NCBI RefSeq assembly: GCF_020745735.1
Contig: NC_083409.1
Span: 16,540,789 to 16,604,788, forward strand
DNA length: 64,000 nt
From: Hemiscyllium ocellatum
Taxonomy: Eukaryota
Reading direction: 5' to 3'
The notes below the pieces were generated by a model. The model saw nothing but the letters and a program-made list of their open reading frames with translations, was not told the origin of the DNA and made no database searches. This document shows positions 1 to 64,000 of the stretch, piece by piece (positions within the stretch are counted from its first letter, which is position 1; each line of letters starts with the position of its first letter). A program made the translations under genes and the position numbers.

Positions 1-513
1 TCCAAGGAATTAAACTAGTTAAAGTGGAGGAGGGCTCAGGAGAGGTTATTCAAGTTTCTAGAAGACAACCTAGGACAGAGAGTACAGAAAGGAACAAGAG
101 TCGAACTTCAAGCACAGTAGATAAGAGGACAATGATGAGAAGGAGGGCAGTCAATGCAGGACTGAGGGTGTTGTACTTAAATGCACACAGTATACACAAT
201 GAGCTTGTAGTGCAGATTGAAACTGGTAGGTACGATGTTGTGGGTATCACAGAGACATGGCTGTAAGGGGGTCTGGGCTGGGAACTAAATATCCAAGGAT
301 CCATGTCCTATCAAAAGGACAGGCAGATGGGCAGAGGGGCAAGAGTTGCCTTGTTAGTGTGAAATAAAATTCAATCAATAGCAAGAAGTCAGAAGGTGTA
401 GAATCTGTGTGGGTAGAGCTGAGGAACCACAATAAAGAATCTGATGCAAGTTATGTCCAGGTCTCCAAGCAGTAATCAGGGTGTGGGGAAGGAAATCAAT
501 CAGGAGACAGAAA

Positions 514-807
514 ATTAGATTAGATTACTTACAGTGTGGAAGCAGGCTGTTCAGCCCAACAAGTCCACACCGACCCACTGAAGCGCAACCCACCCATACC
601 CCTACATTTACCCCTTACCTAACACTACGGGCAATTTAGCATGTCCAATTCACCTGACCTGCACATCTTTGGACTGAGGGAGGAAACCCACGCAGACATG
701 GGGAGAACGAGCAAACTCCACGCAGTCAGTCGCCTGAGATAGGAATTGAACCTGGGTCTCAGGCGCTGTGAGGCAGCAGTGCTAACCACTGTGCCACCAT
801 GCCGCCC
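514..807 (-). mobile_element. HE1-like V-SINE, arm-A specific
   Basis: tRNA-like head, V-domain and CR1-derived tail with (TAGAT)n; TSD CAGAAAA 508-514 / 807-813; empty site near 47000-47015. Confidence 0.85.
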
Positions 808-1840
808 AGAAAAGGGATAAACTAAATGTCAGGGTAGACCTCAATGGATAGGTGGACTGGGTAGTGCATCGAAAGAAAAGGATTTCACGGAATGTCTACG
901 AGATGGTTTTTGGAGCAGCTTGTGGTTGAGCCATGATGGAACAGGCAGGTGTGGATTCAGTGATGTGGAATGAGGCAAACATGATTAGTGAGTTTAAGGT
1001 GAAAGTATCACTCTGGATAAGTGACCATAATTCCCCCTGTAGTTTGAGAGAGAGAAGCTACAATCAGATGGAACTGTATTTCAGTTGAGTAAAGGTAACT
1101 GCAAAGACATGAGGAAGGAGCTGGCCAGAGTTGGTTGTAAGGGGAGCCGAGCAGGTAAGATGGTGGGGCAGCAAACAGCAGAGTTTCTGGGGGTAATTCA
1201 GGAAGTAGAGTAGGAATTCATCCCAAAAAAGAAAAAAACATTCTCAGGGGAGGACAAGGCAACCATGGCTGATGAGGGAGGTCAAGGACAGCATAAAAGC
1301 AAAAGAAAAAGCATCCAATGTGGTGGAGAATAGTGGGAAGCCAGAGGATTAGGAAGTCTTTAAAGAGCTATAGAGGATAACTAAAAAAGCATTAAGGGTG
1401 GAGAAGATGAAATCTGGGAGTTATCTAGCCAGTAATATAAAAGAAGATTGCAAGAGTTTTAGCAAATATATAAAAAGGAAGAGGGAGGCAAAACTAGACA
1501 TTGGATCACTGGAAAATGAGTTTGGAGAAAGAATAGTAGGAAATGAAGGAATAGCCGAGGAATTGAATCGATACTTTGCATCAGTCTGCACCATGGAAAA
1601 CACCAGCAGTGTACCAGTACTTCCAGACTGTCAGGGGGCAGTTCAGGCGTGTAGTGGCCATCAGTAAGGAGGAGGTACTGGGGAAGCTGGAAGGTCTGAA
1701 TTTGGATAACTCCCCCAGACTGGATGAACTACACCAGTGTGTTCTGAAGGAGATCACTGAAGAGATTGTGGAGGCATTGGTGATGATCTTTCAGGAATCA
1801 ATGGAGTCAGGGTGTGGAGGTGGAGATTTGATGGGGGATA

Positions 1841-2046
1841 TATACCCCTTGCCTAAGGCTAAGGCCAATTCACCTGACCCGCACATCTTTGGACTGTGGG
1901 AGGAAACCGGAGCACCTGGAGGAAACCCACACAGACACGGGGAGAACATGCAAACTCCACACAGTCAGTCGCCTGAGGCAGGAATTGAACCCAGGTCCCT
2001 GGCGCTGTGAGGCAGCAGTGCTAACCAATGTGCCACAGTGTCACCC
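1841..2046 (-). mobile_element. HE1-like V-SINE, 3'-truncated
   Basis: V-domain and head sequence. Confidence 0.8.
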
Positions 2047-2445
2047 GGTGGACTTGGAAGTGCAATGGTAAAATAGGGCTGAGTCAACACGGTTTCATCA
2101 AGGGGAGGTCATGCCTGGCAAATGTGTTAGAATTCTTTGAGGAGGCAATGAGCCAGTCAGGCAAAGGAGAGTCCGAGGAAGTAATGTATTTTGATTTCCA
2201 GAAGGTATTTGACATAAGATAAGCGCCCACGGTGTTAGGGGCAATGTACTGGCATGGACTGAGAACGGACAGGTTGGCATAAAGCAGAGAGTGAGGAAAG
2301 ATGGCAGCTGGTGACTGGTAGAGTTCTGCAGGTGTCAATGTTGGGACAATAACTATTCACGTTATACATTAACAATCTGGATGAAGGAAGTGAAGACATT
2401 GTTGCTAAGTTTGCAGACAACATGAGATAGGTGGAGGGACAGGAG

Positions 2446-2767
2446 GGGCGGCACGGTGGCACAGTGGTTAGCAGTGCTGCCTCACAGCGCCAGAGACCTG
2501 GGTTCAATTCCCAACTCAGGCGACTGACTGTGAGGAGTTTGCACGTTCTCCCCGTGTCTGCGTGGGTTTCCTCCGGGTGCTCCGGTTTCCTCCCACAGTC
2601 CAAAGATGTGCGGGTCAGGTGAATTGGCCACGTAAATTGCCCGTAGTGTTAGGTAAGGGGTAAATGTAGGGGTATGGGTGGGTTTCGCTTCGGCGGGTCG
2701 GTGTGGACTTGTTGGGCCGAAGGGCCTGTTTCCACACTGTAAGTAATCTAAAGTAATCTCTAATCTA
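2446..2767 (+). mobile_element. HE1-like V-SINE, full length, arm-A specific
   Basis: A box TGGCACAGTGG, B box GGTTCAATTCC, (AATCT)n tail; empty site near 45545-45555. Confidence 0.88.
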
Positions 2768-3719
2768 AAGGTAGTGTTGAGGAAGTGGGAAGGCTGTAAA
2801 AGGTCCTAATAGGCTCTGAGAGTTGGCAAAGAAGTGGCAGATAGAACACAAGAAGAAATACAAAGACTGTTTGCTAAATGAGGAAAGCCTTTGGAAATCT
2901 AAAGCACAAACCTCATTCAGGTTTCCCTTCAGGTTAACAGGCAGGTCCAGTTTGTGCTTGAGAAGGCAAATGAAATGATAGCATTCATTTCAATAGGGCC
3001 AGAATACAAGAGCAGAGATGTACTGCTGAGGCTGTGTAAGGCTCTGGTCAAACTGTATTTGGAATATTGTGGGCATTTTTGGGACCCATATTTTAATAGA
3101 ACAATGTGCTGGCATTGGAGGGGTTTACAAGAATGATCCTGGCAATGAAGGGCTTGTCATATCAGGCGTGCTTGAGGACTCTGGGTCTGTACTCAATGGA
3201 CTTTAGAAGGATGAAGAGGGATCTTATTGAAATTTACAGAATACTGACAGGCCTGGATAGAGTTGATGCAGAGAAGATGTTTCCAAAAACAGGAGAGACT
3301 CGGTAACCAAGGCACAGCCTCAGAATGAAGGGCCGACTCTTTAGAGTTGAGATAAGGGTGAATCTCTTCAGCCAGAGGGTGGTGAATCTGTTGAACTTAT
3401 TGCTACAGAGGGCAGTGGAGGCCAAGTCACTGAGTGTATTTAAGACAGGGATAGATAGGTTTGTGATTGTTAAGGGGATGGAAAATTCCTGTGGAGTAGG
3501 CAGGAGAATGGGGTTGAGAAGCATATCTGCCAAGATCAAATTGCAGAGCAGATTCAATGGGCTGAATGGCTGATTTCTGCTCCTATTTCTTAAAGTCTTC
3601 TGGAGAGTTTCCCAAAACCCTGGAACACTGAACCTACTGGACTGTGAGCCCTGCTGTAGCTGTTTATCAACAGATAACCAAAGAGTGGAGAGAGTGTGCA
3701 TTTAGGTGGGAACTTCAGA

Positions 3720-4560
3720 ATGCTTCCCAGCTCCTGGAATACCATGAGAGCAGGAAGTGTGGTCAGTGACAGCAGTTGGAGCTCCAGGTTCTGGAGCTTG
3801 AGCAGCAGCTGGTGTCAGTGGAGAGCATCTGTGAGGCTGAGAGCTCCGTGGAGAGCACGTTTCTAGATGTGGTCACTCTGCAGCTTCAGAGTATGCAGGG
3901 AGAGAGGGAATGGGGGAGCAGCAGACAGTCCAAAAGGACCAGGCAGCTAGTACAGGAATCCCTGAGTGCCTCCCACTCTCCAACTAGGATTCAGTTCAGA
4001 ATCCTGATGAGAATGATGGTTCATCTGGGGAGTGCAGCCAGAGCCAAGTCCCTGGCACCACGGGGGGGGGGGCTCAGCTATACAGGAGGGCAGAAGGAAA
4101 ACTGGAAGAGCGATAGTGAGAGGATATTTGAGAGTGAGGGCATCGATAGGTGTTTCTGCAGCTGCAGATGGGAATCCAGGATGGTGTGTTGTCTCTCTGA
4201 TGCCAAGGTCAAGGATGTCACTGAGCGGCTGCAGAACACCCTGAGGGGAGAAGGGAAACAGCCAGCAGTCATAGTCCACATTGGTCCCAGTGATGGATGG
4301 AGAAAAAGGAACGTGGTCCTGCAGTCAGAAGGTTGGGAGCTCTGGAGGGAATTAGCAGCAGGAACTGAAAAGGAGGAATCTCCGGATGACTTCCAGTGCT
4401 ACATGCAGGTGAGAATAGAATCAGGAGGTGAGCACAGGTGACTGTGGGGCTGGAAAGAGGATCCATGAGGGAGGTCTTTGGATTTTTGTGAGGTGGTTTA
4501 CTCATGCAGTTAGAGAGGGTTTAAAACTAACTTGGCAGGGCTGTGCGAACCAGGAGAGAA
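3720..4560 (+). mobile_element. CR1 ORF1 fragment (coiled coil plus SGNH esterase-like); mirror at 43660-44560 (-)
   Basis: ELEQQL.., GDS-type motif (ARGDSRVRAIDR in the B copy), AVIVHIG. Confidence 0.8.
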
Positions 4561-4803
4561 TGTCAAAGAGGAACACAAAGGAACACAGAATCCTCAGTTC
4601 AGTCAATAAGTCACCTCCCAGTGGGAAGGATGTGGAAGAATACAAATGCATGAATTTACAGAGACCTGCAAATATGGTAGAGTTGTTATAAATGGGCGGG
4701 GCGGTCTTTAGCTTCTGAATATAGACTGGGATAGTAGCAGTGTAATGGGCAGGAAGGGCCCAGAGTTGTGAGAGTGTGTTCAGGTGAATTTTCAGGTGGC
4801 ATC

Positions 4804-5145
4804 GGTGGCTCAGTGGTGGCTCAGGTGGGGCAGCACGGTGGCTCAGTGGGTAGCACTGCAGCCTCTCAGAGCTAGGGTCACAGGTTCGATTCCAGCCTTG
4901 GGTAACTGTCTGTGTGGAGTTTGCACATTCTCCCTGTGTCTGCGTGGGTTTCCTCCGGGTGTTCTGGTTTACTCCCATGGTCCAAAGATGTTCAGGTCAG
5001 GTGAATTGGCCATGCTAAATTGCCCACAGTGTTAGATGCATTACTGAGAGGGAAATGGGTCTGGGTGGGTTACTCTTCGGAGGATCGGTGAGGACTTTTT
5101 GGGCAGAAGGGCCTGTTTCGACCCCGTAGAGGCTCTAATCTAATC
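4804..5145 (+). mobile_element. HE1-like V-SINE with duplicated head fragments, arm-A specific
   Basis: GGTGGCTCAGTGG repeated at the 5' end; empty site near 43395-43410. Confidence 0.8.
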
Positions 5146-7565
5146 ATTGGCAGTGAAGAAGGCTGTCTAAGAATACAATGGAATCTTGATCAACTGGGCC
5201 AGTGGGCTGAGGAATGGCAGATGGAGTTTAATTCAGATACATGTGAGTGCTATATTTTGGTAAGACACAAGACATGGGTGAGATCCCAAACAAATATTTC
5301 AGGTCAGTATATATTGTGGAGAAAGCTAGGGAATTTGGAAAAATAGTGATGTCTTGAAAAGAGACCACACACAAATGAGGAGACGCTCAAGATCTGAAAA
5401 CACATAAAAGTAGTAGATAAACCCTAGGACCTGATCAGGTGTATCCCAGAACATTGTGGCAAACTAGGGAAGAGATTGCTGGGCCCCTTACTGAGATATG
5501 TGTATCACTGACAACTATGGGTAAGGTGCTGGAGAACCAGAGAGGTTGACTAATGTTATGCCATTATTTAAGAAAGAAAGACTGTAAGGAAAAGCCAGGG
5601 AATTATAGACCAGTGAGCCTGATGTCAGTGTTGGGTAAGATGTTGGAGTGGATTCTGTGGGATAGGATTTACATTCTTTGGATAATCAATGTGGTTTTAT
5701 GCATAGGAAATCATGTCTCCTGAATTTGATTGAGGAGGTGACAAAGAAGATTTATGGAGATAGAACAATAGACATTGTCAATATGGACTTCAGTAAAGTT
5801 TTTGACAAGGTTCCACATGATAGACTGGTTAGTAAGGTTAGACCACATGGGATCCAGGGGGAGTGAGCCATTGGGATAAAAAAATTGGATTGAAGATAGG
5901 AGACAGGAGTGGTGGTAAAAGGTTGCTTTTCAGACTGGAGATCTGTGAATAGCTGTGTGCCACTAACATTGGTGCTGGATTCACTATTTTATAGAAATGA
6001 TTTGGATGTGAATATAGGAGTTACAGTAAGTTTGTAGATGATATCTAAATTGGTACGATAGTGGATAGCGAAGAAATTCATCTCAGAGTACAGCGGGACC
6101 TTCATCAGATGGGGCAATGGGCAGAGGTGTAGCATATGGAGTTCAGTTTAGATAACTGTGAGATGTTGCATTTTGGAAAGGCAACCCAGGGCAGGAGTTA
6201 GACAGTTAATGGGAGGGCCCTGTGGAGTGTTGCTGAACAAAGAGACCTCGGATTGAAGATGCAAGTGCATTATTACTTGAAAGTGGGGTCACAAGTAGAC
6301 AGGGTGATGAAGAAGGTGTTGGGTACACTTGCTTTTATTGGTCACTATTTTGAGTATAGGAGTTGGGACATCATGTTGCAGCTGTACAGGAGATTAGTGA
6401 GGCCACTTTGGCAATAATGTGAACAATCCTGATCACCTTGAAAATAGGAAGGATGCTGTTAAACTTATAAAGCTGCAGAAAAGATTTACAAGGACATGGC
6501 CAGGAATTGGAGGGTTTGAGCTATAGGGAAAGGCTGAAGAAACTGGGTCTATTTTTCCTACAGCATCTAAGGCTTCGGGGTGACCTTATAGATGTTTATA
6601 CAATCATGAGGGGCATGGACAGGGTGTATATCCAAGGCCTTTTCTTTGGGAAAGGGAGTCCAAAACAAGATGGCATAGGTTTAAGGTGAGAGGCAAAATA
6701 TTCAAAAGGGACCTGAGGGGTAACTTGTCACACAGAGGGTGGTATGTGTCTGGATCGAGCTGCCAGAGTAAGTATTGGAGGCAGATACTATTACAGCATT
6801 TAAAACGCATTGGGATGGGTACATGAATCGGAAGGGTTTTGAGGAATGTAAGCAAAATGCTGGCAAATGGGATGAGGTGATTTAGGATATCTGGTTATCA
6901 TGGACAAGTTGAACTGAAAGGTCTGTTTCCACGCTGTATGACTCCATGACGATGAGAAGCTGGAAAAGCTGAAACTTTTTATTCTGACACGTAAGAGTCT
7001 GAGGAGTGACCTTGTAAAGGTTTATAAAATCATGAGGGTCATAGAAAATGTGAATAATTCAGGAAGGAGCTGAAGTTTTGTAGAAATGGCAAAAAATATT
7101 CCTGAAGATCCTTCCAGGGATGAGGAACATCAGTTATACAGATTGATTGGAGAATTTGGGACTGTCTTCTTTGGCGAAGGCTGAGAGGAGATTTGTTTGA
7201 GGAATTAAAACCAGGAGGGGCCTGGACAGGGTAAATAGGGAGAAAATGTTCCCAATTGAGAAAGGATTGAGACCGAGAGAACACAGATTTAAAGTAATAA
7301 GTAAAAGTAACAAAAGTGAGAGGGGGAACAACATTTTCAGCCAGTGGGTGGTTAAGGTGTGGAATGCACTGCCTAAGAGTGTGGTGGAGGCAGCTTCAAT
7401 TAAAACATTCCGAAGGGAATGAGACTGTTATTTGAAAAGGAACAATGTGCAGGGTGACAGGGAGAAGGCAGGAGAATGACACTCAGTGAATTGCTCAGTC
7501 GGAGAACCATGACAGACAGGATGGACGGAATGGCCTCCTTGTGCACTGTAACTATTCTGTGATTG
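5145..7565 (+). mobile_element. Stacked CR1 RT and 3' fragments; mirror at 41900-43400 (-)
   Basis: DFSKVFDKVPHDRL, GQWAEEWQMEF, LRGDLI..Y.IMRG motifs and CR1 3' tails. Confidence 0.85.
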
Positions 7566-7566
7566 T

Positions 7567-7617
7567 GTGATTGAGCAGAGTTAAAGCTGGGGGAGGTGGG
7601 AGCTCGGTGTCTCACTG

Positions 7618-7649
<32 letters not shown>

Positions 7650-7839
7650 AGGTCAGTGAGATCAGAGACTGGGACAGGGAGCCAGAGCTCACATCAAACT
7701 CTGCCCCGTGTCCGTCACACTGAGACTGGCAGGAGGCTACTCACTGATTTCACTCCATGCTGCAGGAATGGGACCACAGGCTGCAAATGGACAGAGCTCC
7801 TCCACACGGTGAGTAAAACTGACTGACTTATATCTTGCT
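7567..7839 (-). promoter_or_regulatory. Conserved post-J intronic block, copy A (candidate intronic enhancer; lone heptamer plus (CAG)10)
   Basis: About 97% identical to 41632-41896, while the adjacent 130 bp is only about 70% identical. Runx site ACCACA 7773-7778; heptamer CACTGTG 7613-7619. Confidence 0.6.
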
Positions 7840-8022
7840 TCTTAAAGGGGGCAATGGAACTGAAGTGGTACGGTTGGACAACTGTTAGACACAGTGCTCC
7901 TTAATCAACCATTTCGTTCACTGCAGCTCCCCACTAACACCTTCAACAAATCAGTAACTGTATTTTAGAAAGTGTGTTTCAGTATTGAAAGGGTTAATAA
8001 CAGAGGATTGAGGTTTACTTAC

Positions 8023-8057
8023 TCAGTCTGAGCTTGGTTCCTTTACCGAACGTGTCC
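8023..8057 (-). CDS. IGKJ: Ig kappa-type J segment, cluster A ([12 protein letters not shown])
   Basis: FGxG motif; 35 nt; intact phase-1 donor A|GTAAGT at 8022-8017. Confidence 0.96.
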
Positions 8058-8096
8058 CACAGTGAGAGTTCCCAGTGCAGAGGCTGTACAAAAACC
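8058..8096 (+). other. J recombination signal sequence, 23-bp spacer, perfect consensus
   Basis: CACAGTG (8058-8064), 23 nt, ACAAAAACC (8088-8096), abutting the J coding end at 8057. Confidence 0.97.
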
Positions 8097-8528
8097 TCTG
8101 CTCTCTGCTTCCCCCCCATCACTCTCAACCTCTCCCTGTCTCCCAGTCTCTCGTTCACTCTCAACTTCTTTCTGCCCCTCTCTGTCTCTCCCTCATTCAT
8201 GTGTCTTTCTGTCTCCATCTCTCTCTGTGTCCAGCTGGGCTTGGGAGCTTTGTGAAATTTATTTTTCGATATTAAATCTTGCAGCTGTTCTTCACGCGTG
8301 GTCATGGAGTGTCAGAGGGAAACTTGAGGCCTTCAGTGAGCGGTGGACACCACAGGGACTGGAGTGTGTCATGGACAGTTACAATCCCAGCATGGGGTAA
8401 TTTGTTCAGTTTCATTTGTATCTAATTGTGGATGTGTCAGTTCAGGCTGTGGGACTGTGTGTCCATTATTATACATTTTATATAACTGATTGATGTGTCA
8501 GTGCATGAGGTGGTGCTGTGTGTCTTGA

Positions 8529-8556
8529 GGTTTTGGTATGGCTCTGTATCACTGTG
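8529..8556 (-). other. V recombination signal sequence, 12-bp spacer
   Basis: Minus strand CACAGTG (8556-8550), 12 nt, ACCAAAACC (8537-8529; one mismatch to ACAAAAACC). A V-12/J-23 arrangement is the kappa configuration. Confidence 0.96.
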
Positions 8557-8861
8557 TTGAGCGGAGCTGCTATACCAGCTGTTCTGACAGTAATAGTCAG
8601 CGACATCCTCACTCTGAACGTTGCTGATTGTCAGGGTGTAACTGGTCCCTGATCCACTGCCGGTGAATCGCTCGGAGACTCCTGTGAATCGAGATGTTGC
8701 AGCATAGATCAGGAGAGAGGGTTTCTGACCTTCTCGCTGCTGGTACCAACTGAGGTAGCTGCTAATGTCTTGACTGGCCGTACAGGTGATGGTTGCAGTC
8801 TGGCCCAGTTCCACTGACAGCACCGGGGGAGACTGGGTCATGATAATCTCCCCATTGATAC
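8557..8861 (-). CDS. IGKV: Ig kappa-type V exon, cluster A, open and unrearranged
   Basis: Acceptor CCCCTCAG|GT. Translation [102 protein letters not shown] has the conserved Cys, WYQQ, GSGSG and DYYC motifs and no stops; it ends at a 12-RSS. Confidence 0.97.
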
Positions 8862-9047
8862 CTGAGGGGTCAGAGAGAAACACAGTGAAGTCAGAACTGT
8901 CACAGAAAGAGCCGGTCAAATGAGAGATTGTTGGAGACACTGAGCTTTCCTCTGGTTTCAGCATTTTCCCTTCAATCACAAGTCAGTGGAATTGGAGTGA
9001 AATGGAGAGCAGCGAAAGATTCAAGGTGGAAGGAGAGAGATTTGTAC

Positions 9048-9096
9048 CTGCGACACAGAATGCCAGGGGCCAGATCAGCTGGATGTGTGTAATCAT
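9048..9096 (-). CDS. IGKV: Ig kappa-type light chain cluster A, leader exon (MITHIQLIWPLAFCVA-G)
   Basis: ATG at 9096-9094; 49-nt exon encoding a hydrophobic signal peptide; phase-1 donor G|GTACAA at 9047; 186-bp intron to the V exon. Confidence 0.95.
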
Positions 9097-9253
9097 GGTG
9101 TGTGCTCCTGTCCCTGTGCCTGGTTCCTGATAAACTCTCCCTTCACTGGGCTCTGCTTTATAAAGCTGCAGCCTGTGAGAGTCTGACTGGGTGTTCCTCA
9201 GTATGTAAATGGCATCAGGCAGAGAGAGCCACGTCAGCCCCTCACACTTCCTC
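9097..9253 (-). promoter_or_regulatory. V promoter, cluster A
   Basis: On the sense strand: PU-box GAGGAAGTG (9253-9245), TGACGTGG (9236-9229), octamer variant ATTTACAT (9210-9203) and TTTATAAA (9164-9157), upstream of the leader ATG. Confidence 0.85.
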
Positions 9254-9254
9254 T

Positions 9255-9482
9255 TCTCTCTCTCCCTCTCTCTCTCTCATCCTTTCTTTTCTTTCTCCCT
9301 TTTCCCTTTTTTCTCTTTCTCACCCTTCTCTTGTATACGTTCTTGTTATTCGTTGACTTTCTCTCTCTTTTTCTATTTCCGTCTCCAACTCTGTCCTCTC
9401 CCAATTATATAACTACTTATATCTTTCCTTTTTTCCATGTATGTTTGACATTCTGTTTATCTCCCTCCCTTCTGTTTTGGTT

Positions 9483-9527
<45 letters not shown>

Positions 9528-9790
9528 GATCATTCATTCTTCTCCTTCACTTATATTACTACCTAATTCCTCACTCATTCTCTCCTTATACCCTCAATCT
9601 CTAATTGCCTCACTCTCTCTTTGTCTGTTTCCCTCCCTCCAGTCACTCTCTAGCAGGCATTATTCCAGGACATTGGAACAGTGAGTCCTGGGGCAGCAAT
9701 TAAATGCCTCGCCCTCTCTCACTCAATCTCACAATGTACACTTGCTCTCTGTCTCTGTCTGTGTGTGTCTTCTGTGTCTCTCTCAATCAA
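9255..9790 (+). repeat. CT-rich low-complexity tract with (TC)19 at 9485-9522; related tracts at 10270-10580 and GA-rich 39230-39780, 40721-40752
   Basis: Direct reading of polypyrimidine/polypurine composition. Confidence 0.9.
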
Positions 9791-9927
9791 AAGTTCAATG
9801 ACATGAACAGCATTTAACAAGTCTCTACTGATCATCAATGATCTAGCAACATCAATCCCAGCTTGGCATTGAGGGAGAGGATCAGCCATGGTCATATTGA
9901 ATGGCAGAACAGACTCACAGGGCCAAT

Positions 9928-9969
9928 CCCTAACCCTAACCCTAACCCTAACCCTAAACCTAACCCTAC
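9928..9969 (+). repeat. Short interstitial telomeric sequence, (CCCTAA)5 plus two degenerate units
   Basis: Five perfect CCCTAA units at 9928-9957, inside a CR1 3' tail; absent from the arm-B counterpart near 40070-40090. Confidence 0.9.
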
Positions 9970-10537
9970 TCCTGCTCTCTATTTCTATCTTTGTATGTCT
10001 GTGTAATCTCCAATCTCTGTCCCTGGATATTGATCCCTCTATTCATGGAAAAAGTTGCCTTCCTGTCCACTCTATCCCTGCCTCTCATAATCTTTTTGCC
10101 CTTCAGCAGGTTCCCTCTCAACCTTCACTGCTCCAAGAGAAACAATCCCAAACTTTCCAATCCTTCCTCATAGCTCACACCCTCCAGGCCAGGCAGCATC
10201 CTGGGAAATCTTTGCACCATCTCGAGTACAGTCATATCTTTCTCATAATATGGTGACCAGAACATCTCTGCACGTCTGTCTCTCTCTTTCACTGGATTGC
10301 CTCTACTCTTTGTCTCACACCTACTCTGTCTGTCTGTCTCTCTCTCTGTCCCCTCTCTCTCAGTCACACTGTCTCATACTCTATCTCGCTCTATCTCTAT
10401 TCTTCAACTCCACCATCTCTACCTCTCTCTACCTCTCTCTCTCCCCCCGCTTTTACTCATCTTACACTGCCTGAGATTCTTTATCCTGCTCTCTCTCACT
10501 TTCACACCCTGCCCTTCTATGTCTCTCTCGTCAACAT

Positions 10538-10573
<36 letters not shown>

Positions 10574-11049
10574 GCACACTCTCTGCCTTTCCAACAAGGT
10601 CCCAAGTGGTAAAAGTTAAATACAGGTTATATCTCCTCCAAATCTAATGGATGTTAACCCTTGACACCAGGAGTATGTCTACTCCTGGAATAAAGGCCCA
10701 TTTCCCACATTGACCAGGGTTTGGCCTCTCTCAGGAAGACGGTCAGATTCTTGTCAAATGAAGGGCAATTCTGTGCTGTTGGCCCATTCTTCCTGGGGAC
10801 TGGTTTGGACACAAATCTCATTCCATGAAAGCCCAGCAGAGGGAGGAGATCCTCAGGCCATCAGTATGACCTGGAGGGATAGGACAGGATCTGACCCATT
10901 GACCCATCCTATCCATTCACAACATGTTCCAATCCTTTCCCCTCACCTTTCCCTTCCATGGTCAAGCTCCAGTTTTATTGGTATGAGGATTGGACCATCA
11001 CACAGTTACTACAGAAAGGAAATGAGCCCCACACTCACTACAGTATCCA

Positions 11050-11405
11050 TGTCCCACTGGACTGTCCAGTGGAGACCAGTAAGCATGGAATTCATTCCCA
11101 CAGAACTCTCCAGTAGAGACCATTAAACATAGGCATCTTTGCCGCTGGAGCCTCCAATGGAGACCAGTAAATATGGGTCTATTTCCCACTGAATACTCGA
11201 GCAGAGCCTAGTTAACATGGACCTTATTCCTACTGGGCCCTCCAATAGAAACCAGGAGAGAAAGGCCTCCATTTCTTTGAACTCTCCAGTGCAGACCAGT
11301 AAATATAGACGAGCTTCAAACTGGCTCCTCCAATACAGACCAGTAAAGATGTGACTCTTTGTGAATGGATCCTCCAATACAGACCAGTAAACAAGGATCT
11401 CATTG
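11050..11405 (+). repeat. 44-bp tandem array (about 8 diverged units); continues at 12490-12620
   Basis: A GAGACCAGTAAA-like motif recurs at 11072, 11116, 11160, 11204, 11248, 11292, 11336 and 11380. Confidence 0.85.
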
Positions 11406-11714
11406 CAAGATTGAACTTCGGAATGAGGAGCAGGAATAGGTAATCAAACCCGTTTCCTATTTAACATGATCATGGCTGAACTTAACCTCCTCTCCACTTT
11501 CCAGACGGCTACCTATTGCCCTCTATCCTGCTTTTCATCAGAAAGATATCTGTTTCTTTCTTGAATCTGTTGATTGATTCTGCCTCCACTGTGCTTGAGG
11601 AAGGGGGTGGGGAGGGGGGGGGGTAGTGGGGAGGGGGGGTGGAGATGATGGTGCGCACTGACATCCACAGATTCGCAACCTTCTGCGAGAAGTAGTTGGA
11701 ATGGAACAGATTCC

Positions 11715-12055
11715 ATACAGTATGAAACCAGGCCATTCAGCCCAATAAGTCCACACCAACCCTTCAAAGAGCATTCCACCCAGAGCCATTCTGGAACCTT
11801 TTCCCTGTAACCCTATATTTCCCATGACTAATGAATCTAACCTACACTTTCCTGGACACTATGGGTAAATTAGCATGGCCAATCCTCTGAACGTGTACAT
11901 CATTAGACTGTGGGAGGAAATCAGAGCACACAGATGAAGCTCACACAGACAGGGGGAGAATGTGCAAACTCCATGCAGTTGCCTGAGGGTGGAGTCGAAC
12001 CTGGGGCCCTGGCACTGTGAGGCAGCAGTGCTCACCACTGCACCACTCTGTCACC
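11715..12055 (-). mobile_element. HE1-like V-SINE, older copy
   Basis: Diverged head, V-domain and tail. Confidence 0.75.
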
Positions 12056-13568
12056 TGTAGTTTCTCCTCATCTCAGTTTTAAACATACCTCCTCTCACTC
12101 TATGTCTATGACCTCTTGTTCGAGACTGGCCCACAAGAGAGTACATCTGTTCAATGCTTGCCCTATCAATCTCCTTTAGCATCTTATATACTTCACTCAG
12201 ATCTCCCCTTCATACAACTGAATTCCAGTGAGTACAAGCCCTAGCTATTCAACCATTCCTCATATGGCAGCCCTTTCATCCGGGGAATCAGTCTGGTGAA
12301 CATCCTCTGAACTGAATCCAGTGCCACCATATCCTTCACCAAGTAAGGAGACCACAACTGGACACAATGCTTCAGATGTGGTCTCACCAATGCCTAATAG
12401 AATTGTCACAATATTTCTTTATTTCTGTAATTCAGTCCTTTTATAATAAATACCAAGATTCCAATTGCTGCAAGAAATGCCAACATTCCAATTCCATGGG
12501 ACTCAATTGGAACCTCCAACAGAGATCAGGAAACATGGGCCTCCATCCCACTGGAATGTCCAATGGACAGCAATAAGCCTGAGCTTCTTTCCCACTGGAC
12601 CCTCCAGTATTGGAGCTTCAAACCCCACTTCCTCTCCATCACCTAGGTCTCTTATTTCAATCTCCACTACATTGTTTGTCTCTGCACTACATCAGCCCCT
12701 TGACCACAGAAACTCTTATTCCTGCTCATCCCACCTCCAAACTCCAACATTCTGATGTCCTCTCTCAGCTTACTCCATCTGTGCTCCATAAATTCCAAAT
12801 TGTCTGGAATGAAATGGCCCCTTCCCTGTCTCATACCAAGGAGGAGATTGACAGATTTGATTTTAGTAATTAGTTGAAAGTTTACGGAGAGTGGGTGTGG
12901 TCAGAATTGGTCAAATTGATGACGGCTCCTGCAGTTGAATATCCTGCTGGCAGGCTCCAGCCTTTTACACACAGAATGGAGAAGTGTGTATTGTAGGCAT
13001 ATATTGTAAAGTTCCATAGAATTAAACCTCAGCATCAAATGTCCCTCAGGAGGGGAGAGGGAATGTTCAGGGTCCTGAGCTCCATTTCCCAGCCCAGGCA
13101 GTTTGCCTCCCAATGAATGAATGAGATGCCAGCTTGGAGCCCAGGTTAGGGACAGTCTCTGCTGTGGACCCAAGTCAACAAGAGGCAGCTGGAGATCGAG
13201 CTGAAAGGAAAGATTTGCTGGGTTATGGGGAGAGAGGGGGCAGTGGGAATAATTGGATCACTCACAGACACCACAGGTGGGGGGGGGGGGGTGCAGGTTT
13301 AGGACTAAATAGAGAAGGAACTTCTTCACCCAGAGGGTGGTGAATCTATGGAATTCCCTGCCCAGCGAAGTCGTTGAGGTTTCCTCAGTAAATGTTTTTA
13401 AAGCTGATTTAGGTAATTTTTTGAACAGTAAATGAATCAAGGGTTTTGGTGAAAAGGTGGATAAGGGGGAGCTGATGCCATGAAAAGATCAGCCATGATC
13501 TTACTGAATGGCAGAGCAGCCCAAGAGGCCAGAGAGCCTGCTCCTGCTCCTGGTTTTAATGTTCTTAT

Positions 13569-13801
13569 GTGCTGTCAGATTCCAGGGAGTGCAGACAGTT
13601 CACAGTTTTCTCCCGTCTCAGTAACAAATGTGCAGCTGCTCCGAGCTCCTTCTTTCACTTCCTCACTTGGTGAAGTTTCAACCTTGCGATCTGACAGCCT
13701 TTGCAGTTATTTTTTACACTGGGGCTTTCTGCTGTGGTCAGAATCTCTAATAATAAGTGTCCAATCAGTGACAATCACAGCAGCTAAGAGCAGTCAGGAC
13801 T
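13569..13801 (-). promoter_or_regulatory. Candidate upstream B-lineage enhancer, copy A
   Basis: EICE GGAAGTGAAA (13662-13653), E-box CAGCTG 13633-13638, Runx TGTGGT 13733-13738. It differs from the B copy at 15 of 233 nt. Confidence 0.55.
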
Positions 13802-13814
13802 GAGTAGCCAGGCT

Positions 13815-14500
13815 CACTGGGAAACACATTGGGAAGATCAAAGCCATCCCCTTCAGGTCCCGGTACAACCTCCATCCCTCTCCCTGAGCACTGTCTGCTG
13901 CTCAACCAGACTCTTTACAAAAACAGAATACCTCAGCAGGTCTGGCAGCATCTGGGGAAAGAAATCAGAGTTAACCTTTCAGGTCGAGTGACCCTTCCTC
14001 AGAACAGTTCTGAGAAGGTTCACGTCCCAAAATTTTAACTCTGCTTTCTCTCCACAGATGGTGCCAGACCTGCCGAGCTTTTCCAGCAATTTCTGTTTTT
14101 GTTCCTCATTTGCAGCATCTGCAGCTTTTTCGGCTTTTATTTCATACCAGATTCCTTAAAATCTTGGCCTCATCTTTGAGGCTGATCTGAGCCCCAAATC
14201 CTCCACAGCACAGAGATCACTCACTGAAAGTCCCACTCGTTGCTTTGGGACTCCAAACATGACCATTCTAATGTTGTCTTGGGCCACATCACAGCCACTG
14301 CCCTCTGTAAACTTCAGCTCACACCAAAACTCTGCTGCCCGAATCCGAACTCGCAACAAATCCCATCCCCATCCCCCACTGTCCTCACTGAGCGACATTG
14401 GCTCCCGGTCCAATAACACCTCGATTTTCAAATTCTCGTCCTTGTTCTGAAGTCCCTCCCTGTCCATCGACCCTCCCCATCTCTGTAACCTCCTCCTAGC
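13815..14500 (+). mobile_element. L2-clade LINE fragment; mirror at 34470-34900 (-); further L2 pieces at about 12620-12830, 36660-37080 and 55640-55900
   Basis: ATTGGGAAGATCAAAGCCAT..CCATCCCTCTCCCTG..AACCAGACT signature of the L2 3' region. Confidence 0.55.
13915..14140. mobile_element. Palindromic (tail-to-tail) PLE-derived element, arm-A specific
   Basis: Inverted arms centred on CTCAGAAC-A-GTTCTGAG (13998-14014) with decayed CTGAGGA..GAAA cores; empty site near 34800-34830 in arm B. Confidence 0.7.
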
Positions 14501-14749
14501 TGCCTCACTCAGTGTGGTCAGCAATCTTGGATATATGGCTCTCTATTCCTTCATCCAAGTCATTCAGAAATATTATGAAATGCTAAAGTCCCAGGACGGA
14601 TCCCTGGGCACACCACTATTCACCTCTTGCTCATTTGAGGACACACACATTATTCCCTCACTCTGTCTCCTATCTCCAAACTAATTCCTAACCCAAGGCA
14701 AATGTTTTTTCTCTTATTCAATATGGTTCCACGTTGATGAACAATCTCT

Positions 14750-17200
14750 CAAACAGTGAAACTCGGAGCAGGAATAGGCCATTCAGCCCTTCGAGCCTGT
14801 TCTGCCATTCAATATGATCATGGCTGATCATCCAACTCAGTTGCCTGTTCCTGCTTCATCCCCATAACCTTTGATCCCTTTCATTCTAAGAACTGTATTG
14901 TGCCCTTTCTGGAAAACATTCAGTGGTTTGAGCTGAACTGCTTTCAGTGACAGAAACGTCTACAGGCTTCCTGTAGAATGAAAATATTTCTCTCCATCTC
15001 AGCTCTAAATGTCCTTTCCCGTATCCTTAAACTTTAATCCTTGATTCTGGACTCCTTCGTCATCAGGAACATCCTGTCTTGTCCTGTTAGGATTCTAGAG
15101 TTTTCAGTGTGACTCCCCATAATCTTCTAACCTCCAGTGAATATAATCCTAACTGATCCAGTTTCTCATCAGATCTAAGTCTAATTGCTGTCATCCCAGG
15201 AGTCAGCCTGGTAAACCTTCGCTGCCCTCCCTCCACAGCCAGAACATCTTTCCTCAGATAAGTAGACCAAAACTGCACACAATACAATCGTAAAATCGCA
15301 CAGTACAGAAGAGGCCCTTCGACCCATTGTACCTGTACCATCCAAACTACAGTAAACCTGCATTCATCCAAATTTCCAACACAAGGCCCATAGCTTTAAA
15401 TGTTATGATATTTCAAGGGTTAATCCAAGTACTTTTAAAAGTCCTCCTCAACTACCAGCCCAGACAATGCAAACCAGACCCCCACCACCCTCTGGGTGAA
15501 AATCTCCTCTTCAAATCCCCTATGAAGCTCCTGTCTTTCACAGTGAATGTGTGCCAACTCCGAAGAAGAGGAACAACTGCTTTCTATTCATTGTGTCCAT
15601 TCCCCTCATAGCCGTTTACACCTCTATCAGGTCCTCTCAACCTTCTCTGCTTCAAAGAAAACAACCCGAGTTTATCCAGCCTCTCTTCATCGCTGAAATG
15701 CTTCATCCCAAGCAACATCCTGGTGACTATTCTCTGCACCCCCTCCAATACAATCCCATCCTTCCGATTGCGTGGTGACCAGAACTGCACACAGTACTCC
15801 AGCTGTGGCCTAACAAAAATTCTGAATAGCTCCAACATATCTTCCCTGGTCTTCTCATCTATACCTGAAATGATAAAGGCAAGTGTCCCATATGATTTCA
15901 TCAATACTTTATTCACCTGTTACATTGTCCAAAGTTCATCACCTCACATTTATCAGGGGTAAGTTCCATCTGACTCTGATCTGCCCATCTGACCAATCCA
16001 GTTAGATCCTCGTGTCACCCAAGACCTTCTTCCTCATTGTCAACCATCTGCCAAACCTCGTGTCATCCAAAAACTCAGTCATCATCCACTCACCCCCACC
16101 CCTCACCTCTCACATTCTCATCTTCATTGTTTCAATACATCCTGAACAATAAGGGACCCAGCACTGATCCCTGTGGTATCCCACTGCACACTGGGCCCAG
16201 TCACATAAACAAATTTCTGCCTCCACCCTCTGTCTCCTGTCACTGAACCAGTTTTGGTTTGAATATTCAGGAGTGGACTCACTAAGGCCCCATACAATTA
16301 CAGCAAGACATCCCTGTTCCTGTACGCAAATTCTCTCACTATAAAGGTAACATATCATTTACCTTCTGCACTGCCTGCTGCACCTACACGCTGACTTTCA
16401 GTGACTGGTATACACGGACACAGGCATCTCTGCATCTTCTTCACTGCTCCCCCTCCCACCCAGCTTTGTGTCATCTGCAAATTGGAGATATTACTCTTAA
16501 GTTCCCTCATCTAAACCATGAACAAATATGAACATTACTGACATGAATAGAGAAGTGGTTGGCAGGCTGGAAACAAAGAGTAAAAAAAACAGACCTTTTT
16601 CTGAAAAGGTCTGTTTTTTTTTTACTCTTTGTTTCCAGCCTGCCAACCACTTCTCTATCCATGTCAGTACACTGCCCCAGTCCATTGAGTCTTACTTTTA
16701 CTCGCTAATTTCTACTGTGGGACTGTTTAAAAGCCTTCTGAAGGTTCCAGATAAACCACATCCGTTGGCTCCCCCTTGTCAAATCTGCTCATTCCATCCT
16801 CGAACAATTCCAGTCAATTTGTTCTGCATGATTTCCCTTTCCACAAACCATGCTGACTCTGTCTAATCCTATCACTGTCTTCCACGTGCCCAGTGATTAA
16901 ATCTTTCACAACGAACTTGACTATTTTTCCCAATACCAATGCCAGGCTGACTGGTCCAGGTTGCCCACTTTTCTCTCTCCCTCCCATTTTAAACAGTGAT
17001 GTTACATTCGCAACTCTCCAGTCACTGGGAAAGTTCCAGAATCAATAGAATCTTGAACACCAATGTTCCCAAAATTTTTGGGCAATTCCTGAAGTAATCT
17101 GAAATGTAGGTTATTGGTCCCTGCGGATTTATCAAACTTTAATCCCATAAACTTTCCAAAACCATTTCCCGAATAAAACTAATTTTCTTCAGTTCTGCCC
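14750..17200 (-). mobile_element. Stacked 5'-truncated CR1 fragments
   Basis: LEYCVQFWSP motifs, RT pieces and 3' tails. Confidence 0.8.
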
Positions 17201-17589
17201 TCAGTCTATACCCTGACGTCCCAACATGTTTCAAATGGATTTGAGTTTTCCTTTGTGTACAAAGATCCAGAATGCAGCAAAGGCAGAAATTTCCTTGTCA
17301 GCTTTTGTCAGCGATACTTGTCAATATACTTTCATCCAATCAATTTTCAATAGGAATGACACACTACCCACCATTTCAATGCAATCTTCTGACCTGGGAA
17401 TAGGATACAAATCCATCTTTGTGACTACATTCACTTTCCTATAGTGTACACAGAATCGAATTGAAACATCTGGCTGAGTCACCAAACAAGAGAACTCCAA
17501 CTACTCTTAACAGTTCAATCAGGGGACCCTCTCTTGTTTGTGATCAGTAATTTGCTGATTTTTAGGTGGTTTGAATCATCCCCAGATCC

Positions 17590-18210
17590 CTGGTTCCACA
17601 AATGGGCTGATTTAAAACTGTGAAATTGAGAAGGCAATAGACAGGTGTTTCAGGGCAAAAGAATCTCTGTGTTTATTCAGAACAGGCCTGTGTCTGGAAG
17701 CTCTTGTTCAGATAGCGTTTGGTTGGTGTTCCTGCTCTCGGGTGTCCTTTGTTACGATGATGCTCTTGGTTTGGTGTCTGGATTCAGCTTCTCTGTTCAG
17801 CCTCTGTAGTTGTTGGTTCTAAAGCTGCTTGTTGGTAGTGTGTGTTAGTAGGCCGAGGTTGTAAAAGTTAGTTTTAGTCAAGAGATTGTGTTCTGGTTGG
17901 TGTCCCTTTCAGAGTTGAAGTGTGAACTGGAATTCCAGGCAGAACAATAGCTCCAGGCAGCCATTTTTTACAAAAAATCCAGGGTTTCAGATGATAGTGA
18001 CTTTTGCTCAATCCTACACAAGAGAACTCCAATTACGCTGACAATTCAATCAATTGATTCTCCAACATGAATTGAGCTTCATTTGTTACTTTGACTTATT
18101 TCTCTGGTTTTAATCAAAATGGATTTTGTTTTATTGGGTCTGAATAACCTACATCCACATCATGTTCGATTAATCTGGGACACCTAAGTGTATCTTTTAA
18201 AGACCATGTA
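17590..18210. mobile_element. Possible LTR fragment
   Basis: Non-coding, TG-skewed, with an internal 34-bp near-duplication (about 17486-17520 versus 18017-18051); lies on the 3' side of the gypsy relic. Family not verified. Confidence 0.25.
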
Positions 18211-18939
18211 TCAGTGTAGAGTTAGGCCATTCAGCCCATCACGTCTGCCCTGCCATTCGATCATAATTGATTTGTTTGTCAACCCCAATCTCCTGCCTTT
18301 TCTCCATTACCCTTGATCCCTTTACCAATCAAGAATCCATCTATCTCTGTCTTAAATACACTCAATGACTTGGCCTCCACAGCATTCTGCAGCAATGATT
18401 AATCCACAGATTAACCACTCTCTGGATGAAAAATCTCCTCCTCATCTCAGTTCCAAAGGATGGTCCCTTCACTCTGAGGCTGTGCCCTCAGTCTCTCTGC
18501 CAAGTGGAAACATCTTCTCCATGTCTACTCTATCCAGGCCTCTCAGTATACAGTATGTTTCACTGAGATTGCCCCTCATCCTTCCAAACTCCATCAAGTA
18601 CAGACTGAATACTGGCTCCAACCACTCCTCAGACAAACTTCTTTGTATTCTCTGAGCAATCTCACTCTGTCCCTCTGTTGATCTTCCTCCAGATGCAAAA
18701 ATACAGTGTCTGAATTCTCTAATATCTCTGAATTTGTTCACCTCATAGGAGGAAGTTCACTTTGGAAATTGTCCAATTGCCTTTGGATCTCATGCTTTTT
18801 CTCATCCCCTCCTCCATTATACTCACTACTTGACACACCTGTACACGACTGAATGGTTCCTCAAAAACTGAGAGAGGAATTAAGGATGCTGGTTCAATCA
18901 CATGTTGAGGTTTACCTATAACTTGACAAGTGTTTTTTA

Positions 18940-20270
18940 AAAATTATTCATTTTGTGTAATGTGAGCATCACTGGCTGGCCAGGATTTGTTGCTTATCCC
19001 CAGTTGCCCAAGGCCAGCATTTATTGCTCATCCCTAATTCAACTCTTTTGTCCACGTTTGAACCAATCTGTAATGAAGCCAGGAGCTGAGTGACCCTGGT
19101 GGAACCCAAACTGGGCATCACTGAGCAGGTTATTGCTGAGCAGGTGCTGTTGATGACACATTCCCTCACTTCGCTAATGACCGAGAGGAGACTGATGGGG
19201 CGGTAACTGGCTGGCTTGGATTTGTCCTGCTTTTTATGTATAGGACATTGTTGGGCAATTATCCACATTGTCGGGCAGATGCTAGTGTTATAGCTTTCCT
19301 GGAACAGCTTGGCTAGGGAAGTGACAAGTTCTGGAGCACAAGTCTTCAGTATTATTACCAGAATGTTGTCAGGGTCCATAGCCTTTGCAGTACCCAGTGC
19401 CTCCACCCATTTCTTGATAACACGTGGAGTGAATCAAATTGACTGAAGATGGTTATCTTTAATGCTGAGGACCACTGGAGGAGGCCAAGATGGATCATCC
19501 ACTCAGGACTTCTAGCTGAGGATTTCTGCAAAAGCTTCAGCCTTATCTTTTGCCCTGATGTGTTGGACTCTTCCATCATTGAGGGTGGGGATATTTGTGT
19601 GGAGCCCGCTCATCCAGTGAGATGTTTAATCGTCTACCAGTACTCATGACTGGATGTGACAGGGCTGCAGAGCTTAGACCTGATCCATTGGTTGTGTGTT
19701 GTCTAATACTGTCTGTCAATTGCTGCTTGTGCTGCTTGCTATGCGAGTAGTCATGTTTGGTGGTTTCACCAGGTAAATACCTCATCTTGGTAAAAACAAT
19801 GACTGCAGATGCTGGAAACCAGAGTCTAGATTAGAGTGGTGCTGGAAAAGCACAGCAGTTCAGGCAGCATCCGAGGAGCAGTAAAATTGACCTTTCGGGC
19901 AAAAACCCTTCATCAGGAATGCAGGAATACCTCATCTTGATGAATGACTGGTGCTGCTCCTGGTACGCCCTCCTGAATTCTCCATTGAACCAGTGTTGAT
20001 TCCCTGGTTTGATGATAATGGTCGTGTCGGGGCTGGAGCACAATTCTGCTGCTGTTGATGGCCCACAGTACTTCATGGATGCCCAGTCATGAGTTGTGAG
20101 ATTGGTTGTAAGTCTGTCCCAGTTAGTCTCGTGAAAGTGCCACACAACACGATGGAGGCTATTCTCAATGAAGGCGGGTGTTGGTCTTCACAAGGACTGT
20201 GCGGTGGTCACCCTTACTGGTACTTTCGTGGACAGAAGCATCTGCAGCTGGCAGATTGGTAAAAATGAGT
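18940..20270 (-). mobile_element. Internally deleted LINE of a second CR1/L2-type family; APE fragment of the same family at 35390-35840 (+)
   Basis: KTCAPELVTSLAKLFQ..HKKQDKSKPASYRPISLLSVISEV and DASVHESTSKGDHRTVLV; jumps to the GCAATAAATGCTGGCC tail. Confidence 0.8.
19790..19925 (-). mobile_element. 136-bp related PLE-derived insertion with a 14-bp TSD and a decayed hammerhead
   Basis: TSD AATACCTCATCTTG at 19776-19789 and 19926-19939; core CUGAUGA-A-GGGU-UUUU-GCCC-GAAA-G-GUC has lost the ACGU palindrome. Confidence 0.8.
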
Positions 20271-22080
20271 TCAAGTATGTTACATTTATAAAACTGTGCC
20301 ACATCTTTATATAATTTTGGCTCAATAAAACACCTGATTCTGGATGCCTGTGGACAATTGGACAATTTCCAAATCCCCACGGTCCTGTCATGGAAATCTG
20401 ATGTGCTCCTCACAATATCTCCCTGTGATAGCTGGATGGTACCACGAGCCAATATCTAACCAACCATTCTTCATCTGGGGGTCCATGGAGGGACGGTGGT
20501 GGGGGGGCGGTCTCCACTTCCTCATCAGTGCTCCATTCTGAAGATAATAGCATTCTGAAACCCCTCCAGCCTCGACCTCAGTATGAACTGACAGTGCTCA
20601 TTTATTTCATTCGGGATCTGCTTTTTGGATCTGCTGTAATTAGGGACATCATACCAACCACTCCACCTGGATTATCTTCACCCTTTTGGAAAGTTTCAGC
20701 GATCCTTTCACTTGCTGTGATGTCACATCAACCCTTATTGATGGATTTTGTTTAACCATTGCTCTGGTTACCTCACACGAAGGAGAGAGACCAGGAACCT
20801 GTTCCTGTCATTGTTCTGTTTCTTGGCCCTCCTTTGGACATTCTGTAATCATTGGGGAAGATACTGCCTTTAATCCTGACAAAATATTCCCCAGAAGAAA
20901 ATCAACTCCCTCAACAGGGAATATTTTCCCCACTCCGACAATTACTTCTCCTGATAACAAATCACATTCCAGTTGTACATTTTGATGAACACCTTAGAAT
21001 CCATTGAGCTCTCTGGAGGGAAAATCGATTCTTTCTCCAGTAAAAGTGATTGTATTGCCCCTGTATCTCTCAGTTTGATTCTGGGTTTAGCTGAAGAAAA
21101 AGGAGTCACCATTCCTTTTGATAAAAATCCTGTCCACCTCTCATCTATTTTACAACTTCCTTTACTGATGACAGAATTCACCTCCAGCCTTTTTGTTATA
21201 GTTACAGCTACAACCTGCTCCGTGGGATTATCTGTTTGCATTCCCTCTTCTGACTCATTTTTACTAACTCCCATAAATCTCCTGGGTCTTACCTCACAGC
21301 TTCCAACATTCCATACGCACATGGCCCACCTTATTCCAAGAGAATCGTTTCAACTTCTGATCATCGCTTCCAGCCTCAGCAATTTCTTTCTTAATCTGAA
21401 GAGTAGTTCTCCGGCAGGTCCCTCCTGTCCATTCTCTCCCCTGTCTACCTGCCTTCCACACACACTCCCAATTTTTATTTTTCTCCCATTTCTGGGCCTG
21501 ATGGGAATAAGGTTTCTGGATTAATCTCCCATCAGGTGACTTCTCCACCTCCTGATGCTGCTTGGCTTGTTGTGCTCTTCCAGCCTCCTGTTTGTCGACT
21601 TTGGATTCCAGCATCTGCAAGGTTTTGGCTTTAATGAAGACTATAATCATTAACCATTCTAGCTGCTTGTCATGCTGTTCTTCCCCTTCAGTCTTTTACA
21701 TGAATTCTGATTCTAGAAGGGAAGAAAGTTTTAAATCCTTCTCAGAGAATAATTTCTCCGACAGCATTGTAAGTATTCTCAGCTGTTAATGCTCTTATCC
21801 ACCTGTCAACATTATTTTGCTGAATTCTCTCAAACTCAGTAGAAGTTTGTGGAGGCTGTTTCTGTAAGTTCTGAAACATCTGTCTGTTTGTTTCTGGGAT
21901 CGATGCATATGTGCTTTTCACCTTTTCACTTCCTTGTGATCCTGAGAATGTTCCTCTGGCAGGGATATAGAAACTTCTTGTGCTTCCCAAGTTCATTTTG
22001 CATGGGCAAACTCCATTGTTTTTCCTCGCCTCACTTGTTTAAATATCTTCTCAAAAGGCATGAAAAATGTCTCCACCTCC
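20270..22080 (-). mobile_element. Decayed Gmr1-like gypsy LTR retrotransposon: SCAN-type gag, zinc knuckle, protease, integrase N-terminus
   Basis: Fragments in order on the minus strand: ETNRQMFQNLQKQPPQTSTEFERIQQNNVDRWIRAL (SCAN-like gag), NKVGHVRMECW (knuckle), KLRDTGAIQSLL (protease), then WLVVPSSYHREIL..PKLYKDVAQFYKC (integrase HHCC region). A short PLE-like piece interrupts it at about 21525-21635. Confidence 0.75.
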
Positions 22081-22109
22081 TTCTCTTCATAGTCATAGAG
22101 TCATAAAGC

Positions 22110-23550
22110 AAACAAACAGGCCTTTCTGCCCACCATGTTAGTGCTGATCAGTAAACACCAAACTGCACTAATCCCATTTACCTGCACTTGGTCCATAGCA
22201 TTCCATGCCCTGGCATTTTATGTGCTCATCTGGATGTGTCTTAAATGTTGTGAGAGGAGCTGCCTCCATCACCTTCTCAAGCAGCACATTCCATATTTCT
22301 ACCACCCTCTGGGGTAAAAAAAATCCTCAATTCCCTCTCAACCACCTTTTCATCACATTAAGCTTATTTCCTCCGGTCATAGACATGTCTGCCATGGGGA
22401 AAAGATGATCACAATTGACTTTGTTTATGTCTCTCAGAATCAGATTCACCAACCCCTTCCACCACGCCCCCACCCCCACCCACCCCCCCCCCCCCATGCT
22501 TCCTCTGCTCCACAGGAAACAAACTCAGTTGATCAAGTCTCTCTCCTCATAACTAACACTTTCCATCCCAAGCAACATCCTGGTGAATCCACTCTCCACC
22601 CTCTCCAGTCCAATCATGTTTGTCCAACAGTGATATGTACACAGTGTTCCAGATATGGCCTAACCAATGCTCTGTAAATTAACAATGAGACTTCCTTACT
22701 CCGATATTCTGCACACCGGCTAATGATGGCAAGCATCCCATTTGCCTTCTTCACCACCCTGTCTAGCTGTGCTGATTCCATCTGGGATCGGTGGACTTGT
22801 ACACCAAGGTCCCTTTGTTCCTCACTACTCCCAAGAACATGAGAACATAAGAGCCAGGAGCAGGAGTTGGCCATCTGGCTCTTCGAGCCTGCTCCACTGT
22901 GCAATAAGATCATGGCGGATCTTTTCCTGGACTCAAATCCACATACCTGCACTCTCATCTTATCTCTTAATTCCTTTATTTTTCAAAAAAAAATCTGAGC
23001 TCTAAAAATATTTACTGAAGAAACATCAACTACTTCATAGGACAAGAAATTTCATAGATTTTGACCCTCTGGGTGAAGAAGTTCCTTCTCAATTCAATCC
23101 TAAATCTGCTCCCCTTAATTTTGAGGCGATGCCCTCTTGTCCAAGTTTCACCTGCCAGTGGAAATATTCTCTCTACTTCAGTCTTATCTATTCTCTTCAT
23201 AATGTTATATGTTTCTATAAGATCCCCCCTCATTCTTCTAAGTTCCAATGAATATATGCCAGTCTACTCAGTCTCTCCTCATAAGCTAATACCCTCAACT
23301 CTGGAGTCAACCTTCTCTGCACCCCTTCTAGTGCCAGTACATCCTTTCTCAAGTAAGGAGACCAAAACTGCACAAAGTACTCCAGGTGTGGCCTCACCAG
23401 CATCCTGTACAGCTGCAACATAACCTCTCTGCTTTTTAAACTCAATCCCTTTAGCAATGAAGGACAAAATTCCATTTGCCTTTCTAATTGCTTGTTGTAC
23501 CTGTAGACCAACCCTCTGTGATTCATGCATAAGGACACTCAAGGCACATG
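22110..23550 (-). mobile_element. Two CR1 3' fragments
   Basis: LVRPHLEYFVQFWSPYLRKD..RMRGDLIETY. Confidence 0.82.
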
Positions 23551-23689
23551 CCTTTCATTGTGTATATCCCTCCCTTATTAGACCTCCCAAACTGGATCAC
23601 CTTACACTTGTCAGGATTAAATTCCAGCTGCCATTGTTCTGCCCAGTTACCAGCTGATCAATATCAGACTGTAGCCTGAGACCCAGTAA

Positions 23690-24470
23690 TCCAAGATGGC
23701 AGCAGAGTAGGACTCTTCAGACCAAGTTCATCTGCTCCGTCTGTTTCCTTTTCTGCTTTTTCTTCCACTGGTTTTTATTTTCTTTTGTGCTTTTCTTTTG
23801 CGGTTCTCTCTTCTTTTCTCTCCCAGCCACGGACTTCCAGCCTCACTCGCCAGGCCTCTGACCAGTGCAGCCCCAGTGTTGCGGCCTCTTGACTTGGTGT
23901 GGCAGAGTCCTAACCTGGCAGAGAGACCTCCCAGCTCGGTGAGGCAAACTCTCGGTCTGACGTGTTGGGCTCTCAGTTTAATGTGGAGGCCTCTCGGCTC
24001 AGAATGCTCGACTGTCACTCCAGCGTGACGAACTCTCGGCCTAGCATGGCGATCTCTCAATGGACCAACGTGGTTGTCTCTCGGCCCACAGTGTGGTCTT
24101 TTGCTGTATATAGTGGTCTTTCAGCCCAGCACAGCCTCAGCTTGCCTTCCGGTCTCGAAGTGAATGATTCAAAGTATGATCCCACGGTAGCTAAGCACTT
24201 AAGAAAGACTGGAATGATTGAACTTCCAGATTTATTTCTTTATTTTATTCTTAAAACTAAAAAGGTAAAAAAGTCTGTAACGTGTAACTTTTAAATTTAT
24301 TCTTTCTTTATACCTTGTTCTTAAGATTCTGTATCTCGGTCCTTGTACCTAAGATGGCTCCTTCCAAGGTGACATCACATACTTTTCACTGTACTCCAAT
24401 ACTTTTGTACTTGAGTCCATGTAACAATAAAATAAAATCAATATCAACAACACCACCAATTTACGTGGCA
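23690..24470 (+). mobile_element. Non-autonomous non-LTR element with a CAAGATGGC start and Rex1-like tail
   Basis: CCAAGATGGC at 23691 and again near 24350; 3' TTTTCACTGTACTC..GTAACAATAAAATAAAATCAA. Confidence 0.4.
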
Positions 24471-27073
24471 TCTGAAAACTTTCTAATTATACAATCACAG
24501 TCAATTCATTAAGGTACATTACAAACAGAAAATGTCGCAGCCCCAATTCCTGTCATACACCACTGGTCACAGGCTTCCAATTACGAAGACAACCCTTCAC
24601 CAACTTGTCAACTTGCCTTGGATCCCATGGGCTCTGACCATCTGGACCAGCCTTCCATGTGGGGCCTTTGTCAAACAAATCAATACTGGCATCCCGACCT
24701 CTTCAAGTATTGCTTAATCCTGTACTTCAGGATTTTTTCTAATAATTTCCCTCACACTGACATCAGACTAACTGGTCTGGAATTGCCTGGCCTATCCCTG
24801 CTGCCCTTCTTGAACAAAGGAACCACATTGACAATCCTCCAGTCTGGCACTTCACCTGTGGCCAGCGAAGTATTCATCAAGGAAAAGGCAATTAAACTTT
24901 CAAGACAATGAAATGAAAACTACAGTTAAGTTAAACCTAAAGACACGTTAGAGAAATGAACGCCTTCTCACTGTTATTTCAATACAATAAAGCTATAATG
25001 TTTGAATAGAAAGGATTTTATTTTGCCTTGTTTTGAAATCTTTTGCAATTGTGTTTTCTGTCAGTATGTTTTATTTTATCATCATTTCTTTTGTGCACTG
25101 AGGTCTTATTATTCAATCTGAATCATCAGCATTGCGTACTTATGCTCTGCAGATGCTGCAGACCAACTGCATTTCTTCAGCAGTTTGTTTGTGTTTCAGT
25201 CTGAGATCTGTGTTGTCCAATAATACCAGCAGTTGGGATGGGAATAGTTGGCTAGCATCATGATTGTCACTCTAATTAGAAATTGACACTTCGTATTTGA
25301 TGAATCCAACAAACCCTTACACTGTTTTCACATCTGTCAGTCACCACATCACTGCCACCGCTCTTACCTTTCCAGAATCCAGGCAAATCCTTTTGCTCTC
25401 AGTATGTGACTGATGTACTTGGGCATCTTTAATTGCAAACTTTCTTGTTCAGCCTAATGACTCTTTCTTTCTTGTTCAGCTCCTGACAAGCTACACCCTG
25501 CAGGCCACTAGATGATTGTGGTCAGCAATGCTTTGTATCTAGAATAGCCCACTTTGTCCCCATATCCTTCTCACTCACACTCTCAACTGATTACCCAGCT
25601 TGCCGTGTTTGAGGAGAAATTGACTCGAAATTGAATCAACTGTTGGTATTTCATGTGGCCATTCAATTGGAAAACAAGTATATTTACACTGAAGTTAATA
25701 AATTATAAATGTATAATAATTGGACAGAATGATATATTAAACTTTGCAGCATTTGAGGGATATAACTTTTGCCGGTTTGTCAAGAATGCCGGTTCATAAG
25801 GCACAGGTTACAACAACATTTGCTGCGTATCTTTTATAATAGACTCCCGTATTTCTCCCACTACTGATGCCAAGCTAACTGGTCGACAAAAAACACTGTG
25901 TTCTATCTGTCTTCCTTCTTAAAATAGTGGGGTTATTTTAGCCACTTTCCAGTCCATAGGAACTGCTCCTGAGTCTAGATTTCTGAAAGATGACGACGAG
26001 TGCATCTATTCTTTCTAATACCACTTTCCTAAGTATTCTGGGGTGAGGGGATCAGGCTGCCAAAGATATTTTATGGCCCCTCTTTGTCCTCCTATTTTTT
26101 AAGTACCCCCCCACACTTTCGCTTCTCCCGAAGGGCCTCCCCTCTTTTTAAAGCTCTGTACTTGGTATGTGCTTATTCCTTTTTCTTTCACAAACTATCC
26201 ATGTCCTTTGACATCCAGGATCCCAGGAGCTGCTGTCCTTGCCTTTCTTTCTGAGCTGGCCCTGAACTACATTAAAAAGATCCCCATTTTCCAAATGTAG
26301 ACTGACCTCCAAGTAACTGATCCCAGTCTATATTTGCCAGATCCTGTCTAATGAAATTGAAATTGGTCTTGCCTCACTTTAGACATTTAACTTCTGCACT
26401 ACCCTTATTCCTTTCCATAATAGTTAGGAAACGTACGGAGTTATGTTCACTATCTCCAAAATGCTCACCCATTGACTCTTCAACAATTTGACATTACTCG
26501 GATTGAGCCCAGCACTGCCCATGTCTAGTGGGACTATCTACGTACTGGCACCAAAAGCTCTCCTGGATGGACTTTAAAAATTCCATTCACATGAAGTCAA
26601 ACATAAAGTTTATGTTAGAGAAGTTGAAATTCCTTGCTAATATAGCCCTATTCCTCTCACGCCTCTCAGTGATTTGCCGACATATCTGCTCCTCTCTCTC
26701 CATCTGACTATTGGGGAGGCTGTAGTATAAGCCCAGCAAAGTGATTGTCCTTTTGTCTAGCTCTACCCAGACGGCGTCATTTGAAGACCCTTCCAAGAAA
26801 TGCTCCTTCAGTAGCAATACTGCAGTCATGGTTTCTTTTATCAATAATGCAACACACCCACCTCTCTTGCGCCCTGTCTATCCCACCTCAGACTTGTCTA
26901 CCCTGGAATGTTGAGTGGCCAGTCCTATCTTTGTTCAATCTTGTCTCAGCAATTGCAACAATATGATATTCCAAAAAGACAATGCAACAGCATATGAAAT
27001 AGCATAAGAGATATGGTTAGTAAGTTTGCAGATGACACCAAAATTGGAGGTGGAGTGGACAGCAAAGAAGGTT

Positions 27074-27211
27074 CGGAGAAAGTGAGGACTGAAGTTGCTG
27101 GAGATCAGAGCTGAAAATGTGTTGCTGGAAAAGCGCAGCAGGTCAGGCAGCATCAAAGGAGCAGGAGAATCGACGTTTCGGGCATAAGCCCTTCTTCAGG
27201 GATTTCTTTTA
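27074..27211 (-). mobile_element. 138-bp Penelope-like-element-derived insertion with a 13-bp target-site duplication
   Basis: TSD AGCAAAGAAGGTT at 27061-27073 and 27212-27224; interrupts CR1 RT just after FADDTKIGG. Confidence 0.8.
27172..27199 (-). ncRNA. Minimal type I hammerhead ribozyme core (Penelope-type)
   Basis: CUGAAGA-A-GGGC-UUAU-GCCC-GAAA-C-GUC: intact CUGANGA and GAAA boxes, 4-bp stem II, palindromic ACGU stem III and a GUC cleavage triplet. Stem I is weak. Confidence 0.65.
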
Positions 27212-28499
27212 AGCAAAGAAGGTTACCTCAGATTACAACGGGATCTTGATCAGATGGGCCAATGGGCTGAGAAGTGGCAGATGGAGTTTAATTCAGATAA
27301 ATGCGAGGTGATACATTTTGGGAAAGCAAACCTTAGCAGGACTTATACACTTAATGATAAGGTCCTAGAGAGTGTTGCTGAACAAAGAGACCTTAGAGTG
27401 CAGGTTCATAGCTCCTTGAAAGTGGAGTCACAGGTAGATAGGATAGTGAAGAAGGTGTTTGCTATGCTTTCCTTTATTGGTCAGAGTATCGAATAGAGGA
27501 GTTAGGAGGTCATGTTGTGGCTGTATACGACATTGGTGAGGCCACTGTTGAAATATTCTGGTCTCCTTCCTATCGAAAAGATGTTGTGAAACTTGAAAGT
27601 GTTCAAAAAAGATTTATTAGGATGTTGCCAGGGTTGGAGGATTTGAGCTAAAGTGAGAGGCTGAACAGGCTGGGGCTGTTTTCCCCGAAGCGGCAGAGGT
27701 TGAGGGTGACCTTATAGAAGTTTACAAAATTATGAGGAGCATGGATAGGATAAATAGTCAAAGTCTTTTCCCTGGGGTTGGGGAGTCCAGAACTAGAGGG
27801 CATAGGTTTAGGGTGAGAGGGGAATGATATAAAAGAGACGCAAGGGGCAACTTTTTCACACAGAGAGTGGTATGTGTATGGAATGAGCTGCCAGAGGAAG
27901 TGGTGGAGGCTGGTACAATTGCAACATTTAAAAGGCATTTGGATGCACACATGAATAAAAATGGTTTGGGGGGATGTGGGCCGGGTGCTGGCAGGTGGGA
28001 CTAGATTGGGTTGGGACATCTGGTCGGCATGGACAGGTTGGACCAAAGGGTTTGTTTCCACGTTGTACATCTCTATGTCTCGCTGACTCTGTATTCCCAA
28101 GTGCCGTTCAATGTTCTCAGTTCAACCACATTACTGGTCAAGCTCCTTACATTGAAATAGCTACAATTCAGCTTTCTGATCCTCCTGTATCCTGGATCGT
28201 GTCCTAGTGGTCACTCAGTGGTTTTCTGCATTGCCCTTACTTTCCCATGAAGGGAAACATTGAGCATTAACTTTAGGGAATGTTAGACCAATTAGTCGGA
28301 CATCAGCAGTGGAGAAAAAGCTCAAATTCATTATAAAATATTTTATAGCTTCGCACTGAGAAAACAGTGACAGAATTGGGCAGAGTCAGCATGGATTGTC
28401 AAAAGAAAAATCATGCTTAACAAATCGACTGGACTTGTTTGAGGATGTAGTGAATGGATTTAACAAGGGGGAGCCAGCGGATGTGGTTTATTTGGACTT

Positions 28500-31400
28500 T
28501 GTAAGGGGAATAGATAGGTGGTTCTGTGGTCAAAAACGAGACTCCTGAATAGCTCTGAAGGGGGAGGGTGAACAGATAGCTGTGATGGTGCATGTAGGCC
28601 GCAATGATATACATAATAAACGGGATGAGGTCCAACATGCAGAATTTAGGGAGTTAGGAACCACATTAAAAATAAGGACCTCAGAGGTAGTAATCTCAGG
28701 ATTGCAACCAGTGCCGCGTATTAGTCAGAATAGACATGGAAGAATAGGCAGGATGAATGAGTGGCTTGAGAGATGGCGCAGTGGTGGGGGGGGGGGGTTC
28801 AGATTTTTGCGACATTGGGATTGGTTCTGGGGGAGGTGGGACTATTACAAATCAAGAATGCCTGCACCTGGGCAGGACTGGAACCAATGTCCTCCAGGCT
28901 ACTTTTGCTCACGTTCTTGGGGACGGTTCAAAATAATGTAGCTGAGTGATGGGAACCAAATGAGGAGGTTAGTGGACAGTAAGGAGGTAGTAACTAAAAC
29001 CTGTAAGGAACTAAGTAATGAAATGGGCGTGATTAAGGGTAAGAATAGGTAGATGATGAACACAAAGGGACAGGTGGTCTGAGATGCATTTGTTTTAATG
29101 CAAAAAGTGTAGTAGGTAAGGCAGAGGAATTTAGGGCTTGGATTTGTACCTGGTGGTATGATGTTATTGCTATTACTGAGACTTGGTCGAGGGAAAGGCA
29201 AGATTGGCAACTAAATATCCCAGGATACAGATGTATCTGATGGGTTCAAGACGGAGGTAAAAGGGGTAGAGGAGTAGCATTACCGGTCAGAGAGGACATC
29301 ACAGCTGTGCTGAAGGAAGGCACGATGGAGGACTTGAGCAGAGGGGGAGTTTGGGCAGACCTCAGAAACAGGAAGGGTACAGTAACAATGCTGGGGCTGT
29401 ACTATAGTCCTCCCAACAGCCAGCACGAGATAGCGGTCAAATATGTAAACAGATTACAGAAGATGTAGGAGCAACAGGGTGGTGGCGATGGGAGATTTTA
29501 ATTTTCTCAACATTGACGGGGATTCATTTAAAGTTATAGGTTTAGACAGAGCAAAATTTGTAAGGAGCACCCAGGAGGATTTTACATAGTATGTAAATAG
29601 TTCAACTCAGGAAGGGGCCATACTGGACCTGGTGTTGGGGAATGAGCCCAGCCAGGTGGTTGAAATCTCAGTCGGGGATTACTTTGGGAACAGTGATCAC
29701 AATTCCGTAAGTTTTTAGAATGCTAATGGACAAAGACAAGAGTGGTCCGAAAGGAAGAGGGCTAAACTGGGGGAAGGCCAACTATAGCAAAATTCGGCAG
29801 AAGCTGGGTAATGTGGATTGGGAGCAGCTGTTTGAGGGTAAATCCACATTTGATATGTGGGAGGCTTTGTAAGAGAGGTTGATTAGAATGCAGGACAGAC
29901 ATGACCCTGTGACAATGAGGGATGAAATGACAAGATTAGGGAACCCTGGATGACAGGTGAAATTGTGAGACTAGCTAAGAGGAAAAAGGATGCATCCATA
30001 AAGTCTAGGTGGCTGACAACAGGCAAAGCTTTGGAAGAATATTGGGAAACTAGGACCGATCTGAAATTAGGAATTAAAAGGGCTAAAAGGGGTCACAAAA
30101 CATCATTATCAAAATGGGTTAAGGAAATCCCAAAGCCTTTTATTCATATATAAGGAGCAAGAGGGTGACTAGAGAAAGGGCTGGCCCACTCAAGGACAGA
30201 GGAAATTTAAGCATGGAGTTAGGGAAAATGGGAGAGATTCTAAATGAGTGGTTTGTTTTGGTACTCACCAAGGAGATGGAAAAGCTGGACATTGAAGTTG
30301 GGGATAGATGTTTGATTACTCTTGGTCAAGTTGGTTTAAGGCGGGAGAAAGTGTTGAGTATTCTAAAAGGCATTAAGGTGGACAGGTCCCCAGGTCAGGA
30401 TGGAATCTATCCCCGGGTACTGTGGAAAGCAAGAGAGGAGATAGCTGGGGCCTTAAGAGATATCTATGTAGCAATCTTGAACATGGGTGAGGTCCCAGAG
30501 GACTGGAGAATAGCTAATGTTGTCCCCTTGTATAAAAAGAGTAGCAAAGATAATCCAGGTAATTATCAAGCGGTGAGCCTGACGTCAGTGGAAGGGAAGC
30601 TGCTGAAGCAGATACTGATTTGGAAGAAAATGGATGTATCAGTGATAGGCAACATGATTTTGTGCAGGGAATTTCATGTCTTACCTACTTCATAGAATTT
30701 TTTGAAGAAGTGACAAAGTTGATAGATTAGGGAAGAGCTGTAGATGTCATACACATGGACTTCAGTAAGGTGTTTGATAACATTCCCCATGTAGCCTGAT
30801 AGAGAAATTAAAGTCGCATGGGGTCCAGTATGTACTAGTTAGATGGATATAGAACAGGCTGGGCAACAGGAGACAGAGAGTAGTAGTGGAAGGGAATTTC
30901 TCAAAATGGAGAACAGGAATACATGCTGAGAACACTCTTGTTTATATGATATATATAAATGATCTGGAAGAAGGAATAGGTGGTCTGATTAACAAGTTTG
31001 CAGATGACACTAAGATTGGTGGAGTAGCAGATAGTGAAGGGGACTGTCAGAGAATGCAGCAGAATATAGATAGATTGGAGAGTTGGGCAGAGAAACAGAC
31101 AGATGGAGTTCAATCCGGCCAAATGTGATCTGATGAATTTTGGAAGATCCAATTCTGGAGTAAACTAGATGCTGAATGGAAAGCCCTGGGGAAAATTGAT
31201 GCACAGAGAGATCTGGATGTTCGGGTCCATTGTACCCTGAAGGTGGTAATGCAGGTTGATAGAGTGGTCAAGTGGGCAGATGGCATGCTTTCCTTCATCG
31301 GTTGGGGTACAAGAGTAGGCAGGTCATGTTAGAATTGTATCAGAATTTGGCTTGGCCACATTTGGAATACTGCATACAGTTCTGGTCGCCACATTACCAA

Positions 31401-31880
31401 AAGGATGAGGATGCTTTGGAGATGGTGCAGAGGAGCTTAACCAGGATTGTCTCATATGGAGGGCATGAGCTATGAAGAGAGGTTGAGTAGATTAGCATCA
31501 TTTTCAATAGAAAGTTGAAGATTGAGGGAGGACCTGCTAGAGGTCTACAAAATCACGAGAGCTATAAACATGATGGATAGCAAGAAGATTTTTCCCAGAG
31601 TGAGGGGTTCAATTGCTAGGGACCATGGGTTCAAGGTGAGAGGAGAAAGGTTTAGGGGAGATATGCGTGGAACGTTCTTTACGCAGAGAGTGGTTGGTAC
31701 CTGGAACACGTTGCCAGCGGAAGTGGTAGAGGCGGGCATGATAGCATCATTAAAGATGTATCGAGATAGATGCATGAATGGGCAGGGAACAGAGGGATAC
31801 AGATCCTTGGAAAATTGATGATAGGTTGAAATTGAAGCTATGGATCAGTGCAGGCTTGGAGGGCCGAAGGGCCTGTTCCT
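28500..31880 (+). mobile_element. Longest CR1/HER1-like LINE copy (ORF1 esterase end, APE, RT, 3' tail), decayed
   Basis: VHVGRNDI..VVISGLQPVP (SGNH); KSPGQDGIYPRVL..DWRIANVVPLYKK; YINDLEEGIGGLINKFADDTKIGG; internal deletion near 30910. Confidence 0.9.
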
Positions 31881-31919
31881 GTTTGTAATTTTCTTTGTCC
31901 CTTGTTCTTGGACCTGAGA

Positions 31920-34470
31920 AAGCTCAAAGGAACAGAATGATCTTGGGGTACTTGTCCACTGATCCCCGAATGTGGCAAGACAGGTTAACAGAGGACACTT
32001 GCCTTGGTCATGTCAGGTATTGGTTATAAAAGCAGGAGGATATGGTGCAGTTAAGCAGAACATTGGTTAGCCCACAGCTGGAGTACTGTGTGCAGTTCAG
32101 GTCACCACACTGTAGGAAGGATGTGATTGCACTGGATGGGGTGCAGAGGGGAATCACCAGGATGTTGTGTGGGACGGAGCCTCTTAGTGATGAAGAGAAA
32201 TTGGATCAGCTCGGTTGTTTTCTTCAGAGCAGAGAAGGTGGAGGGGGACCTGATCGAGGTGTATAAGGTTATGAGAGGAATGGACAGGGAGGAGAGAAAG
32301 CAGCTGTTCTTCTTCATGGGAGGGTCAATAAAAAGTTGGTTTACATTCATTGTGAAAGATAGGAAGTTTCAAGATGTTTTGAGGAAAATGTTTTTTTATC
32401 CAGAGGGTGGTGGGTGTCTGGAACGCACAGCCTGGGAGAGCAGTTGACGTGGGAAACCTCAAAAACTTTAAAAAGTACTTGGGTGAGCAGTTGAAATGTC
32501 ATAACATTCTAGCTATGGGCTCATATTGGAAAGTGGGATTGGTGCAGGTTTAGTGTAGTTTGGCTGGTACACAGTTAATGGGCTGAAGGACCTGTTCTGT
32601 ACTGTGTGATTTTATGATTGTATTGTGTACAGTTTTGGTCTCCTTATCTGAGAAAGGATGTTCTGGTTGTGGAGGGAGGACAGCGAAAGTTTACCAGACT
32701 GATTCCTGGGATGACAGCACTTAGATCTGTTGAGAAACTGGATCAGTTAGGATTATATTCACTGGAGGTTAGAAGATTGAGAGGAATCACGTTGGAACCT
32801 TTAAAATCCTAACAGGACAAGACCGGAAAAACACAGGAAGTATGTTCCTGATCATTGGAGAATCCAGAACCAGGAATTACAGTTTAAAGAAAAGGGAAAG
32901 GTTATTTCAGACTGAGCTGAGGAGACATTTCTTTAGCCAGAGAGTGGGAAGCTGATGGAATATTCTATCACAGAAAGCAGTTGAGACCAAAACATTAAAA
33001 GTTTTCAAGAAGGAGATAGGTCTAAAGGGACTTAGGACGAAAGGGATTAAGGTTATGGGAAAAAAGTGGGAACAGGGGACTAAGTTGAATGATCAGCCAT
33101 GGTCATATTTAATGGCAGACCCCACTCGAAGGGCTGAATGGCCTACTCCTGCTGTTCGTTACTTTGTTTCTGCGTTTGAGAGACTGTCCGTAAACATGGA
33201 AACATATGGAATTATAGAGTCAAAGAGTCATCGAGTCCTACAGCACAGAGACAGGCTTTTTGGTCCACACTGGTCCATGCTGACCAAAATGTCCATCCAT
33301 GCTAACCCCATTTCCCTGCACTTGGCCCATATCCTTCGGAGCCTTTCCTATCCATGCATTTGTCCAAATGCCTTTTTAAAGTTGTTAATATACCCGCCTC
33401 AATCACTTCCACTGGCAGATCATTCCATATGCGTGCCACCCTCTGTGTAAACAAGTTGTCCCTCAGGTTCCCTTTTATTCTTTCTCCTCTAACCTAAAAC
33501 CCCTCTCATCCTCAATTCCCCAACCCTGGGAAAAAGACTGAGTGCATTCACCCTATCCATGTCTCTCAAGGTCTTATACACTTCTAAAAAAAAACCCTCA
33601 GTCTCCTACACTCTCTGAAAAAAGTCCTAGCTTGTCCAACTTCTCACAAAAACTCAGATTGTTGAGTCCTAGCAACATGCTTGTACATTTCCTCTGAACT
33701 TGTTCCAGTTTAATAATGTCCTTCCTATAACAAGGTGACCAAATACTCCAAGTGCGACCTCACCAACGTTCTGTACAATGGTAACATAACTTCTCAACTT
33801 CTATACTCAATGCCCTGACTGATGAAGGCCAGTGTGTCAAAAGCCTTCCTCACTGCCCTGTCGAATTGTGACTCAACTTCCAGAGAACCGTGTACCTGAA
33901 CTCCAAGATCTCTCTGTTTCACTACAGTCCTTAAGGCCTTACCATTCACCATGGTACTCCCACCTCGATTAAACTTCCGAAAGTGCAAGACCTCACAATT
34001 ATCTCTCTGAACTCATTTTGTCATTTCTCTGCTCATTTCTCCAGCTGATCAAGGTCCTGCTGCAATTTCTGATAACCTCCCTCAATGTCTACTGTAATGT
34101 CATCTGCAAACTTCCCAATCATGCCTTGCAGATTCTCATCCAAATTATTGATGTAGATAGCAAAGAGTAATGGGCCCAGGACCGAGCCCTGAGGCGCTCC
34201 ACTAGACACAGGCCTCTAGTCTGACAAGCATCCTTCCACTGTTACCCACTGCTTTGTACCATCAAGCCAATCAAAGAAAAGTATTTGTCTTTGGTCAGGA
34301 ATTAGTTTGGAGGTAGGAGGCAGAGAGGAAGAATAGTGAGTGCATCCTCCAGTGAGGAAGATGTGAATAGTGGTATCCCCAGGGATCTGTGCTGGGAGCT
34401 CAGCATTTTATGATATTTCTGAATGACTTGGATGAAGAAACAGAGAGCTGTACATCCAAGATTGCTGATC
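31920..34470. mobile_element. CR1 fragments (+, shared with arm A) and a B-specific CR1 (-, 33200-34270)
   Basis: RT C-terminal motifs and tails. Confidence 0.78.
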
Positions 34471-34920
34471 ACACTGACTGAGGCAGAGATAGGGAGGGTG
34501 GAGGGCAGAGAGGGTTTTGCGAACAAGGATGAGAACTCGACAATCAAGGAGTTGCTGGAGAGGAGCCAATGTAGATACAGGGTGCAGGGGGTTGGGGGAA
34601 CAGGACTTGATGCAAGTTTGAATACAGGCATCAGAATTTGGGATGAACTGAAGGTTATGGAGGGCGATTGCTGTGATGTGTGCTAGCACAACATTGGAAT
34701 GGTCATGTTTGGAGTCCCACAGACATGATTGAGATTTTCAGTGGCTGGTCTGTATAATATGGAGGATATAGGGCTCAGATCATTCTCAGAGATGTGGCCA
34801 CGTTTGTAAAGGGTCTGGTTGTGCAGCAGACCCCCAGGGAGAGGGATGGAGTTTGGAGCAGGAGATGAAGAGGATGGCTTTGATCTTCCCAATATGTTAC
34901 ACAGTGAGTCCGGGCTTTTC

Positions 34921-35153
34921 AGTCCTGACTGCTCTTAGCTGCTGTGATTGTCACTGATTAGACACTTATTATTAGAGATTCTGACCACAGCAGAAAGCCC
35001 CAGTGTAAAAAATAGTTGCAAAGGCTGTCAGAGCACAAGGTTGAAAATTCACCAAAAGAGGAAGTGAAAGAAGGAGCTCGGAGCAGCTGGGTGTTTGTTA
35101 CTGAGATGGGAGAAAACTGTGAACTGTCTGCTCTCCCTGGAACCTGACAGCAC
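34921..35153 (+). promoter_or_regulatory. Candidate upstream B-lineage enhancer, copy B
   Basis: AAAAGAGGAAGTGAAAG with EICE core 35060-35069, CAGCTG 35084-35089, Runx ACCACA 34984-34989. Confidence 0.55.
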
Positions 35154-37114
35154 AGGAGGCTGGTTCTGGGATTTTTCTTTTCAGAAACAGCACAGTGATG
35201 GAAAAAGTGTCAGTCACTCTCTCACAAACACACACGCCTGCACTTCGAGATTAGAAACAGAATCCAGCAGCAGCTCTGTCTCCAAGCTGTGAAACCTGCA
35301 CAGAATTGTTCCCTCATTCAGTTTTTAACTGGCAGGATAGACCAAGCAGGGGAAGCAACACAGTGGTGTGTACAGTCAGAAGGGAGTTGCCCTGGGAGTC
35401 CTCACCATTAACTATGGAACCCATGAAGCCTCATGACAGCAGGTCAAACATGGGGAAGGAAACCTCCTGCTGATTACCACATAGCACCGCCCTCCACTCC
35501 AACCTCAACTGAACAGTCAGTCCTCCTCCATGTTTGACAACACTTGGAGGGAGCACTGAGGGTGGGAATGATGCAGGATATACCGTGAGTAAGGGACTTC
35601 AAAGTCCACCATCAAAAGCTGCTCAGAAGCATCACTACTGAGCAAGCTGGTCAGGTTCCACCTGATTCAGCTGCTCGACTGGACCTGGGGCAGGTGGTGA
35701 GGGAACCAACAAGAGGGAACAACATACTCACTATCACCCTCACCAACCTGCCTGCTGCTGGTGTATCTGTCCATGACAGTATCAGTAAGGGTGACCACCG
35801 CACAGTCCGTGTGGAGACAAAATCCCATCTTCACATTTAAGTTACCTTACATTTTGTTGGGCAAGAGATTCGGGATGTCAGGAAGGACTTTGTTTTGAAC
35901 AGCAATTGGTAATAAATTGGAAATTAGTGCCATTCAGGTGAGGCAGGTGAAGACACTCAGTGATTGCAATGGCAGATTGGATGGGCTCTTGATGGAAATA
36001 AACCTGCAAGGCTCTGGGGGTCGAGTAGGGGAGGGGGTGGGACTGACTGGATTGCTCCATGAAATGACAGCATTTACCTAACAGGCTGAATGTTCTCCCC
36101 CTGTGCTGGAAATAGATCTCACTCAATGAGGGGTTCACAATTAGAGAGTTTGGATGCAGTAAATACAGGACAAATTGTTTCTCCAGGCAGGAGGGTCAGT
36201 AACCAGAGGGCACACATTTCAGAAAGGGTCTGAAGAACAAGAGAGAAGATAGGAACATTTTTATCCAGCGAGTTTATGATGTCTGTCTGCAAGGTGAGTG
36301 GGAGTGGATTCAACAGCAACTTTCAAAAGGGCCTTTGGAGAAATAGCTGTAAAGGAAACAATTGCAGGGTTATACAGGAAGGGCTGGGGAAATGGGACTC
36401 ATTGGACTAATTTGTCTAACAGTCACAATAGGCCCAATGACCTCTGTCTGTGCTGTATAAGAACTTACACACACTTAGTCTCACCTTTACACAAAGACTG
36501 GGAGAAACAGACAATCCAGTTTACAGAAGAATGCTTTCTCAAACACTCTTGACAACTCAGGAAACAGGCCCAGACTAGATTCACTAGAGTAAGTCAGCAA
36601 ATCAATGACAAGGGAACAGTAAACCAAAAGCAATGGGACTGAACAATATATTCAGTAACACAACAATTGAGAGGAGGAGGAGGGATGAAGGGCAGGAGGT
36701 CAGAGAGCACGCTGTAGGGGCCTGAAGGCTCTGCTGTCAATGGTGGGATGGAGGAAGCAGCAATGGGCAGGAGACTAGAGACAGAAGATGGAAAGGGGAG
36801 GGAGGGAAAGTGAGTCTGCAGCAGGACACAGATTGAGGGAGGAGGGAGGCCATGGAGGCAATTGGTTGGCAGTGAGCTCATTCTTGAACGACTTCAGATG
36901 TCAGACAAGGAAGGGACCACTCCATATCAGACAAGTTGGGGTTTATGGAATGTGACTTCAGGAAGCCGGGAGAGGACATTGGAATCAATAGTTAGGACAA
37001 GCAGGAATTAGTGTTTCTGTGGCCAGGGGACTGAAGTCGTGCAGAGACAGACAGTGTTGTTGAGACTGAAATAAGGGACCTTCATGATGGAGTGGATTTG
37101 GGGTTTGCAGCTCA

Positions 37115-38760
37115 AGTACTGGACAGTCCAGTGGGAAGGAGGCCCATGTTTACTGGTCTCTCCTGAAGCATCCAGTGAGAAGGAGGTCCATGTTTATTGG
37201 TGTCTGTTGGAGGTTCCAGTGGGACGGAGGTCCATGTTTACTGGTTCTATGGGAAGGTGGCTCATGTATACATCATCATAGAGTCATAGAGGTTTACAGC
37301 ATGGCATCAGGCCCTTCAGCCCAACTCATCCATGCTTACCAAGTTTCCAAAACTGAACAAATCCCATTTGCCTGTGTTTGGCCCAAATCTCTCTGAATCC
37401 TTCCTATCCATGTTGCTGTAAAAATCTCCTTGAAATGTAGTAACTGTACTCCCCTCTACCACTTCCTCTGGCAGCTCATTACACATACACACCAACCTCT
37501 GTGTGAAAAGGTTGTCTCTCAGTTTCCTTTTAATCCTTTCCCCCCTCAACTTAAACCTATTCCTTCTAGTACTGGATTCTCCTACCCTGGGGAAAAGACT
37601 TTGGCTATTTACCTTATCTATGACCCTCATGATTCTATAAACCTATATAAGGTCACCCCTCAATCTCCTGCATTCCCTGGAAAAAACATCTTGGCATATC
37701 CATCCTCGCCTTATAATTCAAACCCTCCAATCTTGGTAACATCCCTGTTAATCTTTCTTTTATTCAAACCAGCGTAATGACTTCCTTCCTATAGCAGGGT
37801 GAGCATAAATGTACACAGTGACCAAATGTGGCCTTACCGATGCCTTGTACAGCTGTAACATGATGTCCCAGCTCCTGTACTCTCTGCTTTGACCAGTGAA
37901 GGTGCACGTGCCAAATACCTTCTTCACCACCCTGTCTACCTGTGACACCATTTTCCAGGAACTATGTACCTGTACCCCTCGGTCTCTCTGTTCAACAACA
38001 CTCCCCATGGCTCTACCATTAATTGTGTAATTCCTGCCCTGGTTTGCCTTACCAAAATGTAACTCCTTCCATTCATCAGAATTTCCATCTGGATTTGTTG
38101 ACCCACTGGCCCAGTTGATGAAGATGACATTGCACTCTTCGATAACCTTCTTCCCTGTCCACGATGCCAACAATTTTAATGTCAGCCACAAACTTCCTGA
38201 CCATTCCTGCTATTTTCTCTCCAAATTGTTCATATAAATGACGAACAACAGTGGATCCAGGATCGATTCTTGTGGCAGATGGCTGGTCACTGGCCTCCAG
38301 TCTGAAGAACAACCCTCTCTCACCAGCCTCTGCCTCCTATCATCAGGCCAATTTTATATCTAATTGGCTCACTCTCCTTGGATCCTATGTGATATAATCT
38401 TACTGAGCAATCTACCATGAGGAACCTTGTCTAAGGCCTTGCTAAAGTCCAAGTAGACAGAGTGTACTGCTCTACCTTTATCAAGGTTTGTGATTACTTC
38501 TTCAAAAACTCAAGTCATCTACTTGTCTGAATCGGAAAGTCCAATGAATAGGAGGCCCATGTTTACTGATCTCTCTTGGAGGATCAAATCAGAAGTAGGC
38601 CAATGTTTACTGGTCTCTGTTGGAGATTCCAGCAGGAAGGAGCTCATGTTTACTGGTCTCTTCTGGGAACTTCAGTGGGAAGGAGGCCCATGTCTCTCTA
38701 TCGATCAGCCTTGTGAACTAAATTCCATGTTTAGTGGACTCTGTTGGAGAGTCCAGTACG
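37115..38760 (-). repeat. 44-bp tandem array, arm-B copy, split by a CR1 insertion (37272-38510)
   Basis: CATGTTTACTGG-like motif at 37145, 37189, 37233 and at 38558, 38602, 38645, 38689. Confidence 0.8.
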
Positions 38761-40715
38761 TCATGAACACATGGTGGGTATGTGTTCAGTTCCTTTCTGT
38801 TGTAACAGTGTGATGCTCCAGCCCTCATCCCAGTCAAACAGCCTGATTCAGAGACTGATCATGGAAGGGGAAGGAAAGGGAAAAGGATTGGAACATGTTG
38901 TGGATGGACAGGATGGGTCACTGGGTCAGAAATTGTCCTGTCCCTCCAGCTCACACTGATGGCCTGAGGATCTCCTCTCTCTGCTGGGCCTTCGTGGAAT
39001 GAGGTTTGTGTCCAAACCAGTCCCCAGTGAGAATAGGGCAACAGAACAGAACTCCCCTTCATTTGACAAGAATCTGTCCATCGTCCTGAATGAGGTCAAA
39101 CCCTGGTCAATGTGAGAAATGGGGAGTTACTCCAGGAAAAGACATGCTTTTGGGTCAAGGGTTAACATCCATTAGTGGGGCAGAGCAGAGGGAGATTTAT
39201 CCTGAATTCAACTTTCACCACCTTGGACACTGTGAGAAAGATAGAGAAACAAGACAAAGAGAGAGGTAGATGCAAATTGTGTGTGTGATCGAGCGATAGA
39301 GGGAGGGGCATCTGAGACAGTGTGTGATATGTGAAGGGGCCAAGAGAGAGGTAGAGGGAGGTAGACGTGGTGTGATTGAGGGATAGAGAGAGAGAGAAAC
39401 AAGATGTGACTGATCGGGATGGATAGAGAAAAAGAGATAGGATGGGTGTGATACCAAGAGTGAAGGGAATCAAGAGAGAGTGGGTAGGGTTGAGTGTGAG
39501 AGAGAGAGACATGAGTATGGTAAGAGACAGAATGACAGAGATGGAGAGAGAGAGACTGTAGATTGGGGTGCAGAGAGGGAAGGAGAGACAGAGAGAGGAA
39601 TAGAGAGGGGCAATTAACATTTGGAGGTTTTCAATTGAAGCGAGCAATGGAGCGAGTGATGGTGAGAGAGAAAGATGCAGAAATAGAGATTATGAGACGG
39701 AGTGAGGAAGTGTAAGTTGGAGAGAGTGGCTTTGAGACAGAGTGAGAGAGAAAGAGAGAGAGAGACAGAGACAGAGGGACAAGTCCTGGTCACCACATTC
39801 TTGGAAGGATGTGATTGTACTTGAGGGGGTGCAGAGATTTACCAGGATGCTGCCTGGGATGGAGGGTCAGCTGTGGGGAAAGATTGGAATGGTTGGGGTT
39901 TTTTTCCATGCAGCAGTGAAGGCTGAGAGGGGACCTGATAGAGGGGGATAAGATTATTCAGGGCAGTGATAGGATGAGTAGGAAGGCACTTTTTACAAGA
40001 GTCAAGGACTCAATAACCAGGGACAGAGATTGAAGGAAAAATAGACATGGACACAAAGAAAGTGCTGCAGGAGTAGGCCATTCGGCCCTTTGAGACTGTT
40101 CTGTCATTCAGTATGATCATGGCTGATCCTCTCTCTTGAAGTCACCTTCCTACTTTCTCCCCATTCCCTTCATGCTGTTAAAATGCAAAACAAATATATC
40201 TCTCTCTTTCTCTAAAATATATTCAGTTCCTTGTCCTCCATAGCCTTCAGTGGAAGATAATTCCACAGATCGACCATCCTCTGAGTGAAGAAATGTTTCC
40301 TCATCTCAGTCTGAAATGGTCTTCCCCATATCCCCCTGAGACTGTCTCCCCGGTTCCAGACTCCCCAACCAGGGGAAACCTCCTCCCTGCCCAGCCCTGT
40401 TAGAATATTATACATTTCAATCAGATCCCCTCTTATCCTTCTGAGTCCAGGCCCAATCGAGTTGGAGATTGAGAGAAGGGTTAGGGAGAAATGTTTTCAC
40501 CCAGAGGGTGGTGGGAGTCTGGAACTCACTGCCTGAAAGGCTGGTTGAGTCACAAACTCTCATGACATTGGAGCAGTATTTAGATATTCCCTTGTGTTGC
40601 TGTAGCCTCCAGGGTAATGGGCCAAGAGCTGGAGGATCATCAGATCTTTGTTTACCAGCACAGACACAATGGGCCAAATGGCCTCATTCAGTGCTGTCCA
40701 CATCAATGATTCTCT

Positions 40716-40749
<34 letters not shown>

Positions 40750-40755
<6 letters not shown>

Positions 40756-40906
40756 GTGTGAGGGGCTGACGTGGCTCTCTCTGCCTGATGCCATTTACAT
40801 ACTGAGGAACACCCAGTCAGACTCTCACAGGCTGCAGCTTTATAAAGCAGAGCCCAGTGAAGGGAGAGTTTATCAGGAACCAGGCACAGGGACAGGAGCA
40901 CACACC
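40750..40906 (+). promoter_or_regulatory. V promoter, cluster B (identical to A over 157 bp)
   Basis: GAGGAAGTG 40750-40758, TGACGTGG 40767-40774, ATTTACAT 40793-40800, TTTATAAA 40839-40846, ATG 40907. Confidence 0.85.
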
Positions 40907-41460
40907 ATGATTTCACACATCCAGCTGATCTGGCCCCTGGCATTCTGTGTCGCAGGTACAAATCTCTCTCCTTCCACCTTGAATCTTTAGCTGCTCTCCA
41001 TTTCACTCCAATTCCACTGACTTGTGATTGAAGGGAAAATGCTGAAACCAGAGGAATGCTCAGTGTCTCCAACAATCTCTCATTTGACAGGCTCTTTCTG
41101 TGAAAGTTCTGACTTCACTGTGTTTCTCTCTGATCCCTCAGGTATCAGTGAGGACATCATCATGACCTAGTCTCCCCCACTGCTGTCAGTGGGACTGGGC
41201 CAGACTGCAACCATCACCTGTAGGGCCATTAGCAGCTACCTTGCTTGGTACCTCTAGCGAGAAGGTCAGAAACCCTCTCTCCTGATCTATGCTGCAGCAA
41301 CTCAACTCACAGGAATCTCCGAGTGATTCACCGGCAGTGGATCAGGGACCAGTTTCACCCTGACAATCAGCAACGTTCAGAATGAGGATGTCGCTGACTA
41401 TTACTGTCAGCAGCATTACAGCTGGCCTTACTTTCGGTAAAGGAACCAAGCTCAGACTGA
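40907..41460 (+). pseudogene. IGKV: Pre-joined (RSS-less) kappa-type L-VJ pseudogene, cluster B
   Basis: Leader 40907-40955 (MISHIQLIWPLAFCVAG), 186-bp intron, V from 41142. Stops: TAG 41168-70, TAG 41255-57, TGA 41324-26. A 9-bp CDR1 gap relative to A. V (..[10 protein letters not shown]) is fused directly to J ([10 protein letters not shown], 41430-41460) out of frame, and the J donor is GG instead of GT (41461-62). Confidence 0.95.
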
Positions 41461-41631
41461 GGAAGTAAACCTCAATCCTCTGTTATTAACCCTTTCAATC
41501 TCTAAACACAATTTATAAAACACAAATACTGAATTGTTGAAGTGTTGCAGTGAAGGAAATGTTTGATTGAGGAACACCGCGTCCCATACGGTGTACATCT
41601 GTATTTCGTTAGTCCTATAACCCCATTAAAC

Positions 41632-41896
41632 AGCAAGATATAAGTCAGTAAGTTTTACTCATCGTGTGGAGGAGCTCTGTCCATTTGCAGCCTGTGGTCC
41701 CATTCCTGCAGCATGGAGTGAATTCAATGAGTAGCCTCCTGCCAGTCTCAGTGTGACGGACACGGGCAGAGTTTATGTGAGTTCTGGCTCCCTGTCCCAG
41801 TCTCTGATCTCACTGACCTCAGCAGCAGCAGCAGCAGCAGCAGCACAGTGAGACACCGAGCTCCCACCTCCCCCAGCTTTAACTCTGCTCAATCAC
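41632..41896 (+). promoter_or_regulatory. Conserved post-J intronic block, copy B
   Basis: CATTTG/ATTTGCAG 41682-41690, Runx TGTGGT 41693-41698, ETS-like CATTCCTG 41701-41708, (CAG)8 41820-41843, CACAGTG 41844-41850. Confidence 0.6.
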
Positions 41897-44800
41897 ATAA
41901 TCACAGAATTGTCACATTGCACAAGGAGGCCATTCTGCCCATCCTGTCTGGACTGGCTCTCCGAATGAGCAATTCACTGAGTGTCATTCTCCTGCCTTCT
42001 CCCTGTCACCCTGAACATTGTTGCTTTTCAAATATCAGTCTCATTCCCTTCGGAATGTTTTAATTGAAGCTGCCTCCACCACACTCTCAGGCAGTGCATT
42101 CCACACCTTAACCACCCACTGGCCAAAATGTTGTTCCCCATCTCACTTTTGTGACTTTTCCCAATTGCCTTCAATCTGTGGTCTCTCGGTCTCAATCCTT
42201 TCTCTTGGGAACATTTTCTCCCTATTTACTGTATCCAGGCCCCTCCTGATTTTAATTCCTCCAACAAATCTCCTCTCAGCCTTCTCCAAAGAAGTCAGTC
42301 CCAAATTGTCCAAACTATCTTAATAACTGATGTTCCTCATCCCTGGAATGATCTTTGGGAATATTTTTGCCATTTCTACAAAATTTCACCTGCTTCCTGA
42401 ATGATTTACATTATCTATGTCCCTCATGATTTTATAAACCTCTATAAGGTCACTCCTCAGACTCTTACACTAGAGGGAAAAAAGTCTCAGCTTTTCCAGT
42501 CCCTCATAGTCATGGAGTCATACAGTGTGGAAACAGACATTTCAGTCCAACTTGCCTGTGTTAACCAGATATCCTAAATGACCTCATCCCATTTGCCAGC
42601 ATTTGGCTTACATCCCTCTAAACCCTTCCTATCCATGTTCCCATCCCAATGTGTTTTAAATGTTGTAATTTTATCCGCCTCCAACGCTTTCTCTAGCAGC
42701 TCGATCCAGACACACACCACCCTCTGTGTGACAGGTTACCACTCAGGTCCCTTTTGAATCTTTTGCCTCTCACCTTAAACCTATGCCCTCTTGTTTTGGA
42801 CTCCCGTTCCCAAGGAAAAGACCTTGGATATACACCTTGTCCATGCCCTTCATGATTTTCTGCACATCCATAAGGTCACCTCGAGGCCTTAGATGCTGCA
42901 GGGAAAATAGGCCCATTTCTTCAGCCTCTCCCGACAGCGGAAACTCTCCAATTCCTGGCCACATCCTTGTAAATCTTTTCCGCTGCCTTTTAAGTTTAAC
43001 AACATCCTTCCTATCTCAGGATGATCAGAATTGTTCACATTATTCCCAAAGTGGCCTCACCAACTGCTGTACCACTGCAACATCATGTCCCAACTCCTTT
43101 ACTCAATGCAGTGACCAATAAAAGTAAGCATACCCAACACCTTCTTCATCTCCCTGTCTACCTGTGACTCCACTGTCAAGGAATAATGCACCTGCACCTG
43201 CACCTTCACCACTCAGTCTCTTTGTTCAGCAACACTCCGCAGGGCCCTACCATTAACCGTAAAAGTCCTGCCTTGGTTTGGCTTTGAAAAGTACAGCACT
43301 CACATTTATCTGAATTAAACTCCATCTGCCATTCCTCAGCCCACTGGCCCAGTTGGTCAAGATCCCATTGTACTCTTAGACAGCCTTCTTCACTGGCCAC
43401 GATGCCACCTGAAAATTCACCTGAACAGACTCTCACAACTCTGGCCCCTCCCTGCCTGTTACACTGCTACTACCCCAGTCTATATTCAAAAATTAAAGAA
43501 CCATTTATAATGACTCTATCATGTTTGCAGATATCTGTAAATTCCTTGCATTTGTATTCCTCTGCATCTTTCCCATTGGGTGGTGACTTGTTGACTGTTC
43601 TGAGGATTCTGTGGTCCTTGGTGTTCCTCTCTGTTATTCCCTCCTGGCTCCCACAGCCCTGCCAAGTTAGTTTAAACCCTCACCAACTGCACTAGTAAAT
43701 CACCCCAAAGGAACTCAGTCCCAGCTCGGTTCAGGAACAACGCTGCCTGGTCTGTCCAGGTCCCATCTCCCCCAGACCCAGTCTCAAGGTCCCAAGAATC
43801 TAAAGTCCTCCAACTTGGATCGTCTTTCCAGCTTCACATTCACCTGTGTTATCCTCCTGTTCCTATTCTCACTTGGGTGGGGCACTGGGAGAAATCCGGA
43901 GATTCTAACTTTTGAGATCCCAGTGCTAATTCCCTCCAGAGCCCCCTAAATTCTGACTGCAGGACCACATCCCTTTTCTCCCTCTGTCACAGGGACCATT
44001 GTGGACCACGACTGCTGCCTCTTCCCCCTCTCCCCTCAGGGTGGTTTGCAGCCGCTCAGAGACATCCTTGACCCTGGCACCAGGGAGACAACACACCATC
44101 CTGGATTCCCATCTGCAACTGCAGAAACACCTATCGATTGCCCTCACTCTCGAATCTCCTCTCGCTCTCCCTCTTCCTTGTACCCCCTGTACAGCTGAGC
44201 CCCCCGTGGTGCCATGGGCTTGGCTCTGGCTGCTCTCCCCAGATGAACCATCATTCTCATCAGGATTCTGAACTGAATCCTGGTTGGAGAGTGCAATGCA
44301 CTCAGGGGATTCCACTACTAGCTGCCTGGTCCTTTTAGACTGTCTGCTGCTCCCCCATTCCCTCTCTCCCTGCATTCGCTGAAGCTGCAGAGTGACCACA
44401 TCTAGAAACGTGCTCTCCACAGAGCTCTCAGCCTCACGGACGCTCCGAACTGACACCAGCTGCTGCTCAAGCTCCGAAACCCGGAGTTCCAACTGCTGTC
44501 ACTGACCACACTTTCTGTTCTCATGGTATTCCAGGAGCTAGGAAGCATTCTGAAGTTCCCACCTAAATGCACACTCTCTTCACCCTTTGGTTGTCTCTTG
44601 GCAAAGTTCTGATGACAAACAGCTCCAGCAGGGCTCACAGTCCAGTGGGTTAAGTGTTCCAGGGTTTTGGGGAAACTCTCCAGAAGACTTTAAGAAATAG
44701 GAGCAGAAATCAGCCATTCAGCCCGTTGAATCTGCTCTGCCAGTTGATCTTGGCAGATATGCTTCTCACCCCCATTCTCTGCTTGATCCACAGGAACGTT

Positions 44801-47800
44801 CGATCCCCTTAACTATCACAAACTATCTACCTCTGTCTTAAATACACTCAGTGACTTGGCCTCCACTGCCCTCTGTAGCAATACATTCCACAGATTCACC
44901 ACCCTCTGGCTGAAGAAATTCCTCCTCATCTCAGCTCGAAAGGGCCAGCCCTTCATACTGAGGCTGTGCCTTGGTTACCGACTCTCTCCTGTTTTTGGAA
45001 ACATCTTTTTCACATCCACTCTATCCAGGTTGATCAGTATTCAGTAAATTTCAAAAAGATCCCTCCTCATCTTTCTAAAGTCCATTGAGTACAGACCCAG
45101 AGTCCTCAAGCACATCTGATACGATAAGTCCTTCATCACCAAGATCATTGTTGTAAACCCCTCCAATGCCAGCACATTGTTTCTTAGAATATGGGTCCGA
45201 AATCTGCTCACAATATTCCAAATGCAGTCTGACCAGAGCCTTACACTGCCTCAGCAGTACATCTCTGCTCTTGTATTCTGGCCCTATTGAAATGAATGCT
45301 ATCATTTCATTTGCCTTCCCAAGCACAAACTGGACCTGCCTGTTAACCTGAAGGGAAACCTGAATGAGGTTCGTGCTTTAGATTTCCAAAAGATTTTCTT
45401 ATTTAGAAAATAGTCTTTGCATCTCTTCTTCCTCCCAAAGTGCACACCTTCACACTGTAACACATTGTATTCTATCTGCCACTTCTTTGTCCACTCTCCC
45501 AGCCTATCCAGGAGCTTTTACATTCTTCCCACTTCCTCAACACTACCTGTCCCTCCACCTATCTCATGTCATCTGCAAACTTAGCAACAATGTCTTCACT
45601 TCCTCCATCCAGATTGTTAATGTATAACGTGAATAGTTAAGGTCCCAACATTGACCCCTACATGACTCTACCAGTCACCAACGGCCATTTTTCCTCACTC
45701 TCTGCTTTATGCCAACCTGCCAGTCCTTAGTCCATGCCAGTGCCTCGGCCCTCACACTGTATGCTCTTATCTAATGTCAAAGGCCTTCTAGAAATCCAAA
45801 TAGATTACTTCCTTTGACTCTCCTTTGTCTGACTGGCTCATTGCCTCCTCAAAGAATTCTAACAGATTTGCCAGGCATGACCTCCCCTTGATGAAGCCGT
45901 GTTGACTCAGCCCTAGTTTACAATTGCACCTCCAAATCCTCTGCAATTTCATCCTTAAATTGAAGTCTAAAACCTTACCAACAACTGAGTCCAGGCTAAC
46001 TGGCCTATAATTTCCCATCTTCTCCCTCCTCCCTCCCTTCTTAAACAGGGCTGTTATGTGAGCCACTTTCCAGTCCCTTGCCCCCATCAGATCCCTGCCC
46101 ACCACACTGTCATACCCTGACTCCATCGATTCCTGAAAGATCATCTCCAATACCTCCATAATTTACTCAGTGATCTCCTTCAGAACACACTCATGTAGTT
46201 CATCTAGTCTGGGTGAGTTATCCACATTCAACCTTTCAGCTTCGATTCAATTCCTCTGCTATTTCTTCACTTCCTATAATACTTTCTCCAGCCTCATTTT
46301 CCAATGTCTATTTTTGCCTTCCTCTTCCTTTTTATACATCTGATAAAACTCGTGCAATCTTCTTTTGTATTACCGGCTAACTTACCCCCACATTTCCCCT
46401 TCTCCACCTTTAATGCTTTTTTATTTATCCTCTCCAGGTTTTTAAAGGCTTCCTAACCCTCTGGCTTCCCACTTTTCTCTACCACATTGTGCATTTTTTT
46501 CTTTTGCTTTTATGCTGTCCGTGACTTCCCTCACCAGCCATGGTTGCCTTGTCCTCCCCTTAGTATGTTTCTTCTTTTTTCGGATGAATTCCTGCTCTGC
46601 TTCCTGAATTATGCCCAGAAACCCTGCTGTTTGCTGCCCCACCATCTTACCTGCTCGGCTCCCCTTCCAACCAACTCTGGTCAACTCCTTCCTCATGTCT
46701 TTGTTGTTCCCTTTACTCAACTGAAATACAGATCCATCTGATTGCAGCTTCTCCCTCTCAAACTACAGGGGGAATTCTATCATATTATGATCATTTTTCC
46801 AGAAGGATACTTTCACCTTCAGCTCATTAATCAAGTTTGCCTCATTCCACATCACTGAATCCAGAACTGCCTGTTCCATAATGGCTCAACCGCAAGCTGC
46901 TCCAAAACCGATCTTGTAGACATCCATGAAATCCTTTTCTTGAGACGTGCTACCCAGTCCACCTATCCATTGAGGTCTGCCCTGACATTTTGTATACGGC
47001 TTTTCTGTCTCCTGATTGATTTCCTTCTCCACACCCTGATTACTGCTTGGAGATCTGGACATAACTTGCATCAGATTCTTTATTTCTTGCGGTTCCTCAA
47101 CTCTACCCACACACATTCTACACCTTTTGACTCTATCTCACTTCTTGCTTTGATTTAATTTAATATCGTACTAACAAGGCAACTCTTCCCCCTCTGTCCA
47201 TCTGCCTGTTCTTTTGATGGGACATATATCCTTTGGTATTTAGTTCCCAGCCCGGATCCCCTTACAGCCATGTCTCTGTGATACCCACAACATCGTACCT
47301 GCCAGTTTCAATCTGCACTACCAGCTCATTGCGTATACTGTGTGCTTTTAAGTCCAACACCTTCAGTCCTGCATTGACTGCCCTCCTTCTCATCATTATC
47401 CTCTTATCTGCTGTGCTTGATGCTCGACTCTTGTTCCTTTCTGTACTCTCTCTCCTGGTATGCCTTCTAGAAACCGAATAGCCTCTCTTGAGCCCTCCTC
47501 CACTTTAACTAGTTTAAATTCCTTGGAAACTCAATTTACCTCGATTTATGGCATCACTTTGTCTGCCTTACTCGGAATGCTTCGTGCATTTAGATACAAA
47601 CCCTTTAAGTTTGTTCTATTGTTCGTTTTCCCTGCACTTTTATGGTTCCTTTAATATTCAAAAATTCTATCCCTTCCTTTTATTTTCTGGTAACAATCAA
47701 TCCCATCACTAACCAGCAATCCTACCTTCTCCTTTACCTTCCATTTTCTCATTTTCCATCCAACTGAACCAAATTCCTTTCTCTTTGGGTTGAGTTCAGG

Positions 47801-47984
47801 ACAATATTTATCCTTGGACCAACATCATCAAAAATGCTCTTTGATCTCATTGCTTCTAGTGGGATCTTGCTGTGTAGAAATTGGCTGTCCCTTTCCTGAC
47901 ATTGCAACCGTGACTTGTTTTAAAACAAAATGTAAATGTCTTTGGGAGAGCCTGAGGTGTTAGGGGCTCGATTGAAATACAATT

Positions 47985-49720
47985 ACATTTATGGAGATGT
48001 ACAGCAGAGAAACAGACCCTTCAGTCCAAGTCATCCATCCTGACCAGATACCCTAAATTAATCTAGTCCCATTTGCCAGTATGAGGCCCATGTCGCTCTC
48101 AACCCTTCCTATACATATACCCATCCAGATGGCTTTTTAAATATTGTAATCATACCAGCCTCCACCACTCCCTCTGGCAGCCCATTCCAAAAATGTACGA
48201 CCCTCTGCATGAAAACGTTGCACCTTAGGTCCTTTTTAAATCTTTCCCCTGTCACCTTCAACCTATGCCCTCTAGTTCTGGACTCCCCCACTCTGAAGAA
48301 AAGATCTACTCTATTCACCGTATCTATATCCCTCATGATTTTATAAACCACTGTGTGGTCACCCCTCAGCCTCCAACAATCCAGGGAAAATAGTCTCAGT
48401 CTATTCAGCTTCCTCCGATAGCTCAAACTCCCCAACCTTGGCAACACACTTAAAAAACTTTTCTGAAGCATTTTAAGTTTCACAATATTGTTCCTACAGC
48501 AGGGAGACCAGAATTACACACCATATTCCAAAAATGACCAATGTCTGGCACAACCACAACAGCTCCCAACTCCAATACTCAATGCGCTGCCCAATAAAGG
48601 AAACCATACCAAGTTACTTCATCACTCCCCTACCTACCTGCAACTCCACTTTCACGGAACTTTTTTTTTTGGTTGAACTGGGAGTCTTTCAGATGTGAAA
48701 GGTGCCATTCCATGGCACTGTTGGATGAAGAGCAGGCAGTTCCTTCTGGTGTCCCTGGTCACTATTTATCCCCCCCAAAAAATCACTAAAAATCTATTTC
48801 TCTGCTAATTATCATACTGTGTTTGGGATCTCACTGCACAAAGTCTGCTGGAAAGAGCCATTGGGACATCCTGAGCTGGGGACAGGTGCTACACAAATGC
48901 AGGTCTTTCTTTAAGGTTAGAGTCTCTTGATCCTGAACCTCACCCATTGTCTGCGCACTCTCACCTTCCAGGAGGCATGGGGTCATTAGGAGCAGTGACC
49001 CTGCCTGACCCCAGGTCACTGAGGCTCTTTGCAGCCTCACCCTTGATCTCAGCCCAGTGGTGTGCAGCAAGGTTTGAAATGTATTCAAGAGCATTCTACA
49101 CAGACACCCCAATGTGACTCCTTCCCAAAGTGTTTGGATCCAAGTCTGCTCCAATGTTCTCGGATAAAGTTCTCCTCATCTGTGGGTAATCCAAGGTTTG
49201 TTAAAGAGGGATCGAGCTCCATCCCACTCTCCAGCTCTTGCTCCATAGCTCTGGATGTTTCGCTGTTCCAAGTGAATATCCAAGTGTTTTTTTCAATGTG
49301 ATGAGGGTTTCTGCCTCTCCCAACCTTTCAGACAGTGAGTCCCAGATCCCATCAGCCTCTGGGTGAAAACAATTACTCCTCAATTCACCTCGAACCCTGT
49401 CCCCAATTCATTTCAATCTCTCCCCATGGTTATTGCCCTCTCTGCTGATGGAAATCAGTCCTTCCTACCAATTCTATCTTGGCCCTCATCAGTTTACACA
49501 CCTTGATCAAATCTCCCCTCAGCCTTCTCTGTTCCAAAAAAAACAGTCCCAGCCAAACCAATCATTCCTCAAAACTAAAACTCCCCATTCCTGACAAAAT
49601 CCTCCACTGTCCCCATCACTAGGGGGGATCATATCCTTCCTGTAATGTGGTGACCAGAACTGTACATTGTTCTCTCACTGTGCTCTAACTGGGGTTTGAT
49701 AAAGTTCCAGAATAAACAAA
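47985..49720 (-). mobile_element. CR1 3' fragments in the J-C intron (47985-48660; 49240-49720); others at 50220-50660
   Basis: RLRGDHTVVYKIMRD..RTRGHRLKV motifs and tails. Confidence 0.78.
48680..48910 (+). mobile_element. DeuSINE (SacSINE1/AmnSINE-related) fragment; other pieces at about 47855-47965 and 60050-60140
   Basis: Deu-domain-like CCATGGCACT..GGTGTCCCTGGTCA and tail TTTGGGAC..GCTA..AAATGCA.GTCTTTCTTT, recognised from memory of the family. Confidence 0.5.
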
Positions 49721-49754
49721 TTTCTTGCTTTCACTCTCAACCAAAAATGAGATA

Positions 49755-50100
49755 AGGGAGGTGATGGCCTAATAGTATTATTGTTGACCTGTTAATCCAG
49801 AGATCCAGATTAATGTTCTAGGGACCAGGGCAGAATCCTGCCACAGCAGATGGTGGAATTTGAATTCAATTTAAAAAATCTGGAATTAAGGGTCTGATGA
49901 TGACCATGAAACAATTGTTGATTGTCAGGAAAAAAAGCCATCTGATTCACTAATGTCCTTTAGGGAAGGAAACTGCCATCCTTACCATGTGACACCAGAC
50001 CCCCAGCAATGTGGGTGACTCTAAAATGCCCTCTGGAGATTAGGAATGGGCAATAAATGCTGCCAATCCAGCAATGCCCTCATTCCATCAAGGGAAAAAG
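49755..50100 (+). mobile_element. tRNA-derived SINE of a second family
   Basis: tRNA-like head and 3' tail GGGCAATAAATGCTG shared with the LINE at 18940-20270; related tails at 51205-51270 and 60180-60350. Confidence 0.65.
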
Positions 50101-51408
50101 AAAAACTGTTTATCCCATGTGTCTTCTGAACCACCTCACTGACCTGCATTCATTAATCACCATGGCCACATCTTCCACCTGCACACACATCTGACTTCCA
50201 GCCTCAAGATGACGACAGACATTCCTTCATTATCTGAGAAACAGACAGAAACATAAAACACAGGAGCAGCAGTAGGCCATTCGGCCCCTCAAGCCTGCTC
50301 CACCATTCAATATGATCATGGCCGATCATCCAACACTGTCCCCTGTTCCTGCTTGCTCCCCACATTCTTTGAACTCATTAATCTTAAGAACTGTATCTAA
50401 TTCCTTCTTGAACACATACCGCATCTAATTCTCTCATGCTGGTAAATTGATGAGAAGTATTGAGTTGTTTTTTGACACAATGTTCCGTTGGGCCTTTTGG
50501 GTCTCTCTGACTCTGACCCTATTATTATATATTATGAATAACTGGGTACCAAGGACTGATCCCTGTGGTACCCCAACTGGTAAATATCTGCCATTCAGAA
50601 AAAGACTCGCCCTTCCTGTCCTGTCTGCCAACCAGTTCTCAATCCATGTCAGTACCTGACCCCCATACTCTTGTTTGTTGGGATTTCTTTGATTCAGTTG
50701 GACACAGTTAATCTTGTCTTTGCCTTCCTCAGGTCCTGTTCAATGTCACCCCTGCATTTTCGATCCTCCTCTGGGCTTTCTGCAGATAACTCCAGATAAC
50801 CAACATCACCTTCCCTGTTTAATCTTCCCTACTCTGGCTGCCTTTTGACATCCCAGGCTGAGATTCTAGATTTGGGAGTCCCACCCTTACTCATTGTGGG
50901 AAAAGATTCTGAACAATCTCTGTCTTTTCTTTTGAGGGATCCCACTGCCCTGGCATTGATTTCACATGATGGCATTGGTTCCAGTCCACTTTTACTAAAT
51001 CATCGCACAGTTTAGTAAAATAGTTCATTCCCAAGTGAAAACGTTAACACTTGCTGCATGGTTCTCCATTTCCATCCATACTCTCAATCTCACTGAGTTC
51101 TGATCACTGTCACTAAACTGCTCCCCCATTGAGAACCCTTCCAACTGCCCACATTCATTCCCTAAACAAGGGTCCAAACCTGTTCCTTGTCTTTCCCCAT
51201 CACCTTCTCGGGGCAATTAGGGATGAGAAATAAATGCTGGCCCTGCTCGTGACACTCACTCCCAAGAAGCAATTTAAACAACACCTGCTTTGTTCGTCAG
51301 GTTTGGTAGGTATTGGATACAAATGTTCTCACATTTTACCAGTGAATGTTCTGAGAGTTGAAGTTCCTTCAAATGACAGGGATTAAAATTGTTTCTTTTG
51401 TCTTTCTG

Positions 51409-51737
51409 GCCGTGAGAACTCTCAGCCCAAGCTGACCCTGCTGCCCCCCTCCCTGGAGCAGGTCAATGCCAAGGGCACTGCCACCCTGGTGTGCCTTGCC
51501 AATCACTTCTATCCCGATGAGCTGGAGGTGCAGTGGAAGAAGGACGGTGCAGTCATTTCGGACGGGGTTCAGACCAGCAACTACCTGCGAGCTTCGGACA
51601 GCACCTACAGTGTCAGCAGCCTGCTGACCCTCTCTGGGTCTGACTGGGAGTCCAATACTTGCTTCTCCTGTGCCCTCATCCATGTGACCCTCCCCTCTCC
51701 CCTCAGCAAGACCATCAGGAGATCAGAATGTGTGTAG
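51409..51737 (+). pseudogene. IGKC: Ig kappa-type C exon of cluster B: open frame, splice acceptor lacks AG
   Basis: (S)RENSQPKLTLLPPSLEQVNAKGTATLVCLANHFYPDELEVQWKKDGAVISDGVQTSNYLRASDSTYSVSSLLTLSGSDWESNTCFSCALIHVTLPSPLSKTIRRSECV* is a C1-set domain with the terminal interchain Cys. It is preceded by a pyrimidine tract ending TTTCTG (TG at 51407-08). Confidence 0.93.
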
Positions 51738-52478
51738 AGTATTTGAGACTGTCCACAGAGGAGACACAACTTTAAATAGAACAGGGCTGAGCTGGAAGGA
51801 CAAAGGTCATTCTCAGCACTAAATGTCAACGCTCCTCCTTCTCAGGACTGGCCTAGGGGATACTTATGAGGTTCAGGAGTTAAGGCAGTTCATTGGAACA
51901 GCGTAGAGAGAGCTTTATCCTATGTAAAACCTCATGCTGTCCTTGTCCTGGGAGTGTTTGACGGGTCAGGGTTGACTTGTGATGCTAGGTAAAATCTCTT
52001 GAAGATGCTGAAAAGTGCCAGCTGTACAAAACAATGTGAACCTCTGAAGTCTCTGCTTCAGTAAACCAGATCTCCTTCCTGCTCAGCCACCAGTTCCAAT
52101 TCAAGGTTTTTATCACTGTTTAAAGGGACAGGATTCTCATGTTACTGAGAAAACCTCCACAAGTGTTTTCCTCAAGCACCATTGTGGCTGTGAATTTGAG
52201 CAGCTTCCTCTGTCTGGGCTGTTAATTTTAGTGTTTATTCTCCCAAAGCCAATCAAATCAGATTAAAGTTGAAGAAGATTCAGTCTCTGTTTCTGTGTGC
52301 TTTCGAAATGGACCACTCCCTTCAGCTGTTTGGATGCATTTCAGCATAGCACTATCACAATTGGCTAATTGGTCTGTCAATCAGTAAGACTTTCGTTGTA
52401 GTATGGACTGACAGCTAATCATTAATCATTTTCATATGATCCCTTTGATCTCGAAACTGTGGAGGTTACAAGATTCCA

Positions 52479-52499
52479 AATAAAACAGAAACTGAAAGT
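52479..52499 (+). promoter_or_regulatory. AATAAA (possible poly(A) signal) adjacent to an IRF/ISRE motif downstream of C
   Basis: AATAAA 52479-52484 is the first canonical hexamer I found after the C stop; GAAACTGAAAGT at 52488-52499. Confidence 0.35.
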
Positions 52500-52824
52500 T
52501 GTTGGGACTCAGTAATTACAATCTGAGGCATTCCCTCTTCACTCTTTTGATCCAGGTAGAGTTGCTGGGATAGTACTGTGCGCTCTCTGCTGCATGCTGG
52601 ATAGTACCTGTAATATTCTTAGGACAGTCACTGAGAATGGAGGCTGTGTGTCTCTCTGAGTGTGAGTGTGAGTGTGCGTGTATTACATAATGCTGCCTGA
52701 GGTGTCACTGTGAGTGTGGGTGTGTTATTCAGAGACACCGACATGCAGCGCTGAGTAACATGTTCACACTCAGAGAGACACCTCCAGGCAGCATGGACTG
52801 TGAGCATGTTACTCAGTGCTCAGA

Positions 52825-53040
52825 GAGTGTGGTGATGGAAAAGCATAGCAGGTCAGTCAACATCCGAGGAGCAGGAGAATCAATGCCTTCATCAGGAAAA
52901 TTCCTTCGTCAGGAAAATTCCTTCATCAGGATGTCCAAAGCGTTGATTTTGCTGCTGCTCAGATGCTGCCTGACCTGCTGTGCTTTTCAAGTACCACACT
53001 CTCGACTCTAAGCTCCAGCATCTGTAGTCCTCACTTTTGT
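52825..53040. mobile_element. Palindromic PLE-derived element inserted in the minisatellite region
   Basis: Inverted arms of the same family as 27074-27211; the centre is replaced by a 17-bp triplication CCTTCATCAGGAAAATT (52886-52930). Confidence 0.65.
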
Positions 53041-53045
53041 CTTGT

Positions 53046-53335
53046 TACTCAGTGCTGCCTGGTACTCTGAGTGTGTGTGTTACTCAGTGCTGCCTGGCAC
53101 TCTGAGTGTGTGTGTTACTCAGTGCTGCCTGGCACTCTGAGTGTGTGTGTTACTCAGTGCTGCCTGGCACTCTGAGTGTGTGTGTTACTTAGTGCTGCCT
53201 GGCACTCTGAGTGTGTGCGTTACTCAGTGTTGCCTGTAGATATCTCTCTGAGTGTGTATGTTATTCTGTACTGCCTGTCAGTATCTCATTGAGTGTGAAT
53301 GTGTTACTCTGTGCTGCCTGTAGGTGTCTCTGAGG
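53046..53335 (+). repeat. 35-bp minisatellite 1.3 kb downstream of C
   Basis: Unit TACTCAGTGCTGCCTGGCACTCTGAGTGTGTGTGT starts at 53046, 53081, 53116, 53151, 53186 and 53221, then degenerates; related units lie at 52620-52825. Confidence 0.92.
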
Positions 53336-53464
53336 TATTTGTCTCTGAGTGATGGATAGAGAATGGGCTTTGTGATGGGAATTGAAGATTTGGCTATAAT
53401 CGTCTCAAATCATGAATGAAAAACAGTTCAGTCTGAAATGGCGCCTCAGTGAGAAGGCCAGAGT

Positions 53465-53600
53465 TAAAAATCACACAACACCAGGTTATAGTCCAACAAG
53501 TTTCTTTGGAAGTACACGCTTTCAGAGCTCCTTCATCAGGCAGCTAGTGGGGCAGGATCATAGTTGACAGAATTTACAGTGAAATTGAGATGGCAACTGA
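53465..53600 (-). mobile_element. PLE terminal fragment of another family, decayed hammerhead; a related piece lies at 62843-62910 (+)
   Basis: ACACCAGGTTATAGTCCAACA..CCTTCATCAGG; minus strand CTGATGAAGGAG..GAAAG with a truncated stem II. Confidence 0.55.
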
Positions 53601-54007
53601 GAAAGGTGAATACTGAGAGTGTGTTCTCAGTAAGGGAGGGATTTCAGAGGCAGTGGGCACTGTGCTCCCTAATGTGTTAACTGATTACAAGAGGATTTTT
53701 TGGATCTGGGGTCATTGCAGTTGTGGCTGCCTGCCCAGCCAGTGCTGACTACCCATAGTCATATTTCAATGGTCAATTAGCTCGAAACTAGGTGCAGTAA
53801 TATTACCTTACAGAGAGGGGAGCTGTCTGAACGAGGGTGGTTGAATTCTTGCAGCCCCAAGTGGGGTTGCAGTGGATTAATGAAGGGCTCTACCAACATG
53901 AAGGTGCCACCTTCTCTCCCCCTGCCTCAGCTGTGGTGACCCTTGGATTAAACTCACCACAATTTGGCTCTGTCTGTAATGAGTGAGTGGGACTATGCTC
54001 CTCTGGG

Positions 54008-55495
54008 ATTAGATTAGATTAGATTACCTACAGTGTGGAAACAGGCCTTTCGGCCCAAACAATCCACACCAACCGTCCAAACAGAAACCCAACCCATTTC
54101 CCTCTGACTAATGCACCTAACACTCTGGGCAATTTGGCATGGCCAATTCACCTGATTTGCACATCTTCGGACTGTGGGAGGAAACCAGGGCACCCGGAGG
54201 AAACCAAGGCAGACACAGGGAGAATGTGCAAACTCCACACAGACATTCACCCGAGGCTGGAATCGAACCTGGGAACCTGGCGCTGTGAGGCAGCAGTGCT
54301 AGCAGGGATGATGACCACGTTGCTGGGTGATGGAGGGAAGGTCAACCTCACCCAAAGGCAGCACAAGCTGGACTGAAGGGGTATCAAGAATAAGTATGAG
54401 GAGATTGAGGGTAACAGAAGGAGGGGGTTGGTTGGCAGGTTGTTATTCAGAGTCAGGTAACAGAGTATCAGTCCTTCTGACACTCCCCTTTTTATCTGTC
54501 AGCCAGGGCTCCGTGATTGGACAAGGTTAAACCCCATCAGGGACTCATATTTAATCAGAAAAAAAATGAACACTTATCGAACAAGGAGTGAAAGAGCTAA
54601 AGGACACTGAACAATATGAATGGTTTGAAAGATTCCTTTACAAACATCGCAAATGAGATTTGGGAAAGTAACTCTTTCACTCAGAGGGTGATGGGAATCT
54701 GGAATGGACTGTCATTGAATCCCTACAGTGTGGAAACAGGCCATTTGGTGCAACAAGTCCCGACCAATCCTCCGAAGAGAAATTCACCCGAGATCCACTC
54801 CCCTTGGCTATTTCCCCTGACTAACACACCTAACTAACACATCCCTGAACACTATGGGCAATTTTAGAATGGCCAGTTCACCTAACCTGCACATCTTTGG
54901 ATTGTGGGGAGGAAACTGGAGCATACAGAGGAAAAACACCCAGACACGGGGAGACTGTGCAAACTCCACACAGATACCCGGGGCTGGAATCGACCCGGGT
55001 CCCTAGTGCTGTGAGGCAGCAGTACTAACCACTGAGCCACCATGCCACCCATAAAAAAGCCCAGAGAGTTGAGATTTCATTCAGCTCCAAGAGTCTGATG
55101 TGACACAAACTATAAACTCGCAACCCTCTGTCAGGGAAGGTAGTGGAGGGTAGAGACTTTACAACCTTAGTGGGCGGCACGGTGGCACAGTGGTTAGCAC
55201 TGCTGTCTCACAGCGCCTGAGACCCGGGTTCAATTCCCGATTCAGGCGACTGACTGTGTGGAGTTTGCACGTTCTCCCCGTGACTGCGTGGGTTTCCTCC
55301 GGGTGCTCCGGTTTCCTCCCACAGTCCAAAGATGTGCTGGTCAGGTGAATTGGCCATGCTAAATTGCCCGTAGTGTTAGGTAGGGGTAAATATAGGGGTA
55401 TGGGTGGGTTGCGCTTCGGTGGGTCGGTGTGGACTTGTTGGGCCGAAGGGCCTGTTTCCACACTGTAAGTAATCTAATCTAATCTAAAAAAAAAA
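54008..55495. mobile_element. Three HE1-like V-SINEs: 54008-54301 (-), 54717-55050 (-), 55172-55495 (+, near-consensus)
   Basis: A/B boxes, V-domain and (TAGAT/AATCT)n tails. Confidence 0.85.
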
Positions 55496-56289
55496 TCTTG
55501 AATATCATAACATTCATGGATTTGGGACACCAGCACGATATTGGGATAAAAGTGCCTTCGGTTGTAATTATGTTCGTGCAGACTCAATGGGCCAAAATGC
55601 CTTTTCTATGCTGTATCTATGCTGAGAGGGCTGTGCAGGTTAATGGTGACTACTATCGAAGGTGTCGAAGGTGGCAAATACATGATCAAGGGTCAGAGGA
55701 AATGGTTCAAGCTTCAGTGAAGGCCCAAGTAGGAGCTTAGAAGGAGGGTCAAGACTAATGGAGGCAAGGCCAATGGAGACTGAGCGAGGGCACAGCGTGC
55801 TGGCTGGCATCTCCAGGGGTTGTTGTGAGGAATATGGGGACAAGAGGGGAGTACAGTTTCAGATGAAATGCGACCTTTGCCAGCAGCATGACCTTCAGCA
55901 CCAGGGGGTGTCCCTGACTGTGTCAGGCTCACTGACTGCTCTCTGTGTGATTCCACACAGCCACTCGTCTGGTCACCACGCAAAGTCTAGCACATGTTTA
56001 TACTACTGGCTACAGCACAGTCTGCACCCAGCATCTGCATCTTCTGTCGATGCCACTGTCTATACACACCGTCTGCACCCTCCGTTTACACCCCATGTCC
56101 AAACCCACTGTCTACACCGTTGTCTGCACCCTCCATCTACACCTCCCATCTTTCTGCTGTTGTCAGATTGTATTCAATGATTCCATTGAGCTTACTGCAA
56201 CAGAAGCCTGAATTTTAGAACTGGCAATGACTGTCCTCTCACCCTGACCTTCAACGTCTGTCTTCCATGATGCGGTGATTAATATTAAT

Positions 56290-59200
56290 GACTGAATGCC
56301 ATTTGATTTCTGTGATGGCAGGACTGATGTATAAAGAGAGGTTGAGTTGGTGAGGATTGTGTTCATTGGAGTTTAGAAGAATGAAGGAAGGGAATCTTGT
56401 ACAAAGGTATAAAATTGGAACAGGACGAGACATGTTAGATGGAGGAAGGATGTTCCAAATGGTGGGGAAGACCAGAACCAGGGCTCATAGTTTAAGGTTA
56501 AGGGGTAAACTCTATAGGATAGAGATGAGGAAAAATGTTTTCACCCAGGGAGTGGTGAGCCTGTGGAATTCTCTGTCACAGAAAGTTGTTGAGGCCAAAA
56601 CATTATGTTTTCAAGAAGGGGGTAGAGATAGCTCTTGTGGCTGAAGATTCAAGGGATATGGGGTAGGGAGGGATTACAGTGTAGTGCTCGATGATCAGCC
56701 ATGACCATAGATAGATTCTTGCTGACTGAAGGGATGAAACATTATCAGAGAATGTAGAATTGAGGTTAAAATCAGATCAGCCATAAGGGCCGAGTGGCCT
56801 ACTTTTGTTCCTTGCCCATATGTTGCCTCATACACTTTCACACAATCGAAGACTGTCATTTGTATATTCTACCTGCAGATTAAGCCGCATGTGCAATAGG
56901 CCTCATCTGTACAGTGTTTTGTCCAGCCTTTCACCATGATATAGTTAAGATAATGGTCCCATAATCAATCCATTAACTTTGTAAGTTAGTTTATTTAAAG
57001 CAAAAAAACACATTACAAGTCGTGAAGCAGACATTACAGCAAGCAAGAATGGACTGCACTGAGGCTCAGTGGTCAGCACTGCTGTCCCACAGCGCCAGGG
57101 ACCTAGGTTCGATTCCAGCCTCGGGCAACTGTCTGTTTGGAGTTTGCACATTCTCCCCGTGTCTGTGGGTTTCCTCTGGATGTTGCGGTTTCTTCCCACA
57201 GTCAAAGGATATGCAGGTTCGGTGAATTGGCCAAACTAAATTGTCCATGGTGTTCAGGGATGTGTGGGTTAGGTGCAGTAGTCAGGGAATATGTAGAGTA
57301 ATGGGGTGGAGGAGTGGGATGCTCTTTGGAGGGTCAGTGTGGAGGCCTATTTCCACACTGTAGGGATTCTGTGAATTGATCTTGGTCTGTGCAGCTTGCA
57401 GGCTGACAGATGACTAACTGGTGGGTAGAATTCAACACCGTACATACACAGGGTTGGATTTTCTTAAAGGTAATGTGTGCACACAGCACACAGCTACTGA
57501 ACATCAAGGCAAGATAGTTACATTCTCTCTTGTTGGAGACAGTCATTGCCTGGCAGCTGTGTGGCACAAATGTAACCTTATTCATGTTCCAAACCCACAT
57601 CTCTATCAATAAAATGCTTTGGAACATCCTCAGGTAACAAAAAGTGCTATACATTTGGGGTGGCACGATGGCTCAGCAGTTGGCACTGCTGCCTCACACC
57701 GTCAGGGACCCGCCTCAGGCAAGTCTGTGTGGAGTTTTCACGTTCTCCCTGTATCTGTGTGAGCTTCCGCCAGGTACTCTGGCTTCCTCCCACGGTCCTA
57801 AAGATCTGCAGGCTGGTAAATTGGCCATGCTAAATTGCCTACAGTGTCCAGGGATGAGCAGGCTATGTGGATTAGCCATTGGAAAATACAGGCATAGCAT
57901 CTGGGTCTGGATGGAATGCTCTTCAGAGGGGTGGTGTGTACTCGATAGGCTGAATGACCTACTTCCACACTATATGGATTCTGTGATACAAATGAAAGTT
58001 ACTTCTTTCCATTCTAGCCCTGTAGCATGCAAGTGGTTCTGTCTCATATCCACTCAAGATATGGCAACTCTTTGAAGAAAGGAGCAGCCTCTATTCTTTT
58101 GGAAATTACTTCTTCCAATCTGTGTCCTTCACAGCCTTGTAGACAGCAACAATGAGATCGGGAAATAACCCAAAGCTATAATCTTCTGGACTCTTCATTA
58201 AACTGTGGAACCTGAAAAGTACAATTAATGTCCAAGTCAATGAAGATATTTCTCAGCAATCCTTAAATACTGAGGTTTAGTACTCAGCAGGCCCCAGGAG
58301 TCAAAATAACCGAGTAGATCATTGCTCTGAATTGCTCATAGATGTTACCTTCACATTTCTGGAGGCTTTGATCAAAAAGGTTGCTTACTCCTCTCCAATA
58401 TACAGCTTAAAATCAGCTCCAACTCCCAACCATCCAGCTGAGAGCGGAGCCCTGTACAAACTGGAACCTGGTCAGTGGGAGCACTGTCACCTCTGTCTCA
58501 GAAGCTTTGTCTATTTAAACCAGTGTCTTAGTCAGAGAGTCATTCAGCACGGAAACAGACCCTTCGGTTCAACTCATCCATGCCAACCAGACATCCTAAT
58601 CTAATTCCATTTGCCATGATTTAGCCCTTATCCCTCTAAACCCTTCCCATTCATGGACCCATATAAATTGTACCAGCTTCCACCACTTCCCCTGGCAGCT
58701 CATTCCGTGCATGCACCATCCTCTGCATGAAAAGTTGCCCCTTAGTTCCCTTACAAATTCTTCCTCTATTACCTTAAACCTATATCCTCTAGTTTTGGAC
58801 TGACATACCCTGGGAAACAGACCTTGGATATTCACCTTATCGATGCCCCTCATGATTTTATAAACCTCCAGAAGTGCACCCCTCAACCTTCAACGCTGCA
58901 GGGAAAGTAGCCCCAATCTATTCAGCCTCTCCCTGTAGCTCAAGCCCTCCAATCCCGGCAACATCCTTGCAAATCTTTTTTTGCCCCCTTTCAAGTTTAA
59001 GAACATTATTCTGATAGTAGGAAGACCAGAACTGAGCCTTGTATTCTCAAGGTGTCCTCACCAATGGTCACTTTGGTGGACAGCCAGAACATGACATCCC
59101 AACTCCTTTACTCAACGCACAGACCAATAAAGGCAAGTGTACCAATCACCTTCGTCACTACCCTATCTATCCATTGCTTCACTTTCAAGGAACTGTGAGC

Positions 59201-61500
59201 CTGCACTCCAAGATTTCGTTGCTCAGCAACACTGTCCAGGAACCTGCCCTGATTTGCCTTCCCAAAAAGCAATGCCTTTCACTTACCTAAATTAAACTCC
59301 ATCTCCCACTCCTTGTCCATTGGCCCATCTGAACATGCATTGATCATACATTACAAACCAGAACATATGGAAGACATATGTGAGACACAACTGCAGAATT
59401 GTGTCCAATTGTGGTCTGCTTATTAGATTAGATTACTTATAGTATGGAAACAGGCCCCTCGACCCAACAAGTCCTCACTGACCCTCCCAAGAGCAACCCA
59501 CCCAAACACATTCCCTTACACCTAACACCATTTGAGGAAGGATGTGGTGGCACTGGAGGCTGTTCAGATGATGTTCCCCAGACTGATCCCAGGGATGAAA
59601 GGGCTGTCCTATGAGGAGCAGTTAAATAGCTTGGGCTTGTACTCACTGGAGTTCAAAAGAATGAAGAAGGATCTGATTGAGGGATAGAAAATGTGAAAGG
59701 GGATTGAGAAGGTGGATATTGAATAGATGCCTCCCCCCTTGCGGGACAGTCTGGAACAAGAGGTCATCGATATAGAGTGAGAGGCGGTAGGTTCAAAACT
59801 GAAATGAGGAGAAACGACTTCTCCCAGAGGGTTGTGAATCTGTGAAACTCAATGCCCCAGAGTGCAGTGGAGGCAGAATCAATCAACAGGTTCAAGAACG
59901 ATGTGTTCCTGATGAAACGTGAGATAAAGAGCGATGGGGAGCAGGCAGGAGAGTGGAATTGAGACCAGGATAAGATCAGCCACAGTCATGTTAAATGGCG
60001 GAGTGGGGTTGAAGGGCTGAATTGCCTCCTCCTGCTCCTAATTCCTGTGTTGAGCACACAGTCAAGGATGACACTGCAAAACTGAGGGAGCTGTTGTCTT
60101 TCAGGTGAGGTACAAAACAGAGATCCTGCCTCAAAGCAAGCCTCATTAATGTGACAACGATAATGATCCCTGATTGCTGTCCAGCCTCAGCCTTCCCCAG
60201 TCTGGACTTCATTGGACTCCAGCCCCACAGCAATCTGGTTAACTCTAGGTGCCTTCTGAGAGGCCACAGCAAGGCCAGCAGTTCAAGGGCAATTAGTCTT
60301 GGGTAACAAATGCTGATCGATGCCAGTGACACCCACCTCCCAGAAAACAGAATGCAACAGAGATTGGTGTCAGCCAAAATTGTCAGATCAGACTCCCAAT
60401 GAGATGGGGAGATGGTTCAAATGAATTCAGCTCAGTATGGAACAGGTCCCCACTTGTTAGCACATCATCACTGACAAAATAAGGGGAGAAAACAGAAAAA
60501 TAAAGGTGAGAACACTCGAATGTTGGAATATCACTGAGAATTCAGGCAACTGAAGGAAGATATGAAGACCTGCAAAGGAAGACAAAAAGGAAGCAAGAGT
60601 TAAAAAAAATGATTGAGAAAGAGACCTGCAAGGGATCACAAGAATAACACAAATGTTTTACAAGAAAATTAGAAAATCAAGGCAGCTCCAGTGCAATGTG
60701 AGCCCTTTAATAACAAACTGGTAATTCCCTGAATGAGACTAAGGGAATGGCTGATATGTACAATAATTAGTTGTGTCAGTCTTCACAGTAAAGGAACGGG
60801 ATAATGCAGCTTCCACTCCAGGGAGGTTAGTAATGAATGGAAGATGGGAATTCATGAAACTTGATACTTGCCAGAAAACAGCATTGGAGAGTGAGCAGCT
60901 CTAAAGGCTGACAGATCTCCAGGACCTTAGGGGTTTAAAGGAAGGTGGGGGAGAAGAAGTTTCAGAGGCTTTTCCCATCAGATTCCAAAGCAGCAACGAT
61001 TCCTTTAGTTTGGAAAATGTCTTGCTGTAACTCCACGGGTTGAAGAAAGATGAGCGAAGGAACCGAGGAAATTATATCCTGGTCAATCTAACATCTCTTT
61101 TCGGGGCTTCATTGGAATCTATAATTAACAGCCGAGAGAATGAACATGTAGAGAATTGGAAATAGCCCACATAGATTTGTGATGGGTAAGTTCTAACTAA
61201 CAAACCAAATGTATTAAATAAAATAGTTGATAGGATGGATAGGCTTATCAACTTTCAGAAGTACTCGATCATTTACCACAAAACAGTCTGCTGACCAATA
61301 TTAAAACCCATGGGATTGAAGATGAATGTTTGACTTGGTTCAGAGGCTGGTTTAGTGACAGACAACAGAGAAAGAAAGTGACGAATGGTATTCCACAAGG
61401 ATTCTGTGGTGAGGCCTTAACTACTTACTGCATGTATTAATGAGGATCATAGTTCCACATTGAGACAAAGACTGATGGAATAGTAAGTGGTGAAGATGGC
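56290..61500. mobile_element. CR1 3' fragments: 56290-56830 (+), 58540-59330 (-), 59530-60045 (+), 60470-61500 (+, old); tail at 63720-64000 (-)
   Basis: SLEFRRM..TRAHSLRLRG..FTQGVVSLWNSL motifs. Confidence 0.75.
57058..57985 (+). mobile_element. Two older HE1-like V-SINEs (57058-57372; 57657-57985); tail-only pieces at 59422-59530 and 61560-61700 (-)
   Basis: V-domain GGAGTTTGCACATTCTCCCCGTGTCTG and pol III boxes. Confidence 0.75.
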
Positions 61501-61739
61501 GTTTTTGTTTAAAACTTACTTGGAGGGTGTTGCTGTCTGGGCCAGATTCCTTGTTGCCCTAGAGAATCATAGAATCATTATATGGTGTGGAAGCAGGCCA
61601 TTCAGCCCATCAAGTTCACACCAACCCACCAAACAGCAACCAGTCTAGATCAGCCCCTCCTTGTAATGCTGCATTTCCCATGGCTAATCCACACTCACAG
61701 AGCTTGTGAGTCCATTCAGTATTTCAACAACAATAGGAT

Positions 61740-62170
61740 AGAAACGTTTACAACCCAGCTGGTGCGTGTGATCCGGTTTGTTTACCTTCTCCCAGAATGT
61801 GGAGGATGAGGAAAAGTATTGCCAAGTGGTCTGGATCTGTGAGAATGCTGGCAGCCTTTACTCGACTGCGGGCCTATCGATGGAACCTGTAGATGGAAGG
61901 TTGACCTGTGTGATTTTCCGGGCTGCGTTGATCACTCTCTGCAACCGTTTCTGATCTTGAATGGTATAATTGCCATTTCAAGTAGTGATACATCCAGACA
62001 GAATGGTCTTGAATGCGCACCCCTAAAAGTTAGCAGGAATTTTCACCATCATGCCATTATTTAATTAACTATGCTACTTAACTATGTGATCTGCCTATTG
62101 CTCACAAGACGAAGCATTTCACTGTGCCTCGTCATACGTGACAAAAAATCAATTGATCCCAATTCAGTTA
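61740..62170. mobile_element. Rex1/Babar-type LINE 3' end with an apparent internal inversion
   Basis: 61740-62055 reads as a Rex1 ORF C-terminus on the minus strand; 62056-62170 is the family 3' tail (..TTTCACTGTGCCTC..ACGTGACAA..) on the plus strand. Confidence 0.5.
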
Positions 62171-64000
62171 AAAACTTTGAAGTGGAATTTACAAGAGAAA
62201 GAGCACGTATTGTCAGGCAGTGGTGCTCGCCACTATGACACCCATTCCGCATCGGAGATCGAAACGTCTAACTCCTTATTCCCAGACTGGGTCTCTGCTT
62301 TAGAATTCCCAAGTAGGGACAGATTCTTCCAAAATCTACCCTGTCAGGTCCCTGGAGAATTTGAAATGTTTCAGTGAAATCTCCTCCCAACCTTCTAAAT
62401 TCCAGGGATGAGATCTACAATCTCCTCCTGGCTTCCCAGAGAATCTGAGGATAAATCCCGTTCCTCACCCAGTCCCCCTCTCAATCATGAGACAATCCTC
62501 TCAACCTGTCAGATGAACTGTTGCTGGGCTTGATCATCTCAGTAACAGTTTCAAGGAGGGAAGGAGAAAGAAAGACTCATTCTGCTTTGCATCAATGCTA
62601 TAAGTTGAAAAAGCAGGAAAATATTGCCACCAAGTATTGTTCACATACTCTTTCTATTCATCAAAGTGCTGGATGAGGTTTCTTATGAATTTCAGGCCGT
62701 CACTGATGGTGTCCTTATATTCTTTATTTTGCCTTGTCTCTTGTTCATGTCATTTAGGAGAATGGAGTCAACCGAGAAGGAAATGAACAACAAAGTTTGT
62801 TTTCTCTGTTGATTGAATTCACCTTGCTTGCTCCTCTGATCACCTGAAGAAGGGGTGAGGCTTGTGTACTATAATAAACCTGTTGGACTATAACCTGGTG
62901 TCGTATGAGTTTGTGTTCAGTAAAGATAGGAAAGAGAGAAAATTGCGAGAAGTGGTGGGATTGTTCTGGAGCCAGACATTGCTGACCAACCTTAGGCCCT
63001 GAGATATGATGGAGATGAAGGGTGAACTGTGCCGGGCTTTAACTCACTGTTACCAGAGTAAAACAGGGATTACCCATTTCACAAAAGAGTAAATGGAACT
63101 AACAAACCAGGTGCATGTGAAACACCCACTCTGTCCCTGAGAGAGGGGGGACAAGAACAGGGACATTCTCAGACAGATAGGATGCTAAAAATGGTATCAT
63201 CCCGAGAGTGAAGGGTGGGGTGGGATAGTGACAGCGACACCCGCCCCCCCCCCAACCAAGAGAGTGAGGAAAGTAACACTGACACATTTAAAACTGTATT
63301 ATCACAAGTGAGAATTCAAACAGCCACCCACTCCGTCATACGGTGTTGAAGATGCACTGTCCTCATCAAAATATGTTTGCAAACCTCTTCACAACACGAA
63401 AGGGGAGAGAAACATTGGAAACTGTATTATCACGAGTGAGGGTCCATTTAAAACTTGGACCATGATGTGAAATGTTCTCAGCCGCAAACAACACTGGTGT
63501 ATTGATATCATTATCTTATTAAGCAATATTAAAACTTCGGCCAAATATTTCCTGCAGACAGTGTATTTAAAATATCAAGAGGCTTCCCACATTGTTGGTT
63601 TGATCAGTGACGTAGCAAGGAAGCAGCAGCTGCCCCATGAACTCCAACAAAAGAATGAGAACAGGCTCTTCATACAGAGCTGGCTCCCGAGAATCCAATT
63701 CAACAGCAGGGATCGAAGAACAAGGAACAATACAGCACAGGAACAGGCCCTTCGGCCCTTCAACCTGTGCTCACACATTGTGCCCTTCTATACTGAAACT
63801 ATCTTCATCAACAGGATTCGTATTCCCTCTATTCCCTTCCTATTCATGCATTAGTGCAGGTATTTCTTGAATACTTCTATTGTGTCTGCTTCCACCCCCT
63901 CTTCTGGCAGTGTGTTCCAGTTACTCAACTCCCTTTGTGTGAAATACTAGCCTCACACATCTCTTTTAAATTCCCCCCTCCCGCCGCACCTTGAACCTCT

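Follow-up and report, generated by a model that had tools for sequence, protein, structure and literature searches.

The window (the whole stretch of DNA analysed, 64,000 nucleotides) contains two kappa (NS4/type III-like) V-J-C clusters of an orectolobiform shark, A and B, arranged head to head at a distance of about 31.5 kb. Each cluster occupies one arm of an inverted arrangement:

1..15888, minus strand: arm A, the split kappa cluster, with collinear inverted homology to 47527-31993; it runs from 6.6 kb of upstream flank through promoter, leader, V, spacer and J into a partial J-C intron (1-8022)
31993..47527, plus strand: arm B, the kappa cluster judged to be germline-joined, with collinear inverted homology to 1-15888

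Position 1 bounds arm A only as the window edge, and the C exon of A falls outside the window. The J-C intron of B extends past 47527 and reaches the C exon at 51.4 kb. Pfam analysis of the large open reading frames between the arms and next to them identified only decayed TE sequence. The assignment as kappa V-J-C clusters is based on a V-set V, a split leader, the RSS polarity, an FGXGT J and the C1-set exon of B. The V protein of A has its best matches among C. punctatum kappa-like V proteins (89% identity), with mouse V-kappa at 55-61%. In A a 12-RSS lies behind V and a 23-RSS before J, as in the C. punctatum loci, and the J motif (FGKGTKLRL) is present in both A and B. The spans from leader to J, 1074 nt in A and 554 nt in B, are close to the 1078 and 550 bp reported for nurse shark NS4 (PMC2193156). 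A protein search with the C exon returned four matches, among them shark cDNA contamination filed under bacteria.

The features of cluster A, in the direction of transcription, are as follows:

9203-9210, minus strand: octamer-like motif, ATTTACAT
9157-9164, minus strand: TATA-like motif
9048..9096, minus strand: leader exon, ATG at 9096
8862..9047, minus strand: leader intron, 186 nt, GT..AG, equal in length to that of nurse shark NS4 (PMC2193156)
8557..8861, minus strand: V exon, an open reading frame, V-set (Pfam E=1.3e-16)
8529..8556, minus strand: 12-RSS, CACAGTG/12-nt spacer/ACCAAAACC, one mismatch to consensus
8097..8528, minus strand: V-J intervening DNA between the RSS pair, found neither in B nor elsewhere in the window
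8058..8096, minus strand: 23-RSS, GGTTTTTGT/23-nt spacer/CACTGTG, no mismatches to consensus
8023..8057, minus strand: J segment (FGKGTKLRL), GT donor at 8021-8022
7560..7835, minus strand: conserved non-coding element of the J-C intron, with its B twin at about 41640-41910

The coding ends of V and J are 499 nt apart, and V ends 30 nt after the Cys codon, which is the long CDR3-end type. Within the 64 kb, good RSS matches were restricted to the 12-RSS and 23-RSS of A. The element in the J-C intron is 95-98% identical across A, B and two C. punctatum loci, L002 and L006. The RSS scan, the reading frame and the Pfam match agree with the initial annotation, which had described this arm as V-12RSS-499 bp-23RSS-J. 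Judged from its sequence, cluster A looks like an unrearranged and apparently functional gene.

Cluster B is organized differently:

40200..40724, plus strand: LINE-3'-like fragment, directly 5' of the promoter
40793-40800, plus strand: octamer-like motif
40839-40846, plus strand: TATA-like motif
40907..40955, plus strand: leader exon, ATG at 40907
40956..41141, plus strand: leader intron, 186 nt, kept
41142..41460, plus strand: fused VJ exon, V to 41429 and J from 41430
41461..41462, plus strand: J splice donor position, GG instead of GT
51409..51737, plus strand: C-kappa exon, C1-set frame open (Pfam E=6e-21)

Here V is fused to J, the RSS scan of the 64 kb found no signal in this arm, and no homologue of the V-J spacer of A is present anywhere in the window. 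The LINE-3'-like fragment is common to B and the C. punctatum loci L003 and L002, and is absent from A and L004-6. B is a pseudogene. The fused exon carries in-frame stops at 41168, 41255 and 41324 and a 9-nt deletion in CDR1 (between 41228 and 41229), and its CDR3 of 25 nt places the J frame off by one, so that the junction is out of frame. Besides the altered J donor, TG occupies the predicted AG acceptor site of the C exon (51407-51408), the splice phase being deduced from the cDNA-like proteins P0056 and P0057. The in-frame junction, open V and intact splice sites of a functional joined light chain are thus lacking.

B-derived changes in the V exon (11 of 269 sites) accumulate at about the rate of the intron (15 of 441), and the conserved intronic element holds six B-derived changes versus no A-derived ones (p=0.03); both observations support a relaxation of constraint in B. 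A somatic-hypermutation-like footprint in B, consisting of a cluster of changes after J and tandem V substitutions, was also considered. It was rejected as unsupported: the stretch just after J also changes quickly in A, with 13 A-derived against 20 B-derived changes, and the distribution of changes mirrors the constraint across the family.

BLAST comparison of A 1-15888 with B 47527-31993 yielded collinear HSPs of up to 2200 bits, far above chance. As annotated initially, the arms are inverted homologous copies with a common promoter, leader, 186-nt intron and J. The arms had further been described as sharing some 15 kb of collinear TE relics; inverted collinearity does extend over the whole arms, but the homology upstream of the promoter is patchy, with about 3.0 of 6.6 kb alignable at about 79% identity. 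Along the arms, A and B are about 79% identical upstream and 98.5-99.4% identical from the promoter through the leader into the 5' intron; identity is then 91% in the V exon, falls to 78% immediately behind J and is 87-90% in the J-C intron. K2P divergences range from about 0.015 to 0.26. In the block 9257-8950, which covers upstream sequence, the leader exon and the 5' leader intron, the copies differ at only 2 of 308 positions. The promoter, leader and intron contain 4 B-derived changes in 396 sites versus 13.5 expected (Poisson p=0.003; compared with the rest, Fisher p=0.0005), in a promoter/leader block that is 92-97% conserved family-wide.

Seven C. punctatum kappa loci (L-numbered) served as comparators. 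All seven, which came from a search for joined genes among shark matches in the protein database, are split. In the upstream flank, the tree separates B and L003 from A and L004-6 with support of 100/100, and quartet sites divide 47 versus 6 and 6. Collinearity between A and L006 extends over 7115-17550, with an identity of about 85% (5.9 kb), compared with about 79% (3.0 kb) between A and B upstream. The types of V end follow suit in B, which has the 24-nt type of L003 and L004; in A the V end is of the 30-nt type, as in L001. Closer to J the picture changes. In the J-proximal 930 nt A and B are weakly sister (87/92), A being no closer to B than to L002, and beyond about 1 kb past J, where A and B are 87-90% identical, the identity of L005 and L006 to A does not exceed 76%. 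Sister arms would be closest relatives throughout and diverge near-uniformly; A and B are neither. Judging by 1.6-10 kb of flanking sequence from a fragmented assembly, L003 is probably orthologous to B and L006 to A. A closer C. punctatum locus, possibly joined, may lie outside the sample.

The patchy exchange between clusters that is evident in the comparison of A and B lends some weight to the idea that the join was made elsewhere, B having been copied from, or converted by, a kappa cluster that was already joined, so that the RAG event would predate B. In nurse shark, the joined genes R6 and R19 may likewise have a common joined ancestor (PMC2193156). However, the nearest sampled flank relative of B is the split L003, and the V end of B fits its own flank lineage, which makes this origin doubtful.

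A single local inverted duplication, of about 16 kb or more, of a split cluster would have produced sister arms, with B joined afterwards and A serving as a matched control; such a history is unlikely. It is consistent with the adjacent and inverted position of the copies, the collinear sequence that they have in common (six blocks upstream and 8 kb downstream), and their weak sister relation next to J. The upstream tree and quartets, on the other hand, place B next to L003 and A among L004-6, divergence is two-fold heterogeneous across the arms, the V-end types differ, and the homology of A to L006 passes the limit of A-B homology, continuing to 17550. The pair can therefore not be retained as the clean before-and-after duplicate that it was taken for: the flank phylogeny, which had been suggested as a check, groups B with a split C. 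punctatum locus instead of with A. Since the V-end types differ, A does not show the pre-join state of B. The mosaic identity points to exchange or conversion between copies and, together with the discordant trees, means that A is not the direct precursor of B and that a clock based on the flanks is confounded. Of the proposed insertion clock, the arm-specific SINEs with target-site duplications stand (three in the J-C intron of A, none in that of B), whereas the dating from flanks does not. The join had also been placed in the B lineage after or around the duplication. The ancestor from which B and its split relatives descend was necessarily split, which agrees with the first part; one clean duplication giving rise to A and B is not supported.

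Measured against eight related split genes, the coding joint of B lacks about 2 nt of V and about 4 nt of J, and nothing is added. The V end follows the ...CCTTGA|heptamer type of L003 and L004 as far as CCTT, the J sequence takes over from AC(T)TTCGG, and the CDR3 ends ...GGCCTT/ACT. The junction can be explained without N or P nucleotides, and no indel is seen relative to the relatives. V and J are contiguous, the RSSs and intervening DNA are absent, the trimming is small and the introns are kept; by these marks the junction is a RAG-type coding joint. As the leader intron and the 9.9-kb J-C intron are both present, the join was made on DNA and B is not a retrocopy, as the initial annotation had maintained. 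The assembly and the nurse shark precedent indicate that the fused state is germline. It is very improbable that it reflects a somatic or assembly artefact, such as a lymphocyte rearrangement caught in the consensus: a polyclonal minority of lymphocytes is unable to determine the consensus sequence, the unique flanks around the junction run on at both sides, and joined NS4 genes of the nurse shark are germline in erythrocyte DNA and across individuals (PMC2193156). An ordinary deletion unrelated to RAG could have used a possible CTT microhomology at the junction, but it is scarcely credible that a random deletion of about 505 nt would place both ends some 2-5 nt from the heptamer borders and remove both signals completely.

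We therefore favor two paralogous clusters with a mosaic history, A split and apparently functional, B joined by RAG in the germline and non-productive, and assign this reading a probability of about 0.78. The upstream flanks would represent two cluster lineages that separated before each diverged from its Chiloscyllium punctatum counterpart, so that A and B would be old members of the family and not fresh twins. RAG-type V(D)J recombination, probably acting in germ cells, would have joined B and excised both RSSs with the spacer of about 430 nt. With a CDR3 of 25 nt the joint would have been non-productive from the outset, and B was presumably dead on arrival, although the frame error could also be a later 1-nt indel, even if none is visible. 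The remaining lesions would have accumulated after joining, unless decay was already under way at that time. Gene conversion between the inverted neighbors is probably the origin of the near-identical promoter, leader and 5' intron patch and would be its simplest cause; residual selection or a mutational coldspot could have produced a clean patch instead. The head-to-head layout is in favor of patch conversion still going on between the dead joined B and the live split A, but we regard this as quite unlikely. If true, it would explain the near-perfect promoter and leader of B, and would mean that joined pseudogenes in shark cluster loci can swap sequence with working genes, in a manner resembling chicken pseudo-V genes.

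The principal evidence that RAG has acted in germ cells and reshaped antigen-receptor loci comes from germline-joined shark Ig genes. Nurse shark has been known since 2000 to carry fused genes, some of them dead, and B is a further example of them, not a new principle. The chromosome-level context adds long flanks, neighboring clusters and cross-species counterparts beyond the phage clones of 2000. It indicates that a neighboring split paralogue need not represent the "before" state and, because cluster families exchange sequence, that dating a join from one neighbor can mislead. A comparison across genera may bracket the join better, as B is joined and L003, which has the upstream TE insertion of B, is still split. 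In the literature searched, no genome-scale account of shark light-chain cluster arrangement or of inverted split/joined pairs was found.

The closest known system is the NS4 family of the nurse shark, with the joined genes R4, R7, R18, RE18, R6 and R19 and the split genes S31 and S10 (Lee, Fitch, Flajnik, Hsu, J Exp Med 2000; PMC2193156). The background on germline-joined Ig genes given in the initial annotation, NS4 included, is correct and covers most of its claim (PMC2193156). Like B, R19 has stops and a 1-nt CDR3 frame error, R6 is heavily disrupted, and split/joined pairs were used there to date joins to 0-49 Myr (PMC2193156). Common to both sharks are the 186-nt leader intron, the V-J spacer of about 500 nt, an octamer promoter kept in joined genes, wholly excised RSSs with small coding-end deletions and little or no N addition, and the occurrence of joined and split genes, joined pseudogenes among them, within one family. 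B was not identified with the nurse shark clones R6 or R19, the restriction maps being without a match: its EcoRI fragment is 2516 bp and that of A 8958 bp (nurse shark 2.6-2.8 kb), and its PstI span measures 874 bp (nurse shark 727-754 bp) and includes an internal site. The present case differs in species, in the split paralogue lying 31.5 kb from the joined gene, head to head, and in more than 15 kb of flanks; the nurse shark phage clones of 2-5 kb could not reveal a mosaic flank history.

Light-chain loci of skate and sandbar shark are fully germline-joined, and horned shark has VD- and VDJ-joined heavy-chain clusters (PMC2192082). These resemble B in that a cartilaginous fish inherits V(D)J segments in fused form, but there whole isotypes or expressed genes are joined, whereas B is one dead gene in a group of split ones. 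The pseudo-V genes of chicken are germline VD-fused donor pseudogenes. B is similar in being a fused, dead V-region copy that lies close to a functional gene, with traces of exchange between the copies; chicken pseudo-V genes are donors, and the likeness stops short of somatic donation from B to A. Finally, the locus recalls inverted-repeat palindromes, with arms tens of kb apart and a sub-block far more similar than the remainder. In contrast to these, only about 0.3-0.4 kb is near-identical here and the rest is 10-25% diverged, which is consistent with sporadic patch conversion at most.

Comparison of the window with itself revealed that positions 1-15888 are collinear with the reverse complement of 31993-47527, in single alignment blocks of up to 2 kb and 2200 bits, the limit at position 1 being the window edge only. 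The large inverted repeat proposed in the initial annotation is thus borne out. As the bulk of its sequence occurs only twice within the window, it represents a duplicated segment rather than a chance run of common repeats. Its arms carry two kappa clusters placed head to head, one split (A) and one with V joined to J (B).

Features of the split cluster A and the joined cluster B.
9203-9210, minus strand: octamer-like motif of A
9157-9164, minus strand: TATA-like motif of A
9048-9096, minus strand: leader exon of A
8862-9047, minus strand: leader intron of A, 186 nt, GT..AG
8557-8861, minus strand: V exon of A, open, Pfam V-set E=1e-16
8529-8556, minus strand: 12-RSS of A, CACAGTG/12/ACCAAAACC
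between 12-RSS and 23-RSS, minus strand: intervening DNA of A, 432 nt
8058-8096, minus strand: 23-RSS of A, matching the consensus perfectly
8023-8057, minus strand: J of A, FGKGTKLRL, GT donor
40907-40955, plus strand: leader exon of B
41142-41460, plus strand: single VJ exon of B, V meeting J at 41429/41430
51409-51737, plus strand: C1-set exon of B, terminating the J-C intron

The mapped anatomy of A agrees with the 499 nt previously claimed between its V and J coding ends, and its two RSSs are the sole good RSS matches across the 64 kb. The top protein matches of the A V exon are Chiloscyllium punctatum V genes (89%); mouse V-kappa sequences match at 55-61%. The promoter of B has octamer-like and TATA-like motifs as in A. 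No RSS was found in B, nor was a homologue of the V-J spacer of A found anywhere in the window. Since B retains both its 186-nt leader intron, as in A, and a J-C intron of ~9.9 kb, the join was made on DNA, as had been suggested.

The B junction was analysed by reference to A and to seven C. punctatum clusters (L001-L007, GCA_003427335.1), all seven of them split, at the V end and J start of each. In the majority of the compared V genes, ...CCTTGA or ...CCTTGG abuts the heptamer and the V end lies 24 nt past the Cys codon; the V ends of A and L001 differ from these in being 30 nt long. B follows the 24-nt type through ...GGCCTT and continues with J from AC(T)TTCGG, giving a CDR3 of 25 nt. Approximately 2 nt were lost from V and 4 nt from J, with zero added nucleotides, a CTT microhomology leaving the exact V/J split ambiguous. 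Both ends of the ~505-nt deletion lie a few nucleotides from the heptamer borders, a position that reads as the signature of a RAG coding joint. The J frame of B is one base off the V frame, and no indel was visible at the junction against A and L001-L007. On the simplest reading, the joint would have been non-productive from birth.

B is dead, a pseudogene. Stops interrupt the V frame at 41168, 41255 and 41324, CDR1 carries a 9-nt deletion, and the J donor at 41461-41462 is GG, not GT. At the C exon (region 51400-51412), TG occupies the position predicted to need an AG acceptor from the J-C splice in the cDNA-like shark kappa records P0056 and P0057. Donor and acceptor of the J-C intron thus both look lost, yet the C exon reading frame is open over 108 codons. 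P0056, P0057 and a third shark kappa record, P0020, are filed under Aeromonas veronii and Salmonella enterica in public databases, evidently through contamination of bacterial assemblies. The J donor of the C. punctatum cluster L006 has also changed from GT to GG (L006:11226-11265 against window 41453-41466), and the nonamer and spacer of its 12-RSS are disturbed. The GG donor could have arisen in parallel in B and L006, or have come with a patch exchanged between clusters.

Identity between A and B is strongly heterogeneous from segment to segment. Over 8862-9257, which spans the promoter, the leader exon and the entire leader intron, identity is 98.5% (K2P 0.015), reaching 99.4% over 9257-8950, followed by 91% in the V exon and 98% in J. 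The ~150 nt after J (7836-7990 in A; 41472-41625 in B) fall to ~74-78% by alignment. This patch evolves fast (20 B-derived and 13 A-derived changes), with several tandem substitutions and, in B, a 12-nt deletion. Most of the J-C intron is 87-90% identical (K2P 0.11-0.15), and upstream of the promoter ~3.0 of 6.6 kb align at ~79%. One upstream block, regarded in the initial annotation as a possible enhancer (13568-13921 in A, 34803-35154 in B, L006:3268-3615), is ~89-90% identical in all three pairs inside flanks otherwise at 76-86%.

Part of this heterogeneity is accounted for by the C. punctatum contigs. The upstream flank of A is collinear with L006 (7115 to 17550, ~85%), running past the end of the A-B homology; that of B is collinear with L003. 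A LINE-like fragment abutting the B promoter (40200-40724) is present in L003 and L002 and absent from A and L004-6. In the proximal 1.7 kb upstream, the ML tree separates (B,L003) from (A,(L004,L005,L006)) with support of 100/100, and quartet-informative sites, counted where all four sequences are homologous, divide 47 versus 6 and 6. From the promoter downstream this grouping flips or blurs. The A V exon groups with those of B, L001, L002, L003 and L007 and not with the divergent V exons of L004-6, in which FR3 is divergent and bears a common 3-nt insertion; in quartets the gene body is star-like. Over the first 930 nt past J, (A,B) is weakly supported (87/92) and A is no closer to B than to L002. 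Beyond this, the A-B homology continues for 8 kb at 87-90%, where L005 and L006 match at <=76%. Because the upstream and downstream groupings differ, A is a chimera of an L006-type upstream flank and a B-related gene body and intron. The 15 kb of shared relics described earlier are therefore collinear as claimed, but two-tiered: the older tier would predate the separation from the counterpart clusters in C. punctatum, and the younger tier runs from the promoter downstream.

Differences between A and B were polarised with C. punctatum sequences.

Polarised A-B differences by segment.
V exon: 269 sites, 11 B-derived, 8 A-derived
Neutral-looking intron: 441 sites, 15 B-derived, 16 A-derived
Conserved intronic element: 268 sites, 6 B-derived, 0 A-derived
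Promoter, leader and leader intron: 396 sites, 4 B-derived, 5 A-derived

The B V exon has changed at approximately the intron rate, consistent with B having long been without constraint, and the conserved intronic element shows a 6:0 split (p=0.03). At the intron rate, the block of promoter, leader and leader intron should have accumulated ~13.5 B-derived changes, versus the 4 observed (Poisson p=0.003), a deficit also evident against all other segments (Fisher p=0.0005). So clean a block is unexpected in a dead gene, and its simplest explanation would be patch conversion of B, with A or another live cluster as donor. Residual selection or a coldspot may instead keep the block clean, as it is conserved at 92-97% across the whole family. 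The conserved element, ~280 nt and non-coding (7560-7835 in A, ~41640-41910 in B), lies 200-500 nt downstream of J and carries a (CAG)n tract, after which comes an isolated CACAGTG heptamer. It is 95-98% identical across A, B and the L002 and L006 counterparts (A-B 97.8%), more conserved than the V frameworks, and qualifies as a candidate regulatory element of the J-C intron.

With regard to dating, SINE insertions with target-site duplications are specific to A at 508-806, 2441-2768 and 4805-5146; none specific to B was found in its J-C intron. The SINE family (~300-315 nt) has further copies at 1863-2046, 54011-55485 and 57056-57847, clustering again at 54-58 kb. The proposal that the join arose in the B lineage holds insofar as the join is confined to the B lineage among the clusters sampled and is younger than the ancestor that B shares with split relatives. 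The A V end, being of the 30-nt type, is not the substrate type behind B. A and B are not a matched control, nor is their use as a clock supported, since the segments differ in age and A lacks the pre-join V end of B. If orthology holds, the join would be better bracketed by comparing B with L003 across the genera. Overall, the original observation is confirmed and its interpretation partly supported.

Most of this ground was already covered for nurse shark by Lee et al. 2000 (PMC2193156). Among ~50 NS4 genes, ~10% are germline-joined, and five independent joins were inferred from joined genes nested among split ones, split/joined pairs dating to 0-49 Myr. A resembles NS4 in its V-12/J-23 polarity, 186-nt leader intron, ~500-nt spacer and leader-to-J span (1074 nt versus 1078 bp), and the divergent V exons of L004-6 resemble the 'clade III' NS4 genes. 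NS4 germline junctions are trimmed with little N addition, which the B joint matches, and promoters are kept. Two joined NS4 pseudogenes were reported; one, R19, has stop codons and a CDR3 in which removal of 1 nt restores the frame, the same condition as in B. What B adds is modest: a genomic setting in which it lies head to head with A, the evidence that this neighbour has a chimeric history, and the signs of patch homogenisation.
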